Virus record (IMG/VR): IMGVR_UViG_3300020200_002792
Source: a virus
Lineage: Duplodnaviria; Heunggongvirae; Uroviricota; Caudoviricetes
Length of the DNA: 64,000 bases
Reading direction: 5' to 3' (one strand)
Of this stretch, positions 1-64,000 are shown piece by piece. The notes under the pieces were generated by a model. It worked only from the letters and a program-made list of their open reading frames with translations. It had not been told where the DNA came from and ran no database searches. How positions within the stretch are numbered: the first letter of the stretch is position 1; each line of letters begins with the position of its first letter. Position numbers and translations under genes: made by a program.

Positions 1-322
1 CATCTGTAATTATGAAGACTGCTTTTGGATAGGCACACTTATCTTCTTTCATTACCTTTTGGATATGTGCTTCTATGATTCCAAAATTTGTGCCACCACC
101 ACCATATATTTTTCTTGAAATCAAAGTAGTCTCTCTGACTTGTGTATCAAAACAAAATAATCTTACATTGAAATTTTTAGGCAAAGATAAAGCTGCTTTG
201 AAAAACCTATTTTTGTAACCAATGCACGAACCACTTGTATCCAAAAAGAAAAATACTTCTATTTTAGTCTTATCTAACGCATCTTCTTCCATCTCAGATG
301 GCAACACTAAGTCTTGAGACAT
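1..322 (-). CDS. VWA (von Willebrand A) domain protein, N-terminal part; runs off the window start
   Basis: Own translation of the minus strand from ATG at 320-322: MSQDLVLPSEMEEDALDKTKIEVFFFLDTSGSCIGY...YGGGGTNFGIIEAH...KAVFIITDG. MIDAS-like DxSGS, GGGT and ITDG motifs. Not in the ORF track because it is truncated by the window edge. Confidence 0.5.
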   Translation of the reverse strand, partial: MSQDLVLPSEMEEDALDKTKIEVFFFLDTSGSCIGYKNRFFKAALSLPKNFNVRLFCFDTQVRETTLISRKIYGGGGTNFGIIEAHIQKVMKEDKCAYPKAVFIITD

Positions 323-373
323 GCCAACAAATCGCCTATTAAGCCTAGCCCACTGTTCTATTTCTTTGTGATC

Positions 374-1117
374 CTATTTTAATTCCTTAAATGCCCATTT
401 CTTTATTATAGTTTCCCACTTCTTTTTTGGTTTTACAGCAGTAACATCAACAAAAGTCCAGCCACCCGATCCAGTGCTAGCCTGTGCATTATTCTTTTCC
501 ACTAAGCCCCTCAAAGAATTCTTTTCTTGTGGGGTTAATTCTTTATCTAGCTTGTCAATAACTTCATCCGAATCTGGAAGTGTATCGTGCAAGTCTACAG
601 TATGCAATCCAGCAGGTATTTTGGGCAATAAATTGTAGTAAAATTCAAATGACTCATTAGTTGGCAATCCAGGCTTATCCTTGAATACTGTATCAACCCA
701 ACAAAGTTCATTGCTGTTTTTTATTTTCAACCTATCAAAGCCAAAATTGTTAACTAAGGCATGGTTCACTACAATATCTAAGGTAACATTTTTGGCTTCT
801 GTAACCTGCCCACCAATGCGTTTGCCATGATTTAAAATTACATGTAGACATTCATGGGCAATTACAAATAAGCGTTCATATGGAGTTTTTTCTTCCCAGA
901 ACTTAGGATTAAATAAAAATTCTAGGAATTCGCCCTGCTTGTTGAAACGTACTGCTGCTGTTTCAATACTATCAGTGAAAATAGGACGCCCCATCAGCCA
1001 ACATTGGTAAAAAATGGCGTGATGGATTTCCAAATCTTGACTGATGCCGATCCAGTCTTCTTTTGTTATATCCATTAGAATAAAATGTATCCAGCATTCT
1101 TCATTTTGTCCATGCAA
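374..1117 (-). CDS. DUF2201_N-like putative zinc metallopeptidase domain protein
   Basis: HExxH in a conserved context (VIAHECLHVILNHG). It sits between a MoxR-type AAA ATPase and a VWA ORF, as in MoxR-VWA(DUF2201) systems. Confidence 0.5.
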   Translation of the reverse strand: MHGQNEECWIHFILMDITKEDWIGISQDLEIHHAIFYQCWLMGRPIFTDSIETAAVRFNKQGEFLEFLFNPKFWEEKTPYERLFVIAHECLHVILNHGKRIGGQVTEAKNVTLDIVVNHALVNNFGFDRLKIKNSNELCWVDTVFKDKPGLPTNESFEFYYNLLPKIPAGLHTVDLHDTLPDSDEVIDKLDKELTPQEKNSLRGLVEKNNAQASTGSGGWTFVDVTAVKPKKKWETIIKKWAFKELK

Positions 1118-2484
1118 TAATCATAATGTTTGTAGAATGGTAACATACCTGATGCAGTGAAAAGCTTTTTAAATTCACTTTCACTTAATAAAGCGGAACC
1201 TGATGTAGAAATAGTTTGGCAACGGATATTATCTATCAATGTTTTAGCTAATGGGCATAATGCTGCTGTTTTTCTTTTTAAATATTTTTCACTGGTGCTT
1301 TTGACACATTTCATAAAAATTAGAAATGCGTCTTGAGCTTCTATTAAACTCATATTTGCTGGATAGGATGCAACTAATGTGTCAAAAATTGCCCGCCTAT
1401 GTTGGGTAGTAGTTGTAATTGCTGACTTTAATTGCGATATAGTGGTTGCCCATTTTGATGCTTTGTGTTTATCAAAATAAGTAGAAGGCATCGCTTTTTT
1501 AATTTTAAATATCAAAGAATTGTTGGTATTAGCATCGATTATTTCTTTGATTAGATCATTGTAGCACTTTGATGTCGCCTTTTTTTCTGATTCTAAAATA
1601 AATTCCCTGATTTTATTATTAGCTGAAAATAAACAAGATAGTTTTTCTTTTGGTATTAAAGGTAAAAAGAATTCCATCCAACTGCGATGAAATTCTAATT
1701 TGCATGAAGTAAAATTGTTTTCAATAGCCAAAAATTGTCTCGCCGCCTCGGTATTTTTATCTTCTATGAATTTCCAAAGCTTGTCATCTACAGGACCATT
1801 TTTCAAAACACTAAGAAGACTGCCTGGATTGCAACCCTTTGGCAGAACGTCCCTTACATCTCCACCTAAGTTAAACATTTTTAAAGCATAATCAAGCGTT
1901 CTTGGATCAACTAATTTTTTAATTTCAGCAGGAAGTTTTTGCCACCATGCAACAGCAGAATTTGCCAATGATGCGTTGTACGCTTGTGTAAAATAAGCTT
2001 TAGATGGTTCAGAAGGAACATTGAATTTTACATGAAATCTACCTTTTTGAGCCGGGTCTAATTCCTCTACTTGGTACTCTTCAGTATCCTCTGGATTGAT
2101 CGCCGCCCAAACAACTTTGAGATTGTTAAATTTTCTGCCGTTGATGGATTTAAATTGAATTAATTCCATTACGGCGTTACGGACTTTCTTTTGACTTCTG
2201 TTAAATTCATCAAAAAATAGTGCATCAATGTTATCGTCACGAAGTTCTTTGGGTAAAACTAGTTCCAAATAACCACCTTTGTCATCTTTGGCTTCCTTTG
2301 GGATTCCAATAAAATCTACCCAAGGGTCCATTGTTGAGGCACTGAAGTATTTGTATTTTAACTTTGCTCGTCCAAAAGCTGCTAAAACACGACTAGTCTT
2401 TCCTACCCCATGCGGCCCTATTAGCAGCACGTTGAGGTTATTAGCAAGCCAAAAATCTAATTTTTCGTCTCTGAGTTCAGCCAT
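1075..2484 (-). CDS. MoxR/AAA_5-family ATPase with a ~250 aa C-terminal extension
   Basis: Walker A LLIGPHGVGKTS; Walker B ALFFDEFNR; sensor-like NLKVVWAAINP. AAA_5 architecture. Confidence 0.7.
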   Translation of the reverse strand: MAELRDEKLDFWLANNLNVLLIGPHGVGKTSRVLAAFGRAKLKYKYFSASTMDPWVDFIGIPKEAKDDKGGYLELVLPKELRDDNIDALFFDEFNRSQKKVRNAVMELIQFKSINGRKFNNLKVVWAAINPEDTEEYQVEELDPAQKGRFHVKFNVPSEPSKAYFTQAYNASLANSAVAWWQKLPAEIKKLVDPRTLDYALKMFNLGGDVRDVLPKGCNPGSLLSVLKNGPVDDKLWKFIEDKNTEAARQFLAIENNFTSCKLEFHRSWMEFFLPLIPKEKLSCLFSANNKIREFILESEKKATSKCYNDLIKEIIDANTNNSLIFKIKKAMPSTYFDKHKASKWATTISQLKSAITTTTQHRRAIFDTLVASYPANMSLIEAQDAFLIFMKCVKSTSEKYLKRKTAALCPLAKTLIDNIRCQTISTSGSALLSESEFKKLFTASGMLPFYKHYDYCMDKMKNAGYILF

Positions 2485-2490
2485 AGAATT

Positions 2491-2889
2491 TTAAAGTAAC
2501 GAAATTTGTTTTAAGTTGATTGGTTTTACAAAAATTATATTTCGGTTATCTCTATGATGTTTTCGATGACAATTACAACAAATTAGTTCACATTTAGACA
2601 TTTCTGCAAGTATTTTTTCTTTGGGTGCGCAATCACTTAGTAGTCTAGAAATTTCATATAATTTTTCACTTTCATTTGTATGATGAAAATCCAAACAAGC
2701 AATATCACGTTCACCACATCTTTCGCATCCTCCTATTAATAATTTAATTTGATTAACCCATTCTTTTAATCGCTTTTTCTTAAGTTTTATTCTTTGGAGT
2801 TCTTCTTTTCTATATGCCGGGTCTTTTCTGTGATTCTTTTGATAAGCTCGCAAATATTCTTTTTGCTTTTCTTTGTCTTTGTAGCCCAT
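2491..2889 (-). CDS. HNH endonuclease, small stand-alone
   Basis: CERCGERD...LDFHH...N...CELICCNCHRKHH: a zinc-knuckle HNH motif. Confidence 0.6.
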   Translation of the reverse strand: MGYKDKEKQKEYLRAYQKNHRKDPAYRKEELQRIKLKKKRLKEWVNQIKLLIGGCERCGERDIACLDFHHTNESEKLYEISRLLSDCAPKEKILAEMSKCELICCNCHRKHHRDNRNIIFVKPINLKQISLL

Positions 2890-2980
2890 TGATTCTCCGA
2901 GTTTACTAGTTTAATAAGATAGTAAACTCAAATAATTTTTATCTATCCATCTCCATTGTATCAAGTTTTTTTTGTTTTGT

Positions 2981-3235
2981 CTATTGATAATTCGCTGCAC
3001 CACTATAAAGTGCATCTCTATTTGGTTTGTAATAAAACATAGCATCATTTATAAAAGAATCAATTTCTTTTTCTAATCTATTAAAAATTGCATTCGCATC
3101 TTGCCCAATTTTAATTTTATTTAGAGCATCTTGTAGTTTAGCATGGATCATTTTTTTAGCATTCTCTATTTCCCACTGAAATGCTTGTGCTTCTTGATTT
3201 TCCTGCATTTCATTATAAAATTGTAAAAAGCTCAT
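2981..3235 (-). CDS. hypothetical protein; weak member of the capsid-targeting N-terminus family
   Basis: Starts MSFLQFYNEMQE, loosely like the shared M-x-x-F-x-[EQ]-[YWF]-[LI]...E signature. Confidence 0.3.
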   Translation of the reverse strand: MSFLQFYNEMQENQEAQAFQWEIENAKKMIHAKLQDALNKIKIGQDANAIFNRLEKEIDSFINDAMFYYKPNRDALYSGAANYQ

Positions 3236-3452
3236 GTTTTATTTACCCGTTGACAAACAAAAAAACTAAAATATAATAAGACTATGATAGGCAAACGAGT
3301 CTCATTTTGGGAAGATTTAGGCCATAAACGCTGCATGGTCATCGAAGTAGAGTATTCTGGGGCTATTACCTCTTTGCAGGGGACAAATGCCCAAATTGCC
3401 GTAGATTTTGTAGACGGCATGAACATTGATCCTCCTGTTCTAAAAACTAAAT

Positions 3453-4049
3453 CTATTTCTGATTTACAATTCTAGGATTAAACTTATTCACTAAATTTCT
3501 TGGAACGTCAAATATTCTAGCACTACCTAGACCGTAATGGACATTTATCATGTTGGGGTTCGGGTTCTTGTCGTCAGCGTTTATGTAATTCCAAGGCACA
3601 GCTATACTGATGACTGTAGGATTTTGATTTTTTATTTGTGCTTGTCCTCTTGCTACCTGAGCCGCTGTTGCCATATTATCTGAAAAGGACTGATATGCAG
3701 ATTTCCATTCTGGATCATAATTACCAGCTATACCTCTGTAAAGTTTAAGATTATTTTGGTTAGCATGAGCATTTATAGCATTTAAATCTACTCCTTGTTG
3801 TTGTGGCTTATTTTGTATTTTTTGCATTATAGCTTGGGCAAATTGGGAACTCATCTGAACAGTTATGCCTACTGGATTGCCTTTGCGAAATACTTGCCAG
3901 TAATTGCCTTGAATTTGTTTTATACTAGCAATTGGTCCCATTTTTCGGCCATCTTGAAATTTAAGATATGTTCCATCTGGACCCCTATCTATTACATTCG
4001 CAACAAGTCCCTGAGTTTCTTCTAGAAATAACCATTGTTTGAATCGCAT
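3453..4049 (-). CDS. hypothetical protein with T4-CTS-like N-terminus
   Basis: Starts MRFKQWLFLEE. No other recognisable domain. Confidence 0.4.
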   Translation of the reverse strand: MRFKQWLFLEETQGLVANVIDRGPDGTYLKFQDGRKMGPIASIKQIQGNYWQVFRKGNPVGITVQMSSQFAQAIMQKIQNKPQQQGVDLNAINAHANQNNLKLYRGIAGNYDPEWKSAYQSFSDNMATAAQVARGQAQIKNQNPTVISIAVPWNYINADDKNPNPNMINVHYGLGSARIFDVPRNLVNKFNPRIVNQK

Positions 4050-4118
4050 TCATTATTTATTTTATTTTAAAATTAATTTCGTTGACAAAACTTGAAGCGT
4101 TTTAAATTATATATTGCA

Positions 4119-4592
4119 ATGAAAACATTCATGCAATACATAGAGGAGTCAAATCCTGTCCTTGATAAAATGTCTGGTTACTTAAATCAATTAGCGGCAA
4201 ATTTTCAATTAATTGCTCATCAAACAATGGACACCATTGCTCCTTCTATCATGAAAACTGGCTTTGGCAAAAGTGGATTGTATGGTACTAGCCTTTTGGT
4301 TAATCCACAAAGTATTATTCAAACAGCATCCACTATGTTTAGTGGCGATGGCGTGGCTCAAATTCACAAAGGAGCTAATTCTCTAGTTGTACTAGCATTT
4401 CCTAAACAAATTATCCAAAAATACAATCTCAAAGACATGAGAGATATTGACGACCACCTAATGGAATTATACTCTCAAGGCAGAATACCAATCTTTGGTT
4501 TGCCTAGTAAATATATTGTTGGCTATTTTGCCAACAGACAATTTTTTGCCAACGGACAATTTAACCCAGATATAAAATTATTGATGATTTGA
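4119..4592 (+). CDS. hypothetical protein with T4-CTS-like N-terminus (start at the internal Met of ORF 4092..4592)
   Basis: MKTFMQYIEE aligns residue-for-residue with the T4 internal-protein capsid targeting sequence MKTYQEFIAE. Confidence 0.45.
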   Translation: MKTFMQYIEESNPVLDKMSGYLNQLAANFQLIAHQTMDTIAPSIMKTGFGKSGLYGTSLLVNPQSIIQTASTMFSGDGVAQIHKGANSLVVLAFPKQIIQKYNLKDMRDIDDHLMELYSQGRIPIFGLPSKYIVGYFANRQFFANGQFNPDIKLLMI

Positions 4593-4927
4593 TTCCTTCA
4601 ACCAACTCTTCTGCCTGTACCTTCCAATGTTCTTTCAATTGGTCTTTAAATGACACACAATCATCTACGAACTCATTACATATACTTTTGTCGCCAAAAA
4701 TAACACCTATCGCCATTATTATATACCTAATGAAAATTACATGCAAAGCAAATAATAAAATGCAAATAATCTCAACCATTAGCTGCCTCTATTTCGGATT
4801 CTTCTTCACTTATAATGGTTACGGGCGGGCAATTCTCTTCGTAAAAGACTGAAACAATAAATTACTTGAATCCTTTCTGGCAACACACCAACTGTAGGGC
4901 TACGACTCCCATGCTAGTGGATGGTAA

Positions 4928-6052
4928 ATGTCTAAAGCTTTTATTACTGTTGGTCCTGAAGGTAAAAGCCATACCTTTTCTCAATTCGGCTCAGGTACAC
5001 TTGCAAATGTGCCAACCTACTTAGGCCCTAATGTCGTAGTTTGGCCAGAAGCACTCCTTAAAGAAGCCCAGCACTTGCTAGAAATTGGCCTCAGTTATCC
5101 ATTAAAGAGCGTATCTATTGATTCTAAATGCCTTATTACGACTGCATATCATAGAGCATTAAATAGATTAAGAGAAATAAAACGTGGGTTCGTTAGACAT
5201 GGCTCTTGTGGACACGGAATTGCTGAAACAAGAAAATATTGGCTTAAATACAACCAAGATTCTATTTTCGCAAAAGACCTTAAATTTCCTCATGTTCTAG
5301 AAGAAAAATTAAATCTGATCCGCCAAAGAATATTACTTGAAATACAGGAAATACAATTATCTCAAACAGAATCTGTAACAGAACAACTTGAAGTTTTTGA
5401 CTTGCCAATTAAAAAAATGGCAAAAAAACTATGGCAAACTAATTTAAAGATCGTAGAACAAATACCAAATTACAGGACAGCAGTATTTGAAGGTGCCCAA
5501 GGCGTTCTTCTGGATGAATGGTTTGGATTTTTTCCTTATGTAACCAGATCAACTGTAACTTCCAAACATGCTCATGAATTAATTACAGAAGGAGATGAAG
5601 TTACAACTATAGGTTGTATCAGACCTTATGCCACAAAACATGGAGCAGGCCCGCTTCCTAATGAAGATAAAGAATTAACAAAACATGTAAATGACACTGG
5701 TAATCCCTGGAATCAATGGCAAGAAAATTTCAGAACAGGATGGTTAGACCTGGGGTTACTTAAATATGCTCTTGATATAGAAAAAGTTGATTGCTTGGCG
5801 GTTAGCTGTATTGACCATTTAGAAAATTATCAAGAAACTCGTCTTTATGATGGTGCCTTCGATTTCAGTAAGCCAAAGTATAATATAAGGTTAATGGAAT
5901 CAAACACAGAAATATTAAAATCAACAAGACATAAGGGACATTTTATAGCCTTAGATGAATTACTAGAAAGAATAGCAATTGTCCCTATTGGCATCGAAGG
6001 AAGAGGTCCAACCTGGAAAGATAGGAAATCTAATGTATACCAAAACTTGTAA
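4928..6052 (+). CDS. adenylosuccinate synthetase family protein (PurA/PurZ-like) with degenerate N-terminal catalytic motifs
   Basis: FEGAQGVLLD...FPYVTRSTVTS (PurA GAQG...TYPYVTSS), HGAGPLPNE (VGAGPFPTE), RTGWLD. The GDEGKGK P-loop is GPEGKSH, the GGHNAGH block is absent, and IGTTGRGIGP is HGSCGHGIAE. 374 aa versus ~430 for PurA. Confidence 0.55.
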   Translation: MSKAFITVGPEGKSHTFSQFGSGTLANVPTYLGPNVVVWPEALLKEAQHLLEIGLSYPLKSVSIDSKCLITTAYHRALNRLREIKRGFVRHGSCGHGIAETRKYWLKYNQDSIFAKDLKFPHVLEEKLNLIRQRILLEIQEIQLSQTESVTEQLEVFDLPIKKMAKKLWQTNLKIVEQIPNYRTAVFEGAQGVLLDEWFGFFPYVTRSTVTSKHAHELITEGDEVTTIGCIRPYATKHGAGPLPNEDKELTKHVNDTGNPWNQWQENFRTGWLDLGLLKYALDIEKVDCLAVSCIDHLENYQETRLYDGAFDFSKPKYNIRLMESNTEILKSTRHKGHFIALDELLERIAIVPIGIEGRGPTWKDRKSNVYQNL

Positions 6053-6260
6053 TGAAAATGGAAGAATAATTTACGAAAAATATCAAAGCTGGTATGATGT
6101 ACTCCTGGATGGATATAAAATGAGTCTAATGTTCATCCTTGTAGGAATGATAGGTTTAGCCATAACTCCAATTATGGTAATAATCAATTTTTATAGACCT
6201 AAATGTATAGGCTCTGGGTCTGTAAAACCACAAACGGATCATGAATATCATTGTTTATGA
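6036..6260 (+). CDS. small hydrophobic protein (questionable)
   Basis: Internal Met of ORF 5979..6260. Hydrophobic stretch LMFILVGMIGLAITPIMVIINF. Fills the PurA-like/MetRS gap. Confidence 0.25.
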   Translation, partial: YTKTCNENGRIIYEKYQSWYDVLLDGYKMSLMFILVGMIGLAITPIMVIINFYRPKCIGSGSVKPQTDHEYHCL

Positions 6261-7783
6261 GCAAATTTTTTCTTACTACAGCTATTGATTATCCAAATAG
6301 TCTACCCCATATCGGTACTGCCTTTGAAAAAATTGGTGCTTATGTTCAGGCTAGATATCGTCGTTTCAAAGGCGATGATGTATTTTTCCTAATGGGGAAT
6401 GATGAAAATACATGGAAGGTTGCCAAACGTGCTAATGAATTAGGAGAAGAACCTAAAGCATATGTTGATCGCATGGCTTTAGAATTTAAGAAAACTTGGA
6501 ACGCCCTTAATATATCTTATGATGATTTTATTCAAACTACCGAAAAAAGACATATTCAAGGAGTAGACTTTTTTCTGAGACGTGTTATTGATCAAGGATT
6601 CGTTTATAAAAAACAATATAAAGGACTTTATTGTGAAGGTTGCGAAGCCTTTAAAACCACAAAAGAAATTGAAGAAGGCCATTGTATAAATCATAAAAAT
6701 CAAGAACTTAAAGAAATAGAAGAAGAGAATTATTTTTTCAAGCTAAGTGAATTTAAACAACCTTTAATTGATTTGTTGACTTCAAAGCAATTATTAATAC
6801 AGCCGGAATCTCGTTACAACGAAATCATGTCTGTCCTTAATGATGACCTAGAAGATATTTCAATAAGCAGGCGAAATCTAGGATGGGGGATACCTTTTCC
6901 TGGTGATCCTAGCCAGGTCGTCTATGTCTGGTTTGATGCATTGCTTAATTACATGACAGGTTGCGGTTATCCTAATAAGTCTGAATGGTGGCCTGCTGAT
7001 ATTCATTTTATTGGCAAGGATATCACTCGCTTTCATTGTTTGATCTGGCCAGCAATGATCTTAGCTTACAATACCAAATCACCTGAAATAGCACAGCCAA
7101 AGGCAGTCTTTGCTCATGGTTTTGTTAAGAACAGGGGCACAAAAATAGGCAAATCTACAGGTAATTTTGTAGACCCGCTTGAAATTGTTAAGGAATTTGG
7201 TTGTGATGCTTATCGTTACTACTTCCTAAGCCGCTGTGATTATGGAAGCGATGGCGAATATGACCGTAAACACTTCATTGAAGTTTATAACGCAGATTTA
7301 GCAAATAATTTAGGAAATCTCCTCAGTCGTGTTATTAGCATGACAATTAAATACTTTAAAGGAGATATAAGTATATCTAACTATAAACCACGTAACATAA
7401 GTGGTTGTGATGATTACTGCAAAAACATAGAAGAATGCGAATATAAAGTTGTGCTGGAAAAAATCTGGCATATATTTAGTCTTATGAATGCTTACGTTGA
7501 TGAAAATAAACCTTGGGCACTAATCAAGGAAGATAAACAAAAAACAGCAGGTGTTTTATGTGAGCTAATAAATGGATTGCGATTAATGGCTATCCTTCTA
7601 AAACCTTTCCTACCAGATACGTCTCGTAAAATATATGAATCATTTAACTTTGGATATCCTTGGAGAAAATTAACATTAGATTCTTTTTCTTCAGACTATA
7701 ATTCAAGTAATAACATTAACATAATTGCTGTGGATAAACCATCTTCTTTATTCCCAAAATATGAAATAGAAACAGCTATATAA
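6251..7783 (+). CDS. metG: methionyl-tRNA synthetase catalytic core; no C-terminal tRNA-binding extension
   Basis: HIGH-type motif YPNSLPHIGTAFE; zinc knuckles CEGCE...GHCINH; KMSKS-type KIGKSTGN; WPADIHFIGKDI. Confidence 0.8.
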   Translation: MFMSKFFLTTAIDYPNSLPHIGTAFEKIGAYVQARYRRFKGDDVFFLMGNDENTWKVAKRANELGEEPKAYVDRMALEFKKTWNALNISYDDFIQTTEKRHIQGVDFFLRRVIDQGFVYKKQYKGLYCEGCEAFKTTKEIEEGHCINHKNQELKEIEEENYFFKLSEFKQPLIDLLTSKQLLIQPESRYNEIMSVLNDDLEDISISRRNLGWGIPFPGDPSQVVYVWFDALLNYMTGCGYPNKSEWWPADIHFIGKDITRFHCLIWPAMILAYNTKSPEIAQPKAVFAHGFVKNRGTKIGKSTGNFVDPLEIVKEFGCDAYRYYFLSRCDYGSDGEYDRKHFIEVYNADLANNLGNLLSRVISMTIKYFKGDISISNYKPRNISGCDDYCKNIEECEYKVVLEKIWHIFSLMNAYVDENKPWALIKEDKQKTAGVLCELINGLRLMAILLKPFLPDTSRKIYESFNFGYPWRKLTLDSFSSDYNSSNNINIIAVDKPSSLFPKYEIETAI

Positions 7784-7833
7784 TGCATGCTGACTTTTTC
7801 AGCCAATAATTAATCATAATACTAATATAGTTT

Positions 7834-8013
7834 ATGACCTTAGCTTTACATTTAGTGGAATTATACGATTCAGGAGCGATAACTGAATATGAGTTGTATG
7901 CAAGGGCGAGAGAAAAGGGATGTTGGATGGATTTACCAAAAGCTTATAGAAAAGAATATGAGAAGTGGGATAAGGAGCATCCAGCGGACAAATGTTTTTC
8001 AATAGAGGCATAA
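7834..8013 (+). CDS. small hypothetical protein (59 aa)
   Basis: Own translation MTLALHLVELYDSGAITEYELYARAREKGCWMDLPKAYRKEYEKWDKEHPADKCFSIEA. Lies in an otherwise empty 290-bp gap. Confidence 0.25.
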   Translation: MTLALHLVELYDSGAITEYELYARAREKGCWMDLPKAYRKEYEKWDKEHPADKCFSIEA

Positions 8014-8077
8014 AATGAAAGAACAATTTAAGTTTGAGGCTGTTTTTCCAGGTGGTGTGATTAATCCTGTATGAATA

Positions 8078-9544
8078 TCAACCTTCTTGGGCGGTGGGAT
8101 AGTCTAAAACAAACCTCATTTGCCCTGCATCCCAGATTCTGTCATATCCATTTAGTTGCATGATTTCCCATTCTTTCAAATTTTTGTCATAAAATGGCAT
8201 GCTAATAAGATTCTTTTTTTGAAAACTTAGCCTACTGTGCATTGTATTGTTTCTTATATTAAAGTATGAAAAACTAGGGCGGCTCACTCCATCAAACTTA
8301 AATCCAATAGCTTTGTATAACTTTCCTTGTGAATAACGTCTGTCAGCGTAAGTAATGATGCTGCCTTTATATTTAGTCCTAAAATGATTTAAAAGTTTAC
8401 TTGCACCACCAACTACAGATGTGAAATTTTTAGTGCAGAATCTAATCATTTCATATTTGTAACTTCTGTTAAAACGACTCCCATCAAATGTCATGCAAGC
8501 AACAATATTGCCATTATACTCTAATCCATATTTTATTTTGGCGTTGTCTGGACCTTGAATGTGATTTATTGTTAAAAACTCTTCCGTTTCATACCTTTTT
8601 AATTCAACAATTTTTGTCTTTCTTGCATAAATTTTATTGCTTTTGCCCAATAAGTTAATTACTTTAGACTTGATTATGTCTTTTTTATCTTCCCATTCTG
8701 TACTGTATATTTGCACTAAATTTATATTTTTTCCCAAGGCTGCATTGCATTTGTTATAATGATACTTTCTGCCTCTTACTGTTTCTAAATGCCAATATAT
8801 TCCATGATATTCAAATCCCAAATTTAGTTCTGGAAGGTAAATATCAATTTCTTTATCTTCTAATATTTTCCTATCATTTTGCAGTATCGTTCCATTATAA
8901 TTTTCTTTAATGTATTCGTATATTTCTTTCTGTGGTTGAGAAATTTTTATTATGGCCCCACATGAAGGACAACCATTCTTTAAATGAATGTGATTCCCGG
9001 CTCTTTGTTCAAAATCTCCATGAATCGGGCATGTTATAATTATTTTATCTGACATCCTAACGAAAACTGTTTTTGCATAACTATATTTGTTTTCATGGAT
9101 GACATTAGCTATATTGATGAGAGATGTTAGTGAATGTTTGCTTATTCCTCTGCCATTACAGAATTGGCATCCGTGCTTTAAATGTTGAGTTGGCAATTGA
9201 TGCTGGATACCGTGCTTTTCGCAAATGTATTTAATTTTAGTTTGTTTATTTTTATATTCGGTAATTGAATAATTATACTTGTTTCCCCATTTATCTTTTG
9301 CTTGATTTATAAATTGCTCATTAGTTTTTTGTAATGGGTGTTTTCTTTTTTCAATTCCACATTTATAACACCCTTGTTTTTGGTGTATATGTGCATAAGG
9401 CAATATTTCAAAAATGCCATGTTTACATTTTATTTTAACTTTGGTATGTGCGTTAACGTATTCAGTTAAACTATAATCGTAAACAGAGCCATGCACCGCT
9501 ATAGCTTCAGAAATAAAAACAGGGGTTGTCTTTTTATTAGACAT
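8078..9544 (-). CDS. homing-endonuclease-like protein: three zinc-ribbon repeats, a Vsr/DUF559-type nuclease core, and an unknown C-terminal domain
   Basis: Three repeats of KxxCxxHGxF...HLxxGCxxCxG. Then LPELNLGFEYHGIYWH...R...NxxK...LGKNINLV, resembling the Vsr/DUF559 restriction-endonuclease-like core. Confidence 0.45.
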   Translation of the reverse strand: MSNKKTTPVFISEAIAVHGSVYDYSLTEYVNAHTKVKIKCKHGIFEILPYAHIHQKQGCYKCGIEKRKHPLQKTNEQFINQAKDKWGNKYNYSITEYKNKQTKIKYICEKHGIQHQLPTQHLKHGCQFCNGRGISKHSLTSLINIANVIHENKYSYAKTVFVRMSDKIIITCPIHGDFEQRAGNHIHLKNGCPSCGAIIKISQPQKEIYEYIKENYNGTILQNDRKILEDKEIDIYLPELNLGFEYHGIYWHLETVRGRKYHYNKCNAALGKNINLVQIYSTEWEDKKDIIKSKVINLLGKSNKIYARKTKIVELKRYETEEFLTINHIQGPDNAKIKYGLEYNGNIVACMTFDGSRFNRSYKYEMIRFCTKNFTSVVGGASKLLNHFRTKYKGSIITYADRRYSQGKLYKAIGFKFDGVSRPSFSYFNIRNNTMHSRLSFQKKNLISMPFYDKNLKEWEIMQLNGYDRIWDAGQMRFVLDYPTAQEG

Positions 9545-9581
9545 TATTGACTATTTTAGCATTTTTTGTTTAAAAGTCAAT

Positions 9582-9613
9582 AAAAAAGGCATGCCAATTT
9601 GACATGCCTTTTT
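9582..9613 (-). terminator. rho-independent terminator-like hairpin downstream of the major capsid gene
   Basis: Perfect 11-12 bp stem aaaaaaggcatg / catgcctttttt with a 9-nt loop and flanking T/A runs. Lies between two minus-strand genes. Confidence 0.5.
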
Positions 9614-9640
9614 AATTAGTTGTTAAAAAAAATTATCTGC

Positions 9641-11116
9641 TTAAACGATAAAATTGGCTATTGACATTCTTGCATAGAATTTAGCACCTTCACGTAGAAG
9701 TTTCTTGCCATAGCGGGTTAAGATACCCTTTCTTGGGCAGAAACTCTCTGGGTCAAGAACAACAGGTGTCTGAGTTAACGGAACGTATGGACAGTAAAAA
9801 TATCCGCTATCCATATAACTGTCTCCCTTGTAACCAGCTAAAAGCTGATTGTTTGGGAATAATGGGTCTTTGTATAGACGCCATCTGTTGTTAATTGTTC
9901 CGACGTACTGGATGCCTAAGCTGCTGGTGAAAGTCTCAGAAGGACTTGGTGCAAAACCAGCGGTTGCGGTTTCGAACATGGAAGCGACTTCAGGAGAAGT
10001 AACAATCCAGTTGCAACCACCACGCAGGGTCTTTCTGTGGACGACTGCGGAAAGTTCGACTACTTTAACATAAAGAGACTCGTACTTCTCTTTAAAGGTT
10101 TCGCCCAAAGCGGTATTAAAGTCCCAAGCGGCAACTGTACCGGCATTGTTACGAAGGTCAGTTAAGACTTCACGGTCGATTTCCAGGTTAATTTCTTGAG
10201 CCAGAACTGCGGTCAATTCGGCTTCGGCGTCTAGGTTATGCTGAGAACGCAAGTCCTGTTGAGCCTCATAGCTCCAAACTGCCTTTAACTTACGGGTACG
10301 GGCAGCGATTTCTTCGGACTCGACAACCAAGTTAATCTCAGGCAAATCTTGGTTGCACTCCATGTTGTACTCATAAGAGACAACAATGTGGTTAGGACCG
10401 GCAGCAGATGTCCACTGAACAACAACTTCGCCAGTCTCAAGATCGATGCTGGAACCAGAAGATTGGCCCTTAGCAGTTAGACCAGAAACCAAGTCGGTGA
10501 AAGTAAATGTACCAGATGCATTAACAGTGAAGGTCTGGATAGCAACGGAACCATCATAGACTGTACCTGTTACTGTTCCGGCGAATACTGGAGTGTGCTG
10601 GAGTGGAGCATAAGTAGCTGTAGTGATAACACCAGCGTCAGTGCTAGAAACTTCATTCTGCACAAACTGAGAAGCGTACCAAATGTCCAGGTTAGCAGTA
10701 CCATCGGCCAACTGCTGCAATGAATTTGCGTCATCGCCAGGGAATCCGCCATTATTGGTTGCGCCCTGAATAGCACCTTTATTGCTGCTATAACGGAAAC
10801 GCAGGTAATATACTAAACCAGTTGGGCCTAGTAATGGCTGTACGGAAACGATCTTGTTAGCGATCAACTGAGGATAGATACGACGAACAAGAGGAATAGA
10901 AATTCTCTTGAACATAGCAATATCGCCAGTGTCGGTAGCGACTTCGTTCATAAGATACTGGTTTTCAAGCAGTACGGCGCAAGCCTCTTTTTGGTGGCGA
11001 TTTTCGGTGAAATTACCTTTGCGATCATATTCACCGATACCTTCTAGCAAGCCAGTTTGAGTCCATTTCTCAGACAGCTGACGAGCTTCGTTTAAAAATC
11101 TAGCATTAGCGTTCAT
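9641..11116 (-). CDS. major capsid protein, T4 gp23-like (HK97 fold)
   Basis: Blocks matching recalled T4 gp23: VRRIYPQLIANKIVSVQPLLGPTGLVYYLR (gp23 VRRAIPNLIAFDICGVQPMNSPTGQVFALR), QQDLRSQHNLDAEAELTAVLAQEINLEIDREV (AQDLRAVHGMDADAELSGILATEIMLEINREV), YKGDSYMDSGYFYCPYVPLT (YKGPNEMDAGIYYAPYVALT). Synteny with scaffold and protease. Confidence 0.85.
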   Translation of the reverse strand: MNANARFLNEARQLSEKWTQTGLLEGIGEYDRKGNFTENRHQKEACAVLLENQYLMNEVATDTGDIAMFKRISIPLVRRIYPQLIANKIVSVQPLLGPTGLVYYLRFRYSSNKGAIQGATNNGGFPGDDANSLQQLADGTANLDIWYASQFVQNEVSSTDAGVITTATYAPLQHTPVFAGTVTGTVYDGSVAIQTFTVNASGTFTFTDLVSGLTAKGQSSGSSIDLETGEVVVQWTSAAGPNHIVVSYEYNMECNQDLPEINLVVESEEIAARTRKLKAVWSYEAQQDLRSQHNLDAEAELTAVLAQEINLEIDREVLTDLRNNAGTVAAWDFNTALGETFKEKYESLYVKVVELSAVVHRKTLRGGCNWIVTSPEVASMFETATAGFAPSPSETFTSSLGIQYVGTINNRWRLYKDPLFPNNQLLAGYKGDSYMDSGYFYCPYVPLTQTPVVLDPESFCPRKGILTRYGKKLLREGAKFYARMSIANFIV

Positions 11117-11133
11117 ATTTTTCCTTTAATTAA

Positions 11134-12054
11134 TTAACTCTTTTTTGTTCCTGCGAGCAAGTTGGCGGTATTACGATCCAGTCCCATATGCTCTAGGAGT
11201 TTTGTGTCAACTGCTTCTCGGACTGCTGGTTTGGCATCAGTTGTAGTCTCTTTAATAACTTCAACTTGCGAATCCTCAACTACACGTCCTTTCCCCTTTA
11301 CATTCTTTGCATTCTGGTTTCTTTCGTGCTTTTCATTCTTTCTACCTTCTGTCAATAATGCCTCATTATTCTTAACAGCTTCAGTTAATTTGGCGTTAAG
11401 CTGAGTATTCTGACGAGAAATATTAATGTTTCTTGATTCAACTAGCTTGACTTGAGCCTTAAGAGCTTCAACTTGCCTGTTGACTTCTTCAAGTTTGCTG
11501 ATTGCGGTTATATCTTCATCTGCTAGGTAATGGGCTGCGATATTTACGATCTTGTCTAATGCAACCTTGTACTCTGCCATGCGTGGATGGCTAAGAACGT
11601 CACGTTTTGCGTTCTCATAAATCTCTGCTCCCTTGAACTGAAGATAGGCGTCTAATTTATCGACAACATATTCTTTCATTTCCTGAAGTTTGCCGTCATA
11701 CTCATCATAAATTTCAGCTTCTCTTGAGTTGGTGGCGTTTTGAACTTCTTGAATCTTTTGTGCAGCGACTGCATACTGCTCATTCATGAATCGTGTCCAC
11801 TCTTCATTCTGGAACTCAAGACGATTACGAAGTTCAGTGATATGAGCGAAAGCTTCCTGATAGCCTTCATAACCTGTTTTTTCTGCTTCTTCTTTTTTAG
11901 CTGTCAATTCTGTGAATGCCTCTTTAAGATTGGCATCGAATTCAGCTTCTAATTCTTCCCTGGCTTCTGCCATTAATGCGTCAACAGCAGCGGTGACTTC
12001 TTTAAGTTGGTCGGCAGGAATAAATTTCTTTAATGCTTCAAGAATCTTGTCCAT
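11134..12054 (-). CDS. prohead scaffolding protein (gp22-like)
   Basis: Acidic, E/K/A-rich predicted coiled coil of 306 aa, between the protease and the major capsid gene. Confidence 0.55.
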   Translation of the reverse strand: MDKILEALKKFIPADQLKEVTAAVDALMAEAREELEAEFDANLKEAFTELTAKKEEAEKTGYEGYQEAFAHITELRNRLEFQNEEWTRFMNEQYAVAAQKIQEVQNATNSREAEIYDEYDGKLQEMKEYVVDKLDAYLQFKGAEIYENAKRDVLSHPRMAEYKVALDKIVNIAAHYLADEDITAISKLEEVNRQVEALKAQVKLVESRNINISRQNTQLNAKLTEAVKNNEALLTEGRKNEKHERNQNAKNVKGKGRVVEDSQVEVIKETTTDAKPAVREAVDTKLLEHMGLDRNTANLLAGTKKS

Positions 12055-12056
12055 AA

Positions 12057-12707
12057 TTATAATTCGCCTTTCACTTTGTTTGTTGCTTCTTTAATAACGC
12101 TACTTAATGCAGCAATAAATAAATCCTTGCTATTATGTATGCTCTCGTTCGTGATTTTTGTTGAAGAATCTGGCAGGAAATATTCTTTTTTAGAACCTGT
12201 AACTTTTTCACTGAATCCTGCATCTGGGCATGAAGCATCAGCAACAGCATCAAAGGTAATTAACTTATAGCTTTCACTGATTACTAATATGCCATTTTCA
12301 TTGACTTTTCCATTGCCAACACCACGACTACTGACACCAACGCTGACACCATTATTAAGCAATTCTTTTAATATAGAACCGTGTGGTGTAGTTAATATTT
12401 CAGCTTCACCCATTAATGTATTTCCATCCCACCATAGTTTTGTAATTAAATGGCTAGCTTTTTCGAAATGGATGATTGAATCTGCTGGATGATCAAGTTC
12501 ACCTAGAAGGCGTCTTGCTGCGACAACTTCTTGTAGTCTCTTTACATTTTCATCAAGAACTTCAAATGGATACATTCTTTTGTTCTTGTTAATTTGATTT
12601 GCCTCAGAAAACCTTCCTCTAAACTTCAGTAAATTTCTTTCACCTGTAGCTTCATTGATACAAAGTTCCAAGCCTGCATTAAAACTGTCTATTAAAAGCA
12701 TTTGCAT
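12057..12707 (-). CDS. prohead (head maturation) protease, gp21-like
   Basis: 216 aa (T4 gp21 is ~212). Sits first in a protease-scaffold-capsid order. GELDHP and SSRGVG blocks. Assignment rests mainly on synteny and size. Confidence 0.55.
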   Translation of the reverse strand: MQMLLIDSFNAGLELCINEATGERNLLKFRGRFSEANQINKNKRMYPFEVLDENVKRLQEVVAARRLLGELDHPADSIIHFEKASHLITKLWWDGNTLMGEAEILTTPHGSILKELLNNGVSVGVSSRGVGNGKVNENGILVISESYKLITFDAVADASCPDAGFSEKVTGSKKEYFLPDSSTKITNESIHNSKDLFIAALSSVIKEATNKVKGEL

Positions 12708-12737
12708 AATATTTATATATTCTGACTTATTTAATTT

Positions 12738-13850
12738 ATGCTAGCTAATTATCAAGACATATCGAATTTCCTTAACTCAAAGAGTCTTTTAGGGAATTTA
12801 ACGGATATACAACAAATTTCCTTATTAAGTGAAGCTTTATCAATTCTAGAAGAAAATGATTCTGATTTAATGGTTGCGGTGGAACATGAAATGGCTTCTT
12901 TAATACAGAGTTATTTTGTAGAGAGTAGAACAATGGGAGTTCAATTTGACGAAGGTGACGTTATTGGCTGGGTTAAAAGTTTTTTTACATGGTGGAGAGG
13001 GTTAGTTAAACACGAATGGTTGATGCCAGCTGAACCAATTATTGTTGGAAATAAGTTAAGAATGGGTGTTTTTGGTGATTGGGGGACTGGCTTATATGGC
13101 GCAGTTCCGTTAGCTAAAAGTATAGAAAAAGATGGCAATTTTGATATTTTAGTGCATTTAGGAGACGTGTATTATTCTGGAACTGAAAGCGAAGTTAAGG
13201 ATAGGTTTTTGAATTTTTGGCCAAATACCAGAGCTATATGTCGCTCTTGTAATTCAAACCATGAGATGTATACTGGTGGCTATGGATATTTTAAGCACAT
13301 TTTACCTGCTTTTAATCAATCTTCTAGTTGTTTTGCTTTTAAGAATGATAAATGGTTGATTGTAGGTTTAGACTCTGCATATCATAATTTTGACTTTAAT
13401 GAAGAACAGATGATTTGGTTGGAAAATATAGCTGATAGAAAGATTGTTTTGTTTACTCATAATCAACCATTTTCTTTGTTAAGTGTGCAGGGGACTAAAT
13501 TGGTTACTAAACTTGGCAGGCTATTAGAAGAAAAGAAGATATTTGCTTGGTATTGGGGGCATGAGCATAGGTGTGTTATTTATGATTACCATCCTGTGTT
13601 GAACTTTCATGGACGTTGTTTGGGTCATGCTGGTTATCCTTATTATAGAAGAGAAGGTGGTGATTGGATTAAGTTAGATGGTAAAAACTTTATGCCAGGT
13701 GGTTTATTATTGAATATGCCTAACCCTTATATTGATGATAGATATGGGGTTAATGGATATGCTGTCTTGGAGATTGAAGGCAATAAAATACATGAAATTT
13801 ACTATAATGCTGATGGAGTAATATTAAATGAAAAATTATTGGTTGGATAA
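12738..13850 (+). CDS. calcineurin-like metallophosphoesterase
   Basis: GDWGTG, GDVYY, NHEMY and GHEH metal-ligand motifs in canonical order. Confidence 0.75.
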   Translation: MLANYQDISNFLNSKSLLGNLTDIQQISLLSEALSILEENDSDLMVAVEHEMASLIQSYFVESRTMGVQFDEGDVIGWVKSFFTWWRGLVKHEWLMPAEPIIVGNKLRMGVFGDWGTGLYGAVPLAKSIEKDGNFDILVHLGDVYYSGTESEVKDRFLNFWPNTRAICRSCNSNHEMYTGGYGYFKHILPAFNQSSSCFAFKNDKWLIVGLDSAYHNFDFNEEQMIWLENIADRKIVLFTHNQPFSLLSVQGTKLVTKLGRLLEEKKIFAWYWGHEHRCVIYDYHPVLNFHGRCLGHAGYPYYRREGGDWIKLDGKNFMPGGLLLNMPNPYIDDRYGVNGYAVLEIEGNKIHEIYYNADGVILNEKLLVG

Positions 13851-14136
13851 AGGTAAAGTTCAAGTTAAAATATGGAAAGATGATAAGATAATTAAAAGCT
13901 TTAAGATGAATGATACCCTTGGAATTGATGGAATTAGCAATCCTTTTAAAGAAGCACATTTATTATTGGAAGCATTTAGAGAGCATCTTTCTTATTTTTA
14001 TTGTTTAGAATCGTGGGAGAAACCTGTGCCTTTATCTGAACAAGAAATTAATGAATTTAAAGCTTCTTGGCAAAAATTAAGTGGTAATCAAAAAACATAT
14101 ATTCCAGGATATAAAGTATGTTACGAGAAAATATAG
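13828..14136 (+). CDS. small protein, NYWLD-N-terminus family member 1
   Basis: Starts MKNYWLDKGK. Overlaps the phosphoesterase stop. SD-like ggag upstream. Confidence 0.4.
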   Translation: MKNYWLDKGKVQVKIWKDDKIIKSFKMNDTLGIDGISNPFKEAHLLLEAFREHLSYFYCLESWEKPVPLSEQEINEFKASWQKLSGNQKTYIPGYKVCYEKI

Positions 14137-14384
14137 CTAATGGTCAAAGTAATGATGAATATGTCACAATAATATTTGAATTGTGTGGTATAAAAGAGAC
14201 TTGGACGCAGCCAGAGATTGGCAAATGGGTAAGTGATCAGGTTGAATTAAGAAATAATTTAAGAGAATTAGTTCAATTAATTAAAAATCGTGTTGTACAA
14301 AATGTTCATGATCATCAAAAAATGGAAAGTGCTACTGAATTTATAAAGATGTGGATAGAATTTAAAAAAAATGAAGTTGGTTAA
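14118..14384 (+). CDS. hypothetical small protein
   Basis: Overlapping, same-strand member of the compact operon. Confidence 0.3.
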   Translation: MLRENIANGQSNDEYVTIIFELCGIKETWTQPEIGKWVSDQVELRNNLRELVQLIKNRVVQNVHDHQKMESATEFIKMWIEFKKNEVG

Positions 14385-14393
14385 GGAGATAAA

Positions 14394-14579
14394 ATGACTA
14401 ATTATTGGTTAGATAGAATTGAAAAACAGAAGAAAGAAGCCAACGATTATTGGACGGAATTCTTTTATACAAGTAAGAAACAAATATTAACAAGATATGG
14501 TAAAAAGAAGGTTGTTCCTTATGGAGCAACTTTCTTAAAAGATAATAAACCTATTGACTTAGATAATAAAAAAGATTAA
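14394..14579 (+). CDS. small protein, NYWLD-N-terminus family member 2
   Basis: Starts MTNYWLDRIEK. aaggag SD 7 nt upstream. Confidence 0.4.
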   Translation: MTNYWLDRIEKQKKEANDYWTEFFYTSKKQILTRYGKKKVVPYGATFLKDNKPIDLDNKKD

Positions 14580-14588
14580 CATATAGTA

Positions 14589-15035
14589 ATGAAAAAATTA
14601 CCTATATTGTTAATATTTGCTATAGGATGTAGAAATACGCCTCCTCCTGATTCAACTGGTATAGATGTTAAAGAAATACTTAAATTTGTTAATATTGAAA
14701 GAACTACTAGAAATCTTGAACCATTAGTTACAGATGACATTTTACAATTTGAAGCAGAAGATTATGCTGAAGCAATGGCTGCTATGAATAGAATGCAACA
14801 TGGTCTTAAAGGGCCATTAATGAAAAGATTAAGTGATGCAGGCTATAATGCTTCTGCTGCGGGAGAAAATATAGCTTGGAATTATAGGTCATCTTCGGCA
14901 GTTGTTAGGGGTTGGATGGATTCTTCTGGACATAGAGCTAATATATTAGGTAATTATCAAGATACTGGTATTGGTGTTGGTTATAACATTAAAGGCGAAC
15001 CATACTTTTGCCAGGTTTTTGGGAGAAAACGATGA
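14589..15035 (+). CDS. CAP/SCP (PR-1-like) domain lipoprotein
   Basis: Signal peptide with lipobox-like LIFAIGC. CAP motifs GENIAWN and SGHRANILG...GVG. Confidence 0.65.
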   Translation: MKKLPILLIFAIGCRNTPPPDSTGIDVKEILKFVNIERTTRNLEPLVTDDILQFEAEDYAEAMAAMNRMQHGLKGPLMKRLSDAGYNASAAGENIAWNYRSSSAVVRGWMDSSGHRANILGNYQDTGIGVGYNIKGEPYFCQVFGRKR

Positions 15036-15134
15036 ATTTATGGCTTGCTGGATTGTTTACTGTGATGTTCTTTGTTGATTTGTTTTGGAAATGGCGAATA
15101 GAAGCTAGATTAAAAGAGCTTGAAAGGAAATAAC
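15033..15134 (+). CDS. small single-pass membrane peptide (33 aa)
   Basis: Own translation MNLWLAGLFTVMFFVDLFWKWRIEARLKELERK. ATGA overlap with the CAP gene stop. Confidence 0.3.
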
Positions 15135-15389
15135 ATGCAAAACTTTTGGTTAGATAGAAATAAAAAAATAATTGTAGATTGGGGGAAACCAATTACACTT
15201 ACTTGTCGTGTGACAGTTGAAGGTCCAGACTTTCAAGCTTTGCAAAGGGCACCAATAACTTCAGCTACAGACTCAGAGTTAGCCCAAGCTACTGCAATTA
15301 GATTTTCTCCTGAACAGGTTACTTTTCTAAAGCTAAATGGTTCGGCTAATGATCAGGTTTTCCCCGGAGATTTGCATATTGAATCCTAA
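15135..15389 (+). CDS. small protein, NYWLD-N-terminus family member 3
   Basis: MQNFWLDRNKK at the second Met of ORF 15120..15389. Confidence 0.4.
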   Translation: MQNFWLDRNKKIIVDWGKPITLTCRVTVEGPDFQALQRAPITSATDSELAQATAIRFSPEQVTFLKLNGSANDQVFPGDLHIES

Positions 15390-15809
15390 TTGCTTAAGCC
15401 TAGAGTGTTGAAATAGTAACTGATATGCATTGAATTTACTGGTATCAAAGTCTCTGCTGGCTTGATTATTCTGATTTCTTGTTTGTATTTTCTTTTGTCT
15501 TTGACTATCAAGAGCTTCTGGATGTATTTTAAGCTTCATTACTGGTGTGTTGTTAAATAAATCAATTATAGCTTGTTCTAATACTTGAAATAACTTAAAT
15601 AATGTTTGCATAGGTACTGGTTCTGGATCAAAAGGGTCTTGATGAAACCCAGCTGTCCAATCCTTATCGCTATAAAGGTGCCAAAAATCAATGACGAATG
15701 TTATTCCGTCTAAAGTAATTTTGCCACGCCAATCTTTATCTTGTTCTATCCATGTTATCTGTGGTGATGGGCCAGTTAACTCCATTAACCATTGTGCAAA
15801 AGAAAGCAT
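15333..15809 (-). CDS. hypothetical protein with T4-CTS-like N-terminus
   Basis: Starts MLSFAQWLMELTG. ATAAATA motif just upstream. Confidence 0.4.
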   Translation of the reverse strand: MLSFAQWLMELTGPSPQITWIEQDKDWRGKITLDGITFVIDFWHLYSDKDWTAGFHQDPFDPEPVPMQTLFKLFQVLEQAIIDLFNNTPVMKLKIHPEALDSQRQKKIQTRNQNNQASRDFDTSKFNAYQLLFQHSRLKQLGFNMQISGENLIISRTI

Positions 15810-15841
15810 ATGGTATTTATGGCATTGACTTTAATAGTAAT

Positions 15842-16135
15842 TTAAATTATATTGAACAAATGAGAAAAGATTGGACTAAAGAAGAATTGAAGATATTGCA
15901 TACTAGAATTGAGATTCCTTTGGTCGAAATGTGCAAGCTTCTTCCTGGAAGAACAGGCAATGCTGTGAAGTACCCACGACCCTAAAGGGTCGGGGCTTCC
16001 TCTTTCACCCACAGTCGCTTGTGTTCCATTTAGGAGGTAAGTCTTATACCATGTCCACAGGCTTAAATTCCCCCACTTCCTGGGGTATAAGAGCCTTAAA
16101 TTTTGGTTCTCAAATACATCACACTTGGTTATCAT
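15842..16135 (-). CDS. questionable ORF whose N-terminal 57 aa are encoded by repeat A copy 1
   Basis: Shares MITKCDVFENQNLRLLYPRKWGNLSLWTWYKTYL...GSPDPLGSWVLH with ORF 63530..63976. The rest is low-quality sequence. Confidence 0.2.
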   Translation of the reverse strand: MITKCDVFENQNLRLLYPRKWGNLSLWTWYKTYLLNGTQATVGERGSPDPLGSWVLHSIACSSRKKLAHFDQRNLNSSMQYLQFFFSPIFSHLFNII

Positions 16136-16159
16136 GCGATGTATATTGAAGACGCTTTA
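15965..16159. repeat. 195-bp direct repeat A, copy 1; GC-elevated with several internal hairpins
   Basis: Near-identical (~94% then 100%) to 63806..64000. Internal stems tcttatacc/ggtataaga, cccca/tgggg and atacatc/gatgtat. ORFs read across it on both strands. Confidence 0.8.
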
Positions 16160-16202
16160 ACTTAGTATTTAGTTTGAAATTATTTCATAATTAGTCCTAT
16201 GG

Positions 16203-16303
16203 GCGACTTCATCCTCTACCCTAAAGGGCAAGCCTCTGTTTGCCTCACTCGCTTCACTCGTTCGTCTGCACAGAGGCTTGTGCTAAAGCATAGAGGTTTT
16301 CGC
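16203..16303 (+). repeat. GC-rich hairpin element X, copy 1
   Basis: cttcatcctctaccctaaagggcaagc; 10-bp stem caagcctctg/cagaggcttg; 32-nt loop; ggttttcgccgc. Present as an inverted copy at 63396..63507 with compensatory stem changes. Confidence 0.6.
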
Positions 16304-16824
16304 CGCCAAGAAGGATAAAATATATTTGGCGCAGCTGGTATATTGTGAGGTTTTATCCATTTTCTAAATTCTTTTGTATTCTTAAAATTTTTATTTCTAA
16401 CTATTTTTCTAGCTATTTTAAAAGCAAGAAATACCTTACATTTGTTAGCTAACCTATTAGTGCCAAGCCAATCACCCCAATTCGACCATTCTTTATATAC
16501 TTCGTTTGGATTTGCAGGAATATCAGTTGGTCGATCTTCTGATTTACAAAACAACCTCCATTCTTTTTGACCAGATAATTTTAAACTTACCACAATAGCT
16601 TTTGCTTTTAAAAATGGCAACCACCCTCCACGACGGCTATTAGTGCCAAGCCAATCACCCCAACATTGCCAATCATCTTTGTAAATGATATTAGGGCACC
16701 TGGGAATATCATCTGGCTTATTATCAGATTTACAGTATCTACGCCAGTCTGGGTTTTCGCTTTTTAAATTTAAAGAATGAACAAAATATTTTGCTTCTTC
16801 AAATGGTCTATATTTATTGTACAA
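16216..16824 (-). CDS. W-rich triple-repeat protein (IPxxPNxxYKxxWxxWGDWLG x3); possibly the detached C-terminal module of the upstream recombinase
   Basis: Three tandem repeats. Starts with TTG immediately after, and in frame with, the TAA of ORF 16825..18861. C-terminal tail reads into the X hairpin. Confidence 0.4.
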   Translation of the reverse strand: MYNKYRPFEEAKYFVHSLNLKSENPDWRRYCKSDNKPDDIPRCPNIIYKDDWQCWGDWLGTNSRRGGWLPFLKAKAIVVSLKLSGQKEWRLFCKSEDRPTDIPANPNEVYKEWSNWGDWLGTNRLANKCKVFLAFKIARKIVRNKNFKNTKEFRKWIKPHNIPAAPNIFYPSWRRKPLCFSTSLCADERVKRVRQTEACPLG

Positions 16825-18861
16825 TTAAATATTTCTTTTCTTTCTTGATTTAAATCGTGCAATTGTGCTTGGGCATTTATGTTTTTTCTTAGTTGCCATT
16901 GATCCCTCATAGAATTTACCGGCAAGATAATCAAACTCTTTACCTTTTGCCCAAGGATAAGACCTTGCCCTATAAAATTTTTGATAGTCTTCTTCACTAA
17001 CTTCAAGTTTCGCATCTACTCTAGTTGAATAAACACTAACGTATTTTTCTTTGTTTTGACAGTTTATATGTATTTTAATATCCATTTTATTCATAATCAA
17101 TTTTAAATCAATATCAGATGCTATGCCCTTTTTTAATTTCAATATTGCTTCTTCTAGTAAAAGTATATTCTTTTTTTCTGATAAATATTTTGGAAGGAGA
17201 TTTGGTTTTACATCCTTTTCTAATTCTATTTTTTCTCTTTCCAATTCTAAAGCTTTTTGCTTCAAGGTAGGCATACTCTCTTTTCCAATAAAGCGATACA
17301 TATTAGAAAGCTGTTCATCTATAAGTTTAATTTTGCTTACAATACCAGAATTTACCTTGTCTAATGCCAAAGAATATAGATATTCAAAATCACCATTACC
17401 AATATCAAATTGGCTTATCAAGTCCTGCATCGATAAAGCGGTATTTATTTTATAAGTGCTTAGATCATAGTTTTGCCAAAATGATAATCTAAAATAATCA
17501 TTTATTATACACACTAACATATTAAGAGCAAAAGACATACAAGCACCTGACTTATTTGTTCTATATCGTGTATTCTCCGATCTAACTACACAATGAACCT
17601 GCCTACCTCCAGAAACAAAATGGCAATCATGCACATCATCCCAAATAAAATCACTCAACCAATGAGCAGGTTTCTTTTCATAATTTCTCCTGCATAAATT
17701 ACTAAGCCCTTTACTTGCTCTAATCTTGTTCACCTTTTTTATATTTTCTGTTTGGCCAACTTCCAATGAAAGTATGTGTTGCCTTAATTCTTTCCATTCA
17801 TCAAATGGCAACAAATTAAAAATAGGCTTGTCTGGGTACACCCAATTTGATTCTGGAACATCATCGGGTTTACATTTCCCTAATCTTGCATTTCTATTCC
17901 TTTCGAATCCATCTGCTTCTTTTTTATTTCTAAAAAACATAGCGGGTGATGATGGTTTTGTAGTTTTACCAATAACAGGCAATCCAACACATACCGAATT
18001 AAGAATAAGTTTGCGACATCTTTCACCAGTCCAACCACAACCATACGAATCTTCAAAATGTTTGGTTAATTCAATAGCCAATTGATTCCAAGTGTAGCCA
18101 ATACCCATTTTTCTTTGCTCTTGACACCAATTAAAAATATACCATAATATTTCTATTCTTTCTTTGTCGCCAGTTAAACAAAGTCGTTGAATGTCCTTTG
18201 TTTTTTCGTGCTTAGACGGATTTTCTTTTTTAATTTCTCCATTAGGCATAATCACTATATGTCGTGTTTTAATACCTAACTTTTTAGCTTTCATTTTACT
18301 AATTATTTCTCGCCAAGTAAAAATATGATTGCCAAACAAATCCTCTCTTCTTACGTCACACAACCAAGGAATATTAAACCCAACATATAACCCCATTTTG
18401 GCCATCGCTTCATGTTTGCCCTTTATTCTTTTTGACAAAGATTCTAATTCATCTGTAGCAATAGCAAACAAACAAGTGGTCATAACTCTTTCAGTAATAG
18501 TTTCTGGAAAACATATATCCCATAACATATTCGGAGTAAAAATTGAGATTTTATGCGGGATAAAGAATTCATTTTTCTGTTTTTCCCATAATTCATAAGT
18601 TCCAAAACGAGTTGCATCTGAATACCACAAATTAAACCCATCAGGATGCAGACAAGATATTTCTTCTAGCTTTTTGAATGAATCTCTTTCAATGCATCCT
18701 CTTTTTTGGCCTTTATCTTCCAGCCACACATCATATTTAATTCCTAAATTATAGGCTAAATTTGCTAAAGTTTCTTTTTGACGATCACAATCTTGGTTAT
18801 TGGTTGAAACACGAACAGCAGCAACATTAATCTTTTTCTCTAAAAATTTCTTATCAGACAT
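16825..18861 (-). CDS. large serine recombinase (resolvase/invertase-type catalytic domain, 678 aa)
   Basis: N-terminal AAVRVSTNNQD...RQKE, the resolvase catalytic serine motif. Size like TnpX/phage large serine integrases. Confidence 0.7.
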   Translation of the reverse strand: MSDKKFLEKKINVAAVRVSTNNQDCDRQKETLANLAYNLGIKYDVWLEDKGQKRGCIERDSFKKLEEISCLHPDGFNLWYSDATRFGTYELWEKQKNEFFIPHKISIFTPNMLWDICFPETITERVMTTCLFAIATDELESLSKRIKGKHEAMAKMGLYVGFNIPWLCDVRREDLFGNHIFTWREIISKMKAKKLGIKTRHIVIMPNGEIKKENPSKHEKTKDIQRLCLTGDKERIEILWYIFNWCQEQRKMGIGYTWNQLAIELTKHFEDSYGCGWTGERCRKLILNSVCVGLPVIGKTTKPSSPAMFFRNKKEADGFERNRNARLGKCKPDDVPESNWVYPDKPIFNLLPFDEWKELRQHILSLEVGQTENIKKVNKIRASKGLSNLCRRNYEKKPAHWLSDFIWDDVHDCHFVSGGRQVHCVVRSENTRYRTNKSGACMSFALNMLVCIINDYFRLSFWQNYDLSTYKINTALSMQDLISQFDIGNGDFEYLYSLALDKVNSGIVSKIKLIDEQLSNMYRFIGKESMPTLKQKALELEREKIELEKDVKPNLLPKYLSEKKNILLLEEAILKLKKGIASDIDLKLIMNKMDIKIHINCQNKEKYVSVYSTRVDAKLEVSEEDYQKFYRARSYPWAKGKEFDYLAGKFYEGSMATKKKHKCPSTIARFKSRKKRNI

Positions 18862-18945
18862 GATTATCCTACATAAAAGTTTATACTCTTATATAGTATC
18901 ACCGACAATTTTTTTCTATTGCTATGGTTACAACAAAATATGCTA

Positions 18946-19464
18946 TCATAATTTATTTAGTCCGGTCGAACCAAAACCGCCTTCTGATCGTGCTGTATCG
19001 TCAACCATTCCTTCAATAAAATCAACATAAGTCCTAGCTCTAGGTATTATTTGAACATACCTGCCAGGAAGGTCTAAAGGAAAATAAAAACGCTCCTTGT
19101 CTGTATTGCTAAAATTATACATTACAACCAATATTTCGCCCCTATAACTCTCATCTATGATCCCTATTGAATTAGCTAACATCCTTCCAGACTTAAACAA
19201 AGAACTTCTTGCTACTAAATTAAAATAATATCCAGGTGACGGCTTAATCTTAATTCCAGTCCCATAAACCTCTATCCTGTCATTAACCTGCTTTAAGTCC
19301 AATAAAGTTAAATCATAGCCAGAATCAGATTCATGCTTTTTAAATGGTTCAACCGCATCTTCTCTAATTTTCTCCCAAATAACCTGTTTTGCCTCTAATT
19401 TACGCAAATCTGCACAAAAATTAGGCAAAATAGATGTTACCTCACCTTTTTTCGATTTTGCCAA
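18946..19464 (-). CDS. dut: dUTP diphosphatase
   Basis: dUTPase motifs ARSSL, GIIDESYRGE and RSEGGFGSTG. Confidence 0.8.
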   Translation of the reverse strand: MAKSKKGEVTSILPNFCADLRKLEAKQVIWEKIREDAVEPFKKHESDSGYDLTLLDLKQVNDRIEVYGTGIKIKPSPGYYFNLVARSSLFKSGRMLANSIGIIDESYRGEILVVMYNFSNTDKERFYFPLDLPGRYVQIIPRARTYVDFIEGMVDDTARSEGGFGSTGLNKL

Positions 19465-19672
19465 GACTAATTACCTTCCAAATTATAGTTGTTATTAAAG
19501 TAGAAATAATACCGAAAGGTCCAAGAAGGGCAAGAATAAAATGATAAATAAAATCTTCTCGCCATAATCGTTGGCAATGTTCATCTTTACCTACACAAAT
19601 CCTAAAACTTAACCAAAGGCTCATATACGCAATAGGAATGCTTATAAGCCACGCAATTAGCAAATAGGTCAT
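19442..19672 (-). CDS. small membrane protein
   Basis: Two hydrophobic helices. Overlaps the dut start. Confidence 0.3.
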   Translation of the reverse strand: MTYLLIAWLISIPIAYMSLWLSFRICVGKDEHCQRLWREDFIYHFILALLGPFGIISTLITTIIWKVISLGKIEKR

Positions 19673-19920
19673 ATGGGTTCTTTCATCCTTTCGAAGCCTT
19701 CTGTGGGCATTGTAGGCGTTTTAATGGGCTTTGTAGTCTGTTTTATGTAATTGTTGATTTCTTTATGCAATTCTGGGCTGGCTAAATAACAATTATCCAA
19801 GGTAACTTCGTTTGTAACAGCATCAATTTTAACAAGAGCTTTATTTTCGTGACCTTTATCATCCAAAAAGGTGACAATAGCTGGCATTAAAGCCCTAATA
19901 CCCAATATTTTCAAATTCAA
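19669..19920 (-). CDS. hypothetical small protein
   Basis: Tight overlap with the downstream gene on the same strand. Confidence 0.3.
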   Translation of the reverse strand: MNLKILGIRALMPAIVTFLDDKGHENKALVKIDAVTNEVTLDNCYLASPELHKEINNYIKQTTKPIKTPTMPTEGFERMKEPI

Positions 19921-19935
19921 CTCCTTAAATAAATA

Positions 19936-20337
19936 ATGACCTTTAGAGAATTTCTAGAATTCACTGATACTAAGCCTTTAGGAAGTATATATCAGCCATC
20001 AAATGTTTATACTGGCGTAGTTCCTTCTGCTTGGACAGGAACTCAAGCACCCGTTGCTAACTTTCAAGATGCTGCTCCCATACCTCCTGGACAGACTGAT
20101 TTCGATTTAGAACTCCCTTCTGTCACTAAAACTGCACAAATCAAATACATGAATGAAAAACGCAATCCTATATTGGTTTATCTCTCTGATGGCACACAAC
20201 TATTCCTTAGCCACGATGAATTCCGCAGAATAAAAGGCGAACCAAGAATTGGCAAAACGATAACTGTAGTAATGCAACGCAGAGCAGACGACAGATCAGG
20301 ATTGCCTTCTAAAATAAAAGACATTACTGTGCATTAG
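19936..20337 (+). CDS. hypothetical protein with T4-CTS-like N-terminus
   Basis: Starts MTFREFLEFTD. taaataaata just upstream. Confidence 0.4.
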   Translation: MTFREFLEFTDTKPLGSIYQPSNVYTGVVPSAWTGTQAPVANFQDAAPIPPGQTDFDLELPSVTKTAQIKYMNEKRNPILVYLSDGTQLFLSHDEFRRIKGEPRIGKTITVVMQRRADDRSGLPSKIKDITVH

Positions 20338-20725
20338 CCGATAAAGAAACGTTATCTACAGCCATTAAATACCATTCATTGCCTATAAATTCGTAAGTCA
20401 ATTTAGCCAAGCCATTCAAATTGACCTTTGTTGGTGCTTTGGAATCTTTCTGATCTTTAGGTAACTTAGCTGTAGCATTCATTTGAACTACAACAAAAGT
20501 AAATTCAGGTGTAGTTTTTTTACCAATTACCTTAACTGTTAAATTCTGTGTAGTGTCAAAAGGCCAAACCTGTCCAACTCCTAAAGGTGCAGTTCTGCCA
20601 TTCAAATCAGTTAAAATTCTTTCATTGGATACTGTAAAATCTGGGCTATGAGACATATTAGACTGCCAAATATAAGCACCCACTAAAGCCACTAAAAGAA
20701 CCAAAACTGCAATTAATTTATTCAT
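20324..20725 (-). CDS. secreted or membrane-anchored protein
   Basis: Start at the internal Met MNKLIAVLVLLVALVGAYIW of ORF 20324..20794. Signal/anchor-like segment. Confidence 0.35.
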   Translation of the reverse strand: MNKLIAVLVLLVALVGAYIWQSNMSHSPDFTVSNERILTDLNGRTAPLGVGQVWPFDTTQNLTVKVIGKKTTPEFTFVVVQMNATAKLPKDQKDSKAPTKVNLNGLAKLTYEFIGNEWYLMAVDNVSLSANAQ

Positions 20726-20768
20726 TGTTATCTCCTTGATTTTAATATAACTAAAAATAAATTTAAAT

Positions 20769-21812
20769 TCAAGCCATCTTCTTAGAAAATTCACTTACAG
20801 AGACAGAAGGATACTTTTCTTCCATTTCTGCTAATTTCTCAACTGCACTTTTATAGTCTTTTTTAATATTTTTAGGTATTTCTAGAATGGGCCTGATGAC
20901 AATATCCCCTAATTTCTTATTATTGAATACAGGAACACCTAGATTTTTTAATACTATAGGATCAAGGCTTCCAGGCTTAATTTCAAATTTTAATTTTTCA
21001 TTTTTCAAATCTTTAATATTTAGTTTTGCCCCAAAAACCAATTGCGAAAAAGTAACAGGAAAATCTACAATAAGATTTCCACCTTCACGCTGAAAGAAAG
21101 GATGGTCTTTTACAATAACAATAAGAAACAAATCACCAGGATTACGCCCAGGCACTTTAGATGGTTCGCCTTCGCCTGGAATCCTGATTTGCATGCCAGA
21201 ATCTATACCAGCAGGAATATCGACATTAATATTCTTATGGCCAGAAACTTTAAAGCCACTTCCAGTGCATTCCTTACAATCGACTGCACTTTCTCTACCT
21301 GTTCCTGCACATTCTTTACAAGTTTGAAATATTTTAAAAGGAGGTTGAACGACAAATTGTTTACCGCTACCTGAACATGTTTTACATCCAACCCAATCAG
21401 TGAAACCTTTGCCTTCGCATTTATCGCATTTAGAATATTGATTAACTTTAACACTTCTAGGGCATTGAACCAATATATCTTTTAATTCAAGTTCTACTTT
21501 GCATTGTATATTGCGGCCTTTTTGACTACCTCCACCAAACATACCCTCAAAGATTGAATCGAAATCAGGGAATGGGTTAGCTCTATGATGGTGATGCTTA
21601 CCTACTGTGCCAAAACTATCATATTCTGCCTTTTTATTGGCATCAGATAGGATTTCATAAGCTTCACTAACTTCTTTGAATTTAGTTGCTGCTGCTTCAT
21701 CCCCTGGATTTCTATCAGGATGGAACTGTAAAGCTAACTTTCTGAAAGATGATTTAATTTCATCTTCAGTGGCAGTTTTACTTATCCCAAGGACATCATA
21801 AGGGTTATTCAT
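20769..21812 (-). CDS. dnaJ: DnaJ (Hsp40) type I co-chaperone
   Basis: J-domain with HPD (YDVLGI...FHPDRN); G/F region; four CxxCxGxG zinc-finger repeats. Confidence 0.85.
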
Positions 21813-22122
21813 CTTCTTCTTCTATGACTGCTTTCACATTATGTGCTTCTATAATGCCCAGCACACGATCTTGTCCAGGAGGCTTTGGCATTGGTATATA
21901 ATGTCCTTGAATTACTACACGGCTACCTATCTTAAATCCTAAATTAGCTGTTTCTAATGCTGGCCCCATATCAAGGATATAAGCTTGAGGGGCACCCATA
22001 TCAGCATTCTCGTTTAAGGCAAGCCTGCTACCACTTGCCTCTTGTGCGGTTAACTGTTCAACAAGAATTTGAGACAAAACAGGACGGACTCCTTTTATTC
22101 TTCCAGGTATTTTCTTTTTCAT
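21805..22122 (-). CDS. GroES/Cpn10-family co-chaperonin (T4 gp31-like)
   Basis: 105 aa; [11 protein letters not shown]...[13 protein letters not shown] resembles Cpn10. Overlaps dnaJ by 8 nt. In T4, gp31 is required for gp23 folding. Confidence 0.5.
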
Positions 22123-22345
22123 ATAAATAATTCCTCTACTTTAGAATTAGAATGAATAAACAATGTATCGTTATTCATTTCTGGTTTATTTTCTTCTTCG
22201 TATTCTCTTTAAATACTCAAACAAAGAGTATTCGCTGATTCACGATTATAATGATAGCCTTTGTGATAAGCAGCTATCATTAAATCCATTACTTCATTTC
22301 TATTAAAATACATTGTACCTCCTTTGTTATAGTAAAATTTTAAAT

Positions 22346-23182
22346 TTATACTACGACTCTACCTTTTAATTCTTCCCAATCTTTTTCTGGCCTTACTTCA
22401 AGATTCTTTTCCCACACACCATTCATAACCTTTGGGTCAATACTCAACTCCTTAGCCAAACACATTAAAGCGTTTAAATCTTTAGGGAAACATGCAAGGC
22501 CAAATCCACACTTAGAATCCGGTCCAGGCACAGCCCAATGCGATGTTCCTAAACGCTTATCTTTTGTACTATATTCCACAACTTTATCATAGTCAATGCC
22601 AAGTTTTTGACATATTTGGTATATTTCATTAGCAAAAGAAACCTTTGTGGCTAAAAAACAATTTGTTACATATTTAACCATTTCAGCTATAGTCGAACTA
22701 GTTTTTGTAGTAGGAACATCTGGATAAGCTTGTTGATACATTTGTTTTACGACATCAACAGCATCATGCGGCCCACCAATAATAATCCTGTCTTGTTTCG
22801 CAAAATCCTCTAAAAAATTTGCTTCCCTTAAAAATTCTGGATTAAATACACATTTTACATGCTTTGATTTATTATTTATTCTTTCAGTGGTTCCAGGAAC
22901 AATCGTAGACTTTATAATTACTATTTGTTCTTTTCCTACAGCATCTATTTCATCTATAACGCTTTCGACAATACTAGTATCACATGATCCATCTTCTTTC
23001 ATTGGAGTAGGAACACAAACAAAAATTGGCCCATCAACTGCATCAACTAATTCAGCAACAGAAAATATAGAAGAATCAATAGGTTTTATGTGCCTGTCAT
23101 AAAAAAACACTTCAAATGCATGATTCATTCCAGAAATAACAGCATTGCCAACAAAGCCTTTGCCTATGACACCAAGTTTCAT
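22346..23182 (-). CDS. UDP-glucose/GDP-mannose 6-dehydrogenase family protein, truncated at the start of the C-terminal UDP-sugar-binding domain
   Basis: IGKGFVGNAV; VCVPTP; KSTIVPGTT; FNPEFLREANF; GFGLACFPKD (catalytic Cys). Ends at ...LKGRVVV, where the C-terminal domain of Ugd would begin. Confidence 0.6.
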   Translation of the reverse strand: MKLGVIGKGFVGNAVISGMNHAFEVFFYDRHIKPIDSSIFSVAELVDAVDGPIFVCVPTPMKEDGSCDTSIVESVIDEIDAVGKEQIVIIKSTIVPGTTERINNKSKHVKCVFNPEFLREANFLEDFAKQDRIIIGGPHDAVDVVKQMYQQAYPDVPTTKTSSTIAEMVKYVTNCFLATKVSFANEIYQICQKLGIDYDKVVEYSTKDKRLGTSHWAVPGPDSKCGFGLACFPKDLNALMCLAKELSIDPKVMNGVWEKNLEVRPEKDWEELKGRVVV

Positions 23183-23454
23183 TTGAAAGCTTCCTCCACG
23201 ATATCTTTAGCAAATTTATTATAAATTCTTTTCTTTTTTAATATCTTGTCTACTTTATCAACAAGATATCTTTTTGTTTCAATTAGTGAATTTCTATAGT
23301 CTTCATCTAACTTGTTTTTATAATTAATGAATTTTTCTTCTTCCAATGCCATGAATGTATTAACTTTTTCGTTAAGTTCATCCATTTCTTCATAACATTT
23401 AAGTTGAATATGCTCTACTTCACGTTCCATTTTTCGATATAGTTTACTCATCAA
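23179..23454 (-). CDS. hypothetical small protein
   Basis: Charged, coiled-coil-like. Part of a same-strand overlapping array. Confidence 0.3.
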   Translation of the reverse strand: MMSKLYRKMEREVEHIQLKCYEEMDELNEKVNTFMALEEEKFINYKNKLDEDYRNSLIETKRYLVDKVDKILKKKRIYNKFAKDIVEEAFK

Positions 23455-23683
23455 TATGCTCTCTTTTAGCTAAAACTTTTTTGGTTAATGCATGGTTGTC
23501 TTTCCATGCTTGGCTACTTTTGACTATTTTTCCGGCCCGTCCGGTATGCCAATCATCATCCCAATCAGGAGTTTCGTGACAACTATGCAAACTCCTTAAA
23601 TAAGCCAATAAATTACGTGTAGACAATTTTTCAAGTTCACTTTCAGTTAAAAGTTTTGATTTACCACGTTTTCCCATAAACAA
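23444..23683 (-). CDS. hypothetical small protein
   Basis: Same-strand overlapping array. Confidence 0.3.
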   Translation of the reverse strand: MFMGKRGKSKLLTESELEKLSTRNLLAYLRSLHSCHETPDWDDDWHTGRAGKIVKSSQAWKDNHALTKKVLAKREHIDE

Positions 23684-23942
23684 ATGTCCTTATTTTATCT
23701 GTCAATTCTTTATCAGTAACAACAGTAAGACTATTTCTACTAGGAATAAAATAAATCATAGTATTTTCTTCTATACCTTCATCCCACACCTTCTTTGCTT
23801 CTTCATCCCTATACCAAAAAAAACTATCAATTTCATCACACTCAATAACGGCATTTTCCCATTCAACAAAATTCATAATTTCTTTAATGACTTTTGTTGG
23901 GTTATTTGTTGGAATTATTGTATCGTAGCCACCTATTTCCAT
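23661..23942 (-). CDS. hypothetical small protein
   Basis: Same-strand overlapping array. Confidence 0.3.
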   Translation of the reverse strand: MEIGGYDTIIPTNNPTKVIKEIMNFVEWENAVIECDEIDSFFWYRDEEAKKVWDEGIEENTMIYFIPSRNSLTVVTDKELTDKIRTFVYGKTW

Positions 23943-25396
23943 TACTTTAATCCTTGCGCCATTTGGAAACCTTTTTCGTCATGATTAACAGTCCAAGCTA
24001 CTTTGTGAACTACTGCATCGAAAGTACCTGCTGCTGAAGGCCAACCGTATCCACTGGCCTTAACACCACCAAAAATTTGTTGTGATTCAGCCCCCACGCC
24101 TGGCAAATTAGCATACCCCAAACCGAAATCACAATTGTCCCTGACATATCTCATTTTACGATAGTCATTAGTACAAACAGCACAAGATAAACCAAATTCT
24201 GTGTCATTGTATATTTCTACTGCCTCTTCTAAACTATCAAATGGAATTATTGCGACATGTGGGCCAAAAACCTCTTGATGAAGAAATGGCAGATCACTCC
24301 ATTCACAGGTATAAACATGAGGAGTTAGAAAATAACCCTTTCTATTTAATCTTTCCCCCTTTAACAAAATATCAGCATTCCCTTCAGTGCTTCTATTATA
24401 ATCTTCTACCTTTTTTAATTGGGTAGAACTAATAAGTGGCCCCATGAAAACATCAGGTTCATCAAAAGCACCAACTTTTATATTCTTAGAAGCTTCAACA
24501 AAACGTTCAATAAATTCCTGCACCCCACTTCTTTCAATCAACAATCTTCCAGAAGAAACACATCTTTGTCCACTTAATTTATAAGCACTAATCACACATG
24601 CATTAACAGCTAAATCCATATCAGCATCAGAAAAGACTATAACCGCTGACTTGGAACCCATTTCACAAGAACAGGTTTTTCCAGTTGCAACGGCATCTTC
24701 TTTAATAAATTGTCCTACTGCTACACTTCCAGTAAAACAAATATGGTTTATATCCTTGTGGGCCGAAAGAAAATGTCCAGTAAAGCCATCTCCATGAACA
24801 AGATTAAAAACACCTTTAGGAAAACCTGCATCATGATAAAGCTCTGCCATCATTTCACTAGCAGCAGGTGCATCTTCTGATGGTTTAAGAACAACTGTGT
24901 TTCCTTCAAGAATGGCAGGAGCAGCACACCAGGCAGCACCAATAGCACAGCAAAAATTCCAGGGGGCTATCACGCCCACAACACCTTTAGGTTTTCTGAT
25001 TACATACGAATCCTTTTCAGCTATCTCAGAAGGTATAATTTCTCCGTTAGGCATTCGTCCTTTAGAGAAGGTATATTGAAGCATATGCAGAGTTTCATTT
25101 ACTTCTGCTACGCTTTCGTTTAAAGTTTTACCTGTTTCATTTGATATGCATTGCACTAAAGAATCAAATCTAGCTTTAAGCAAACCACACATATTATCAA
25201 AATATTCGGCTCTTTTTACACGACTAACCTTTCTCCACTCAGCAAATACATTTTTAGCACTTTTAACTGCATCATTTACTTCTTCGTATCTAGAATTTTG
25301 AAATTCACCTAATGATTCTTCTGTTGCTGGATTTATATTTGAGAACTCTTTACGATTTGGGATAAAGACACCATTAACATAATTATTACCGTTCAT
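23942..25396 (-). CDS. NAD(P)-dependent aldehyde dehydrogenase
   Basis: ALDH motifs VIAPWNF, LKPSE, EMGSKSA (ELGGKSP) and GQRCVSSGR (catalytic Cys). Confidence 0.85.
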   Translation of the reverse strand: MNGNNYVNGVFIPNRKEFSNINPATEESLGEFQNSRYEEVNDAVKSAKNVFAEWRKVSRVKRAEYFDNMCGLLKARFDSLVQCISNETGKTLNESVAEVNETLHMLQYTFSKGRMPNGEIIPSEIAEKDSYVIRKPKGVVGVIAPWNFCCAIGAAWCAAPAILEGNTVVLKPSEDAPAASEMMAELYHDAGFPKGVFNLVHGDGFTGHFLSAHKDINHICFTGSVAVGQFIKEDAVATGKTCSCEMGSKSAVIVFSDADMDLAVNACVISAYKLSGQRCVSSGRLLIERSGVQEFIERFVEASKNIKVGAFDEPDVFMGPLISSTQLKKVEDYNRSTEGNADILLKGERLNRKGYFLTPHVYTCEWSDLPFLHQEVFGPHVAIIPFDSLEEAVEIYNDTEFGLSCAVCTNDYRKMRYVRDNCDFGLGYANLPGVGAESQQIFGGVKASGYGWPSAAGTFDAVVHKVAWTVNHDEKGFQMAQGLK

Positions 25397-25701
25397 AAAA
25401 CGCTCCTCCTTTATTGCCGAAAGTTTTTATATAACTCTCGCCAGATATAGAATAAAAATAATTATAAATATCTTTTAGAGCTTGCACAATACCAGTTTCA
25501 TTTAATTGGCAACGAACTGCTGCAATTTAATAGGAAGGTCAGCCGAATTCTGGTTTTTGAAGTGTTTCTTTAAGGGATAGTCTATAACCTTTATACCATC
25601 CCCATGTATTAGGCCCGGTCCAAAGATTTGATATATATAATATTATTTTACGTTCTTGAAGAGTCAGCATTCATATAGATTAATATAAGTTCAATAATTA
25701 G

Positions 25702-26091
25702 TCAATTGAACTTTCTGTTTAAAAGTTCTAAAATCTTAATTCTTTCTTTTAATTTTTCAATTTCTTCAGCGGCTTCTTGAGCTAACTTATCTGGGAATAC
25801 AATTCTTGGGTCATATCTCGATTTGAGCCTTTCTAATATCCATTCAGAATTATGGTATTTTACACTCATGTCAAAAGAAAAAGTTAATTTGACGCCCTTA
25901 TAAATTTCTTCTACATAATTTTTAACAACATTATATTCACAAATAGAAACAATGCTGTCGCTAGAAACCAGTTGAATTTTCATGCTATTCAAATCTGGAT
26001 TAAATGAACATGCGAATATCGATCCGTCATCAAGTTCGACAAAAACACGTTCTGCATTGCATCCTTGAACTTTACAATTAATTACTTTCAT
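25702..26091 (-). CDS. hypothetical protein
   Basis: No recognised motif. Confidence 0.3.
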   Translation of the reverse strand: MKVINCKVQGCNAERVFVELDDGSIFACSFNPDLNSMKIQLVSSDSIVSICEYNVVKNYVEEIYKGVKLTFSFDMSVKYHNSEWILERLKSRYDPRIVFPDKLAQEAAEEIEKLKERIKILELLNRKFN

Positions 26092-26369
26092 TATGTTTCC
26101 TCTGAATCATTTAACAGATCAATAATTTCTTGTTGGGTAATAACCTTAAAACTATCAAACGTATTGATATCTATTGCTATTGGTGCTTTATTAATCTCTG
26201 TTAAAATGATAGCAAATAACGATCCATTTGTTGCGTGAAAGGTTGTTTCATACAAGCCATAGAAAACCGAACTGTTCCCACCATAAGTAAACCTACAATA
26301 ATCCCCTTCTTCGACTAATGTATTATCAAAAAAACTAACTAAACTTCCATATTCATCACAATTTAACAT
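26091..26369 (-). CDS. hypothetical protein
   Basis: No recognised motif. Confidence 0.3.
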   Translation of the reverse strand: MLNCDEYGSLVSFFDNTLVEEGDYCRFTYGGNSSVFYGLYETTFHATNGSLFAIILTEINKAPIAIDINTFDSFKVITQQEIIDLLNDSEET

Positions 26370-26370
26370 T

Positions 26371-26892
26371 TTAATCTCCTAAAGGTTTAATTAAACAAAA
26401 TATTCTTGACCCATTTAACTTAGGTTTCTGGTCAATAATAGCCTCTTCTCCTAATGCACTAATAACATAGTTCATTACTTTGAATCCTTCTTCTTTATGC
26501 GTAATTTCCCTATTTTTAAATTCTAGACTTAATTGCACTCTTTTGCCTTCAGATAAGAATTTTTTAATATTATTGATTTTAATATCGACATCGTGTATTT
26601 GTATAGCAGGACGCAGCCTGATTTCTTTAGTTTCAACAAAAGCTTCTCTTTGTTTTTTATGCTGTTCTTTTTCTTTCTGCTTCTGTTGATAGCGATACTT
26701 ATTATATTCAACGATGTGGCAGACGGGTGGATTGGCTTGAGGTACAACTTCAACTAGGTCTAAACCAGCTTCTTGGGCCATTGTCCTTGCTTTATCGGTA
26801 GGCATTATACCTATTTGTTCACCATCTCTTATTACCCTTACATTTGGAACTCTTATTTGAAAATTGACTCTGGTAAATTTCTTGTTTTGCAT
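26371..26892 (-). CDS. infC: translation initiation factor IF-3, bacterial type
   Basis: IRV..VRVI...GEQIGIM...AQEAGLDLVEV.P.ANPPVC.I..Y.KY and the C-domain KEIRLRP..DVDIK align along the whole length with bacterial IF3. Confidence 0.8.
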   Translation of the reverse strand: MQNKKFTRVNFQIRVPNVRVIRDGEQIGIMPTDKARTMAQEAGLDLVEVVPQANPPVCHIVEYNKYRYQQKQKEKEQHKKQREAFVETKEIRLRPAIQIHDVDIKINNIKKFLSEGKRVQLSLEFKNREITHKEEGFKVMNYVISALGEEAIIDQKPKLNGSRIFCLIKPLGD

Positions 26893-26895
26893 AAT

Positions 26896-28542
26896 CTAAT
26901 TTGTCTTAACTTTCTTAGAAATAGCTTCTGCCATCCTTTTCAAAGCTGGTGATATATCAAGAGAATCAACTTCACAATTTATTACGTAAAAATTCCCACT
27001 TTTAAAAGCTTTTTCCACAGCTACATCCAATTCCTTTTCGTTTTTCACTATCATGCCATCTCCTATTCCTAATAATTCGTTAACTTTATGATAGTTCCAA
27101 TTCAAAACATCATTGAATTTTCCATCTAATATAAATCTTTCTGTTGTATATCCTTTATTATTCAAAACAAAAATAATTGGGTTAAGCTTCCATCTAGCAA
27201 TTGTACTTAATTCAGTAAAAGACATTTGGAAAGCACCATCACCCACAATAACAATAGGACGTAATTTTTTATTAGCAAGACCAGCACCTAAAGCAGCAGG
27301 AATTGCAAAACCCATACTTAAATAAAACGCTTGCCCAAGAAAAGTATCGACACTTTGAGTATGCGTTAAATCAGAAGCCCCTAATAATGAGTCACCAACA
27401 TCAGCAATAATCAATGTATCTTCACTAATTATAGAATCAATCTTTTCAAACAACCTAACCGTAGTAAGTTTAACGTCATTGGCTATAAATTTAGGCAGCT
27501 TTTCCTTTGAAGGCAAAGTAGGCGTTTCACGTTTTTTAATATCTTGCCCAAATAAATTCTTGCAAAAGTCGATAAAATGCACATTGGAATAAGCATGATT
27601 TTTAACTTTTAGCTGGTCCACTGTACAAGTAACCATATCACGCTTATTGAACGCTTTAGATGGTCTATAACCAACTGTAGCTTCTGTAATTACTTCGCCA
27701 CAAACCAATAAACAATCAGAAGACTCAACCATATCCCTTACATGCTCTTTACTACTGTTGCTTCCTGCGTAAACACCTATGTATAAAGGGTGCGTTTCAT
27801 TGACAACAGATTTACTTAACAAAGTGCAAGCAACAGGAATGTTATGTCTTTCAGCAAACTTAATTAACTCTTTGCCAAGTTGAAATCTAGCTATCTCAAC
27901 GCCTGCCAAAATTACAGGAGATTTGGCATTATTAATCCAAGTTAGAACTTCTTCAATAGCATCTTCTAGATTGTGCTGATCAGTAGGTTTAGTTTTTGGA
28001 GTGCCTTGAGTATAGACATCATAATCAACAAACTTAGAAACTATATCTCTAGGTAATTCAATATAGACTGGTTGTTTTTTGTACTTTAAACATTCAAGAA
28101 CACGGTCGATTTCATAACCAGCAGTAGCGGGATTATCAAGTACCGTTTGGGCACAAGTTATATCTTTAAAGCAAGTTTTTTGGTAATCATATGTGCCAAC
28201 GCTATGATGTAATGGAGCATCGCCACGTTCTGTCATGCCTGGAGAGCCGCTAATTACAATTACAGAAGACCTTTCAGCAGATGCACCGGCAATTGAATTG
28301 GTTAATTTTAAGGCACCTACATTATAAGTGGCAATAACGCAACCAAGTCCCTTTATTCTAGCATAAGCATCAGCAGCAAAGCCAGCACCGGCTTCGTCAA
28401 CGCAATTTACTACTTCTATTTTTTTACTTTTAGAAGCAAGTTGACCAAAATAATTTAATATGTAATCTCCTGGAACACCAAAGACGTGTTTAATTCCAGC
28501 ATTTTCTAATCTTTCAATTAAAAATTCTGCTACACTTAGCAT
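26896..28542 (-). CDS. thiamine-diphosphate-dependent 2-keto-acid decarboxylase (pyruvate/indolepyruvate/KdcA family)
   Basis: N-terminal GVPGDYILNYF; ThDP motif IVIVGDGAFQMSFTELSTIARWKLNPIIFVLNNKGYTTERF. 548 aa. Confidence 0.75.
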   Translation of the reverse strand: MLSVAEFLIERLENAGIKHVFGVPGDYILNYFGQLASKSKKIEVVNCVDEAGAGFAADAYARIKGLGCVIATYNVGALKLTNSIAGASAERSSVIVISGSPGMTERGDAPLHHSVGTYDYQKTCFKDITCAQTVLDNPATAGYEIDRVLECLKYKKQPVYIELPRDIVSKFVDYDVYTQGTPKTKPTDQHNLEDAIEEVLTWINNAKSPVILAGVEIARFQLGKELIKFAERHNIPVACTLLSKSVVNETHPLYIGVYAGSNSSKEHVRDMVESSDCLLVCGEVITEATVGYRPSKAFNKRDMVTCTVDQLKVKNHAYSNVHFIDFCKNLFGQDIKKRETPTLPSKEKLPKFIANDVKLTTVRLFEKIDSIISEDTLIIADVGDSLLGASDLTHTQSVDTFLGQAFYLSMGFAIPAALGAGLANKKLRPIVIVGDGAFQMSFTELSTIARWKLNPIIFVLNNKGYTTERFILDGKFNDVLNWNYHKVNELLGIGDGMIVKNEKELDVAVEKAFKSGNFYVINCEVDSLDISPALKRMAEAISKKVKTN

Positions 28543-28570
28543 TGTTATATTTATAGTTATTATTTCTTTT

Positions 28571-28903
28571 TTACATTAAACTTAAAGGACATAAACCACC
28601 AGTTATAACCAACATAAACACAAACTGAACAGCGGCTATAATGAAGGCCACAATAAACGCTTTAACTCTGCTGTAATTATAATAAACTATTAAAAAAGCT
28701 AAAGCAAGACATGTGCCGAAAAACTTTATGGAAATAAGCAAAGGCAAATTTTCACCACTATAAATAAGCACCAATTTTGCCAAAGGATTATGCTCATAGC
28801 TAGATGTTACGGGATACTTAAGATTCAGGTAAGTATCCAGAACAGAAACTAAAACTATGATAAACAAAAATATGCTAAAGATAATATCTATAAATCTTTT
28901 CAT
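28571..28903 (-). CDS. small polytopic membrane protein
   Basis: Three or four hydrophobic helices. Confidence 0.3.
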   Translation of the reverse strand: MKRFIDIIFSIFLFIIVLVSVLDTYLNLKYPVTSSYEHNPLAKLVLIYSGENLPLLISIKFFGTCLALAFLIVYYNYSRVKAFIVAFIIAAVQFVFMLVITGGLCPLSLM

Positions 28904-29142
28904 TCCTTATCTTCTTCTTGATCATCCTTGGAATCTTCTATATTATCTTTTTCTTTTGGTTTTTGCAATTCCTCTTTTTCTGATTTTTCTACTTTTTTAA
29001 CATTTGGTTTTTTATCTTTAACATCTTCTGGCTTTTCTTGAGGAACTGGTTTTTTCTTTTCGACTTGTTTTTTATCGACCACATCCTTTAATTTTGCCAA
29101 TTCTTTCTTTAAACTGTCTACAGATGCAAGCCAGTTATCCAT
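28900..29142 (-). CDS. K/E-rich low-complexity protein
   Basis: Highly charged repeats (KKPVPQEKPEDVKDKKPNVKK). Confidence 0.3.
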   Translation of the reverse strand: MDNWLASVDSLKKELAKLKDVVDKKQVEKKKPVPQEKPEDVKDKKPNVKKVEKSEKEELQKPKEKDNIEDSKDDQEEDKE

Positions 29143-29153
29143 ATCATGAGAAA

Positions 29154-29360
29154 CTATTGGCTCTTTCTTTTTTTTTTGGAACCCTTTTTCTTCTTGTTTC
29201 TCTTTACAATGGCATCTTTAACAGCAGGAGTAGCTGTATTTCTTGAATTGATTTCTGCATCTGGGATTGTTGGGCCTAAACCAAGTGCAGCTTGCTTTCT
29301 AGATCGACCAAAAGCACTATCTTCATTCTTGGCAAGCAACCAATCATTAAATGTGATCAT
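29154..29360 (-). CDS. small basic protein with T4-CTS-like N-terminus (candidate internal protein)
   Basis: MITFNDWLLAKNE at the internal Met of ORF 29154..29375. C-terminal KRNKKKKGSKKKRKSQ. gatatataaatta abuts the ATG. Confidence 0.4.
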   Translation of the reverse strand: MITFNDWLLAKNEDSAFGRSRKQAALGLGPTIPDAEINSRNTATPAVKDAIVKRNKKKKGSKKKRKSQ

Positions 29361-29441
29361 TAATTTATATATCAATTTACATAAAAAAACAGAAAGAAGA
29401 ACTTAATCTTCTTTCTGTTTTAAAAAGAAAGAACTGCTACA

Positions 29442-30188
29442 TTAATTCTTTTGCGACAGACCCATTTCAGCTTTCATCTTATCCAAAACTTCCTTAGCTT
29501 CTTCTCTCCTAAGGGACTCTTCAGCTTCAATTTCTTCCAAGCCAACTCTGGAAAGTTCTCTTGATACTTGAGACTTGCCACGGTTAACATCGATTTGCCT
29601 TTGAATTTCGGCTTCAACTTCTCCAAGGCCATCAAATTGGTTAACCTTCATATCAAATCTTTCTGCTAAACTAGCCGTTTCAGCATCAACTTTACTAAGG
29701 CGAAGTTCTGCCTGCAACCTTCTAGCTTTCTCATTAGCATCCGTAATTTTTTGCTTGGCATATTGAATTTTCTTTAAGTTATTTTGGAAAGTTTCATTTA
29801 CCAAGGAAAGTTGCTGACTCTTTTCTTGCAAATCACCTTCAGCTTTTTTAAGTTGAATAGCATATTCGGAAGCTCTATTCTCGTCGCCAGTAGTCAAGGA
29901 ACTTTTAACCTTAACTGTTAAAAGTTCCACATCCTTCTTACCATTAGTTATAGCTCTTTTCATGCTTTCAACCAATGCACTATATTCATCCAAGCCTTTT
30001 CTAGCATCACTTAATTCTTCAGCGGCCCTATCGACTTCGCTTTGGTAGACAGCCACAGGATCAGCCCGCCAAATAAACCTAGAAAGTTTACCAAATTGCG
30101 CACCTAAAGCCGCCAAAATGCGCATCACATTTCTTCGTTGTGTCAAAAACAATACTACTACTACACCCACAATAATCCATGTCGTCAT
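29442..30188 (-). CDS. PspA/IM30-like coiled-coil protein with an N-terminal TM segment
   Basis: TM helix, then MRILAALGAQFGKLSRFIWRADPVAVYQSEVDRAAEEL and long heptad coiled coil, as in PspA/Vipp1. Confidence 0.45.
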   Translation of the reverse strand: MTTWIIVGVVVVLFLTQRRNVMRILAALGAQFGKLSRFIWRADPVAVYQSEVDRAAEELSDARKGLDEYSALVESMKRAITNGKKDVELLTVKVKSSLTTGDENRASEYAIQLKKAEGDLQEKSQQLSLVNETFQNNLKKIQYAKQKITDANEKARRLQAELRLSKVDAETASLAERFDMKVNQFDGLGEVEAEIQRQIDVNRGKSQVSRELSRVGLEEIEAEESLRREEAKEVLDKMKAEMGLSQKN

Positions 30189-30200
30189 TTTGTTTTCTCC

Positions 30201-30755
30201 TTAGTAAATCTTTATCTTATCAACACAAATCTCATGCCCATGCCACAACTGAAACCAACCTATATCAGAACTCATTTCAACAAAAAGATGTTCCACAATA
30301 GGTTGATTGGCTTCATTTTCAATCTGCCTAACATAATGCCAATATGAAAGCTTACCAGATGCTCCATCAATTGTTGCAGCTACATCAAAGTTATGAGCAG
30401 AAGTCCTAAAATATTTATCAATGTGCGAACCTTGTGATATCTCAAGTTCTCCTGATTCGCATTCTAAAAGATCATAAAACTCCTGCGAATATCCAAACTG
30501 ATCATAAAGCTTAAGCAGCAATGCAATTTCTTTTCCATCTTTACATAACCAGGGATCACTTCTTATGTGGATTTCTTCATCCAAACAATAATCTGCAAAT
30601 TGACTGCCTTTACTTGAATATTGTAAAATATCCCTAACAGTTCCTTCTAACTCATGGTCAACAGCTTCCACACATATAACTGACCCAATATGAGCTTTCA
30701 AAGGATTAAAAGCATTACTCTGAAATATATTTGTAAAAAAGGACCATATCGACAT
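30201..30755 (-). CDS. hypothetical protein (start taken at internal Met MSIWSFF)
   Basis: No recognised motif. Confidence 0.3.
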   Translation of the reverse strand: MSIWSFFTNIFQSNAFNPLKAHIGSVICVEAVDHELEGTVRDILQYSSKGSQFADYCLDEEIHIRSDPWLCKDGKEIALLLKLYDQFGYSQEFYDLLECESGELEISQGSHIDKYFRTSAHNFDVAATIDGASGKLSYWHYVRQIENEANQPIVEHLFVEMSSDIGWFQLWHGHEICVDKIKIY

Positions 30756-31609
30756 TACTCTTTTTTCCTCAGTATCATGACAAGCATAACAAAAATAACA
30801 ACACAAAAAATAGCAATTAAAATAAATTTCAAATTTTCTGGTATTTCAAATTCATCAAATGTATTCGCAAACATGTCAGCGTACATTAGATCACCATCCA
30901 TACCTTCTGGCACAAATGACTCATCTCTTGTAATATTTTGATTTTCCATTTCCTCTATGATGCCATGAAGCTTGGAATTACTGTGCAAAAGATCGTTATA
31001 CCTCTGTTGGTCCATTGTCTCTCTGTGGTGATACAGCCATGCAGCTTGTTCTCTCAAATTCCTATCTAAGAGCCACAAGAAGAAAAGATCGGAATAATGA
31101 TCATTATATCGCTTTATTTCCCTATTTCTATAATCTCTGTAAAAAGAGTTTTGCCTAGTCACTCTATCTTTAATTTTATCTTTTTCAAAATGTTTTTGTA
31201 TTTTACTTTGATCTGCTCCTTTTTGCAAAAATGCTTTTTTACTAGCTTCTTTTTTTTGATGCATGTTAGCTTTTGGATCATAATTTACATTAGGCTTAAC
31301 GCCCACAATAGGTTTCGGGCTAGAATTGCTTTTAGCTGATCCATATTTATCTGGAGGAGGGTTATTCTTTGGTGGATTATTTTTAGGAGTGTTCTTTGGC
31401 CTATCATCTTTTACTAGTATTTGTTTAGAAGGATTAGTAGGGTCAAATATAGGAACAGGCTTAGAATTTGGTTTACCTGTGCCAAAATCTTCCTCTTTTT
31501 CTTGCTCTAAAATGTCTTTTTCTATTTTTTTAACTGGTAGGTCTGGTTCCTGAGAAGAAACAATCCCTAATGCCAGAAAGAAAAAAGTAAAAGTAAAAAA
31601 TAACCTCAT
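30755..31609 (-). CDS. secreted Pro-rich protein with a C-terminal membrane anchor
   Basis: Signal peptide MRLFFTFTFFFLALGIVSS; PKNNPPKNNPPPD low complexity; C-terminal TM FILIAIFCVVIFVMLVMIL. Confidence 0.4.
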   Translation of the reverse strand: MRLFFTFTFFFLALGIVSSQEPDLPVKKIEKDILEQEKEEDFGTGKPNSKPVPIFDPTNPSKQILVKDDRPKNTPKNNPPKNNPPPDKYGSAKSNSSPKPIVGVKPNVNYDPKANMHQKKEASKKAFLQKGADQSKIQKHFEKDKIKDRVTRQNSFYRDYRNREIKRYNDHYSDLFFLWLLDRNLREQAAWLYHHRETMDQQRYNDLLHSNSKLHGIIEEMENQNITRDESFVPEGMDGDLMYADMFANTFDEFEIPENLKFILIAIFCVVIFVMLVMILRKKE

Positions 31610-31633
31610 GATTTAATACTACCATGAAATAAA

Positions 31634-31945
31634 TCAAGTTTCAATAGCACATAAAGACATTTTTCCAGCTTCGATAAAAGCCAAAGTCTTCATATCCATT
31701 TCTTCTTTAGCTTTTTTATGACTTTCCATTATAACAATCAACCTTCTTTTCATCACTCCAATCCATTTTTTTGCAGCATATACCCCTGTATGATCAACAA
31801 AATTTTCAAAATCACCATTAAAACAGAAATAATAATTTACAAAACTTCTTTCGACTGCCGTGCTATAATACTTATATAAATATCTATGTTCTTTTGGCAA
31901 TTCATATTCAAAAAGTTCACCGCTAATTAACTTCAAGTCTTTCAT
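31634..31945 (-). CDS. hypothetical protein
   Basis: No recognised motif. Confidence 0.3.
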   Translation of the reverse strand: MKDLKLISGELFEYELPKEHRYLYKYYSTAVERSFVNYYFCFNGDFENFVDHTGVYAAKKWIGVMKRRLIVIMESHKKAKEEMDMKTLAFIEAGKMSLCAIET

Positions 31946-32376
31946 TTAATTTTAACTTTATACCCTTCACATATTTCTAAATACATCACAGTTATTCCTA
32001 CAGAAAAACATTTAGGAACGCCCGCAACGCAGCAATTTGACAACAATTCTAAAAGATATTTAACATCTTCTGGGATTTGTCCAACGTGTTCTAAACCCTC
32101 AAGTTGATCTTTAGAATAATCTTTGCCAATTGCATCATAAATGAAATCTGCGCTATTGCATACATTATAATTGGTAACTAAATCAATATATCTTGCTGAA
32201 TGTAAAATCTTTTTTGGGATTGGGCCACCACAAAAAAGTGATTTATCAGCAAAAAACTTATCAATATAGTATTTGGCAAGCATTTCCACATCCTTGTGAA
32301 AATAATCAAATTCAAATTCAGGTTCTTTGTCAGACTCATACAAGTTTTCTTCTAATTCTTGATTTTTCAAAATCAT
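31942..32376 (-). CDS. hypothetical protein
   Basis: No recognised motif. Confidence 0.3.
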   Translation of the reverse strand: MILKNQELEENLYESDKEPEFEFDYFHKDVEMLAKYYIDKFFADKSLFCGGPIPKKILHSARYIDLVTNYNVCNSADFIYDAIGKDYSKDQLEGLEHVGQIPEDVKYLLELLSNCCVAGVPKCFSVGITVMYLEICEGYKVKIK

Positions 32377-32394
32377 GCGAACCTCGATCAGTAG

Positions 32395-32694
32395 TCATAA
32401 TCCCTGTTCGATATGTTTAAGAATTGGATAACCATCACAATTATCACCCAATGGTATTCCAGCCTTCTTAGGATCATTCCCTTTTTTCTTATAATCCTTA
32501 ATTAAGTCTGTAACCGAATCATCAATTTCAGTTTTTTTGGAAGATTTTTTCAAACAATACCACTTTGTCGGGTCAATTTCATCTCTAGCTAAGTAACGAC
32601 AACGCTTGGAGTTACCGTTAAAAGCCAAGCATACATTCTGGATTTGTTTTAAACTAAGCATTATAGTTTCCTTTATGCTTAGCAACCGCAACAC
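32395..32694 (-). CDS. small Cys-containing protein (probable start at internal Met)
   Basis: CLAFNGNSKRCRY...WYC. Overlaps the downstream HNH gene end. Confidence 0.25.
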   Translation of the reverse strand: MLRLLSIKETIMLSLKQIQNVCLAFNGNSKRCRYLARDEIDPTKWYCLKKSSKKTEIDDSVTDLIKDYKKKGNDPKKAGIPLGDNCDGYPILKHIEQGL

Positions 32695-33244
32695 AAAAAT
32701 TGATAAAATCTTCTTGCTTAAAATCTTGTTTCATAAAATTTATCCATTTATGCACCCACTGAACATTGTCTTTGGTATAGCCTTTCAAAGAATCTATTCT
32801 ATCCAAAGAAGCCGTAGTTTCACCATACATATCCCCCTTTATTGTGTTTGCAAAAACTATAGGGAATCCAGACAAAGCACACAAGCCTTTTTGTTTCTCA
32901 AACAAATTATATAAAAATTTCTTAATTTCATCATTTGTATTTCCCAAACAAACATCAAACTTTTTACATTGTTTGATTCTAGAAAACATCCTTGATGGTA
33001 CTCTGTTTTTATTTTTTTGTTCTGAACATTTTCTACAAGATAAGCTTTTGCCTAATCTTAAATGCGAGCCATTTACAGGTTTCTCTAAACCACATTCACA
33101 TCTACAAAGCCAATATGCATTATAATCATTGCACTTGTATTCATTGTCACGCTTTAAAACTGTCCATTTACCAAAACATTTGCCTGCTAAATTTTCTGTC
33201 TTTTTACCACGCAAATTATCTCCAAACTGTGTATTCAACACCAA
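32654..33244 (-). CDS. HNH_3-type homing endonuclease, paralog of 47443..48036
   Basis: Cys pairs, then GLCALSG...ASLDRIDSLKGYTKDNVQWV...N..K. Same architecture and length as ORF 47443..48036. Confidence 0.55.
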   Translation of the reverse strand: MVLNTQFGDNLRGKKTENLAGKCFGKWTVLKRDNEYKCNDYNAYWLCRCECGLEKPVNGSHLRLGKSLSCRKCSEQKNKNRVPSRMFSRIKQCKKFDVCLGNTNDEIKKFLYNLFEKQKGLCALSGFPIVFANTIKGDMYGETTASLDRIDSLKGYTKDNVQWVHKWINFMKQDFKQEDFINFCVAVAKHKGNYNA

Positions 33245-33701
33245 TGTCTGAAATCAAAATCCCAAAACAATGCTCTATTTCATGCTGATGCACAATGGCA
33301 TCCGTATTAATAAATTCCAAGTTTATATCAGTAATAACTAATTTGTCAAGAGCAAGTAATTCTTTTCCAATAACTTTTATTTTATCAAACCTCTTCACAA
33401 AATAATATCGTAAATCACCGTTTTCTTTTTTTAATGACAAACATCCTTCTAAAGAATCACTTTTATTTCCAATGCCTTCGTAACTACAATTCAAGAAATA
33501 TCGATGCCCGCTGCCAGATTTAATTAAATACAATTTCCAAGGAATACCAACTTGCGAAGCAGAAATGCCTATGCCATTTTCTTTTGTACATAAATCTGAA
33601 AGCAATAAACAAATACGATAAATCTCCTTCAAATCACCTTCTGGACAATTTGCTATTTCCTTTGGTATGTCTGCAACAGGGACTAATTTCAATTTTTGCA
33701 T
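33216..33701 (-). CDS. def: peptide deformylase
   Basis: PDF motifs GIGISASQVG (GxGxAAxQ), EGCLS and QHEIEHCFG (HExxH). Confidence 0.8.
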   Translation of the reverse strand: MQKLKLVPVADIPKEIANCPEGDLKEIYRICLLLSDLCTKENGIGISASQVGIPWKLYLIKSGSGHRYFLNCSYEGIGNKSDSLEGCLSLKKENGDLRYYFVKRFDKIKVIGKELLALDKLVITDINLEFINTDAIVHQHEIEHCFGILISDIGVEYTVWR

Positions 33702-33702
33702 A

Positions 33703-33960
33703 TTAACTACAAAAATGGTTTACAAGTGCGTCACTCTTTTTTTCAAGCCAACTCTTTAACCCTTCTTTATCACCTTTCAAATTAATAGGAATCTTCACTA
33801 TCACAGGTATAATATCGTCATCTAAAATCAAAAATCTATCTAACACATCACGAATAAGTTGAGATACATTATTTAAACCTTTTTGTTTAGATAAAGATTT
33901 CAATTTATCGTGCATCTCTGGTTCTAAAGATAAACTAACAACTTTAACGTTCCTGCTCAT
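33703..33960 (-). CDS. ribbon-helix-helix (CopG-like) DNA-binding protein, putative
   Basis: 85 aa; N-terminal beta-strand then two helices (VKVVSLSLEPEMHDKLKSLSKQKGLNNVSQLIRDVL). Confidence 0.35.
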   Translation of the reverse strand: MSRNVKVVSLSLEPEMHDKLKSLSKQKGLNNVSQLIRDVLDRFLILDDDIIPVIVKIPINLKGDKEGLKSWLEKKSDALVNHFCS

Positions 33961-34204
33961 AATTATTCCTTTGGAAAAAATGCTCTTTTAATTTTTCACG
34001 AAGTTTGAAGGCTTCCGATTCTTTCCTTTTTCTACGCCTCTTCCTAGACCTGCTTTCATATGCTTCATGATCCCTATATGCTTGTAAAACACCTGCTTTA
34101 CTACACTGCTTTTTAAATTCATTATGCATTTTCTTGAAAGCTACATCACGGTCATCATATGAATTCGATTTAGCTTCAATTCTTACCCTCACCATATTTG
34201 CCAT
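33944..34204 (-). CDS. rpsU: ribosomal protein bS21
   Basis: VRVRIEAK...DVAFKKMHNEFKKQCSKAGVLQAYRDHEAYE...RKRRRKRK, typical of bS21. Confidence 0.7.
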   Translation of the reverse strand: MANMVRVRIEAKSNSYDDRDVAFKKMHNEFKKQCSKAGVLQAYRDHEAYESRSRKRRRKRKESEAFKLREKLKEHFFQRNNYEQER

Positions 34205-34207
34205 TAT

Positions 34208-35350
34208 TTACTCCTTTGATCTACTAAAAAATCTCACTCCAAGCCTTTTAATCTTCTTTTTTCTAACTATAGCATAATCAATTATCTCTGTAGAACTTCC
34301 AGTTGAGGGCCATTCTTCTCTATCCAACAAAGGCAAAAAAGAATTCAACCTAGTCATAATATTATCCACTAAATTATAACCCCAAACCAAGTCATTCCCG
34401 CCACCTATAATAGTAGGAAAACTAAAAATATACTGTTTAGGTAATGTAGGGGCACAAAGGTCATCAATTTCATATTCTCTTAATTTTGTATATCTAGACC
34501 TTTCATCAACTGCAATAAAAGGACATCTGGCGGCTAAAGCAAACCTAGAAATACCAGTAAATACATCCAAAACACAGCCAGTTACTCGCATTGTAGAAAA
34601 AACCTTGCCCATGTCAGACTCATTTGTATATAAGCAATTATTTAAAAACACGGAAGAAAGATCATGAGTCAATGGCCCCTTATAAATAACTGGCATAAAC
34701 TTATCATCAAGCAATCTTTTTACTAAATATACCCAAAAATCTTTAGAAGCAGCTATTTGCGTTATAGAATTTAACTTCCAAGATTGCAAATATACAGAAG
34801 GATATAAAAATACTTTATAACCACCCCTTTTATTTAATTCATTATTAAATTCTTTGCCTAAAATAGCAGAAGATGGAATTTCTGGCAATGCCCTTTTTAT
34901 AACTTTATACTTATTCCAAAATTCATCAGTTATCCCATTATTATAAAACTTACTAAATTCTTCACCAGGAATAACATCTTCAAAAAAATATTGATTAATA
35001 TTCCTAAAATAAGTAGACAAATGCCCATTATTGTTATCAAATTTAGAGGCATTATAATATAATCTCTGCAATGAATCTTCATTACCTATTTCCCAATATT
35101 CGTCCACATACGGAAACAACACCTTAAAGCCAGGCCAAGAACAAAAAATTAAATATTTACTAGCTTTATCTTCTTCTCGAAATCGATTTAAAATTAAACT
35201 ACTCATTACGAAAAGGGATCGAAAATCGCCAAAAAATGGAACTACACAAATATTGACTGGATCAACAGGTATATTGCGTTCATTGTAGCAAATCCTGTTG
35301 AATCCACATTTTTCAGCTGCTTTTTTCAAAAAACCTTTTACATCACTCAT
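34208..35350 (-). CDS. GT9-like glycosyltransferase (heptosyltransferase fold), paralog A
   Basis: N-terminal ICVVPFFGDFRSLFVMSSLILNRF...LIFCSWPGFKVLFPYVDEYWE and C-terminal VFTGISRFALAARCPFIAV resemble GT9 (GDxIxxxP...VDEV; DSGPMHLAAALGTP). Paralogous to 35671..36816. Confidence 0.4.
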   Translation of the reverse strand: MSDVKGFLKKAAEKCGFNRICYNERNIPVDPVNICVVPFFGDFRSLFVMSSLILNRFREEDKASKYLIFCSWPGFKVLFPYVDEYWEIGNEDSLQRLYYNASKFDNNNGHLSTYFRNINQYFFEDVIPGEEFSKFYNNGITDEFWNKYKVIKRALPEIPSSAILGKEFNNELNKRGGYKVFLYPSVYLQSWKLNSITQIAASKDFWVYLVKRLLDDKFMPVIYKGPLTHDLSSVFLNNCLYTNESDMGKVFSTMRVTGCVLDVFTGISRFALAARCPFIAVDERSRYTKLREYEIDDLCAPTLPKQYIFSFPTIIGGGNDLVWGYNLVDNIMTRLNSFLPLLDREEWPSTGSSTEIIDYAIVRKKKIKRLGVRFFSRSKE

Positions 35351-35418
35351 ATTTCAGATATAATAGTGAACTATCCCTCCTTTAAGATAGCAGCTTTCTG
35401 GCGTAAAAAGGAAATAAT

Positions 35419-35688
35419 ATGCATGCATGTTGTTTAGCAGTAATTGGTGCCATTTGTCCAAGATTTCTTTTATTTTTTATTTGGCTTTTGACAGATTGGA
35501 TTGGACAAGCTTATCAAACATCCATCTGGCCCTTTCTTGGCTTTCTTTTCATGCCCTATACAACCCTGGTCTATATGGCCTCTTTCTTTAACCAAGGACA
35601 ATTAATAGGCTGGTGGATTCCACTCTTTATCTTAGCGGTACTTTGTGATTGCGGGACAATAACCATAACTCTAAAATCCGAACGGTAA
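35419..35688 (+). CDS. small polytopic membrane protein
   Basis: Hydrophobic throughout. Lies between the two GT9-like paralogs on the opposite strand. Confidence 0.3.
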   Translation: MHACCLAVIGAICPRFLLFFIWLLTDWIGQAYQTSIWPFLGFLFMPYTTLVYMASFFNQGQLIGWWIPLFILAVLCDCGTITITLKSER

Positions 35689-36816
35689 TCTGTGTTTGTT
35701 GCTCTCAACCATAGAAGAAACCGCAACAGGAGAATCAACCATACCTATTTTCATCTTCCAATTATCTGCTTGCATTTCTTTAATACACTTCTGCACTAAA
35801 AACATAGCTGATTCATGATTATTATAAACGCTCAAATAATGACTTAAAACAACCTTAGCTTTTCCAGTTGTACACAAAGACAACCTGTAAGCCTCTTGCC
35901 CTTGACCAAATAACTGATCTGGACTTTCAAAAATTATATAAGGCGTTTCTACCAAAGCAGCTAATCTAGTGCTTGCTGTCCAAAACTGTACTGTAAAATT
36001 CAATTGTTTAATAATAGCTAAAGTTAATTCTAAATCTCTAGCCTCTGGCATCCTGCTTAAATCTATTATATCATTCGCAGGGCAAGCTAACGTCGATTGC
36101 TTCTCTCCAAACCAAATAGGAGTATAACCCATATTTCTTAACAACTTAATTAATTTAACATAAAATTCAGGCTGTAAATTACGCCCATAAGTTGATCTAT
36201 TCCTTGCTACTATTCCAACAGGATTAACCCCCAAAAATTTCTTGGCTTGCTCCATTTTTTGCTGAGAAGGAAGGGGAACAGGTGTCATAGTCTTTTTATA
36301 ACCATGCACATCAGCAAATAAACCCCTTTTTATTTCTTCTGAATTACATTTGGGACAAAATTGTACATGATCAGATTGCCCCCAAAAGTGTTTGCATTTT
36401 AAACAATTATTTCCAACAGTCACTCTGCCCATATAATCAGAAGAAAAAACGTTGCCATACTTAATCGCCACTTTTTCTAACTTTTGAAGATTTCTGCTAT
36501 TATTATGAAAAGCTAAACAATAATCTCTTAACCATTGTACTTCTTCCTTAGTTTCCCAATATTCATCAACCAAATGCTTATACAAATACATTCTTCCATA
36601 CCAGCCCATTACTATAAAATAAGCATTAGGGTTTTCCTTGATGATTCTAGGAATGCAATATAAAACGCTCATTATTTCACAACCAAATTCAGAAAAACAA
36701 CAAATTACAATTATATCCTTTGTGTTTTCTGGTTTTGGCCTATCCGTGAACTTATAAATATTAAAATCAATATTTACAATAGGTTCTTTATTTTTTCTAA
36801 ATATAGTCATTGACAC
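35671..36816 (-). CDS. GT9-like glycosyltransferase, paralog B
   Basis: DIIVICCFSEFGCEIMSVLYCIPRIIKENPNAYFIVMG...LVDEYWE; GVNPVGIVARNRSTYGRNLQPEFYVKLIKLLRNMGYTPIWFG; ETPYIIFESPD. GTG start. Confidence 0.5.
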   Translation of the reverse strand: MSMTIFRKNKEPIVNIDFNIYKFTDRPKPENTKDIIVICCFSEFGCEIMSVLYCIPRIIKENPNAYFIVMGWYGRMYLYKHLVDEYWETKEEVQWLRDYCLAFHNNSRNLQKLEKVAIKYGNVFSSDYMGRVTVGNNCLKCKHFWGQSDHVQFCPKCNSEEIKRGLFADVHGYKKTMTPVPLPSQQKMEQAKKFLGVNPVGIVARNRSTYGRNLQPEFYVKLIKLLRNMGYTPIWFGEKQSTLACPANDIIDLSRMPEARDLELTLAIIKQLNFTVQFWTASTRLAALVETPYIIFESPDQLFGQGQEAYRLSLCTTGKAKVVLSHYLSVYNNHESAMFLVQKCIKEMQADNWKMKIGMVDSPVAVSSMVESNKHRLPFGF

Positions 36817-36980
36817 TTTAACCTAAACATTTTAATTATAGTCCCACAATCAGGACATTTAAATTTTCTTATACCATGACAATTAGCACATGGTTTAAAT
36901 TCAACAAGACCCTTAAGTTCATCCTTTGTACCTAAAGTCTTCTTATACCACTGACATTTCTTACATTTTAAAATAAACAT
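36807..36980 (-). CDS. small zinc-ribbon protein (57 aa, two CxxC pairs)
   Basis: Own translation MFILKCKKCQWYKKTLGTKDELKGLVEFKPCANCHGIRKFKCPDCGTIIKMFRLKCQ. Below the size cut-off of the ORF track. Confidence 0.3.
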   Translation of the reverse strand: MFILKCKKCQWYKKTLGTKDELKGLVEFKPCANCHGIRKFKCPDCGTIIKMFRLKCQ

Positions 36981-37018
36981 ATTGACTCACCTTTTAATTA
37001 AGTTATAATAGTTATAAA

Positions 37019-38200
37019 GTGAGGTTTAATATGACTCCAGGACAAACAAAAGCATGTATCATTAGTGGTATTGTAATATTTTTACTTTTATTCGTATGGT
37101 TCTTCTTCGTTCCACCTTATAATACACCAAAATTTCAAGCAATTGACAATAACCAAACAGGATTCTTAGTCCCATTGGATCAAGGAACATCAGATCAAGC
37201 CCATTTTGAATCAGCAGCCTTCTTAAAAGATAGAAAAGTTGCTACAAAAAGAGTGCAAATACATAGAAGATGGGTACAACAAGGATGGCTTTATACCACA
37301 GGTGAATATCTTGACACAGAAAGATTAATCGTAGTTGATAGAAGCCCTGTTATTAGAGAATGGGCAGAATCAGATGAAGGAAAAACTGATGATTCACTTA
37401 GGGCACAAACTAAAGATGGAACAGGACTTAAATTAAATTTTACTTGCACAGCTTATATTCCTGAGTCTGACCAAAATAATGCAGAAGGTGCAGAACACTT
37501 CCTTTATTATTACAAAGGAGACAATTTAGCACATGTTATGGACAAAGAAGTAAAAGCCAAAGTGCAAGCTGTGGCTTCTGAATTTACTGCACAATACCCT
37601 CTAGAAACTCTTCGTGGAACACAGCACAAACTTGTAGAAGCAGTTAGAGAAGATGTAATACCATTTTTCAAGAAAAGAGGTATTTCAATAACTAATATCG
37701 GTATGGTAGGAGGATTTCATTACGTAAACAGACAAATCCAGAAATCTATTGACGATGCTATCAGTGCCCAACAATTAAAAATAGCAGCACAAGCTATGCA
37801 AGAAAAAGAAAAGGTAGAACAACAAACAAAACTTTATAATCAAGAAATTTATAATAAAACAATGGTATTAGAAGCAGAAGGTAAAGCAAAAGCCGCTGTA
37901 GCACAAGCAGAGGGTGAAGCCAAAGCTAAATTAGCAGCAGCACAAATTGATGCAGAAGCAGCCAAACTAAGAGCAAGCGGTGAAGCAGCAGCAATAAAAA
38001 TCCAAGCTGATGCGGAAACATATAAATATAAGCTATATGACCAGTTCAAAGATATGATTATATCTCTAAAAAATATAGAATTGGAAAAAGCTTGGAAAAC
38101 ACAATGGAATGGTTCTGTACCAAGTATGATTCTGCAAGGTACATCGCAATCAGGACTTATGCCTATATTTCCATTAAATTTAGATAAAAGTCATAAATAA
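37019..38200 (+). CDS. SPFH/band-7 (flotillin/HflK-like) membrane protein
   Basis: N-terminal TM; SPFH core; Ala/Glu-rich coiled coil EAEGKAKAAVAQAEGEAKAKLAAAQIDAEAAKLRASGEAAAI. Confidence 0.6.
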   Translation: MRFNMTPGQTKACIISGIVIFLLLFVWFFFVPPYNTPKFQAIDNNQTGFLVPLDQGTSDQAHFESAAFLKDRKVATKRVQIHRRWVQQGWLYTTGEYLDTERLIVVDRSPVIREWAESDEGKTDDSLRAQTKDGTGLKLNFTCTAYIPESDQNNAEGAEHFLYYYKGDNLAHVMDKEVKAKVQAVASEFTAQYPLETLRGTQHKLVEAVREDVIPFFKKRGISITNIGMVGGFHYVNRQIQKSIDDAISAQQLKIAAQAMQEKEKVEQQTKLYNQEIYNKTMVLEAEGKAKAAVAQAEGEAKAKLAAAQIDAEAAKLRASGEAAAIKIQADAETYKYKLYDQFKDMIISLKNIELEKAWKTQWNGSVPSMILQGTSQSGLMPIFPLNLDKSHK

Positions 38201-38203
38201 TGA

Positions 38204-38428
38204 ATGATTACTTTTAATCAGTTTTTGGAAATAGAAAAAGCGCCCATCATTGACTTAGGAGGGAGAATTGCTGTAATAGATGATACACAAGACCCTCCTA
38301 AATGGAAAACTATAGCCAAAATATTTCCTGCATCTAGAGCAAAAGCCATAGAAGTTGCAATTAAAAACAATTTAAAATCTTTTTGGTTAATTGATGATAC
38401 AGGAAACAAACAATACATTAATCTCTAA
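38204..38428 (+). CDS. small protein with T4-CTS-like N-terminus
   Basis: Starts MITFNQFLEIEKA. cataaataatg just upstream. Confidence 0.4.
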   Translation: MITFNQFLEIEKAPIIDLGGRIAVIDDTQDPPKWKTIAKIFPASRAKAIEVAIKNNLKSFWLIDDTGNKQYINL

Positions 38429-39084
38429 GACAAGTATTCTTTTCTAAACTCTGGATTCAATTCGCTACTAAGTTCATCAATCTTAGTCATCAAAGAATCA
38501 ATTTGAGAAATAATCTTTTGAACTCCTGAATCCTGAGTCATTGGATCAGCAGCCAGTTTAGCCGTAAGATTATTTAATTCTTCCTTCATTTTATGCAATG
38601 TCATTAATTCACTACCACCAGTCCAATCAGGGGTAACTCTAGTAACCTTTGTAACTTCATCACTTGTATCTGGGCCTCTAGTTGTAAAAGAAACAGGATT
38701 AGCCAACTTCCCCATATCATCAGTAATTGTAGCCACACTCTTGCCGTCAAATTTACTGGTAGGTGCTAAATCCTTAGGTTTAACAGGAGCGTCTTCATTA
38801 AGGTTTGCCATTTCGTCACCAGTTAAAGAAGAATCATGAGTTTCTTCATCTGCAAAAATATCAGGAGTATCTGCTGCGTTTCGTGATAGTTTATAAACTT
38901 TTGTCCAATAATCATGGTCTGCATCTTTTAAAGTAGACTCACTGCTAGGCTTATTTAAACCAAAAAAGTCACTTCCATAAGAAGTCTGTGTTGGTGGTTG
39001 CGGTTTAGATTTGAAAGCCTCAGATTTTTGTGCTTTGTCCCACTGATCTACCCATTTATCGAAATTATCACGTATGTCTTCCAT
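38425..39084 (-). CDS. hypothetical acidic protein
   Basis: No recognised motif. D/E/T-rich. Confidence 0.3.
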   Translation of the reverse strand: MEDIRDNFDKWVDQWDKAQKSEAFKSKPQPPTQTSYGSDFFGLNKPSSESTLKDADHDYWTKVYKLSRNAADTPDIFADEETHDSSLTGDEMANLNEDAPVKPKDLAPTSKFDGKSVATITDDMGKLANPVSFTTRGPDTSDEVTKVTRVTPDWTGGSELMTLHKMKEELNNLTAKLAADPMTQDSGVQKIISQIDSLMTKIDELSSELNPEFRKEYLS

Positions 39085-39105
39085 AGAATTATATAGTTAA
39101 ATGAA

Positions 39106-39375
39106 CTAAACTTTTGGCTTACTAGACAACGGATTAAGTCTGGAATAAGCTATCTTTCTCCAACCAAATCTTTTCTTTGGTTCATTACTGCCTGTTAAAG
39201 CGTAGTATACATATGGTAAAGTTCCTGATGCTGCTGTCATCATAGTTTGGTCAAAGCCAGAATCTGGTCCAAGAGCCAAATCCGCAGCACCATGAATAAT
39301 TCCTTTAGCGCCGCCAACTACTTTATCCCAGACACCTTCACCCTTAAGAGTTAGATATTCATTAAAAGTAATCAT
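39106..39375 (-). CDS. small Gly-rich protein with T4-CTS-like N-terminus
   Basis: Starts MITFNEYLTLKGE. aatatataaa abuts the ATG. Confidence 0.4.
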   Translation of the reverse strand: MITFNEYLTLKGEGVWDKVVGGAKGIIHGAADLALGPDSGFDQTMMTAASGTLPYVYYALTGSNEPKKRFGWRKIAYSRLNPLSSKPKV

Positions 39376-39400
39376 TTATTTATATATTATAATTTTAGTG

Positions 39401-40516
39401 CTATTTCAGCCATTTCGGGATATAAGTTGAAGGACTTACCCAAATTAATTCTTCTTCTGCTCTAGATGCAGCAGTATAATTCCATCGCTTCATATCCCAC
39501 AAATCACAGTTTTGCTCATAAACCATTACCTTTGGGCATTGACTACCTTGAAATTTATGACACGTAATAGCATAAGCATAATCAAAAGGATGTGGTGTAT
39601 CTCTGCCAAATTCAAATTGATTCTTTTCTTTGCCCCACTGATTTCCATTAAATTTTACATCACAATAATACAAATCATCTGCAATAAAACTAATTTTTTT
39701 CTTTTTCAAATCAACTTTATCAACTATTCCTTGTAACCCATTAAACAAACCAAAAGGTTTACTATTTCTAAGGCATATAATTCTATCACCTTTTTCTACT
39801 AATTCCTTTTTACCTAAAAAATTTCTGACATTATTGTTTATTTCTACTCTGGTTCTATTAAAACCACAAATAATTTGATCAACTTCTGCTTGCATTTTAT
39901 CAGTGACAGATGAAGAAGCAACAAACTTAACCTTATCACCCCCTTTAAACTTAGTTGGTTTTCCTCCCTTACGGATATGATCTGCAAAAAAAGCAATTTC
40001 TCCAGCATTTCTATGAATAGTTTCCAATTTAAACATAGGATTAGCCATTACATTAATATCCTTGCCAATAGGCTCAAGCTGGCCATGATCACCTATAAAT
40101 ATAATTGGCAAAGAAAAAGAAAGAAGATCACCATAAAGGTCTTCACTCAACATACTAGATTCATCGACAAGAAAACCATCTATAAACAATTCATTTCTCT
40201 GTTTTAAAACAAATTCCAAGGTGCCTTCGTCATCTTTGAATGGTTTATAAATAAGACTATGAATTGTAGAAGAATCTAATCCCTTCTTCCTAAGAACTTG
40301 TGCGGCTTTTCCTGTATAAGCACATATTGCATAAGAAGGAAGAATCTGAGATAAAGTTGCAAGGCATGTGCTTTTGCCACACCCCGCTGCGCCGCCTAAA
40401 CTAATAATTTGTTCATTGCCTTTTTTTAAAGCATTAATTATTCCTGAAACAACTATTTTTTGTTCATGCGTCAATATTATCATGTTTAATGTATTTTTCG
40501 ACAAAAAGATTTTCAT
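39401..40516 (-). CDS. SF1B DNA helicase, Dda/RecD-like
   Basis: Walker A GGAAGCGKST; GDHGQLEPIG (motif III/IV region); YAITCHKFQGSQ (motif VI). Confidence 0.65.
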   Translation of the reverse strand: MKIFLSKNTLNMIILTHEQKIVVSGIINALKKGNEQIISLGGAAGCGKSTCLATLSQILPSYAICAYTGKAAQVLRKKGLDSSTIHSLIYKPFKDDEGTLEFVLKQRNELFIDGFLVDESSMLSEDLYGDLLSFSLPIIFIGDHGQLEPIGKDINVMANPMFKLETIHRNAGEIAFFADHIRKGGKPTKFKGGDKVKFVASSSVTDKMQAEVDQIICGFNRTRVEINNNVRNFLGKKELVEKGDRIICLRNSKPFGLFNGLQGIVDKVDLKKKKISFIADDLYYCDVKFNGNQWGKEKNQFEFGRDTPHPFDYAYAITCHKFQGSQCPKVMVYEQNCDLWDMKRWNYTAASRAEEELIWVSPSTYIPKWLK

Positions 40517-41306
40517 AACGTTCAGTAAATTTAATAACGCCTGACTTTCTTAACAGTGCTATCTCACGATCAGATAACAATGCATGATCTTTTAATTGAT
40601 ATATTAAATTATTTTCTTCACAATATTTACACGCTGCTTCTTTTTTAAGTTTAACAATTTTTGATTTATGAAGTTTAATTGGTTTGATTTCAATTAAATA
40701 TTTTTTGTTTACTAAAAAATCAGGACTATATGTTCTTTCCTTCCCATCCCAATTAACATATTTTATTTTTATCCTTTCAGCACTCTCCCAATTACTGTCG
40801 CTTTCATCCAAATAAATCATATAAGACAATTCTCTTAAACTTCTAAAGAAAATGTTTTTATACCACCCACTCCATCCATTGCCAGCCCCTTGAGGAGTTG
40901 GTTTACCATACATCGGATTATTTGATCCGCTTGAATTCTTACGTTGTTTTTCTTTAAAAGATTCCATTAATTCATTAGCTCTTATTTCTCCATATTTCTT
41001 AACCCACACTTCGTAAACAGTTTTGCCATACATCGCATTGTTTGACCCGCTAGAAAGTGCAGACATTTTTTTCTTATAAGAATCTGTTTGTGTAAAAGAA
41101 ACATCTCTATTCTTTGAAATCTTCTCCTTAGTTGCTTTTGAATGTTTTTTTCCGTAAAATGGATTTTTTTCACCTACCCAATTTAAATTTTTAACAGTAC
41201 AAGAACAACATAGACTATTTTTAGACAAAGCATACGAACAACCATATTTGCTTGCATACTCTAAAACTTTATTACATTGAGGGCAATTTCTTTTATATTG
41301 AACCAT
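40464..41306 (-). CDS. homing-endonuclease-like protein: N-terminal zinc ribbon, three NUMOD3 repeats, C-terminal PD-(D/E)xK nuclease domain
   Basis: CPQCNK...CCSC; NPFYGKKHSKATKEKIS, NAMYGKT, NPMYGKP (NUMOD3); YSPDFLV...YLIEIKP (D...E.K). Confidence 0.5.
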   Translation of the reverse strand: MVQYKRNCPQCNKVLEYASKYGCSYALSKNSLCCSCTVKNLNWVGEKNPFYGKKHSKATKEKISKNRDVSFTQTDSYKKKMSALSSGSNNAMYGKTVYEVWVKKYGEIRANELMESFKEKQRKNSSGSNNPMYGKPTPQGAGNGWSGWYKNIFFRSLRELSYMIYLDESDSNWESAERIKIKYVNWDGKERTYSPDFLVNKKYLIEIKPIKLHKSKIVKLKKEAACKYCEENNLIYQLKDHALLSDREIALLRKSGVIKFTERYENLFVEKYIKHDNIDA

Positions 41307-41334
41307 ACTTTAAAACAGTAAGGTTCCGACATAT

Positions 41335-44300
41335 TCAGCAAACAAGTTCATGTTCGCTCCTCAAAACACAAAGCCTAATATCATCTTCTTTACGTTTGGC
41401 TACCTTATGTCTTTCCCATTTAGGAGGACTTTCAAAAGTAAATCTCCTAAAGCCACCTGACGGCCCCTTTAACCTCATCCTTAACAACTTGCCTGGAATT
41501 ATTTCTTCTTTAAATCTTTCAAAGTCTTCTTTCCATACCTGAATCTGTTGCATTTCGCTATTTGCATCCTCTGCTTCGACTAACCAATATGTGTTGTTTT
41601 TCTTAGACATCATGCTCTTGACAGTCAAAATCCTTAATTCAACAGGATTATTTTCCTCTATACATACTTTAAAATCTTCAAATGTCATCCCACCACAATA
41701 GTCAGGACTCTTAGAAAGAGGATGATCCCATAAAAACCCATAATAAGCAAGTTGGGATGCTTCTAAAGATTCATAGTTTTCAAGAATCTTGTCAGCTATT
41801 TCATATTCTTCAGAAACAAAAGGTTTTTCTTCCAAACCAGTCTTAGAAGTTTCCAATCCTCTATAATAATTCTTTAAAACTGTCAAACCTTTCTTCAAAC
41901 TGTTCTTCATACAATAATCATAAATTTCCTTATTGTTATCTGGAAAATGCCATAACTCCTCTGGGACGATTGCCTCAATTTGTTCCTTCAATTCCTTTTG
42001 TCTTCTAATCCACCGCCTTCTTTTTTCATCAATTCTCTTCCTAGACTTCTTAACCCATTCAGCATACTTCAATAAATGGACAACATCTTCGCCAAAAATT
42101 CTAAGACCAATCAAAGGTTTAAGAACTGCCGTATCCGTACCAAATTTATTCAAAAAGTCATCAAAATCATTATAGGGTTGGTTATCTACTACCCTTTGGA
42201 CTACAGCATCTCCAATCCCAACAATATTAGAAATTCCATAATATATTTCTTCATCAACAATAGCTGCTTTAGCTTTAGATTTGCTAATATCGATTGGATT
42301 TACCTTGATATTATGCAATTCAGCTTCCATTTTGTATTCTTTGAGTTTGTCAACCTTATCTTCACAAACAAGACTAGATGTATAAAACTCAATTGGATAA
42401 TGAGCTTTAAAATAAAGAAGCCGCATAGCAATAACACAGTAACCGCAAGAATGACTATTATGGACTAGAATGCCATTAGCAATATAATTATGATTATTTT
42501 TAATACAAATATCATAAGTTTTATCTTTGCCGCATTTCTTAATTGATTTTACTTGCGTCCAAAAAATATTACTGTTAACTATTTTCAATAATTCAACATG
42601 CTTAAAAGTTTTAGCAATTATTTCAATAGTTTTTCTTAAAAAAGACTTCTTGTTTTTATCTTTCAAAAGAATTCTATGAGTCAGTCCACATTTATCTAAG
42701 CAATATCTGCCATACGACTTTCTAATTTCAAGGAGATAAGGCATTACAAGATTATATGGCAGCATATCACGTTCGTTACAGAAGATACTATATTTATAGA
42801 GAAAACTTTGATCACATTTTTTAGAACACATATATTTGCCTATACTTTTAGCAAATCTTTCCCTCCAATTATACCCTCCAACTTTAACTATATAACCTAT
42901 TTTTCTCATTCCCCGATAATTAAAAAATTTCTTATTTAACACAGAAACAAAACCTATTCTGAGCAAAAGTTCTTGCACTTGCTCTGCTAATTTCAAAGAA
43001 GATGTGGCATAGTAAGTGTTGCTTCTATCTACACATCCATCCCCTTCCCACATTCGTCCAAGCAATAACATGATTTGCTTAGAAGATAATTGAAAAACCC
43101 AATCAGGTAAAAATTTTTGAGGAGCTTTTTTCCAACACAAATCATTTTTCCTGGCCCATTGCAACAAATTAGTGGGAACATATTTTTTATAACTTCCAGA
43201 ATGGCCTGAATTAATACAGATTACCCACTTATCTTTGTAGTATTGCTTAGTAATATGAGACTTTCCAAATTTCTTAGCTGCCTTTACAAAATCATCAACA
43301 TAAAATTCATCTTGATTAAAAAAATACAAAGAACTAGGATGACAGGTATTACCTTCTGTAATTAAACCAGCTAAAACTATCAGTTCATGACTTTCAACTT
43401 TATGAGTGGCTACACAATCTCTTTTGGAAGGTAAAGCTACCCAATCACCAAGCTTCAAATCACTTAAAGGAATCCATCCTATATCAGTTAAAAATTTATG
43501 TTTTTCTGTACATTTAATAGCATGGTGAGATTTAGTGATTAATTCAAAAATTGATTTTTCACCATTATCAAAAACATCTTCTATAACAGATATTTCAAAT
43601 TTGCCATTCTTATCTAAAGAACCAGTCTTCATTCCCTTTTTAGCTTCACGGACCTTAAATGGTATTCCAAATTCATCGTATAAAACAGAATCGCCATGCA
43701 AGCACTTGTTGAAGCTGTACCCACTAAATGCCTCTATTTGAGTCCAAAATTCATTCATCTTTTCCAAACTATATCCCAATCGTTTCATGCCATTCTCAAT
43801 GAAACGATTTTTATAAGTCTGGAATAAATCAAGCCTCTTTTTGGATATAGCTTTTCTGACAATCTCACAATCTTTTAATGGCACATCACCTATTTGATTC
43901 AATATTCGCATGATTTGTTCTTGATAGATCATACAACCATAAGTTTCTCCCAAAATAGGTTTCAAAAGAGGATGAAGTCCATAAGCTTCACCCTTTTTTC
44001 TTTTTATATAAACTTCTGATTGTGCAATGGCCCCTGGACGATAAACGCTAAGATACGCCATCAAATCATTGAACCCATCAACACCGCCTTTTTTAACCAA
44101 TTGTCTCATGCCTTCGCTATCAAACTGAAATATGCCTCTTAAATCTGCTTTATTTGCCATTTCAATCGATTTAGGAGCATTCAAATAAGAAGTATCTGAC
44201 CAATCTTTCTTTCCAGGCTTTGCACAAATACTAGTTAAACCATGTCTATCTTTTACTAATTTTTTAGCTATAGCTATTTGTTTTAAATTAGACAAAGACA

Positions 44301-45048
44301 ACAAATCAAACTTAACCAAACCAACAGGCCCTAAATCCTGACCATGTAAACCTTCCACCCAAGCTGTACAAGGCAAATCATCTTTGTCTTTAACCAATGG
44401 GACAAAATTATTGATAGGTTTGCTGGATATAATTAATCCTCCAGCATGCTTACCCATACTATTGTTTCTATGCAAAAGCTTTTTAGCCGCTGTTGCTACT
44501 TCTGGATGATCCTCACAATACTTCTTCATTTCTGGAAATAACTCAACAGCTTTATCCCAGGTTAATGTTTTGCCTTCATCGTCCTTTAAACCCAATTTTT
44601 TAGTTACAGCCGTTACTTCATCTTTATCACAACTATACACTCTGGCCATATTTTGAAGTGCTGATTTAATGCCGAAAGTGTTATAGCTACCAATATTGGC
44701 TACAAATTCTTGGCCATAAAATTTTGGTGCCCAGATGTTCTTCAGATAATCTCGAACTTCTGGAAGAAAGTCGCAGTCCGAATCAGGCATGTCACCGTAA
44801 ACGTAGGTAGGCTCTTTGTCTATCTCTAAATCGTCTACTATGCCTAAAAGATATGGGATTAAGAGGTTTTTTTGATTATAAGGATATCTGATTTGCTTTT
44901 TGTGTAAATCTAGAAAATAATCATGCTTGTTTTGAGCATCTATTTCTTTTAATTCCAGGGCTAATCTCTTAGTATACTTCTCTTCTTTAAGCCCTTTACT
45001 TTCTAACCTAGCATTTAGAATTATAATCAATTCATCTTTAGCTTCCAT
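41335..45048 (-). CDS. dnaE: DNA polymerase III alpha (DnaE), C-terminal part; contains an intein. DnaE-homologous start is Met87 (44788..44790); aa 1-86 are a degenerate duplicate of an N-half segment
   Basis: MGKHAGGLIISS (AGKHAGGVVIAP), GLVKFDLLSLSNL (GLVKFDFLGLRTL), GIFQFDSEGMRQL...YRPGA (GVFQLESRGMKDL...FRPGP), FSGYSFNK[intein]SHSCGYCVIAMRLLYFKAHYPIEF ([32 protein letters not shown]). MPDSDCDF matches MPDFDVDF. Confidence 0.85.
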   Translation of the reverse strand: MEAKDELIIILNARLESKGLKEEKYTKRLALELKEIDAQNKHDYFLDLHKKQIRYPYNQKNLLIPYLLGIVDDLEIDKEPTYVYGDMPDSDCDFLPEVRDYLKNIWAPKFYGQEFVANIGSYNTFGIKSALQNMARVYSCDKDEVTAVTKKLGLKDDEGKTLTWDKAVELFPEMKKYCEDHPEVATAAKKLLHRNNSMGKHAGGLIISSKPINNFVPLVKDKDDLPCTAWVEGLHGQDLGPVGLVKFDLLSLSNLKQIAIAKKLVKDRHGLTSICAKPGKKDWSDTSYLNAPKSIEMANKADLRGIFQFDSEGMRQLVKKGGVDGFNDLMAYLSVYRPGAIAQSEVYIKRKKGEAYGLHPLLKPILGETYGCMIYQEQIMRILNQIGDVPLKDCEIVRKAISKKRLDLFQTYKNRFIENGMKRLGYSLEKMNEFWTQIEAFSGYSFNKCLHGDSVLYDEFGIPFKVREAKKGMKTGSLDKNGKFEISVIEDVFDNGEKSIFELITKSHHAIKCTEKHKFLTDIGWIPLSDLKLGDWVALPSKRDCVATHKVESHELIVLAGLITEGNTCHPSSLYFFNQDEFYVDDFVKAAKKFGKSHITKQYYKDKWVICINSGHSGSYKKYVPTNLLQWARKNDLCWKKAPQKFLPDWVFQLSSKQIMLLLGRMWEGDGCVDRSNTYYATSSLKLAEQVQELLLRIGFVSVLNKKFFNYRGMRKIGYIVKVGGYNWRERFAKSIGKYMCSKKCDQSFLYKYSIFCNERDMLPYNLVMPYLLEIRKSYGRYCLDKCGLTHRILLKDKNKKSFLRKTIEIIAKTFKHVELLKIVNSNIFWTQVKSIKKCGKDKTYDICIKNNHNYIANGILVHNSHSCGYCVIAMRLLYFKAHYPIEFYTSSLVCEDKVDKLKEYKMEAELHNIKVNPIDISKSKAKAAIVDEEIYYGISNIVGIGDAVVQRVVDNQPYNDFDDFLNKFGTDTAVLKPLIGLRIFGEDVVHLLKYAEWVKKSRKRIDEKRRRWIRRQKELKEQIEAIVPEELWHFPDNNKEIYDYCMKNSLKKGLTVLKNYYRGLETSKTGLEEKPFVSEEYEIADKILENYESLEASQLAYYGFLWDHPLSKSPDYCGGMTFEDFKVCIEENNPVELRILTVKSMMSKKNNTYWLVEAEDANSEMQQIQVWKEDFERFKEEIIPGKLLRMRLKGPSGGFRRFTFESPPKWERHKVAKRKEDDIRLCVLRSEHELVC
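42457..43704 (-). mobile_element. LAGLIDADG intein in DnaE at the GYGFNK/SHS site (416 aa)
   Basis: Starts CLHGDSVLYD, ends ILVHN followed by S. LAGLIDADG blocks ELIVLAGLITEGNT and LLLGRMWEGDGCV. Junction codons checked against the DNA. Confidence 0.8.
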
Positions 45049-45075
45049 CCATCATTTATATCGTTTACTTAATTT

Positions 45076-45279
45076 TCAGTCAATACTAAATAGACCCCCA
45101 ATAGAATTTGGATAAGCACTTAAATCATCCCCCTGATACTCGCTAACTCTCACAACAGACAACCATTTATTGCTTTTCATATATTTATTCGCTTCTTCCT
45201 CATCAATAAAAACCTTAGTTAAAAACCAAGGAGAAAAAAGCCCACCATAATCATCTTCATAAATTAAGTAGACTTTCAT
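45076..45279 (-). CDS. hypothetical small protein
   Basis: 67 aa, overlaps the upstream gene stop. Confidence 0.3.
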   Translation of the reverse strand: MKVYLIYEDDYGGLFSPWFLTKVFIDEEEANKYMKSNKWLSVVRVSEYQGDDLSAYPNSIGGLFSID

Positions 45280-47345
45280 TTGAATCCCATTGACCTTTCT
45301 ATATCCTGGTCAGAAGAAATGTATTCCTTCATTGAAGACAAAGTAAAAATAGCATCTTCGTATTCATCACCAAGGATTATAACGGCAACAAACAATTCTT
45401 TCAAATGTGCAATACTAAATCCATTCGTATCTTCAATCCATTTAGAAAGAGGAACTTTTAATTCTTTTACTTTATCACCCATCAAATATTCAAAATACAA
45501 TTTTCTACTTTCTTCATTTGGATGACCTATCTTGAACCTCTTATCAAACCTGCTTGGCCTATTAATGACTCTTGGACCTAATTCTTCTGGATAATTAGTA
45601 GTTGCCAAGAATACGCACTTGTGGACACATTCAACACCATCCAATATATTCAAAACACCAGATTCATCACCATAATTATGCATTATCGCATCTAAATCTT
45701 CCATCAAAACTACAACAGGTGTTTCTGGCTGAATTGTTCTGAATATTCTCATGCCTTCTATGAAAATATGAGGATGACAAAATTTAACTACTATGCCGCC
45801 TCTTTCAACCACATCTTTCATAATAAGTTGAATAGAACTCGATTTACCACTATTATGATGAACAATATAATCAGAAGTTAAATATAAATGATCACCCGAA
45901 ATTGTAAACCCATAAAACTTCCCTTTGCCAAGAGATTCAATTTTTCTAATGCCTGTTCTTAACGGGTCTTTATTAGGCATTCCAACTAGTGCTTTTTTTC
46001 TTGCAAGTTTTACAGGAATTCTAGAAATATCACCAAATATGTTAAGCCGCCAATAATCTCCTTCAAAGTCTATTTCTTTAATTCCTTTTTTTACTTTTTT
46101 AATTGTCACACCAAAACCAAGACTTCTAGCCAATTCAACTATCTGCCAAGCCAACCTTTCTCTTTTCTGAATAATTTCAAAATAATCTTTATAACCTTTT
46201 TTCTTAAATTTAGCACTTTTCCTCCAGGTAGCAACACAATAACCTCCATCAGTATCAACTAACCCTGCCAATAAACCTAGCCTTTGCTGCACTGAAGAAT
46301 ACATATAATTATCTGGGATGTGCTTATCCTCCAATACATTTAAATTTCTTAATTCATTTAAAACATAATTGCCGCCTTTTGATCCATCGCCAACTATATT
46401 CAAAGCCCAACAAATAGAATCTGTTTTACGCCTTTCTGTTAAAGATAGTCCAAAACAAAATGCATATTTTCTCAAATATTCTTTTATTTCCTGGTCAGCA
46501 GAATTAACCTCAGTTTTACCTTCAGAACCATCACCCAGCCAAACTCCTAAAAAATAAGGTTCCAATGGCAATTCTTGTTTTTTTTCAAAATTCACTCCAA
46601 TTCTGTACAACTTAAACGACCATTGAGAGCATTTGGTCAAATTCATATAATCATTTAATTTAATATTCATTACAGGAGGAAATCTCAATTCAACGCTACT
46701 AGTTCTTCTTAAACTTAAAACATGATTGCCATTTACTACAAAAGGTTCTCCCTTATTAGGATATACTCTGTACATTTCATCGATACCATGCCTTAATTCT
46801 AATACCCTACGTGGCTTAGAATCAGGCCCCATAAGTAAATCACCAACTTCTACGTCTTCTACTTTCTTAGTTTTCCCATCAAACATTCTAATCAATGTGC
46901 CTTTTCCATGACACCCAGCAGGGCCGTATAATATCACGCCCCTTTTGTATGCTAAACCAAATTCTTTAAATACCGCTTCCTTATCCCAGAATTTTTTAAT
47001 CTCATCAACAACCTTTTCTGAATTAGTTTGAGGAAATCTAATAAGACCTTCAGTTTTTACTGGAACTTTTTCAAAATATATACCAACTCCAGGAGCTTGA
47101 AGAATGTCATAAACTCCAGGAATAAGCTTATCTATTGTGTGACTAGCAGGTATGAAAGTTCTTTTGTCAGAAGTAGTCCATTGAACTAAATTGCCAAGCT
47201 TAACTTGTTGTTCTTCTTTTTCTTCTGACATATCACTACCACGACAAGAAGTAGCATATGCTTTATTGTAAGGTTTATATGCTGGTTCTTTTTCTGCCGC
47301 ACTTTTTAATAACTCAATTAACTCACTATCTTCTTCTCTTGACAT
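45276..47345 (-). CDS. classic-clade AAA ATPase with an intein in the Walker A loop
   Basis: Extein reads VILYGPAG[intein]SGKSSSIQ (Walker A), then VVVLMEDLD (Walker B) and second region of homology ATTNYPEELGPRVINRPSRFDKRF. Confidence 0.7.
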   Translation of the reverse strand: MSREEDSELIELLKSAAEKEPAYKPYNKAYATSCRGSDMSEEKEEQQVKLGNLVQWTTSDKRTFIPASHTIDKLIPGVYDILQAPGVGIYFEKVPVKTEGLIRFPQTNSEKVVDEIKKFWDKEAVFKEFGLAYKRGVILYGPAGCHGKGTLIRMFDGKTKKVEDVEVGDLLMGPDSKPRRVLELRHGIDEMYRVYPNKGEPFVVNGNHVLSLRRTSSVELRFPPVMNIKLNDYMNLTKCSQWSFKLYRIGVNFEKKQELPLEPYFLGVWLGDGSEGKTEVNSADQEIKEYLRKYAFCFGLSLTERRKTDSICWALNIVGDGSKGGNYVLNELRNLNVLEDKHIPDNYMYSSVQQRLGLLAGLVDTDGGYCVATWRKSAKFKKKGYKDYFEIIQKRERLAWQIVELARSLGFGVTIKKVKKGIKEIDFEGDYWRLNIFGDISRIPVKLARKKALVGMPNKDPLRTGIRKIESLGKGKFYGFTISGDHLYLTSDYIVHHNSGKSSSIQLIMKDVVERGGIVVKFCHPHIFIEGMRIFRTIQPETPVVVLMEDLDAIMHNYGDESGVLNILDGVECVHKCVFLATTNYPEELGPRVINRPSRFDKRFKIGHPNEESRKLYFEYLMGDKVKELKVPLSKWIEDTNGFSIAHLKELFVAVIILGDEYEDAIFTLSSMKEYISSDQDIERSMGFK
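45852..46913 (-). mobile_element. LAGLIDADG intein in the P-loop of the AAA ATPase (354 aa; coordinates from codon arithmetic)
   Basis: Starts CHGKGTLIRMFDG, ends YIVHHN followed by SGKS. LAGLIDADG blocks YFLGVWLGDGSEG and LGLLAGLVDTDGGY. Confidence 0.7.
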
Positions 47346-47442
47346 TAAAAAACTCCATCCGATTATAGATGGAGTATAAGAAATAAAAATAATTATTACA
47401 AGGCCAAAAAATAACCCCAGCTTTTTATGGCTAGGGTTATTG

Positions 47443-48036
47443 CTAAGGGAAAGTCAAATAACTTGAAACTGCTTTACAAAACTCAACCAAATTATTCTCA
47501 GGCCATTCAAATTTGGCAAGTTGTGCTATTAAAGCTACAAACTGAATATTGCCTTTTATATAACCTTTACCACTATCTATCCTATCTAAACTTGCCCTGT
47601 CGGGAGTGCGTGGTAATTTTGAACCAATAGTAGGCAAATTTTTAAGTTGCCATCCAGTATACGGGCAAACACCTTTTTGTTTTTCCCACTGTTCTTTAAG
47701 ATCAATTAATGTAACGCCACATTCTTTATTATTTCTTCTTATAATGTTTCGATAATGCCAACGAAAAGGCGAATATTCATCTGGTGTCCGTACTTTTAAA
47801 TTTTCAGGTCTACCACCACCTAAATGTTTATAATTATCCTTTCCTGCACATCTAAGAGAACAATAAATTTTCCTGCCTAGCTTTTCATTTCTTGATAGCT
47901 CACCAACTTCTCTTAAAAATGTTTTACCACAAATAAAACACTGAACTTCTTTTTTCATAAAAACCTCCATTATAACATAGTAAGTTATAATGGAGGTTGT
48001 CGAAATTTTATTGGAGGCGTTGGGGATTGAACCCAA
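47443..48036 (-). CDS. HNH_3-type homing endonuclease, paralog of 32654..33244; true start probably an internal Met near 47955
   Basis: CFICGK...CSLRCAG...GVCPYTG...ASLDRIDSGKGYIKGNIQFV...N. The N-terminal 25 codons of the ORF overlap the tmRNA 3' end. Confidence 0.55.
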   Translation of the reverse strand: MGSIPNASNKISTTSIITYYVIMEVFMKKEVQCFICGKTFLREVGELSRNEKLGRKIYCSLRCAGKDNYKHLGGGRPENLKVRTPDEYSPFRWHYRNIIRRNNKECGVTLIDLKEQWEKQKGVCPYTGWQLKNLPTIGSKLPRTPDRASLDRIDSGKGYIKGNIQFVALIAQLAKFEWPENNLVEFCKAVSSYLTFP

Positions 48037-48362
48037 GTGAACGTGTAATGATGATTAAGCCTCTACATGCTTATCTCCTTGTTCATTACAGTTTTAGAAC
48101 TACAAAGAGCAAAAGTCCACAAACTGTTACGACATATTTTCTCATCTAAAAGCAAGTCGTCCGCTAATAGACCAGCTAGATTTTACATCAGGCTTTTGGA
48201 CGCATCCAGCATTAGCTTCCTGAGCCTGTTGGCCGACTTAAGCAGCCAAAGAGTAAGAAACTTCCTCAATTAAGAGTAATCGCATTTTATACTGGCCTTG
48301 CGATTAACCAGTGCATGCCACATTAACCACGCAACTTACCGTTTCGAAACCAATTCGCCCCC
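48012..48362 (-). ncRNA. ssrA: tmRNA (ssrA), ~351 nt; ends approximate
   Basis: RC reads 5' GGGGGCGAAUUGGUUUCGAAACGG...GUGGCAUGCACUGG (cf. E. coli GGGGCUGAUUCUGGAUUCGACGGG...GUGCAUGCCGAGG) and ends ...CUUGGGUUCAAUCCCCAACGCCUCCA (T-arm plus 7-bp acceptor pairing with the 5' end, discriminator A). Internal tag frame ...GAG GAA GUU UCU UAC UCU UUG GCU GCU UAA = EEVSYSLAA-stop (E. coli ends YALAA). Confidence 0.65.
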
Positions 48363-48435
48363 GATTTGTCAAAGACCTACTAATCTATTTATTCTATAGT
48401 AAAAAGTTTTAAAATCAAGCCCCCTATATAGAAAT

Positions 48436-49221
48436 ATGATAAAATTCTCTGAATATTTGGACAACCAAGGCAAAATGGAAAAAACAAAAATCTCTGTGGA
48501 TGGAGATACAGGCCCAAGTCCAACAAAAGCACCAGAACCAGCCGCAAAAAAGGGCAAAAACTGGAAATGCGAAACCACTTTGGCTGAAAAACCAAAGGAT
48601 TACGCAACCAGTACACAACCAGACAAACAAATGGTTATGAAAGACAAGGACGCCAAGCCTGGTTTGGGCACTGAAGGAGATAAAAAACTAATTTATGAAC
48701 CAGAAACTCCTACAAAATCAACCGCTGATGGCATGGTAAATATCAAACCTACTTGGCCAAAAGCTACTGAGAAAACTACAGCTACAGCAGAAAGTTTTAT
48801 CAATGCCACCAAAGATATGTCTACAGAAGAGTTTGTAGCTTATTTGTCTGAAACTAAAGAAAAAGAAGAACACCCATTAAAGACAATCATTAATGCCGTT
48901 CGCTTAATGAAAGACAATGATAAGCTTACTGAAACCTTTGTAAGAGAAACACGCAGACAAGGCTCTTTGGATATTCTAGTAAATGAAATGTTCAAATTAG
49001 AAGAATCATACAAAGGTTTAGCTACATTACTTTCAGATATCAGCCATCAGAATAGACTAAACGATGCTATTAAAGAAAGCACTGAAGCACCTGCATCCGA
49101 AACAGAAGGCGAAGATAAGAAAGCAGTCGGTAAAAGGAAAGCCAAATCCATAAAAGGACAACCAATGGATATGGGAAACGATGTTGTAAGTTCTAAAGCT
49201 TCTATGTCGAACAAGAAGTAG
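48436..49221 (+). CDS. low-complexity K/E/T/P-rich protein with T4-CTS-like N-terminus (candidate internal/ejected protein)
   Basis: Starts MIKFSEYLDNQGKME. 261 aa, largely predicted disordered. Confidence 0.4.
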   Translation: MIKFSEYLDNQGKMEKTKISVDGDTGPSPTKAPEPAAKKGKNWKCETTLAEKPKDYATSTQPDKQMVMKDKDAKPGLGTEGDKKLIYEPETPTKSTADGMVNIKPTWPKATEKTTATAESFINATKDMSTEEFVAYLSETKEKEEHPLKTIINAVRLMKDNDKLTETFVRETRRQGSLDILVNEMFKLEESYKGLATLLSDISHQNRLNDAIKESTEAPASETEGEDKKAVGKRKAKSIKGQPMDMGNDVVSSKASMSNKK

Positions 49222-49236
49222 TTTTTCTACTTTCAA

Positions 49237-49377
49237 CTAACCAAAGCTGTTTATATTTGGTTCATCAGGTGGATAATAGTATTCATTACAGTTTTTATAT
49301 AAACAGATATACATTTTACACCTTGCATCCCAAGAAACGCCTCTTTGTTTGCATGATGGACAGTTATACATATACAT
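49237..49377 (-). CDS. small Cys-rich protein (46 aa), questionable
   Basis: Own translation MYMYNCPSCKQRGVSWDARCKMYICLYKNCNEYYYPPDEPNINSFG, preceded by gagg. Below the ORF-track cut-off. Confidence 0.2.
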   Translation of the reverse strand: MYMYNCPSCKQRGVSWDARCKMYICLYKNCNEYYYPPDEPNINSFG

Positions 49378-49381
49378 AGTT

Positions 49382-50041
49382 TTACCTCTCATACTTGTAA
49401 TTATCCACAAAATCTTTCAAGTGCTTCTCGTAGTCTGTAAGTTCTCCAAGAGCAAACCGTGGTGCTAATAAATCGCAATAATTTGCCAGTGTTTTGCAAG
49501 CGTGTTCATAACTGTTATAAATACCTGGATATTCTGATCTTTCATTAATATGCTTATTTCGGGCATTATCCAACCAATCATTTATGGGAACAAGCATTTT
49601 TTGCCAGCTTCCATTCCTGTGCATTGACCAGCCTGGAGATTCGACGTTCCAATGGAAGTAATCTTCACCTTCGTTACAAAAAAGATCGAAACCATCAGCG
49701 AGTGCTTGTAGTAATTCGGCATCCGTGAGATACTTGCGAGGGTGCTTCTTGTCCCAGGCTTCTTGACGACGATCATCCCATATCTTCTCATACTTCTTGT
49801 ACAAATTTTTCTCATCATCCCAATAACCATAGATAGTCCACTGCCCTGGCCACAAATGACGTGCTGATTCTTTAATCTCAACGTGCCATATCTCTTTCAA
49901 CCACTGCAAGTATGCTGGGTCTTTCCAACGTGATTCATCTTTGCCCCAAGGGTTGTTGTTGTTTTCCATGCTATTATTACAGTTAAATTGGGTCCAAGTT
50001 CTCAAATTCCAAACTAATACTTTTACCGCCTCTAGCTTCAC
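49382..50041 (-). CDS. W-rich hypothetical protein
   Basis: 219 aa with many W/K/D residues. Overlaps the dnaE N-half stop by 59 nt. Confidence 0.3.
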   Translation of the reverse strand: MKLEAVKVLVWNLRTWTQFNCNNSMENNNNPWGKDESRWKDPAYLQWLKEIWHVEIKESARHLWPGQWTIYGYWDDEKNLYKKYEKIWDDRRQEAWDKKHPRKYLTDAELLQALADGFDLFCNEGEDYFHWNVESPGWSMHRNGSWQKMLVPINDWLDNARNKHINERSEYPGIYNSYEHACKTLANYCDLLAPRFALGELTDYEKHLKDFVDNYKYER

Positions 50042-52547
50042 TTAAAAATCTGCTAAATAACAAACCATGTTCAACAGGGTCTACATCAGTAATACCAAGT
50101 ACATAACAAATTAATGAGCCTAAGTTAGAGTTGTGAGCAATAAATGAAGATGTTAAATAATTACTTTCATTCTCTACTTCAATGTCATAAACTTTGCCGC
50201 CAGAAGAAACTTTTGTTATTTCTCTCACTTGAACTAAATAACCATTGTCTTTAATTCTATAGCGATAAGATTTTTGATAATTATTTTCGGACAATCCTTT
50301 TATATGAGGAATATTAATGCTATATTCAACGTTTCTAGTATCACTTCTTTTGTCATATCTATTATAAAGATTAATAGAAGCAGGAATATCTATAGACAAA
50401 CAAATATGTCTTACCTCATGAGCCATTCTTACTGAACTTGTAGTAAATTTTATTTTATTTTTGTCTAATCCACCATCAGTAAGAAAAAATCCTTTTAAAA
50501 ATGCCAGTTTTAATTTCTTAGGCAAATTAAACACAACATCTGGAACGTGTTTGGTCTGCGCAGTTAGTTTATAATCACAAAACAATTCTTTCATCAATTT
50601 TTTAAGAAGAAGGTTAGTCGAATGAAACTGGACAAGTTTTTTAGTTTTTGAATAATATCTTCTCATGCAAAGCCCGAATTCATCTTCGAACATATGTCTA
50701 CAGAACTCAAAAACATCCGTGTTTTCGCTATGAGTACATAAAGAAACTCTATTAGGAGCATTTGTTATAAAAAATCCATTGCCACAAAACATGCCAATAA
50801 ACGTAGCAAAATCTTCATTCCATTGAATAAATCTGTTTATTTTATATTTCTTATAATTATTCGTATAACTTATCTTATTTTCTGTTATATCTAAATTTTC
50901 TCCATATTTAGCCAAATCAATAATTTCTGGCACTCCTTCTTTTATATCAAATCTAGGAATAAACAACCAATCTCCAACTTCAATTTGATCGACTGGAATC
51001 CAGTTCATATCTCCAGTAGGTTCCAGAGTTAATTTTACTTTTTTCTTATTCTCCTCTGAATAATGATCGAATTTATGATCTATTCTTTTCTTCTCACACA
51101 ATATTTTATGGTCAGAAGTAAAAGATTCTCCTTGATTGAATCCATAATATGTCTTTATATTAATCAACTCTTCATCACAAGGATATTCGAATAAATTCAA
51201 TATTTTCCTTTCCTTGCCGCTTGCGCTGTAAACCAAATCACCAAGTTTGGCTTCTCCTAATTTTTTCACTTTCCCATTAGGCATGAAAAGCAAATTATTA
51301 TAATGGCCACAACCTCTGCCCGGCCCATAAGCATCACTTCCGTCACCCCATCCTAGTATCTCAGGACAAACTCTTATAGCCTCATCCATAATCTGTTTTT
51401 GAATCAAAAAATAAGAAGAAAATTCCTTATGGCATATCAAATTATATTCTTCTTTTAATCTATTTAAATATTCTCTAGTTGTTGGCAAGCCTCTTTCTTT
51501 AAATCCTTGTATCATCAAATCTTGCAATTTATCGTCATCATTATCAAGTTTAGGCAACTTCATTGATGTATCAAGCTGGACATTACCTGCTTTTCTGGCT
51601 ATTTCAACAGTATTCATCTTAGCTTGTTTGAAAATGTCATAATCTATCTCTTGATAATCTTTAGCCCATTTTTCATTTAATTCTTCTTCAGTCTTCATCC
51701 ATAAATTACTGTCTTGCAGTTCAAAGAAATCTTTATAATTATCATCCGTCATTTTTTTCTGAATTTCTTTTATGGTATTTTTTGTTTGCACCATCAACAT
51801 TAATCTTTGAAATTGGCTATCGCCTGGTGAAAGATAATGGCAGTCATTAGTTAAAATTATTTTCAATCCATACTTGTCAGCAGCTTTAATAATGAATAAG
51901 TCATAAGGCTTCTGTTTTACAAAATCCAAAAGCATTATTTCCAGATAAAAATACTCCTTACCAAACATAGAAATGTACTTTTCTATCATTTGGTAGCCAG
52001 CTTCTTCTCCACCATTCTCAAATGCCTGTCCTATTTCGGAAGCATAACAACAGGAAGTGAATATAATGCCTTCTTTGTACTTTAAAAGCTGTTCATGATT
52101 GACTCTAGGTTTATAATAAAAACCTTTGTTCCAAGCTAAAGAAGAAAGCGTAACTAAATTGCTATATCCTGTTAAATTATAAGCCAAAGCTAATAAGTGA
52201 AAACCCCTTCTTCGCATCAACTTAAGTTCTTTGGGATTTAATGAATCTAGATATTTCTGCAATTCATTTTCAGAAGAGTATTCGATTTGCAAAGGATTAA
52301 CATAAAACTCAATTCCGAAGATGGGTTTTAAAGATTTATTTTTATACGAATCATCTTTCTTATTGGATGCTTTACAGTATTTAATTTGATTTGGAGGAGC
52401 CGCTAACATGCCATGATCAGTTACACATAAATAATCTCCATGTCCTTTCCAATATGCTGCATATTCTGAAATTTCCCCAAAACCATCTAGTAAAGAGTAT
52501 GAACTATGAACATGAAGCGGCTCATATCCAACTATTTCATTTTTCAT
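49983..52547 (-). CDS. dnaE: DNA polymerase III alpha (DnaE), N-terminal part (PHP domain onward); contains an intein and ends 11 aa after the position equivalent to E. coli ...NPERVS
   Basis: PLHVHSSYSLLDG and CVTDHGML (PHP motifs), KPIFGIEFYV, ILTNDCHYLSPGDSQFQRL (VATNDVRFIDSSDFDAHEIRV), SYFLIQKQIMDEA, YGPGRG[intein]SNLGSLICYVLGITDVDPVEHGLLFSRFL ([35 protein letters not shown]). Confidence 0.85.
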   Translation of the reverse strand: MKNEIVGYEPLHVHSSYSLLDGFGEISEYAAYWKGHGDYLCVTDHGMLAAPPNQIKYCKASNKKDDSYKNKSLKPIFGIEFYVNPLQIEYSSENELQKYLDSLNPKELKLMRRRGFHLLALAYNLTGYSNLVTLSSLAWNKGFYYKPRVNHEQLLKYKEGIIFTSCCYASEIGQAFENGGEEAGYQMIEKYISMFGKEYFYLEIMLLDFVKQKPYDLFIIKAADKYGLKIILTNDCHYLSPGDSQFQRLMLMVQTKNTIKEIQKKMTDDNYKDFFELQDSNLWMKTEEELNEKWAKDYQEIDYDIFKQAKMNTVEIARKAGNVQLDTSMKLPKLDNDDDKLQDLMIQGFKERGLPTTREYLNRLKEEYNLICHKEFSSYFLIQKQIMDEAIRVCPEILGWGDGSDAYGPGRGCGHYNNLLFMPNGKVKKLGEAKLGDLVYSASGKERKILNLFEYPCDEELINIKTYYGFNQGESFTSDHKILCEKKRIDHKFDHYSEENKKKVKLTLEPTGDMNWIPVDQIEVGDWLFIPRFDIKEGVPEIIDLAKYGENLDITENKISYTNNYKKYKINRFIQWNEDFATFIGMFCGNGFFITNAPNRVSLCTHSENTDVFEFCRHMFEDEFGLCMRRYYSKTKKLVQFHSTNLLLKKLMKELFCDYKLTAQTKHVPDVVFNLPKKLKLAFLKGFFLTDGGLDKNKIKFTTSSVRMAHEVRHICLSIDIPASINLYNRYDKRSDTRNVEYSINIPHIKGLSENNYQKSYRYRIKDNGYLVQVREITKVSSGGKVYDIEVENESNYLTSSFIAHNSNLGSLICYVLGITDVDPVEHGLLFSRFLSEARGGKSISLEFENLDPI
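50130..51311 (-). mobile_element. LAGLIDADG intein in DnaE at the GPGRG/S site (394 aa)
   Basis: Starts CGHYNNLLFMPNG, ends FIAHN followed by SNLGS. LAGLIDADG blocks FIGMFCGNGFFI and LAFLKGFFLTDGGLD. Junction codons checked against the DNA. Confidence 0.8.
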
Positions 52548-53527
52548 TTCTTACTTATAAACCTTATGCCCTTTTTAGTCAACCATTCCTCAAAATCTGC
52601 CAAACAATATTTTCCGCTTTTACTGTTATTTTCAAAAGCTTCTAAAGGTCGTAAATTTTCTAAACAATTAATGAGCGATAAATCATATAATCCATAATCT
52701 ACAAAAGCTTTTATAGGCCAAATGTGATCAATATGCCATTTATCATTCTTAATTTTCTCATAATTTGGGTGATTCAAAATGTGTTCTTGCAATTGTTTAT
52801 AATCATATCCCAACAACGTCGCTGTCCTTTTATTCTTGACTCTTCCAGTGGCATTCAAAGACATTCTAACTAATTTATAACACCTTTGACGGAAAATAAG
52901 CTCATTTGCTAATGCCTTTCTGTCACTTCGCCATTCATAATGATTTTTTCCTGATCTGCTTTTAATAGAACATTGTAAACACATACCACTTTTTCTAAAG
53001 TTACCCCAAGTAACAACAGATTTCTCTCCACACTTACAAATATAATCTAATTTTTTATTAGCTTTCTCATATCGGCTCAGAAGAATACAACCTTTTTCTA
53101 CAAATTTTTGGGCAACATAATCATGACTTAAAGTTTGTTTTTCAGAAGATTTTTTATTACCACATTTTTTGCATCTATTGCCTGATTTAAACCTCCAAAA
53201 AGTAATTTTAGATTCTCTCCCACATTTACAAACATATCTTAAAGGAATTCTAGCATTTACATATTCTGTTTCTAACAATACACATTTATTTTCCTTAAAA
53301 TATTGCCTAACATAATCAATACTTAATCTAAATCTTTCAGACTGCTTCCTAGCATGACATTTAGAACAAAAAATTGATTTTCTAAAATTAATAAAACTTT
53401 TAACAAAAACATTACCACAAACACAAACATATTCTAGTGGCAACTTTATATCTTGGCATTCTTTAGACAAAAGAGTACATTGTTTTGATTCAAAAAAGTT
53501 TTTAACATCTTCATAAGTATATTTCAT
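52544..53527 (-). CDS. zinc-ribbon-repeat HNH endonuclease
   Basis: Four tandem ~45-aa modules (Y.C.CG......F...G..C..C). Then HIDHIWP...N...N HNH core. Confidence 0.55.
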   Translation of the reverse strand: MKYTYEDVKNFFESKQCTLLSKECQDIKLPLEYVCVCGNVFVKSFINFRKSIFCSKCHARKQSERFRLSIDYVRQYFKENKCVLLETEYVNARIPLRYVCKCGRESKITFWRFKSGNRCKKCGNKKSSEKQTLSHDYVAQKFVEKGCILLSRYEKANKKLDYICKCGEKSVVTWGNFRKSGMCLQCSIKSRSGKNHYEWRSDRKALANELIFRQRCYKLVRMSLNATGRVKNKRTATLLGYDYKQLQEHILNHPNYEKIKNDKWHIDHIWPIKAFVDYGLYDLSLINCLENLRPLEAFENNSKSGKYCLADFEEWLTKKGIRFISKK

Positions 53528-53547
53528 ACTTTATCATAGTAATTCCC

Positions 53548-54261
53548 CTAATCAATATCCGGTAACATGAAGCTGTGCATGGTTCCATAAATCACACCCA
53601 TTCTAGGGAAGAAACAATCATGCCCGGCAGAAGTTTCAAGAATAGAATTTTTTTTCAATGCTTCGCTTACCCACCAAGGACTTGAACGATTGCCAATGAA
53701 CAGTTTGCATCCAGCTATAATCTGAGCTAGCTCCATATAATCTTGTATTGGATAAAAAGGGATATGACCAGCTATTGGGCAAAAAATATCATGTTCATAT
53801 TTAAACCCAACAAAAACTGCATTTTTACCATATTTTTCAACAATTGTACGCCAAGGAAAATGACTTGTTGTATACCTTATACTTCTATGCATTATAACTT
53901 GGGCAACATACTTTGGTTCTGGAACTTTAATCCAAGGTTCTTCTAGAGGATGTTCTGGCATGTCATAACAATTTGTATGCATTTCCGCCAAATTCTTACC
54001 TTGTCCAAAGCATCTTCTCCATTTATCTAGATTTTCTCCCACAACATGTTGCTTCCATTCTACACTTTTAATATATGATTGATATTCAAGAAGTGGTTTC
54101 AAAACTGCAACTCTATCAGGGGTCATTCTTCCTTGTGGACCGGAAGGAAATAAAACTAAATGCCCACCGCCTAATGCTTTAATTAAAGTAAGGCCAGCAA
54201 TTAAATCGCCTATGTCACCAGTATGGCTAAAATACTTTATTACTTTTTGAACATGTAACAC
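53548..54261 (-). CDS. short GT9-like (heptosyltransferase-fold) protein, third paralog
   Basis: HTGDIGDLIAGLTLIKALG... and ELAQIIAGCKLFIGNRSSPWWVSEAL resemble the GT9 N- and C-terminal signatures. Only 237 aa. Confidence 0.35.
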   Translation of the reverse strand: MLHVQKVIKYFSHTGDIGDLIAGLTLIKALGGGHLVLFPSGPQGRMTPDRVAVLKPLLEYQSYIKSVEWKQHVVGENLDKWRRCFGQGKNLAEMHTNCYDMPEHPLEEPWIKVPEPKYVAQVIMHRSIRYTTSHFPWRTIVEKYGKNAVFVGFKYEHDIFCPIAGHIPFYPIQDYMELAQIIAGCKLFIGNRSSPWWVSEALKKNSILETSAGHDCFFPRMGVIYGTMHSFMLPDID

Positions 54262-54277
54262 AAAAAGTATTTATTAA

Positions 54278-54490
54278 TTAATCAGCCTTTTTAGTAACAC
54301 TCTTTTTCCACTCTTCAAACTCATTTTGAATAGTCATTGCTGCATTTTCCAGTTCTTTCAAATCAGACTGGAATTTATCATAAACTACCTTAAATTCAGC
54401 CTTTAAACGCTTTTTTTGTTCAGCAATTTCAACTATCTTCTTGGAAAATTCAACAAAGCTATCACTTAATAGAAATTCAACTGGTTCCAT
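54278..54490 (-). CDS. hypothetical small coiled-coil protein
   Basis: Same-strand overlapping array. Confidence 0.3.
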   Translation of the reverse strand: MEPVEFLLSDSFVEFSKKIVEIAEQKKRLKAEFKVVYDKFQSDLKELENAAMTIQNEFEEWKKSVTKKAD

Positions 54491-54698
54491 TTTTACCCCT
54501 TATTAACAGAGTAAATTTATTTCCATTTTTATCGTTAAATGTAATATTAGATTCGCCCTCAAGAGTTATTGTTACCTTGTTATCCATATTTAATTGAGAA
54601 TAAAAAACAATAGGTTCATCATTACCAAATTGAAAGCAAAATTCCAGCTTTTTAGATTTATTATTTAACCAAAAGTTATCAAAAAACATAGGCAACAT
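54477..54698 (-). CDS. hypothetical small protein
   Basis: Same-strand overlapping array. Confidence 0.3.
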   Translation of the reverse strand: MLPMFFDNFWLNNKSKKLEFCFQFGNDEPIVFYSQLNMDNKVTITLEGESNITFNDKNGNKFTLLIRGKNGTS

Positions 54699-54891
54699 TG
54701 TCCTTTATTGTAATTTCTTTAGCTTTACCAGTCATCACAAAATATGGTTGACTCTTTCTTATCCTGCCATGAGTAAACACATTGCAGAAAATATTATCTA
54801 CCAAAAAACATTTGTTGTGATAATGAACACTAATTACTGGTTTGCCTGCTTTTTTACTAGCTGGCTTATTATAATGGTAAAAGAAGGTCAT
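54679..54891 (-). CDS. hypothetical small protein
   Basis: Same-strand overlapping array. Confidence 0.3.
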   Translation of the reverse strand: MTFFYHYNKPASKKAGKPVISVHYHNKCFLVDNIFCNVFTHGRIRKSQPYFVMTGKAKEITIKDNVAYVF

Positions 54892-55580
54892 GAAAAAAGA
54901 TACTCCGGTGGTTCAATCATTTCTACTATGTTAGCCTTATCCGCAAATAATTGTAAGGGCAAGTAGCACAATATCTTTTTAAGCCCCGAATCATAACTTT
55001 TCTTGCCTGAATCTCGCTTAAACCTCAATTCTGCACCTGGGCATTCTTCGGACTTGAAACACCTATTTTTGTCATGTAATTCAGAATCACTCATCAACCA
55101 TTCTTTCAAAACCTTTACATAAGCTGGTTTCATCAATTCTGGATATGGAATCATCATTAGTTTTTTCCATGAATTATCCAAAACATTATAATAAATGCCA
55201 TCAAACTTAAAATCCCTTGCTATAAAATCAGCTTCAATTTTTGAATTTCTTAGAATTAAATTATTTACTTCATCTTTTCCTGGATATGGTTGCAACAAAG
55301 CACACCCTATGTCCGTTCCACTGTTTGGCTGTCTGAATTTATTTTGGCAATATAAATAATTACCATCTACCAAAGTCTTTGCATCTCTTTTGTTATTTTT
55401 ATCTTCTTTTTCTGAACATTCTTCCCAATTTTTGATATTTTGTCCTTTATAGGGTATTCCGTGAAAATTAATGGTATCAAGAATCCAATTTTCTACTAGT
55501 TTTGATTTTTTAAGTCGGACTGGAAATGGTAATTTGTGCAAATCCTCATACGAATTCATTAATGATGTTAATTTATCCAT
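54888..55580 (-). CDS. hypothetical protein
   Basis: No recognised motif. Confidence 0.3.
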   Translation of the reverse strand: MDKLTSLMNSYEDLHKLPFPVRLKKSKLVENWILDTINFHGIPYKGQNIKNWEECSEKEDKNNKRDAKTLVDGNYLYCQNKFRQPNSGTDIGCALLQPYPGKDEVNNLILRNSKIEADFIARDFKFDGIYYNVLDNSWKKLMMIPYPELMKPAYVKVLKEWLMSDSELHDKNRCFKSEECPGAELRFKRDSGKKSYDSGLKKILCYLPLQLFADKANIVEMIEPPEYLFS

Positions 55581-55618
55581 AAATGATAAATTAACACAAT
55601 CATTAAATTAAAACAATA

Positions 55619-57232
55619 TCATTTATAATCATCGTATTCAAGTCGTTTCATTACAACAGTATCTTTATCTGCATCCTTGCCAACACACAAGAATACAACT
55701 TCATCGCCACCATAATTTCTACTAGCAAGCACAATTTCACTGCCCCATAAAGAATACAAAGCAGTCATTGTTTCCCTAGTATATCTTTCTTCTAACATCC
55801 TGCCATCCCAAACATGTTGTAAAAGCATCCAGCCTTTATTTCTGTGATTAGGATCGGTTAATCTTATATCAGGAAGACCTCTATTTAACTTACTTCTTAC
55901 TAAATTATTCTTAATTTTCTTGAAACTTTCTGGCGTATCCCCTCTGTTTTCAATAACATGATCACCATTAGGCTGTCTCTTCCATTCAAAGAACTCGTAC
56001 TTCTGGCAGAAATCTTGTGTGAAAAATTCATTAATCAACATCACATCATCATAATATTTCCTAACTTCAAATACTTTTTCCCTACCTTTACCCAACTTTT
56101 CATCCCAATTTTCTTTTTTATTCAAATCTCGACAATTTTCCCATTCATCTCCAAATTTACCTTTATCCCATCTATCTTCTATATCCATAAGAAGTTGGAA
56201 CCCAAGTCTATACGGATTAGCACCATATTTGTCACCTAAAACCATCATTTTGTGTTTTGCATATTCAATAATACCACATCCATAATTTGTACCAATCATA
56301 TCTGCCCAACCACGGCGGCACATCATGTCAAAATCGCCATAACTTGCAAATCCCTCATTAATTGTCTTAGTCATTCCTTGAGGACTAAAATACAAAGCTT
56401 CATCATAAAGCATGCTTGCAATATCAGCTTGCCACGGTTTTAGAGGAGCATAATTCTTTATAAAACCAAATATATCCTTTTCTGGTTCGGCAAAAATACC
56501 CAAATCCTTAATTTTATCAATATGCTTTATTCTTTCATCTTCTTTTTCTTTAAATTCTTTGGTATTAAAATAAGGTTCCATGTAATCATGACCCACAGGC
56601 ACCATTACTCTTCTTGGCAACTCATATTCTTTTTTATCTTGAATAATTGGTTCTTGAATTTGTCTTTCATCCCATATCTTTACTGGATCAATCAATGTTT
56701 CAATTGCCAAAATATTATCAATAAATTCAAAAACCGTCTCTGCTCCGTATCTGTCAATATATTTTCTAATTCTATTTCCGTGATTGGCCATCTTATTCAT
56801 CATGCCAGTATTTGTTGGCTTGAACACTATGTTGTTTTTAAAGAAATCATTATGAAATGTAGCATGAGCAACAACTGTAGCATTATCTAAAAGCGTATTT
56901 GAATTCAAAAGATACATTACACAAGGAGATGTGTTGATCACGATTTCGAACACTCTTTGCATGCCATATTCATAACCTTTATGAAATTCTTCGTATGCCA
57001 TTCCAAACCGCCAATGAGGATAACGATTTGGAAAGCCGTTATAAGCCACAATCTCGCTCATCTCGTCATAAGTTAGTTTTTGGATAATGGTAGGATAAAA
57101 ATCGGCACCGGCTTCACGACAGGCAACAAGAATCTTAGAAAATAAATCTTTTTCAATTTCTGTTAAGTGCTGCCCAGGAACAGTAGCATTTCCTGAAAGT
57201 AATGGGGCACCACGACCAAATTTTGAATACAT
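55619..57232 (-). CDS. SpoVR/YcgB family protein
   Basis: ADFYPTIIQKL..DEM.EIVAYNGFPNRYPHWRFGMAYEEFHKGYEYGMQRVFEIVINTSPCVMYLL matches the SpoVR N-terminal signature. Operonic with YeaH-like and PrkA-like genes. Confidence 0.7.
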   Translation of the reverse strand: MYSKFGRGAPLLSGNATVPGQHLTEIEKDLFSKILVACREAGADFYPTIIQKLTYDEMSEIVAYNGFPNRYPHWRFGMAYEEFHKGYEYGMQRVFEIVINTSPCVMYLLNSNTLLDNATVVAHATFHNDFFKNNIVFKPTNTGMMNKMANHGNRIRKYIDRYGAETVFEFIDNILAIETLIDPVKIWDERQIQEPIIQDKKEYELPRRVMVPVGHDYMEPYFNTKEFKEKEDERIKHIDKIKDLGIFAEPEKDIFGFIKNYAPLKPWQADIASMLYDEALYFSPQGMTKTINEGFASYGDFDMMCRRGWADMIGTNYGCGIIEYAKHKMMVLGDKYGANPYRLGFQLLMDIEDRWDKGKFGDEWENCRDLNKKENWDEKLGKGREKVFEVRKYYDDVMLINEFFTQDFCQKYEFFEWKRQPNGDHVIENRGDTPESFKKIKNNLVRSKLNRGLPDIRLTDPNHRNKGWMLLQHVWDGRMLEERYTRETMTALYSLWGSEIVLASRNYGGDEVVFLCVGKDADKDTVVMKRLEYDDYK

Positions 57233-57240
57233 GTTAATCC

Positions 57241-58458
57241 TTATAAAGACATGTCAAATAAAACAGCTTCTTTTTTGCCTAAAAGTTCAATAATAGCTTT
57301 TTTAATAGCCAAGTTGCGTTCGTCATCTGACAATTCATCAGGTTCCCAACTTCCAGAAGAATAATCAATACTTTTTTCTTTTCCTATGGAAACTGATCTG
57401 TAATTAGCTTTATTCTCCAAATTATCATCAACAAATTTCTTCAAACTTCTTTTATAATCATAAGCCATAATCTGAGTGATACCAAATAGATTGCAGACAT
57501 TAGGAGGAAATTTTTCTTTCAAAGTATTCAGAAAAACATCATTATCTTCATCATAATTATCCCCATCCGTGAAATAGAACACATAAATATTCCATTTTTC
57601 TGGAGGAAATCTGTCTATAAATTGATTAGCCATTAATTTTAAACAGCTACTGCAAGTTGTACCGCCGCCATACCTATATGAATAAAATTTCTTTTCATCA
57701 AGTTCCTGAGCAACTGTATCATGCCAAAAATAACATCTCTCAACTCGTTCATAGAAATGCCTAATCCAAACATCAATCCACCAACACATGTCACTAACCA
57801 CATTACATTTCCAATCATCCATAGAACCAGAACCGTCCCTGCCAAACATAATTACTGCATTGCTACTAGGCTTTTTAATTTCCTTCCATTGTCTAAACCT
57901 GAAATCTCTATCGATTGGAGTTATCAGTTGGATAGGCTGATTTAATCCAGGAAGTTGATGCAAATTATTGATTTCACCTGTAGCACACAAACGCCTTAAA
58001 GCTTCCAACATGGTCCTGCGAAGATGTCTTAAGCTATCTGGACCATTTAAAGATATGTTATTGTATTTTATATCGAATTCATCAACCGTATCATTTTCTT
58101 TGGGTCTAAGATCGGGTAAACACAGTTGGTCCTTCATGAATTGAAGTATATATTCCATAGGAACACTTACCTCAACTCCTTCGCCTTCTTCTTGCCCTGC
58201 ACCATTGCCTTTTTCACCTTCTTTATCACTATCTATAACATCGCCTTTTTTACCAGGCCCACGACCAATACCAGTTGTTGGATCACCATAAATAATGTGC
58301 GGAGTATTAATGCGTGGTAAAGCTATAGACATATGACCATTTTTACCCTTTTTGGCAGTAAAACGTCCCGTATCGAAAAACTTTTTCAGGGCTTTACGTA
58401 AGTTTCCTCCTATAACGTCCCAAAAATGTTTTCGGTCTATTTCAATATTTTTTGGCAT
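57241..58458 (-). CDS. YeaH/YhbH (DUF444) family protein
   Basis: IALPRINTPHIIYGDPTTGIGRGPGKKGDVID... resembles DUF444. Middle gene of the prkA-yeaH-spoVR arrangement. Confidence 0.65.
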   Translation of the reverse strand: MPKNIEIDRKHFWDVIGGNLRKALKKFFDTGRFTAKKGKNGHMSIALPRINTPHIIYGDPTTGIGRGPGKKGDVIDSDKEGEKGNGAGQEEGEGVEVSVPMEYILQFMKDQLCLPDLRPKENDTVDEFDIKYNNISLNGPDSLRHLRRTMLEALRRLCATGEINNLHQLPGLNQPIQLITPIDRDFRFRQWKEIKKPSSNAVIMFGRDGSGSMDDWKCNVVSDMCWWIDVWIRHFYERVERCYFWHDTVAQELDEKKFYSYRYGGGTTCSSCLKLMANQFIDRFPPEKWNIYVFYFTDGDNYDEDNDVFLNTLKEKFPPNVCNLFGITQIMAYDYKRSLKKFVDDNLENKANYRSVSIGKEKSIDYSSGSWEPDELSDDERNLAIKKAIIELLGKKEAVLFDMSL

Positions 58459-58465
58459 TTATAGC

Positions 58466-61400
58466 CTAATCCTTATTGCTTTGAGTACCAGCAAATAGAC
58501 TGCCAACATAATTTAATACATCCGTGGCAGACTGCTGATTATATTTATACTGATCTATTAATCTCTTCTTGACCAAATCAATCTTTTCTTGCAAATCAGG
58601 TTGAACAGTACCAGCAGACTCCACATCTAATGAAGACAATTTAACATGTTCCTTGACATCATCAAATAGTTTAGCTTTCAAAGCTTTTTTCAACTGCTGG
58701 TCACTATCCCATCTAAACTTCTCGCCTTTATTAGCCAAATCACCGATAAAAGCAGCTATAGAAGTTCTAAAAGCGTCAATGCCTCTTTCTGGAACGTCAA
58801 TCTTTTCTTCAATTGACCTCATTAACTTCTCGCTAGGTGGTTCTTCCCTTTGAGTGAATGGGTTCTTGATTTTAGATTTCCTAATATATGCCATCACATT
58901 ATCGATGTAATTAGCACAAATTCTTTCAAGAGCCTTGGCATCACCGCTTAAAGCTTCTCTTACCTCATCTTTTAAAATTTCATTCAATTCTTGTATTGTT
59001 AGCTCCACACAGGTATGGTATCTAGCTAATTCTTCTTTATCTTTGATCAAAGCGTGATTATCCAATCCTTCTCTAATTTCATTCATAACCATAAAAGGAT
59101 TAATATAATCATAATTTGCACTCAAACAATTGCTAATCTTATCTTGTGTATACCTAGCACTGATACCAAATTCCATTCCCTCTTCTGGATATTTGTCCTT
59201 ATATTCCTTGACTGTTTCTTCATTAAACCCAGGTAATATTTCGCCATTATACAACTTAGCTTTCTGTACTGGTGTTAATTTACCTTCTTTATCTGGAGAT
59301 AACCTTGTTAGAATTGTCCACAATGCAGCGACTTCAATAGTATGAGGAGCAATATGTTGTGGAACTTTGCCTTCGCCATAATCTTGCTCCAAAACTTTAA
59401 TTTCATCAGCCAATCTTGTCAAGTATGGAACGTCTATCTTAACAGTACGATCTTTCAAAGCTTCCATGAAAGGATTGCCGAGAAGTTTCTTGTACTCTGG
59501 TTGATTTGAATGGCCCAAAAGCATCTGATCCACAGAAACTTGACTAAACTTCTTAGGTTTAATTTGTTTCTCTTGGCTTGCTCCTAAAAGATCATATAAG
59601 AACTCTTGTGCCAATTTCAGCATTTCAATGAATTCAACTAATCCTCTATTACCAACACATAATTCGCCATTAAAACCAAACGAATTATGGCTAACAAAAC
59701 CGTTGGCCCAATAAGCATGTGTTTCAGGAACGCTCAAATCATAAACATTAATTTTACCTACTTTAGATATGCTTTGGATTGGCAACCAAATAAATTCATC
59801 AGTTAATATTTGTTTTAATGTTTGATAATCAACATCATCATGTGATACTTCTATACTTTCCAAGAAATGTGCCAAAGTTTCATAAGCAACATTAGGTTTT
59901 CTTATTGCATCATGCAAACTACCATTATATTTGCTAATCAAACTAGCCTTATTAGTAGCTTTTTTAAACAAATTAAGCATCAAAGGCTTAATATTAGGCA
60001 AAACATCTACATTAGGAGATGCTTTAGTATCAGTCAAATATCCAGCAGTAAATCTTTTTTCCAAAGAAGGAATAAATTTCAATAATTTGTTGACATTTTT
60101 TCCATAACAACGAACTCGCCAACATCCTTCGTCTTGATATATACCGGATATTACACCAAATGCAAGCAAAACAGATTGAACTTGATCACATAAAACTTCA
60201 GAACAAGAAACAAAAACAGATGTATTAGAACCATTGTTGTTTCTTAAATTTCCATCTGTCTCAAACAATCCCCGCAAAAATTCTGCAACTATAGGAGCAG
60301 GAGAAGCTAAGATACAATCTGGAATGGTCTTAAAAGCAGCATGAGAACAAACCCCTAAAACTTCTTTAAACCAAGATACAAGTTTATTACAACAAACTCT
60401 AGCCACTCCGCTATGATCTTCACGTTGATCGTTTCTTAATTCAATATTGAAACATTCTTGGCATAAATCAATAAAGTCTTGCCTTCTATCATCTTCTTTT
60501 TGAGTATACCCAAATTCATAATTATGAGAATTTTCATTAACATAAATATGGCCATCTCCAGTCCACAAACCTAATAAATATGCTAATTTCTTAGTAACTT
60601 TAGTTGGGAAAATTAAATTATGCTTTTCATTTCCATACATTTCTGGATTAAATGGAGGCAGTTCTACCTCTTTACCAGCCTCCATTTTTAAATATGGACT
60701 TGCTCCTCTAATTAAAGCAATATAATCTCCACTATTTAAATGTTTAACATGTTTCCAAACAACTTGACCATTTTCTAATGTCAAAAACCTATGTTGTTTC
60801 GTACAAGTAATTGAATATCCCAACTTAGTTTTAACTTTATAAGCAGTTTTCTTCCCGCCATTATAAACACTATTAATAGAATTTAATTTATCCTTATCAA
60901 AACTTTGCACCATCAAATCAGAATAAGCAAAACAATCTGCTTTTAATTCATTAGGAACAAACTTTTTAATTTTTCCAATGCCATTGTTTGTAAAAATTAA
61001 AGTATCTCCAGCAACACATCTCGCATCAGCGTCACTGCCAAAATGGGCAAGATTTCTAAAATTAACATCACCAGTTAACTCTGTAGCATCTTGGTTTTTT
61101 TCATCTTTAGGTTGGAAAGTACCAATACCAACTCGATCTGATTCGGAGTGAACCTTTCTCATTACAACGATATGTTCTTTTAATACTTTTTCCCAATCCC
61201 CATCATACAAATTCATTAGCTCATCCATGAATATCTTACATCTTGGGCACAATTCTCCATCACATTTCAACCTATAAACCTTATTTCTTTGTTCCTTAGG
61301 CAAACTATCAAGGTAAACCTCATTTAACTCTGCAAACATCTTAGTTCTGATATTTTGCGGAACTAACTTAATTGGGTCTTCATTCATAGGACAACAATCT

Positions 61401-61876
61401 TCGTCACTAATAAAAACCTTTTGAGGAAGTTTAATCCATTTAAAGGAATACCAAGCTCCTGCATCTGTCCTTGAATATCTTTCCAGACCCTTTTTAAGAA
61501 GTCTCGCTATAGTTGATTTAGCTGAGCCTACTGGACCGTGTAACAACAAAATACGCTTTTCAGTACCATAATTACCTGCTGCACCTTTAATAAACTTAAC
61601 AATACTATCTAATGTTTCTTCTAAACCAAAAATGGGTACTTCTTCGTCATCAAAAAACTTATAATGATTAAGACTCTTGTGGTATTTTATGAAAGGCTCA
61701 TATCCTTTAGAACAAACCATATCATAAATTCTCTGATAAGCTGTTCTGACAAGCAAAGGATTTTCAAAAACCTTTCCAAGATATTCGTCAAATGATATCT
61801 TTTCATGCAAATTAGCGTATAAATTTTTATCGAATCTCTCTGCAAGCTTACTTAAAGAGTCAAATTTCTTTTCCAT
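58466..61876 (-). CDS. PrkA/YeaG-type AAA+ serine protein kinase interrupted by an intein (extein ~691 aa)
   Basis: N-terminal AAA block ILLLHGPVGSAKSTIARLLK. Extein length after intein removal fits PrkA (~640-700 aa). Confidence 0.75.
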   Translation of the reverse strand: MEKKFDSLSKLAERFDKNLYANLHEKISFDEYLGKVFENPLLVRTAYQRIYDMVCSKGYEPFIKYHKSLNHYKFFDDEEVPIFGLEETLDSIVKFIKGAAGNYGTEKRILLLHGPVGSAKSTIARLLKKGLERYSRTDAGAWYSFKWIKLPQKVFISDEDCCPMNEDPIKLVPQNIRTKMFAELNEVYLDSLPKEQRNKVYRLKCDGELCPRCKIFMDELMNLYDGDWEKVLKEHIVVMRKVHSESDRVGIGTFQPKDEKNQDATELTGDVNFRNLAHFGSDADARCVAGDTLIFTNNGIGKIKKFVPNELKADCFAYSDLMVQSFDKDKLNSINSVYNGGKKTAYKVKTKLGYSITCTKQHRFLTLENGQVVWKHVKHLNSGDYIALIRGASPYLKMEAGKEVELPPFNPEMYGNEKHNLIFPTKVTKKLAYLLGLWTGDGHIYVNENSHNYEFGYTQKEDDRRQDFIDLCQECFNIELRNDQREDHSGVARVCCNKLVSWFKEVLGVCSHAAFKTIPDCILASPAPIVAEFLRGLFETDGNLRNNNGSNTSVFVSCSEVLCDQVQSVLLAFGVISGIYQDEGCWRVRCYGKNVNKLLKFIPSLEKRFTAGYLTDTKASPNVDVLPNIKPLMLNLFKKATNKASLISKYNGSLHDAIRKPNVAYETLAHFLESIEVSHDDVDYQTLKQILTDEFIWLPIQSISKVGKINVYDLSVPETHAYWANGFVSHNSFGFNGELCVGNRGLVEFIEMLKLAQEFLYDLLGASQEKQIKPKKFSQVSVDQMLLGHSNQPEYKKLLGNPFMEALKDRTVKIDVPYLTRLADEIKVLEQDYGEGKVPQHIAPHTIEVAALWTILTRLSPDKEGKLTPVQKAKLYNGEILPGFNEETVKEYKDKYPEEGMEFGISARYTQDKISNCLSANYDYINPFMVMNEIREGLDNHALIKDKEELARYHTCVELTIQELNEILKDEVREALSGDAKALERICANYIDNVMAYIRKSKIKNPFTQREEPPSEKLMRSIEEKIDVPERGIDAFRTSIAAFIGDLANKGEKFRWDSDQQLKKALKAKLFDDVKEHVKLSSLDVESAGTVQPDLQEKIDLVKKRLIDQYKYNQQSATDVLNYVGSLFAGTQSNKD
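59684..61018 (-). mobile_element. LAGLIDADG intein in PrkA (445 aa)
   Basis: Starts CVAGDTLIFTNNG, ends GFVSHN followed by SFG. LAGLIDADG blocks LAYLLGLWTGDGHIY and EFLRGLFETDGNL. Confidence 0.75.
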
Positions 61877-61930
61877 TATATCTCCTTACTAATAAATTAT
61901 AACTAATATAAAAGTTAATGCAATACGTAT

Positions 61931-62263
61931 TTAAATTTTTCCGAAATCAAAATTAGCATCATTATTGAAATCATTAATGTCATTAAAAGGTTGTGTTCCC
62001 ATATGAGATGCCGCTTCTGCCCTGCGACGTTCACCTTTAGCCTGTTCCATGTTATGATCAGCCACATAAGAAAAAGAATCAGCTTTGCTGGTTCCTCTTG
62101 GATTAGTAAAAATAACTTCTAAACAAGCAGTTGGTAATTGAATTTTTCGCTTAGACTTGCAATTAGGGCATTTCACTTTACTATATTTGCCAGTAGCATC
62201 ATATGGAACTAAATCTATATAAACTAAATCACATTTTTTACACGAAAATCGATATGAAGGCAT
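61931..62263 (-). CDS. FmdB-like zinc-ribbon protein
   Basis: YRFSCKKCD...VKCPNCKS: CxxC...CxxC within the first 40 aa. Confidence 0.35.
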   Translation of the reverse strand: MPSYRFSCKKCDLVYIDLVPYDATGKYSKVKCPNCKSKRKIQLPTACLEVIFTNPRGTSKADSFSYVADHNMEQAKGERRRAEAASHMGTQPFNDINDFNNDANFDFGKI

Positions 62264-62548
62264 TTATTCCTCTTCTTCGTCTTCCTGAAATTCGGCCATT
62301 ACCAAATATTTAAATATATTATAGGTTTCTATGATTATTTTTAATTTATTTTTTTTAGTTCTAAACTTCCAAAACCAAGATTTTTCAAGAAATTGAACAG
62401 TTTTATGAAGTAACTTCTGGTTCATATCTATTTGGACCAAATTTAACTGCATCAATTCCAAAGAATTATTCATTTGTTCCTGTTCGTTATTACCTTCTGT
62501 ATCTGGGAACAAGTTTTCATCCTCTTCATCATCGTCAAATCTTCTCAT
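62264..62548 (-). CDS. acidic hypothetical protein
   Basis: D/E-rich N- and C-termini. Confidence 0.3.
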   Translation of the reverse strand: MRRFDDDEEDENLFPDTEGNNEQEQMNNSLELMQLNLVQIDMNQKLLHKTVQFLEKSWFWKFRTKKNKLKIIIETYNIFKYLVMAEFQEDEEEE

Positions 62549-62550
62549 TT

Positions 62551-63087
62551 TTACCTCAAATTTAAGTAAATATTAGCTATCTGCTTCCAAATTCTAAGAA
62601 CTTTAACACCATTAACATCCAATTTATCATCCATAAAATTATCTGCTAATACAAATGGGCAATCTACTTTATTATCTATCCACTCAGATATAACAAAGTT
62701 ACCAAAACCATTTTTATAAGAAACAAATGAATAATATTTATCTTCATTTACGTCACACAAAAACTTGTCAGTATTATCTAAAGTAGTATTTAAGACATTA
62801 AGCGTCTCTTCGCTCAATTCTCTAATAGCCACAACAAATGAGTCTAAAACTAATAAATTACTATTTTTAGGTGGATTTTTAGATAAATGAAAGGGAACTT
62901 GACACTTTCTAGGCCATGAAAATATCTGATCTTTTATATCAGCGGCGTTGCAATAAATAGAAACTTCTGCATCTGGCACATTCTTTTTAAGAGAATACCA
63001 ACAGCAGAAGGCTGACCAATCACCTGAATAGCTAAAATTGGTTTTAATAGCTATTTTAAGATTCATTCCTAATGGATTTATCTGCAC
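62551..63087 (-). CDS. hypothetical protein
   Basis: No recognised motif. Confidence 0.3.
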   Translation of the reverse strand: MQINPLGMNLKIAIKTNFSYSGDWSAFCCWYSLKKNVPDAEVSIYCNAADIKDQIFSWPRKCQVPFHLSKNPPKNSNLLVLDSFVVAIRELSEETLNVLNTTLDNTDKFLCDVNEDKYYSFVSYKNGFGNFVISEWIDNKVDCPFVLADNFMDDKLDVNGVKVLRIWKQIANIYLNLR

Positions 63088-63099
63088 ATTCTAATAGAG

Positions 63100-63384
63100 T
63101 TAATGTTTGCGATTAGCTATGCCAGTTTTGTTTAAAATATATGGTCTAGCAGGAAGATGTCCAGTTTTGAAAGGATTCATATGCTCTGGACCGCCTTTTC
63201 GAAAGATTTGTCTTGGAATTTGCTTGCCAAAATCTAAATTACTTATTCCACGTAATTTTAATTCATCAAGTGCTAAAAACTCCTTAAAAGTCATATTGTA
63301 TTTATCACAATAATAAGTTATTCTGGCTCCCAAAATTCCTCTCCATTTTTCCAATAATGGACAATATATCCAGGACCAGACCAA
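63100..63384 (-). CDS. hypothetical protein
   Basis: No recognised motif. Confidence 0.3.
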   Translation of the reverse strand: MVWSWIYCPLLEKWRGILGARITYYCDKYNMTFKEFLALDELKLRGISNLDFGKQIPRQIFRKGGPEHMNPFKTGHLPARPYILNKTGIANRKH

Positions 63385-63395
63385 TGATATTTTTT

Positions 63396-63507
63396 ATCTA
63401 ATTGAGCGGCGAAAACCCCTACTTCGCTAGAAGCAAGCATACGGCAGGGAGTTGAGCGAAGCGAAACGACCAGAGTATGCTTGCCCTTTAGGGTAGGGGA
63501 TGAAGCC
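63396..63507 (-). repeat. GC-rich hairpin element X, copy 2, inverted relative to copy 1
   Basis: The reverse complement matches X1 in both flanks (cttcatcccctaccctaaagggcaagc; ggttttcgccgc). Stem gcaagcatac/gtatgcttgc has compensatory changes relative to X1. Confidence 0.6.
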
Positions 63508-63529
63508 GTCTCCTAAAAATAACACCTAA

Positions 63530-63976
63530 TCAACCAATCATTGAACACTGATTGCACTCACTAACATTTGCACCGCTAGAAAGTGCCTCAAAATCTTCCT
63601 TCTCTTCCATGTCATATAACTGATACAATATTTCATAGTAATCATGCTCTGTCGCACCAATATGCAAATCATAGAAGTGCTGTCTTCCTGCATCCGATAA
63701 CAAATACTCGGTCATGCGATATATGGCATCCTTCTCATTCTTGCCAGCAGGAGCAATAAGTTCTCCAATAGCAGCAGAAACTAAATTTGTATCACCGACA
63801 TAAGGGTGAAGTACCCACGACCCTAAAGGGTCGGGGCTTCCTGCTTCATCCACAGTCGCTTGTATTCCACTTGGGAGGTAAGTCTTATACCATGTCCACA
63901 GGCTTAAATTCCCCCACTTCCTGGGGTATAAGAGCCTTAAATTTTGGTTCTCAAATACATCACACTTGGTTATCAT
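63530..63976 (-). CDS. hypothetical protein; N-terminal 57 aa encoded within repeat A copy 2, unique C-terminal 91 aa
   Basis: Unique part ...GDTNLVSAAIGELIAPAGKNEKDAIYRMTEYLLSDAGRQHFYDLHIGATEHDYYEILYQLYDMEEKEDFEAL looks protein-like. N-terminus shared with ORF 15842..16135. Confidence 0.3.
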   Translation of the reverse strand: MITKCDVFENQNLRLLYPRKWGNLSLWTWYKTYLPSGIQATVDEAGSPDPLGSWVLHPYVGDTNLVSAAIGELIAPAGKNEKDAIYRMTEYLLSDAGRQHFYDLHIGATEHDYYEILYQLYDMEEKEDFEALSSGANVSECNQCSMIG

Positions 63977-64000
63977 GCGATGTATATTGAAGACGCTTTA
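63806..64000. repeat. 195-bp direct repeat A, copy 2; truncated by the window end
   Basis: Matches 15965..16159. Confidence 0.8.

Follow-up and report, generated by a model that had tools for sequence, protein, structure and literature searches.

The locus at the start of the 64,000-nucleotide phage sequence analysed here (IMG/VR record IMGVR_UViG_3300020200_002792; hereafter the window) is a two-gene module comprising an ATPase and its adaptor, and its three-gene look is due to a premature TAG in the adaptor gene. What looks like a new design is an ordinary module in broken or leaky form. The state that we favour, and consider somewhat more probable than all others together, is a recent nonsense mutation, fixed or dominant in the population, in a module of the phage N4 gp24/gp25 type.

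Three consecutive minus-strand ORFs, for an ATPase, an HExxH protein and a VWA protein, were confirmed at the positions given by a sequence-only reading of this DNA. The ATPase gene (1075..2484, minus strand) encodes a 469 aa, N4 gp24-like and MoxR-like AAA+ ATPase. The HExxH ORF is present as reported, but its mechanical call (374..1117, minus strand) starts from a TTG. Translation probably begins instead at ATG 1075; this codon overlaps the stop of the ATPase gene as TAATG and gives 233 aa. The resulting N-terminal piece of the partner (adaptor) gene, N4 gp25-like with a DUF2201_N domain, occupies 374..1075 (minus strand; 233 codons plus TAG). The amber codon itself lies at 374..376 (minus strand) and is followed by a gap of 17 sense codons (DHKEIEQWARLNRRFVG; 323..373, minus strand), which ends at ATG 322. 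From this ATG the C-terminal piece, a VWA/MIDAS domain, runs off the window edge (1..322, minus strand), as had been noted. The window contains the first 107 of its 147 codons, and the ORF was completed using two further contigs of the same phage population, L001 (JGI 3300020193) and L003 (Logan SRR7052762). The HExxH and VWA ORFs thus form one reading frame, parted by one TAG and 17 sense codons; the frameshift suspected at 323..373 does not exist.

The ATPase carries, all on the minus strand, a Walker A motif (GPHGVGKTS, 2392..2418; aa 23–31), a Walker B motif (FFDEFNR, 2197..2217; LFFDEF at aa 89–94), a sensor-1 motif (AAINP, 2092..2106) and a GRFH motif (2032..2043) containing a putative arginine finger, R149, a conserved residue compatible with that role. 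Residues G23, G26, G28, K29, D92 and E93 are invariant in 36 sequences. The protein matches the generic Pfam AAA profile PF00004 (25.5 bits, cutoff 21.2) and phrog_1297 (E 2.4e-15). The ORF called as an AAA_5 ATPase stands, with a MoxR-like fold, but the family label does not: AAA_5 (PF07728) scored 18.4 bits against a cutoff of 22, and AAA_3 (PF07726) 13.1 bits against 27. Some homologues do have precomputed matches to PF07726 or PF07728. In an NCBIfam scan the ATPase gave far-sub-threshold matches only, the nearest of MoxR class being the gas-vesicle protein GvpN (11.5 bits).

The MoxR-like assignment comes from the fold. A profile of the 36 ATPase homologues searched against the PDB found the MoxR-type structure 2r44 as its best match (E 9e-5). 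The AlphaFold model (pLDDT 88.8) was compared with the PDB using Foldseek, and the top 17 matches were all NorQ or CbbQ (E 2.6e-8 to 3.4e-6; target TM-score 0.54–0.60), with 2r44 matched too. The protein comprises an AAA+ module (approximately aa 1–250) and an extension (approximately aa 250–469) that is all-helical and of high pLDDT. The C-terminal extension highlighted by the earlier reading is thus real, at ~220 aa, but it is conserved across the family and not peculiar to this gene.

The N-terminal domain of the partner matches DUF2201_N (PF13203) with 34.2 bits, above the cutoff of 23.2, which provides the HMM support on which the call of a metallopeptidase-like domain depended. Its HECLHVILNH motif begins with HECLH at 842..856 (minus strand), and H74, E75, H78 and H83 are invariant in 34 sequences. 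The C-terminal piece carries its MIDAS motif, DTSGS, at 227..241 and a GGGGT motif at 89..103 (both minus strand); the ITDG motif falls at or past the window edge. This piece has a VWA fold and the MIDAS residues DxSxS...T...D, and it scores below the cutoffs of VWA_CoxE (23.2 bits, cutoff 26.4), the DUF2201-associated VWA-like family PF09967 (14.0 bits, cutoff 26.4) and VWA_2 (12.5 bits, cutoff 27). An NCBIfam scan of the partner returned no match. The original proposal of a MoxR-type ATPase with a metallopeptidase-like and VWA partner is supported.

The normal partner is one chain of ~400 aa, in which DUF2201_N (HExxHxxxxH) is joined by a linker helix to a VWA domain with a complete MIDAS. 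The HExxH piece matches phrog_1314 over positions 28–232, and when read across the TAG the fused protein matches the same family in a single stretch (positions 28–355, E 1.2e-33). More than 100 single-chain homologues of the fused partner were found, with 46–62% identity. Among the best 120 database matches, 119 are 390–495 aa long and cover 97–100% of the query; the sole short protein is from the same phage. The partner is uninterrupted in 125 of 126 related loci (79/80 from IMG/VR and 46/46 from metagenomes). At each locus with sequence available on the upstream side, it is adjoined by a homologue of the ATPase (80/80 IMG/VR and 38/38 metagenome loci). One other interrupted homologue, L048, was considered as a second interrupted or recoded copy and rejected: it has frameshifts in both genes, is error-ridden or degraded, and is uninformative.

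In the present phage the two domains are not encoded in one uninterrupted polypeptide, as TAG 374..376 is found in all of its contigs. The earlier observation that parts which are usually fused occur here as two ORFs was accurate, but this is no alternative architecture; a single amber codon lies inside a conserved helix. The conserved linker helix has the pattern KKKWE..W...EQW..RR. The gap at 323..373 aligns with coding sequence in all relatives and includes the invariant residues E240, Q241, W242, R247 and R248 (EQWAR at 344..358, minus strand), and within it there is no ATG, GTG or TTG ahead of the EQW..RR motif. The homologue P0001, 61–62% identical to the fused protein, was modelled in its place; the position of the TAG falls within helix 251–282 of the model, with invariant residues on both sides. 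The corresponding alignment column is variable (E/D/Q/P/A), and the nearest relative has GAG (Glu) there. No relatives at 70–95% identity were found in a 5.8-billion-cluster protein search, in IMG/VR, in a metagenome scan or in GTDB genomes, and the range from 62% to ~100% identity holds no close relatives at all.

A sequencing error can be dismissed as the source of the TAG, since the codon recurs in contigs of JGI, Logan and ENA assemblies, among them L001 and L003. Records of the truncated products come from 3+1 contigs, and those of the VWA piece from six. TAG is the only allele found across several samples, with no uninterrupted allele known in this phage. Nor are the contigs copies of a single assembly, because one differs by a 30-nt indel: the segment at 524..553 (minus strand; KLDKELTPQE, including the near-invariant L180 and E184) is present in the window and L003 and deleted in frame in L001. 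The adjoining 8.5 kb is identical between assemblies, and there is no sign of poor sequence quality. We therefore give almost no credence to an artefact of sequencing or assembly masking a sense codon in an ordinary fused gene, the outcome that the earlier reading had named as its refutation. It is true that one base change would join both ORFs and that L048 is plainly faulty, but the identical TAG in different samples from three assembly sources, the indel and the sound flanking sequence all speak against it.

A real stop codon could still be read through. Recoding of TAG across the genome was considered and rejected. All three stop codons terminate real genes; TAG ends 17 of the 77 ORFs that reach 100 aa, among them genes of 1140, 560 and 384 aa. 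When TAG is read as sense, ORFs barely lengthen: those of 150 aa or more then take up 54.2 kb of sequence, up from 52.1 kb. Other same-frame TAG junctions part distinct genes, such as those for a TPP enzyme and IF3. There are no tRNA genes within the 64-kb window, and no suppressor tRNA in the ~74 kb of phage genome. Decoding of the amber in the partner gene, by a suppressor tRNA of host or phage or by basal or programmed readthrough, would mean that the phage continues to produce full-length partner, perhaps in reduced and regulated amounts beside a 233-aa HExxH-only isoform. This would explain why the gap and the VWA part are undecayed, with every invariant residue kept, and why TAG is the sole allele across samples; the variable alignment column means that any inserted residue would be tolerated. 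The phage also encodes a tRNA-Met just outside the window, together with MetRS and IF3 genes, and only part of its genome is available. We nevertheless regard this explanation as unlikely. An efficient suppressor would be costly because TAG ends so many of the long ORFs, and none was found in the ~74 kb. No in-frame TAG occurs in other conserved genes of the window, no stabilising RNA structure follows the TAG (z +1.58), and the stop is confined to one lineage. A TAG with G as the next base is not known to be especially leaky in E. coli, which also counts against decoding. A more elaborate version, in which the amber is a regulatory device and controlled readthrough sets the ratio of HExxH-only fragment to full-length partner, is in our view quite improbable; it could involve, for example, a suppressor tRNA that is stage-specific or whose gene lies in another part of the incomplete genome. 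Stop-codon switching is known genome-wide in recoded phages, and such a device would be a single-gene case.

The two pieces might instead work as they stand, with the 233-aa HExxH protein and a 147-aa VWA protein, re-initiated at ATG 322, acting as non-covalent subunits with the ATPase; this would be the new three-gene architecture put forward in the earlier reading. Both pieces are intact ORFs and the TAG allele is dominant in the population. ATG 322 sits 51 nt after the stop, a distance within the reach of termination-reinitiation, which favours this arrangement. VWA adaptors are, moreover, separate proteins in other MoxR systems (PMC13036017, PMC7159879). Against this, the cut bisects a conserved helix instead of falling at a domain boundary, and E240, Q241, W242, R247 and R248 would be lost from both products. 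Met252, the residue encoded by ATG 322, is ancestral, being present in P0001, P0003 and P0004 as well, and so is no newly evolved start. It has no clear Shine-Dalgarno sequence at normal spacing, and a search for a promoter or terminator between the partner pieces gave nothing above chance. The 125 intact loci elsewhere all have an unsplit gene, and in NorQD the ATPase acts on a covalent linker (PMC13036017). A functional split is, in our judgement, decidedly unlikely. The downstream linker and VWA part show zero decay, with conservation relative to the N-terminal part of 1.04 (family mean 0.97 ± 0.08). This fits a very recent mutation and continued translation equally. Since the downstream part is undecayed and no uninterrupted allele is known, a recent nonsense mutation, fixed or dominant, is the most likely state. 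The 10-aa deletion in a co-circulating variant hints at relaxed constraint. Besides the lack of decay, further observations count against a nonsense mutation: an exclusive TAG allele is odd for loss of function in a gene conserved across the 126 related loci examined, the lone observed indel is in frame, and the genome is incomplete (~74 kb seen, against 280–600 kb in relatives) and encodes translation genes, so that a suppressor tRNA may lie in the part not seen.

Under the nonsense-mutation reading, a single G-to-T change, GAG to TAG, would have put an amber codon midway along the linker helix, and the partner gene reads as two ORFs as a result. Full-length partner would be abolished or strongly reduced. 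What remained would be a 233-aa HExxH fragment, perhaps a 147-aa VWA fragment if translation re-initiates at ATG 322, and no more than traces of readthrough protein. By analogy with NorQ/NorD and further MoxR-VWA couples, we infer that in the intact module the ATPase would assemble as a hexameric ring, on which the VWA domain would dock, its MIDAS metal gripping an acidic residue that belongs either to a client or to the ring itself. ATP hydrolysis would then pull or twist the partner linker, and this movement may remodel a client on the N-terminal domain, or may activate or position the peptidase-like domain with its putative catalytic activity. The amber would cut exactly the element predicted to transmit force.

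The module lies among nucleotide-metabolism and translation genes. No conserved third gene accompanies it: 129 related loci contain no relative of any of the flanking proteins, which measure 131, 84 and 198 aa. A flanking HNH gene had a match in just one of these 129 loci, and a 202-codon ORF after a serine recombinase gene had no relatives in IMG/VR. Positions 1..6000 of the window gave no match to cultured phages by megablast, and PADLOC defence models gave no significant match, the best being RmrA (E 0.04).

The three-ORF MoxR/peptidase/VWA "architecture" should accordingly not be catalogued as a new system. The module is kept in all 126 related phage loci examined and is nearly restricted to phage contigs. 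A population in which the partner is cut at the linker is a small natural experiment on its dispensability. The invariant linker helix and the NorQ-like ATPase fold offer concrete sites to mutate in an N4-like or PA5oct-like phage that is tractable. If the stop is suppressed, the locus would hold moderate interest for the control of translation in phages; if not, the finding is an ordinary one.

Similar couples have been described in other viruses. In Acidianus two-tailed virus, p618 (MoxR) and p892 (VWA) form a viral MoxR-VWA couple (2011 work cited in PMC7159879), and a MoxR pair of Bacillus phage 0305phi8-36 is annotated as "MoxR-type metalloprotein chaperonin" (PMC2147016). Both are likened to the present pair by description, not by sequence, and the present module is not among tail genes. 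By structure, the ATPase model is matched best by the bacterial NorQ/NorD and CbbQ/CbbO systems (NorQ, E 2.6e-8, target TM-score 0.60), and the VWA domain of the phage partner matches that of NorD. This likeness is structural, with no sequence-level family membership found in the NCBIfam scan. In the NorQ/NorD model, the VWA domain is docked on the pore of a hexameric ring and force is exerted on the partner linker (PMC13036017, PMC9976466); a general MoxR-vWA model has also been proposed (PMC7159879). The phage partner differs in having a zinc-peptidase-like N-terminal domain where NorD has its own N-terminal domain, and the phage ATPase has the additional ~220-aa helical domain compared with NorQ.

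Judged by sequence, gp24/gp25 of phage N4 are homologues of the pair, and modules of this type are already known from N4-like and giant phages. The earlier statement that they are uncommon in phages does not survive this homology, the existence of PHROG 1297 and 1314, and the 203 loci of the module subfamily in IMG/VR; the subfamily is nearly confined to phage contigs and has next to no members in the genomes of bacterial isolates. In N4 and across N4-like phages (Schitoviridae; PHROG 1297 and 1314) the genes are adjacent and in the same order as here, gp24 being an AAA ATPase and gp25 having a vWFA and a pfam13203 metallopeptidase domain. In an hhalign comparison with a gp25-like protein from Roseobacter phage RD-1410W1-01, the partner profile aligned along 327 columns (probability 99.1%, E 5e-19), taking in HExxHxxxxH, R..RR, DxSGS, GGGT and TD; the annotated neighbours gp27 and gp28 are noted as "N4 gp24-like" and "N4 gp25-like". 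The ATPase core is 30% identical to an N4-like ATPase core (BLASTP, E 2e-7). The function of gp24/gp25 in N4-like phages is listed as unknown (PMC2784036, PMC6992544). These relatives are distant (21–26% identity by tblastn): their ATPase has 392 aa compared with 469 aa here, with the AAA core alone aligned, and their partner is one ORF where here it is cut by TAG. Much closer are homologues in uncultured large phages, for example the 595-kb "uncultured phage" LR756511 and a 281-kb contig encoding P0001 and P0123, which show 52–62% identity over the full fused length. They share with the present locus the helical tail of the ATPase, the gene order and the overlapping or nearly abutting genes, and some of their ATPases have a further C-terminal addition of ~100 aa. 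Unlike here, their partner is uninterrupted, with GAG at the position of the amber codon.

Three minus-strand ORFs lie at the start of the window, as the sequence-only reading had described: an ATPase ORF (1075..2484, 469 aa), a HExxH ORF (374..1117, 247 aa counted from TTG) and a third, VWA ORF that runs from ATG 322 past the window edge. A likelier start for the HExxH ORF is the ATG at 1075, which yields 233 aa and overlaps the stop codon of the upstream ATPase gene as TAATG. The frameshift suspected between the HExxH and VWA ORFs is not involved. Translation of 1..421 places both in one frame, where a lone TAG (374..376) is followed by 17 sense codons, and the sequence across the interruption reads ...WAFKELK(stop)DHKEIEQWARLNRRFVGMSQDL...

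The HExxH and VWA ORFs are a single gene that has been interrupted. When the TAG is read through, the product gives a single continuous match to PHROG 1314 (positions 28-355 of 394, E 1.2e-33); the two pieces alone match at 28-232 and 251-355. The fused partner returned 901 protein database homologues, the best 120 of which were examined for length and coverage. Among these 120, 119 are 390-495 aa long, cover 97-100% of the fused query and share 46-61% identity with it, and the sole short homologue comes from this same phage. The proposal of a novel layout with metallopeptidase and VWA encoded separately is not supported. The nearest relative has GAG at the codon aligned with the TAG, so one G-to-T change explains the stop. 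The partner gene is uninterrupted in 79 of 80 IMG/VR loci and in all 46 metagenome loci with full coverage. The sole other interrupted copy of the module is at 2100..5330 of L048 (IMGVR_UViG_3300045125_000119), where several frameshifts disrupt both the ATPase and the partner gene and the conserved EQWARLNRR can be read in a different frame; this locus represents either a degraded copy or an assembly of low quality, and is uninformative on the split.

The HExxH ORF passes the DUF2201_N threshold (34.2 bits vs 23.2), providing HMM support for the suggested metallopeptidase domain, and H74, E75, H78 and H83 are invariant in the partner alignment. The VWA ORF carries a complete MIDAS signature, as claimed, but falls below threshold for every VWA model. 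The ATPase has Walker A (GPHGVGKTS) and Walker B (FFDEF) motifs, the sensor-1 Asn and a conserved Arg. Its assignment to the MoxR type held by profile and fold: a 36-member family profile matched the MoxR-type structure 2r44 best among PDB sequences (E 9e-5), and Foldseek with the AlphaFold model (pLDDT 88.8) returned the MoxR ATPases NorQ and CbbQ as the best 17 matches, followed by MCM and dynein. The AAA_5 label did not, as the score lies below the Pfam cutoff (18.4 vs 22); AAA_3 also failed and generic AAA passed with 25.5 bits. The C-terminal extension is present, comprising ~220 confidently modelled, all-helical residues beyond an AAA+ module of ~250, but is a family trait rather than a peculiarity of this gene, conserved family-wide with invariant N256, E280, T360, R363 and P375.

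The TAG is real. It recurs in two other contigs of the same phage population, L001 (JGI 3300020193) and L003 (Logan assembly of SRR7052762), and contigs with truncated products come from JGI, Logan and ENA, which disposes of a sequencing error at the break and leaves an artefact very improbable. Over 8,484 nt, L003 and the window do not differ. L001 lacks 30 nt in frame (window 524..553, minus strand) that the window and L003 retain, losing KLDKELTPQE with the near-invariant L180 and E184; outside this indel it aligns to the window (1,976 nt) and to L003 (6.9 kb) without a single mismatch. Exact-sequence look-up placed the 233-aa piece on 3 contigs, a 223-aa variant on 1 and the 147-aa VWA piece on 6, and no uninterrupted allele of this partner gene was found among 15 billion proteins.

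We favour, with modest confidence, a nonsense mutation of recent origin that is inactivating or hypomorphic. Measured against the N-terminal part, conservation is 1.04 for the 17-codon gap (family mean 0.97 ± 0.08) and 1.09 for the VWA part (family mean 1.07 ± 0.04). This absence of decay counts against plain loss of function and implies that the lesion either arose very recently or is tolerated; none of the collections searched contained relatives with identities between 62% and about 100%. Undecayed sequence beyond the stop would also suit effective readthrough or suppression, which we nevertheless consider unlikely. TAG ends 17 long ORFs in the window (TAA 37, TGA 23), ORFs gain little length with TAG as sense, and other same-frame junctions across TAG lie between genes that have nothing to do with each other, such as those for a TPP enzyme and IF3; none of these three measures indicates genome-wide recoding. 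The window contains no tRNA genes, with one tRNA-Met (CAT) ~0.5 kb past its left edge (L001 2505..2577), and the RNA downstream of the TAG lacks a stable structure. A functional split, with the HExxH and VWA pieces working apart, appears less likely still. Between the TAG and ATG 322, the 17 codons hold five residues invariant in the alignment (E240, Q241, W242, R247 and R248), with no ATG, GTG or TTG ahead of them in the gap. In the model of P0001, a homologue of the fused partner, the TAG maps inside a long inter-domain helix (251-282) with invariant residues on both sides, and the nearest relatives show the apparent start Met of the VWA ORF to be ancestral.

MoxR ATPases operate with VWA partners. 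In NorQD, a VWA finger plugs the hexamer pore, and client remodelling results from twisting and stretching of the partner linker by the ATPase (PMC13036017, PMC9976466); in a general MoxR model, the MIDAS captures a peptide and ATP hydrolysis drives conformational change via linkers (PMC7159879). By analogy, the ring formed by the phage ATPase would engage the VWA domain, and the invariant linker helix would transmit its action to the zinc-peptidase-like domain or a client bound to it. Because the amber codon severs exactly this linker, one would expect a version made of two non-covalently associated pieces to lose coupling. The module's neighbours, here and in related phages, are genes of nucleotide metabolism, replication and translation, suggesting that it acts inside the cell during infection rather than in the virion.

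Elsewhere on the plus strand are an adenylosuccinate-synthetase homologue (4928..6052; PurZ-type phrog_1211, E 5.6e-48; Pfam Adenylsucc_synt, 8.7e-45), from which the phage may make 2-aminoadenine (Z) DNA, and a methionyl-tRNA-synthetase-like gene (6251..7783; tRNA-synt_1g, 1.2e-90, plus Anticodon_3). A complete IF3 (26371..26892, minus; IF3_N and IF3_C) lies immediately downstream of an acetolactate-synthase-like TPP enzyme with all three TPP domains (26896..28542, minus). Translation genes (MetRS, IF3, tRNA) are typical of very large phages; a TPP enzyme is an unusual auxiliary gene in phages. At 16216..18861 (minus), the TAA that ends a serine recombinase (678 aa, Resolvase 23.4 bits) directly precedes a same-frame 202-codon ORF with no ATG anywhere, a Pfam INT_rpt match (27.8 bits) and no relatives in IMG/VR, possibly another case of a gene cut by an in-frame stop. 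Two HNH/homing-endonuclease genes are on the minus strand (2491..2889, phrog_2255/3106; 8078..9544, phrog_559). The former lies immediately upstream of the ATPase; relatives lack it at that site, which makes it a probable mobile insertion.

The ATPase gene adjoins the partner in 80 of 80 IMG/VR and 38 of 38 metagenome loci, usually directly upstream. Among the layout variants (L021, L022 (650..4000), L057 and L076), two have a ~2.4-kb insert between the genes and two others have the ATPase on the opposite strand (divergent). No conserved third gene was found beside the module, and PADLOC gave no match. Such modules had been called uncommon in phages, which the distribution contradicts. Cultured-phage records with the partner number 21, namely N4-like Schitoviridae, PA5oct-like jumbo phages and a 595-kb uncultured phage (52% identity), while 185,579 species genomes held only 11 full-length relatives, all on short MAG contigs and none in isolate genomes; the subfamily is thus essentially phage-borne. 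PHROG 1314 and several RefSeq/GenBank records (NC_049372.1, NC_049467.1, NC_071039.1, OR805292-5) label the gp25-like metallopeptidase/VWA protein 'HNH endonuclease' or 'homing endonuclease'. The original submissions for those phages say 'metallopeptidase', and the endonuclease label seems to be an annotation error that has spread between records.

According to papers on N4-like genomes, gp24 (AAA ATPase) and gp25 (vWFA / pfam13203) belong to the shared genes and have no known function (PMC2784036, PMC6992544). Roseobacter phage RD-1410W1-01 carries the pair under the annotations N4 gp24-like ATPase and N4 gp25-like metallopeptidase-domain protein, and homology to this pair was confirmed (hhalign 99.1%, BLASTP E 2e-7). 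Overall, the locus represents a phage module of a type already known, bearing one lineage-specific amber mutation.

Follow-up and report, generated by a model that had tools for sequence, protein, structure and literature searches.

Nine otherwise unrelated proteins of an uncultured huge phage start with a peptide resembling the T4 capsid targeting sequence

Tagged genes and head genes in the window

Nine open reading frames in the window, which is the whole 64-kb stretch of DNA that was analysed, start with the motif M-x(1,2)-F-x-[EQD]-[YFW]-[LI] followed by a glutamate at residues 8-15 (Table 1). The original prediction had described eight of them and suggested a search for more. Their coordinates, strands, and N-termini are all as given there, and a regular expression scan of the window adds the ninth, 63100-63294 on the minus strand. 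In a six-frame scan the expression matches ten times, and in nine of these matches the motif starts at the first ATG of an ORF with 64 aa or more. Judged from the amino-acid composition, only about 0.025-0.03 tagged starts would be expected by chance among 87 genes, whereas the greedy gene set contains seven and the window as a whole nine (Poisson p about 1e-15). Within proteins there is no enrichment of the motif core (4 observed versus 2.8 expected). A position-specific scoring matrix (PSSM) built from independent relatives assigns 15-24 bits to the nine tagged ORFs, which are thus clearly separated from the other starts in the window. The best start after these (8 bits) belongs to a TPP enzyme, in which the N-terminus is part of the family domain. 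The ORF 2981-3235, proposed earlier as a weaker candidate, lies outside the motif and is a doubtful tag bearer because it reaches only 3.0 bits, even though the box is present upstream of it as well.

Table 1. Tagged ORFs, their upstream boxes, and the head genes of the window
Feature	Position	Strand	Upstream box	Description
Doubtful member	2981..3235	-	3240-3245	84 aa, MSFLQFYNE...; PSSM 3.0 bits
Tagged ORF	3453..4049	-	TAAATA, 4054-4059	198 aa, MRFKQWLFLEE...
Tagged ORF	4119..4592	+	TATATA, 4108-4113	157 aa, MKTFMQYIEE...; PSSM 23.2 bits
Major capsid protein, gp23 type	9641..11116	-		Gp23 PF07068, E 2e-83
Scaffold-position ORF	11134..12054	-		306 aa, between protease and capsid protein; coiled-coil composition, 13 [LI]xE sites; clade-conserved
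Prohead maturation protease, T4 gp21 type	12057..12707	-		Peptidase_S77 PF03420, E 8.8e-29, 100.8 bits (cut-off 27)
Tagged ORF	15333..15809	-	TAAATA, 15814-15819	158 aa, MLSFAQWLME...; 2.6 kb from protease gene; PSSM 17.9 bits
Tagged ORF	19936..20337	+	TAAATA, 19926-19931	133 aa, MTFREFLEF...; PSSM 15.2 bits
Tagged ORF	29154..29360	-	TATATA, 29366-29371	68 aa, MITFNDWLLAKNE..., very basic, pI 10.6; PSSM 23.7 bits
Tagged ORF	38204..38428	+	TAAATA, 38194-38199, 4 nt before ATG	74 aa, MITFNQFLEIE...; PSSM 20.5 bits
Tagged ORF	39106..39375	-	TATATAAATA, about 39377-39386, directly upstream	89 aa, MITFNEYLTLKGE..., pI 9.5, Gly-rich; PSSM 22.9 bits; no Pfam/PHROG
Tagged ORF	48436..49221	+	TATATA, 48425-48430	261 aa, MIKFSEYLDNQGKME..., K/E/T-rich; PSSM 17.3 bits
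Tagged ORF (absent from the original prediction)	63100..63294	-	TAAATA, 63299-63304	64 aa, MTFKEFLALDE...; predicted mature part very basic, pI 11.5; PSSM 20.1 bits

Past the tag the proteins have nothing recognizable in common. After removal of the first 15 residues an all-against-all BLASTP comparison of the nine gave no significant pair, in line with the earlier remark that only the first ~10 residues are shared, and none of the tagged candidates matched a Pfam or PHROG family. For the 68-aa protein the public gene call gives the same 68 residues, and the 261-aa protein is probably largely disordered. The tag takes the form M-[KI]-T-F-x-[EQD]-[WYF]-[LI], a short amphipathic segment with hydrophobic residues at positions 1, 4, 7, and 8. 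In only about half of the window tags does a canonical [LIMF]-x-E occur by residue 15, and the distance from the tag to the glutamate is not fixed. The basic pI of the tagged proteins carries little weight as evidence, since a pI of at least 8 is found in 46% of the window proteome.

The gp21/gp22/gp23-like head module that had been proposed for the window was recovered by profile matches to Gp23 and Peptidase_S77, both above the gathering thresholds, and by a clade-conserved ORF at the scaffold position. In the protease, His73 and Ser126 align with His85 and Ser140 of the active site of T4 gp21 (PMC12991175) in all clade members. No Pfam or PHROG family was found for the ORF that separates the protease and capsid genes, and its assignment as scaffold therefore rests on position, composition, and conservation in the clade. 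T4 gp21 cleaves after glutamate in I/LxE motifs and more weakly in xxE (PMC12991175). The capsid protein has a predicted maturation cleavage after Glu58 (YLMNE/V), and the capsid-protein site RL[MIF]NE (hydrophobic-x-Glu) aligns with the cleavage site FLTE/A of T4 gp23. The N-terminus of the capsid protein itself, MNANARFLNE, contains F7-L8-x-E10.

The tag in relatives and in T4

Across the uncultured huge-phage clade we collected 133 distinct tagged ORFs, 119 of which (89%) have a glutamate at residues 9-13, compared to 27% of 2151 other ORFs. The 595-kb relative LR756511 encodes 16-17 tagged ORFs. At least 120 loci in IMG/VR match the tag, with up to five tagged ORFs per ~10 kb of contig, and the capsid proteins of these contigs share 77% identity with the LR756511 capsid protein. 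All tag-bearing contigs of checkable lineage belong to T4-type phages. The nearness of tags to head genes in the IMG/VR contigs may be an effect of how short viral contigs get detected. Tags also adjoin portal, prohead-core, and gp4 genes in two cultured phages, Vibrio phage Va1 and Synechococcus phage S-B43; for the huge-phage clade itself, no cultured representative was found.

The bodies of the tagged ORFs evolve fast, and several window ORFs have no ortholog in LR756511. The family of 19936-20337 consists of a conserved tag (M.F..[FY][LF].[LI].E), a variable gapped linker, and a conserved C-terminal domain, and its ortholog in L014 starts with MMSSNFQEFI. In the conserved family of 4119-4592 Glu9 is invariant, and the relatives are found near Portal_T4 and terminase genes. 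Orthologs of 48436-49221 are present in LR756511 (MDLKSFSEFL, with a Shine-Dalgarno leader) and in L030, where the tag module is tandem or duplicated. In other relatives the tag forms an N-terminal extension on enzymes such as S-AdoMet lyase and RNA ligase, or precedes domains of the isochorismatase/nicotinamidase-like (from residue 48), cytidylyltransferase-/NMNAT-like (from residue 18), FMN reductase (from residue 21), and LMW phosphatase (from residue 68) types. Among the tagged relatives are enzymes of the host-takeover type.

The internal proteins IPII and IPIII of T4 start with MKTYQEFIAE and IPI with MKTFKEFTS...ITE (read from NC_000866), and the same regular expression applied to 75 kb of T4 as a positive control recovers exactly the IP genes. 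[quoted passage not shown] The features conserved here, namely an aromatic residue at 4, an aromatic residue at 7, Leu or Ile at 8, and Glu at about 10, occupy the positions to which T4 genetics assigns these two functions. The nearest tag in the window is that of 4119-4592. Reading the shared start as a T4-type capsid targeting sequence, as originally predicted, is thus supported, and every computational test that was run agrees with it.

In the model of 3453-4049, one of the candidate cargo proteins, a disordered tag (residues 1-11) precedes two domains, an N-terminal one of beta type (14-65) and a C-terminal one (101-189) with an ADP-ribosyltransferase fold, which resembles known ADP-ribosyltransferases in structure (predicted model with a pLDDT of 73, based on four sequences). 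The alignment of these four sequences has invariant Y104-R105-G106, S117, Q120, S123, H171, and D181, and it contains no invariant catalytic Glu of an R-S-E or H-Y-E triad. The protein models as an ADP-ribosyltransferase-fold protein that would parallel T4 Alt, an ADP-ribosyltransferase that T4 packs into its head and injects along with its DNA. The two have no sequence similarity (there is no Pfam or PDB sequence match for 3453-4049), and they differ in length (682 aa in Alt versus 198 aa) and in the propeptide, which is MELITELFDE in Alt and unlike the IP-type tag.

Candidate cargo of a T4-type head and alternative readings

We consider the nine ORFs to encode internal (cargo) proteins that a T4-type head takes up by means of their N-terminal capsid targeting sequence, and give this reading a probability of about 0.65. 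Because nine unrelated proteins start with what in T4 is the capsid-loading peptide, they probably become part of the virion and are injected together with the DNA. The tag would dock each protein onto the scaffolding core, presumably formed by the product of ORF 11134-12054, during assembly of the prohead. The gp21-type serine protease, presumably the enzyme that removes the tags, would then cut after a glutamate a few residues downstream, in the same step in which the capsid protein would be trimmed after Glu58 and the scaffold degraded. The mature proteins freed in this way would stay with the DNA inside the capsid and accompany it into the next host cell. At least one of them would be an analogue of T4 Alt, while the others are small and mostly basic. 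For most of the tagged proteins in the window an anti-defence role is speculation.

Alternatively, the tag could dock to a partner outside the prohead, such as a phage chaperone, a host factor, a membrane surface, or a degradation or regulation system, and the proteins would then act in the producing cell without being packaged. The generic character of a short amphipathic segment would allow for this, and it is hard to see an obvious need of the capsid for metabolic-type enzymes like the tagged FMN reductase, isochorismatase, and cytidylyltransferase. In addition, the tagged genes of LR756511 are scattered, and none is located less than 40 kb from the head module. We nevertheless regard this alternative as unlikely, since the motif matches an experimentally mapped targeting sequence position by position, the glutamate found after 89% of the tags fits a Glu-specific S77 protease, and the tag is confined to T4-type phage contigs where the lineage is checkable. 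Tags are also located beside portal and prohead-core genes and, in L035, in an 80-aa ORF between the protease and scaffold genes, and one cargo parallels the packaged Alt.

The shared N-terminus could also be a relic of common ancestry or cassette recombination, with promoter and first codons serving as a site at which gene bodies are swapped, and have no present role in targeting. Such recombination of gene bodies at a conserved start has been proposed for the T-even IP loci. It would explain the unrelated, fast-evolving bodies, some of them without a counterpart in LR756511, as well as the tandem tagged genes in relatives and the duplicated module in L030. However, the DNA identity among the tags is too low for homologous recombination, and the peptide is kept across genomes of 29% to 55% GC, which requires selection on the protein. 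A mere relic is thus improbable, and cassette exchange as such is compatible with targeting and does not exclude it.

A nucleotide element upstream of the tagged genes has to be considered as well. In all nine window genes the ATG follows a TA(A/T)ATA box at a distance of 4-5 nt and a Shine-Dalgarno site is absent, a layout shared by 41% of the 133 tagged ORFs compared to ~5% of the other ORFs. Because of this arrangement, the tagged genes and the protease gene, which has the same layout, may be expressed together as leaderless transcripts. The box is similar to the late promoters of the T4 family, for which the form TATAAATA or CTAAATA at about -12 to -6 of the transcription start was compared; the late box CTAAATA of Aeh1 begins at -12 (PMC1524935). 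Expression may be late, but a tblastn search of the window and of LR756511 gave no homolog of a gp55-type late sigma factor, and a DNA polymerase ORF lies behind the same box. That the shared start is only a by-product of such an element, a promoter fused to the start codon of a leaderless mRNA in which transcription start or 70S initiation constrains the first codons while the peptide is functionless, is highly improbable and largely refuted, because the codons differ while the residue class (Y/F/W; L/I) is kept (TTT/TTC; TAT/TTT/TGG/TAC; CTA/TTG/TTA/ATA), the register varies between M-xx-F and M-x-F and shifts by up to four codons from the ATG in orthologs, the tag is kept behind AAGGAG or AAAGGA leaders in LR756511 (e.g. 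MKTFIDWLKVKES, the ortholog of 29154-29360, follows a Shine-Dalgarno site) and behind Shine-Dalgarno sites in 24 of 78 box-less tagged ORFs, the box layout occurs without the tag at the protease gene, 38425-39084, and the C-part of the DNA polymerase, and the tagged IP genes of T4 have ordinary Shine-Dalgarno leaders. The conservation is therefore at the peptide level and not at the DNA level, contrary to the nucleotide duplication that the original prediction had named as its alternative.

Comparison with known packaging systems

The closest parallel to the proposed targeting system is that of the T4 internal proteins. In both cases a tag of about ten N-terminal residues is found on otherwise unrelated and mostly small, basic proteins, and both phages encode a gp21-type protease, a scaffold, and a gp23-type capsid protein. 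The tag motif of the T4 proteins, M-K-T-[YF]-x-E-F-[IT], corresponds to M-[KI]-T-F-x-[EQD]-[WYF]-[LI] here. Trp is the residue preferred here at position 7, and the glutamate follows at a variable distance (residues 8-15). The capsid protein is only ~29% identical to gp23. T4 has three IPs compared to the nine tagged genes in this 64 kb and the 16-17 in LR756511, and the ip genes have Shine-Dalgarno leaders whereas most tagged genes here start at a promoter-like box without one. The tagged proteins described here are candidates for packaged cargo.

In phiKZ-like giant phages (SPN3US, phiKZ, 201phi2-1) many internal head proteins lose an N-terminal propeptide to a gp21-related prohead protease and are later ejected (PMC5694885). 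These propeptides comprise 80-130 residues, are family-specific, and are cut at A/S/G-x-E, but there is no short tag common to unrelated proteins, and these phages belong to a different capsid lineage. Phage P1 packages the anti-restriction Dar proteins in its head (PMC9024508, PMC12810830), and the likeness would lie in anti-defence enzymes that are made late, enter the capsid, and are delivered along with the DNA. Loading in P1, however, follows a hierarchy of Dar and Hdf proteins and involves neither a common short cleavable N-terminal tag nor a T4-type S77 protease.

A shared N-terminal peptide

The eight main ORFs for which the original prediction had claimed a T4-like capsid targeting sequence (CTS) translate as it had written them, and so does its weaker candidate 2981-3235. 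A six-frame scan of the window with the regular expression M-x(1,2)-F-x-[EQD]-[YFW]-[LI] gave ten matches, nine of which begin at the first ATG of ORFs 64-261 residues long, and scanning for further starts added one ORF, 63100-63294 (MTFKEFLALDE). Given the amino-acid composition, 0.025 tagged starts are expected among the 87 genes (Poisson p ~1e-15), and inside proteins the motif core is not enriched (four seen, 2.8 expected). A position matrix trained solely on relatives obtained by routes other than the search pattern scored the nine tagged ORFs at 15-24 bits and the best other window start at 8 bits. Chance as the origin of the shared starts is ruled out by these Poisson statistics and matrix scores. 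The TPP enzyme 26896-28542 (MLSVAEFLIE, 8 bits) was rejected as a tag bearer, its N-terminus lying within the TPP_enzyme_N domain that starts at residue 3, and the candidate 2981-3235, with 3 bits, is doubtful. The proteins are indeed alike in their N-termini only, since no mutual similarity is left after removal of the first 15 residues. Pfam and PHROG searches with the ten candidates gave nothing significant. A basic pI was not counted as strong support because 46% of the window proteome is basic.

A TA(A/T)ATA box ends 4-5 nt before the ATG in all nine tagged window genes and none of them has a Shine-Dalgarno (SD) sequence, whereas AGGAG-type sites precede many other window genes. The pattern TAWATA-N4-ATG is found 10 times in the window (3.9 expected). 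This layout raised the alternative, already named in the original prediction, that the shared N-terminus is a duplicated promoter and initiation region, i.e. a pure DNA element. However, the codons at the conserved positions vary (TTT/TTC; TAT/TTT/TGG/TAC; CTA/TTG/TTA/ATA), and the motif is found in the window in two registers relative to the start. In LR756511, the 595-kb genome of an uncultured relative, the ortholog of 29154-29360 starts with MKTFIDWLKVKES after AAGGAG, that of 48436-49221 with MDLKSFSEFL after an AAAGGA leader, the box being 18 nt upstream, and that of 19936-20337 with MDFREFYKLNE; an IMG/VR ortholog of the latter starts with MMSSNFQEFI. The box stands at 4-5 nt in 41% of 133 distinct tagged ORFs compared to about 5% of other ORFs, an SD precedes 24 of the 78 tagged ORFs without box, and some genes, the protease gene included, have the box layout without the tag. 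In GC-richer relatives the box has the form CTAGATAGGGC and abuts the ATG. Codon variation, register shift, and SD-led orthologs contradict a duplication at the nucleotide level, and the pure DNA element is rejected; peptide and box are therefore separable. Judged from these comparisons, the tag is selected as a peptide.

Coordinates of the features discussed (window positions unless another source is named)
Feature	Position	Strand	Remark
Tagged ORFs	3453-4049, 4119-4592, 15333-15809, 19936-20337, 29154-29360, 38204-38428, 39106-39375, 48436-49221, 63100-63294
Box	3240-3245, 4054-4059, 4108-4113, 15814-15819, 19926-19931, 29366-29371, 38194-38199, 48425-48430, 63299-63304		4-5 nt from ATG, without SD
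Box, further copies	upstream of 12707, 28542, 39084, 45048
Major capsid protein, Gp23 family	9641-11116	minus	PF07068, E 2e-83
Capsid protein start	11087-11116		MNANARFLNE
Scaffold-position ORF	11134-12054		306 aa, coiled-coil-like, between protease and capsid genes
Peptidase_S77 prohead protease	12057-12707		PF03420, E 9e-29
DUF723-matching ORF	8078-9544		488 aa
DNA polymerase, two ORFs	49983-52547, 41335-45048		~5 kb apart
Terminase-like ORFs	45276-47345, 58466-61876
Regions dense in cellular-type genes	4928-7783, 20769-21812, 26371-28542, 29442-30188
195-bp direct repeat	15965-16159, 63806-64000		97% identical
ORFs at the repeat	15842-16135, 63530-63976		truncated, longer
Serine-recombinase-like ORF	16825-18861		Resolvase domain
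Va1 ORF MNFKEYLNGHT, 66 aa	L148 (Va1 locus) 10338-10538		just after portal gene
Va1 ORF MNFKEYLEDRQ, 85 aa	L148 16622-16879		just before gp2-like and prohead-core genes
Synechococcus phage S-B43 hypothetical protein QDH50639.1, MKTFNQFNED	L147 (S-B43 locus) 3634-4266		adjoins gp4
S-AdoMet lyase, 276 aa			tagged, relatives
Isochorismatase/nicotinamidase-like			tagged, relatives; domain from residue 48
Cytidylyltransferase/NMNAT-like			tagged, relatives; domain from residue 18
FMN reductase			tagged, relatives; domain from residue 21
RNA ligase			tagged, relatives
Low-molecular-weight phosphatase			tagged, relatives; domain from residue 68
GP88			tagged, relatives

Lineage of the window and distribution of the tag

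The T4-type head module expected in the window was borne out by the PF07068 and PF03420 matches and an ORF in scaffold position, for which PHROG annotation gave no family. With its LR756511.1 counterpart the capsid protein shares 77.7% identity, and with that of any cultured phage only ~30%. The phage collection holds no nucleotide-level match to the window; identical genes are found on contigs of up to 74 kb from the JGI lake metagenomes 3300020193, 3300020198, and 3300020214. The GC content is 34%, and further genes encode a split DNA polymerase, terminase-like ORFs, MetRS, IF3, DnaJ, and PspA. Based on the T4-type head genes, the capsid identities, and the gene content, the window therefore belongs to a lineage of uncultured huge phages whose head is T4-like. 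To our knowledge, no member of this clade has been cultured.

The cellular-type genes comprise those for adenylosuccinate synthetase, methionyl-tRNA synthetase, DnaJ, translation factor IF3, a TPP-dependent enzyme, and PspA, with aldehyde dehydrogenase, UDP-glucose dehydrogenase, and dUTPase nearby. The N-part of the DNA polymerase covers positions 44-396 and the C-part positions 441-1052 of phrog_405, and unrelated genes, the tagged 48436-49221 among them, lie between the halves. The two terminase-like ORFs combine partial terminase-large-subunit matches with endonuclease-like or unassigned inserts and may be packaging genes that carry inteins or are fragmented; in a relative (L145) the portal gene contains two inteins. 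Cys-rich repeats and a match to DUF723 mark the ORF directly downstream of the capsid gene, possibly a homing-endonuclease-like element inserted into the head module. Each copy of the direct repeat supplies the 5' end of an ORF whose first residues are MITKCDVFENQNLRLL. The first copy adjoins the serine-recombinase-like ORF and the second reaches the window end, and the repeat may mark the boundary of a mobile element or have arisen by gene duplication or in the assembly.

In the whole of LR756511, 24 six-frame regex matches were found, of which 16-17 are at real ORF starts (e.g. MKTFNQWLES, MKTFAEWIVEK, and MKTFSEWLEAD). At least 120 IMG/VR loci match a DNA pattern encoding MKTFx[EQ]WL; most matches are ORF starts, and a rough estimate gives 10-20 chance matches. 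In the tag starts listed, CTAGATAGGGC or CTAAATAGRGC is often immediately 5' of the ATG. Among the IMG/VR matches listed, a broader regex marks 122 of 4415 ORF starts as tagged, with at most five per ~10-kb locus. MKTFxEWLxE, the consensus of the clade, has Leu8-x-Glu10 placed as in the T4 CTS, and 119 of 133 tagged ORFs have a Glu at residues 9-13 compared to 27% of 2151 other ORFs. T4-core genes are present in 27 of the at least 120 loci, among the matches listed, and in ~20 of these listed loci the protease-scaffold-capsid module is a few kb from tagged genes; in one locus (L035) a tagged ORF of 80 aa lies between the protease and scaffold genes. This proximity was discounted as strong statistical evidence because hallmark genes drive the detection of short viral contigs, and the tags of LR756511 are scattered. 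The capsid proteins of contigs with 36% and 54% GC are each 77% identical to that of LR756511, and the tag is therefore kept across a clade of widely differing base composition.

Four tags are found on a contig of 29% GC whose portal shares 61% identity with the Vibrio phage Va1 portal, and Va1 itself (MK387337.2) has two tagged unannotated ORFs near its portal and prohead-core genes. Va1 and S-B43 are cultured T4-type phages with tag-like starts. In tblastn searches of cultured-phage records, 29154-29360 and 19936-20337 matched solely the uncultured LR756511, and the tagged proteins of two relatives (L088, L035) had no match in such records. LR756511 also encodes a second, diverged S77 protease paralog at ~242.5-243.0 kb, 38% identical to the window protease, and several partial capsid-protein-like paralogs (the S77/capsid paralog loci are L004-L013, at ~242.5-243.0, 126, 196, 307, and 588 kb).

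Candidate cargo proteins

In relatives, recognisable domains carry the tag as an N-terminal extension. In the 19936-20337 family, tag and C-terminal domain are conserved and the linker between them is variable and gapped. The 4119-4592 family is conserved over its whole length with an invariant Glu9, and in its relatives the gene is near Portal_T4 and terminase genes; the AF2 model of the family (pLDDT 54.6) was unusable. A PDB sequence search with 3453-4049 and 4119-4592 found nothing. The modelled 3453-4049 has an ADP-ribosyltransferase (ART) fold behind the prohead tag, which parallels T4 Alt, a packaged and injected ADP-ribosyltransferase, and may be catalytically active. In the four sequences of its family the YRG and Ser residues are invariant and an invariant Glu was not seen, and a BFVD fold search with the model gave no match at E of 0.001 or better. 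For 48436-49221, the IMG/VR relative search was empty, and the query was its own sole match in a large protein database. A homolog at 1689-2780 of locus L030 (IMGVR_UViG_3300015615_000629, 572 kb) has the tag-bearing N-terminal module tandemly duplicated, in the order MKFDEYLNAKGNIDKPKV... then MKSLKEYLDEKGKITEPKV...

Proposed loading model and comparison with known systems

In T4 (NC_000866), the internal proteins IPII and IPIII start with MKTYQEFIAE and IPI with MKTFKEFTSTTTPVSTITE, and a relaxed regex on 75 kb of T4 found all three genes and one weak additional match. The proposed match of the tag to the T4 CTS stands, because the conserved Phe4, Tyr/Phe/Trp7, Leu/Ile8, and following Glu are the functional positions of T4; there, residues 4 and 7 mainly act in targeting and 8 and 10 in processing (genetics of the Black laboratory, reviewed in PMC9026906). 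The preferred motif of T4 gp21 is I/LxE, cleaved behind the Glu, with weaker cleavage at xxE (PMC12991175). The window protease retains the catalytic His73 and Ser126, aligned to His85 and Ser140 of T4. At the capsid N-terminus, the T4 gp23 site FLTE|AEIGG aligns with the clade-invariant RL[MIF]NE|[VSA] (YLMNE58|V59 in the window), which indicates a probable T4-like hydrophobic-x-Glu specificity. The capsid protein start with Phe7-Leu8-x-Glu10 is found clade-wide and carries half of the tag motif at the beginning of the propeptide.

What the DNA shows are the sequence features and the set of enzymes behind a loading model; docking, cleavage, packaging, ejection, and timing we infer by analogy with T4. 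The tagged proteins would be produced, possibly via leaderless transcripts from the promoter type of the protease gene, and would dock to the scaffolding core by the hydrophobic face of residues 1, 4, 7, and 8. The gp23-type shell would enclose them, and the S77 protease would cut after the nearby Glu to release the cargo, also trimming the capsid protein and degrading the scaffold. Mature cargo would stay with the DNA and be ejected into the next host. The CTAAATA box of Aeh1 starts at -12 (PMC1524935), and if the box is a T4-family promoter, the first transcribed base would be the A of the ATG or a neighbour of it, giving leaderless mRNAs. Late timing is not claimed as established, because tblastn with T4 gp55 on the window, LR756511, and the IMG/VR loci found no homolog of this sigma factor and because the box is also upstream of a DNA polymerase ORF in the window.

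Proteins injected along with phage DNA work ahead of any phage gene expression and are among the most effective anti-defence tools, e.g. T4 IPI*, T4 Alt, and P1 Dar. It could be possible, with a probability of about 40%, that the CTS is an ancient portable address label of the T4 superfamily, ranging over T-even, cyanophage-like, Vibrio T4-like, and uncultured 500-600-kb phages and marking dozens of cargo proteins per huge-phage genome, and that its expansion in huge phages is a pre-loaded kit for immediate counter-defence and takeover that is delivered with the DNA. The kit would comprise ART-fold proteins, SAM lyases, NAD-salvage-type enzymes, RNA ligases, phosphatases, and metalloprotease-like proteins. 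Many tagged proteins may come from leaderless transcripts, late-type promoter and start codon forming one mobile 'express late and package' cassette. If the address label is real, MKTFxEWLxE starts in S77-encoding genomes could reveal the injected set of uncultured phages from sequence alone. A sequence label for capsid cargo would make the injected proteins of uncultured huge phages, whose virions are not purifiable, searchable, and would point to new effectors of compact size, nine of them in the window and over 130 in the sampled part of the clade. If the label identifies cargo, foreign proteins could be loaded into T4-type capsids with the tag as a second natural targeting sequence.

Earlier work describes the CTS and CTS-like internal proteins in T4 and in T-even phages close to it (PMC3012670, PMC9026906). 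Literature with 'capsid targeting sequence' treats T4, P1, P22, or SPN3US and no tag outside the T-evens was found in it; a literature search for tag strings (MKTFKEW and similar) found no paper. In phiKZ-like giant phages the propeptides are long and family-specific (PMC5694885), in contrast to the short common tag of this clade. The tag-scaffold-protease loading system would be conserved across far greater evolutionary distances than those among the T-even phages, where it was defined. Compared to the T-even CTS, new are the far greater evolutionary distance, the large expansion of tagged genes, and the unusual fusion of a putative promoter and the start codon.

Follow-up and report, generated by a model that had tools for sequence, protein, structure and literature searches.

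The window analysed here, a stretch of viral DNA of 64,000 nucleotides, carries a gene that resembles adenylosuccinate synthetase (PurA) and appears to lack its catalytic centre, raising the question of whether it encodes an active enzyme, possibly of the PurZ type that phages use for modified purines, or a protein that no longer performs the chemistry of its family. The gene is an uninterrupted 374-codon ORF on the plus strand (4928..6052), which profile matches and alignments identify as an internally deleted member of the PurA-like type represented by mycobacteriophage Bxz1 gp250 (PF00709, phrog_1211). An in-frame TAA (4925-4927) directly abuts the ATG at 4928 and rules out a longer N-terminus, and the protein begins with its native N-terminus MSKAFITVG, which forms strand beta-1 (4925..4954 with the stop codon, plus strand). 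Relatives begin with MKRAFVTVG, and this matching N-terminus indicates that whatever has been lost from the protein was lost internally. The 1,125-nt gene is identical across three separately assembled data sets, in which the surrounding contigs are identical over 2.5-14 kb. This identity excludes mis-assembly of the ORF, and because there is no polymorphism among the three assemblies, no dN/dS can be computed.

The window itself is phage-like: among its genes are those for a terminase, a split DNA polymerase and a major capsid protein of the T4 type, and it also holds a dUTPase and other nucleotide-metabolism genes. Its closest phage is LR756511.1, a 595-kb uncultured huge phage with a major capsid protein 77.7% identical to that of the window. 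The two share the capsid block, and the PurA-like gene and the methionyl-tRNA synthetase gene directly downstream of it were not found at the syntenic place in LR756511.1. The region is rich in mobile elements: it includes an HNH endonuclease (8078..9544), and other parts of the window carry inteins. A promoter and terminator scan was uninformative.

Membership in the PurA family, which had been proposed from the letters alone, was borne out by both sequence and predicted fold. Pfam PF00709 (adenylosuccinate synthetase) matches residues 7-305 with an E-value of 8.7e-45, and the best PDB sequence matches are bacterial PurA (E about 1e-22). The AlphaFold model adopts a PurA-like fold (pLDDT 85.6, pTM 0.85) in which residues 10-16 are the sole low-confidence part (pLDDT <50, AF2), and its top Foldseek matches are all adenylosuccinate synthetases (TM 0.65-0.74, versus 0.4-0.55 for PurZ and PurZ0). 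However, the protein scores only 123.6 bits against NF002223 and 94.6 bits against TIGR00184, below the NCBIfam PurA equivalog cut-offs of 402 and 395 bits, respectively, and its full-length relatives also fall under the equivalog cut-off, at 100-176 bits. More than 5,400 homologues, 40-55% identical and nearly all 410-460 aa in length, came out of a search of 5.8 billion proteins, and an exhaustive HMMER scan of 1.84 billion representatives (E<=1e-10) gave 4,543 proteins. At 374 aa, the protein is, as had been noticed, shorter than PurA, and it falls ~40-60 aa below these relatives. Judged by its sequence, it is neither PurA proper nor PurZ and belongs instead to a large PurA-like subfamily, which numbers more than 4,500 proteins.

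This subfamily includes Bxz1 gp250 (annotated as 'PurA-like adenylosuccinate synthetase') and a Rhizobium phage protein. Its viral carriers are cluster C mycobacteriophages, Rhizobium T4-like phages and jumbo phages, and it occurs as a paralogue in Planctomycetota, Chloroflexota, Myxococcota and many Actinomycetota, among them Streptomyces, Micromonospora, Nocardia and Dactylosporangium; bacteria with the paralogue also have canonical purA. Three signatures are invariant in the subfamily (HGSCGHGIGE, FSQFGxGTL and NPWNxWQGxxRxGW), and the 374-aa protein matches all three, scoring 464 bits against a family profile HMM built from 68 relatives with the query left out. Over essentially its whole retained length it is 33-55% identical to members of the Bxz1-gp250 type, with which it shares FSQFGxGTL, HGSCGHGIxE, (T/V)TxSTVT, TxHGAGPLP, NPWNxWQxxxRxGWLD, xCxDHL and GPTW. 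Literature searches found no paper characterising the subfamily, which is annotated yet apparently functionally uncharacterised.

What separates the 374-aa protein from every full-length member is the absence of a block of ~39 residues that contains the P-loop and GGSQAGHNV. Alignments with 68-70 relatives show one clean in-frame gap, which spans 28 family columns that are at least 90% conserved and has its junction between GGT and CCT (Gly9 and Pro10; 4952..4957, plus strand). Missing at this point are ~117 nt (39 codons) encoding LGFGDEGKGATVD...VVRYxGGSQAGHNVxL, equivalent to Thr9-Ile45 of E. coli PurA. The lost block reads LGFGDEGKGATVDxLxRxxxADLVVRYxGGSQAGHNVxL in every full-length relative, and with it the P-loop (GFGDEGKGA), helix 1, strand 2 and GGSQAGHNV have gone. 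In PurA this block supplies the P-loop, the catalytic base Asp13, Lys16, Asn38, the Mg ligand Gly40 and the catalytic acid His41, and the equivalents of E. coli Asp13, Lys16, Asn38 and His41 are all gone from the 374-aa protein. The sequence-only reading was therefore right that the GGHNAGH block and the catalytic Asp and His are missing, and the alignments and the HMM agree that they were deleted.

Its placement of the P-loop fared differently. The segment PEGKSHTFSQFGSGTL (4955..5002, plus strand), which stands directly after MSKAFITVG, had been taken for a P-loop in which GDEGKGK reads GPEGKSH. In an independent profile HMM alignment, residues 10-369 fall on nodes 49-417, and PEGKSHTFSQFG falls on nodes 49-60 ('pdGrrhtfsqfG') with high posterior probability, a stretch that corresponds to N46-P56 of E. 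coli PurA and follows the missing block. The family equivalent of PEGKSHTFSQFGSGTL in this alignment is PDGRRHTFSQFGAGTL, GPEGKSH aligns to the family's LPDGRRH, and the true P-loop is absent. Residues G12, H15, F17, F20 and G21 of the protein occupy invariant family columns. The competing alignment of PEGKS to DEGKG requires two gaps rather than one, and Asp13 and His41 are gone either way.

When the first 75 residues of six relatives were used as tblastn queries, no frame of the 64-kb window proved to encode the P-loop block. The sole marginal match, at 56365-56294 (E 0.2-0.8), lies inside a SpoVR-like gene, and a split gene or upstream exon was accordingly rejected. Neither did we find the deletion in other proteins: no shared deletion was present among the 150 best representatives from 1.84 billion proteins, of which 149 showed the ~39-residue offset or were start-site or contig-edge artefacts, and none of 120 close matches had this architecture. 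The gene is thus a unique deletion variant of an annotated PurA-like subfamily. Among the short sequences seen along the way, P0109 is truncated by a contig end, and the starts of P0228, P0233 and P0267 fall within the P-loop or shortly behind it, but all three keep GGxQAxH. In one bacterial protein, P0016 (contig L095), no P-loop can be recognised upstream, and this may be another copy that decayed independently.

We then considered the residues outside the deletion by mapping the functional residues of E. coli PurA, whose roles are established in the PurA literature, onto the subfamily alignment. Full-length members keep G12, D13, K16, G40, H41, Q224, T239 and D333 (E. coli numbering). Their substitutions are N38Q, T129C, R131H, S240W, V273H, T300W, T301Q and K331C, with Q or a variable residue at R143; R303 has been lost, and the positions of R304 and R305 are no longer basic. 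The combination of retained phosphoryl-transfer residues with replaced IMP-phosphate and L-aspartate ligands suggests that full-length members probably retain NTP-dependent phosphoryl activation, though not on IMP and L-aspartate, and that they are probably NTP-dependent ligases for another substrate pair.

Outside the deletion, the 374-aa protein has counterparts of several PurA motifs, all on the plus strand. HGSCGHGIAE (residues 91-100; 5198..5227) replaces the IGTTGRGIGP of PurA, changing T129 to C and R131 to H, and FEGAQGVLLDE (residues 187-197; 5486..5518) is a conserved core motif in which Q191 is the equivalent of Gln224. The segment NPWNQWQENFRTGWLD (residues 259-274; 5702..5749) is the subfamily version of the PurA L-aspartate loop GATTGRRRRTGWLD, with Thr300/Thr301 changed to Trp/Gln and a single Arg kept. 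SCIDHLE (residues 293-299; 5804..5824) corresponds to the guanine-specificity motif TKLDVLD, with Asp333 kept as D296 and Lys331 changed to Cys, and GRGPTW (residues 358-363; 5999..6016) corresponds to the base-binding loop STGPDR. At the IMP-phosphate and L-aspartate ligand positions the protein has C94, Q110, W264, Q265, a gap and F268, all of which are subfamily-wide states. Compared to PurA (EC 6.3.4.4; 1ADE/1GIM), which provides its best structural and sequence matches, it shares the fold, the equivalents of Gln224, Thr239 and Asp333, the GAGP loop and the GP base loop. It differs in its IMP-phosphate ligands (T129C, R143Q) and L-aspartate loop (T300W, T301Q, R303 absent, R304/R305 non-basic), in addition to lacking the P-loop, Asp13, Lys16, Asn38 and His41.

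These comparisons bear on the motifs that had been cited as marks of both family and degeneration. GAQG...YVT, GAGPLP and TGWLD are indeed present. HGSCGHGIAE was correctly read in place of IGTTGRGIGP, but not as decay, since HGSCGHGIGE is invariant across the subfamily. Together with the misplaced P-loop, this means that two of the three earlier motif readings were misinterpreted, and the alignment indicates that the motif changes outside the deletion are subfamily signatures rather than degeneration. Of the two outcomes that had been offered, an inactive protein or one with altered nucleotide or substrate specificity, the absence of the P-loop, Asp13, Lys16, Asn38 and His41 best supports the former and speaks against the latter.

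The suggested connection with PurZ, the phage PurA homologue that makes the Z-base precursor, was not supported. The family profile scores ~180 bits with structures of bacterial PurA and ~112 bits with archaeal PurA, versus 27-28 bits to the PurZ structures 6fm1 and 7odx and 23 bits to PurZ0 7vf6. The NCBIfam PurZ model NF038379 (cut-off 300 bits) has no match to the 374-aa protein at E<=0.01 and scores full-length relatives at 34-54 bits, compared to 397 bits for phiVC8 PurZ as a positive control. A tblastn search with phiVC8 PurZ, DatZ, MazZ-like (MazG-like) and DpoZ proteins found none of them in the window, which is part of a probably much larger genome, and the replicative polymerase in the window matches a different DNA-polymerase PHROG, phrog_405, and has no similarity to DpoZ. 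Like PurZ and PurZ0, the 374-aa protein is a phage-borne PF00709 member shorter than bacterial PurA. However, phage PurZ is a short PurA of the archaeal type whose P-loop is intact and has Ser in place of Asp13 (PMC12884076), whereas the 374-aa protein is short through internal deletion of a bacterial-type protein. Given also its negligible profile score, its lower TM-scores and the lack of DatZ, MazZ and DpoZ in the window, the protein is most likely not a PurZ-type enzyme.

To place the subfamily in its genomic context, we clustered the neighbour genes of 80 bacterial loci encoding PurA-like proteins and found two families immediately upstream, on the same strand as the PurA-like gene. One is kinase-like (~340 aa, 42 of the 80 loci) and often bears an N-terminal J-domain (HPD motif) or Zn-ribbon; the other is vWA-like (~330 aa, 38 of the 80 loci), with an FDVTGSMG motif and no Pfam match. 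The three genes form a collinear triad in the order protein-kinase-like, vWA-like, PurA-like. In Bxz1 the triad comprises gp247-gp248-(gp249)-gp250, with phrog_3043 and phrog_2971 as the partners. The triad is also present in phage contig L092, home of P0005, a protein 50% identical to the 374-aa protein, and in seven of seven IMG/VR jumbo-phage loci (L096-L102), where the PurA-like gene is always full length. A vWA-like gene lies directly upstream of the PurA-like gene in Rhizobium phage RHph_Y65.

In contrast to most phage and many bacterial loci, the 374-aa ORF lacks both partners: neither a kinase-like nor a vWA-like gene was found in the 64-kb window or in 5 kb upstream of it, taken from a longer contig. 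A J-domain match at 21639-21755 was considered as a kinase-like partner and rejected as an ordinary DnaJ with DnaJ_C and Zn-finger domains. The nearest relative, P0002, is encoded on a 281-kb contig and is full length, and it also has no partners within 10 kb; triad membership is an association and not a strict definition. P0002 carries unusual substitutions in the RxGWLD motif. PADLOC returned generic kinase matches only for the triad and no match for the vWA-like and PurA-like parts, on which basis we rejected its assignment to a known defence system, and literature searches found no description of a kinase-like/vWA-like/PurA-like triad.

Whether the rest of the gene is decaying was assessed from conserved positions and substitution rates. 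Outside the deletion, the 374-aa protein keeps 103 of 118 conserved family columns, a figure similar to that of the full-length phage relatives P0002-P0005, each with 13-19 substitutions at conserved columns. Three changes at otherwise invariant positions, G109N, W207R and R237K, are unique to it; a count of three such changes is the top of the range in the alignment and is equalled in three other sequences. In Tajima relative-rate tests the 374-aa lineage had more unique substitutions in 16 of 16 comparisons (p 0.006-0.73), with an excess that was non-significant versus P0002 and to which the difference in GC content (35% for the ORF versus 43-54% in relatives) may contribute. A recent deletion followed by no more than mild relaxation would fit these substitution data, which are also compatible with continued selection.

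Taken together, these data lead us to read the gene, with a probability of roughly 60%, as an orphaned, catalytically dead remnant of the PurA-like enzyme of a triad, produced by one in-frame 117-nt deletion. The ancestor would have been a PurA-like enzyme working as the third gene of a kinase-like/vWA-like/PurA-like triad, and in a huge phage the deletion would have taken everything between beta-1 and the PDGRRH turn. With P-loop, Asp13, Lys16, Asn38 and His41 physically missing, the canonical GTP-dependent ligase reaction would be impossible: lacking P-loop, base and acid, the protein would neither bind NTP phosphates nor form a 6-phosphoryl intermediate. From these alignments and the established PurA mechanism, we infer that it has no ligase activity. 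The absence of both partners would mark a module in decay, and the ORF left behind in one phage population would be a recent relic or, at the most, a pseudoenzyme that performs no catalysis. Several observations weigh against a mere remnant. The ORF is intact over 374 codons with its native start, beta-1 and frame kept, its conserved columns have fared no worse than those of P0002-P0005, its rate excess may be confounded by base composition, and its predicted fold is confidently PurA-like. These points would fit a deletion that happened very recently, or else continued selection for some non-catalytic function. In addition, 64 kb and the 5 kb upstream belong to a probably much larger genome, in which partners or an intact copy could lie elsewhere.

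Several of these observations would favour a functional pseudoenzyme, kept as a sponge for a purine-type substrate or as a subunit that poisons a host's full-length enzyme by forming heterodimers, which we regard as an unlikely alternative to the remnant reading. Because enzymes of the PurA family are obligate dimers whose active sites are shared, such poisoning of a host triad enzyme is conceivable. Besides its intact ORF, retained beta-1 strand, confident fold and a conservation outside the deletion equal to that of full-length phage relatives, the protein keeps the family-specific substrate-side residues C94, H96, Q191, T206, H238, W264, Q265, R269 and D296, and homologous triads are common in bacteria that may be hosts. 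However, this is a single example, with no other among the 150 representatives or 120 close matches; loss of 39 residues takes two core strands and a helix and may destabilise the protein; W207R and R237K affect residues invariant in the other aligned relatives; and there is no sign that the triad is a conflict system, and its vWA-like and PurA-like parts have no PADLOC match. The more specific proposal that a selected pseudoenzyme acts as a decoy, dominant-negative subunit or ligand sponge with which a huge phage neutralises a host triad, itself a hitherto unrecognised nucleotide-based conflict or stress system, is improbable by our estimate. More doubtful again is the idea that the enzyme is still active but has a changed specificity for its nucleotide or substrate, a PurZ-like role in modified purines included. 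Homology to PF00709, several conserved substrate-side motifs and the dUTPase and other nucleotide-metabolism genes in the window would agree with it, and phages do use the PurA homologue PurZ for 2-aminoadenine synthesis (PMC12884076). Nonetheless, similarity to PurZ is marginal (27 bits, no NCBIfam match, TM about 0.5), the window has no DatZ, MazZ or DpoZ, and its phrog_405 polymerase does not resemble DpoZ. To our knowledge, every characterised member of the PurA fold needs the P-loop, Asp13 (Ser in PurZ), Lys16 and His41, and all of these are absent here. Least credible of all is an artefact, whether mis-assembly, a chimeric contig or a wrong gene call concealing a full-length or split gene. 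A metagenomic source and a region rich in mobile elements could produce one, but the gene and its surroundings recur identically in three assemblies, the reading frame is continuous across the junction, an in-frame stop lies upstream, and no fragment of the missing block occurs anywhere in the window.

The remnant reading has consequences for annotation and for the subfamily at large. Pipelines call the family 'adenylosuccinate synthetase' or '2-aminooxy adenylosuccinate synthetase' (a PurZ-type name), and the deleted copy is neither; since it is neither PurA nor PurZ, it should not be taken as a sign that huge phages have purine auxiliary metabolism or a Z-genome. It also draws attention to a subfamily of more than 4,500 PurA-like proteins that keep the phosphoryl-transfer residues, have the IMP-phosphate and aspartate sites replaced, and travel with kinase-like and vWA-like genes in bacteria, mycobacteriophages and jumbo phages. 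The triad is a more promising lead than the deleted copy itself and offers a tractable target in the search for new nucleotide chemistry, with Bxz1 gp247-250 in M. smegmatis as one possible system; the deleted copy could serve as a natural catalytic-null control. As a separate, qualitative observation, the PurA-like gene in some Planctomycetota lies near ADP-ribosylglycohydrolase, NADAR, Tpt1 and NUDIX/NrtR genes.

Bacteria, mycobacteriophages and jumbo phages share a conserved collinear triad, ordered protein-kinase-like, vWA-like and PurA-like. We found this arrangement in Bxz1 gp247-250 (L001 1397-5176), in the phage contig L092 (7357-11269), in the jumbo-phage loci L096-L102, and in about 40 of the 80 bacterial loci with clustered neighbours (L012-L091). 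The first gene encodes a protein-kinase-like product with a J-domain or Zn-ribbon, and the second a vWA-like protein of ~330 aa that carries an FDVTGSMG motif, belongs to phrog_2971 and has no Pfam match. PADLOC returned no match for either the vWA-like or the PurA-like member, and we found no description of the triad in the literature.

Among relatives elsewhere, the bacterial-type homologue P0016 may represent a second, independent case of N-terminal decay, as its in-frame upstream sequence (L095 1-140) keeps ...VERYCSQAGHSVVLPDGRRH and contains no recognisable P-loop. Separately, a PurA-like paralogue in Planctomycetota lies near NAD/ADP-ribose genes at three loci only (L008 188-1203, L009 1-5684 and L010 9269-10192), with neighbours comprising ADP-ribosylglycohydrolase, NADAR, Tpt1/PTS_2-RNA, NUDIX-NrtR and NAD synthase.

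Directly 3' of the PurA-like gene in the window is a phage methionyl-tRNA synthetase gene (6251..7783, + strand; PF09334, E 1e-90), followed, before the major capsid gene, by an HNH/DUF723 homing endonuclease gene (8078..9544, − strand, 488 aa). A 9-bp in-frame indel polymorphism at 2374..2382, within an AAA-ATPase ORF (1075..2484, − strand), separates the window from the matching JGI contig L006 and is the sole difference between them across 6.9 kb.

Two large ORFs on the − strand (41335..45048 and 49983..52547) match different parts of one DNA-polymerase PHROG, phrog_405, and lie ~5 kb apart, with further ORFs and a local rise in GC in between, indicating that, judged from these matches, the DNA polymerase is split or interrupted. 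The huge phage also carries a complete PrkA/YeaG - YeaH(DUF444) - SpoVR/YcgB stress-kinase module (55619..61876, − strand), in which an intein bearing a LAGLIDADG endonuclease splits the PrkA gene (58466..61876, − strand, 1136 aa). Other phage-encoded genes include those for dUTPase-like (18946..19464), full DnaJ/Hsp40 (20769..21812) and UDP-glucose/GDP-mannose dehydrogenase-like (22346..23182) proteins, all on the − strand within 18946..23182, together with a PspA/IM30-like gene (29442..30188) and an SPFH/Band-7-like gene (37019..38200).
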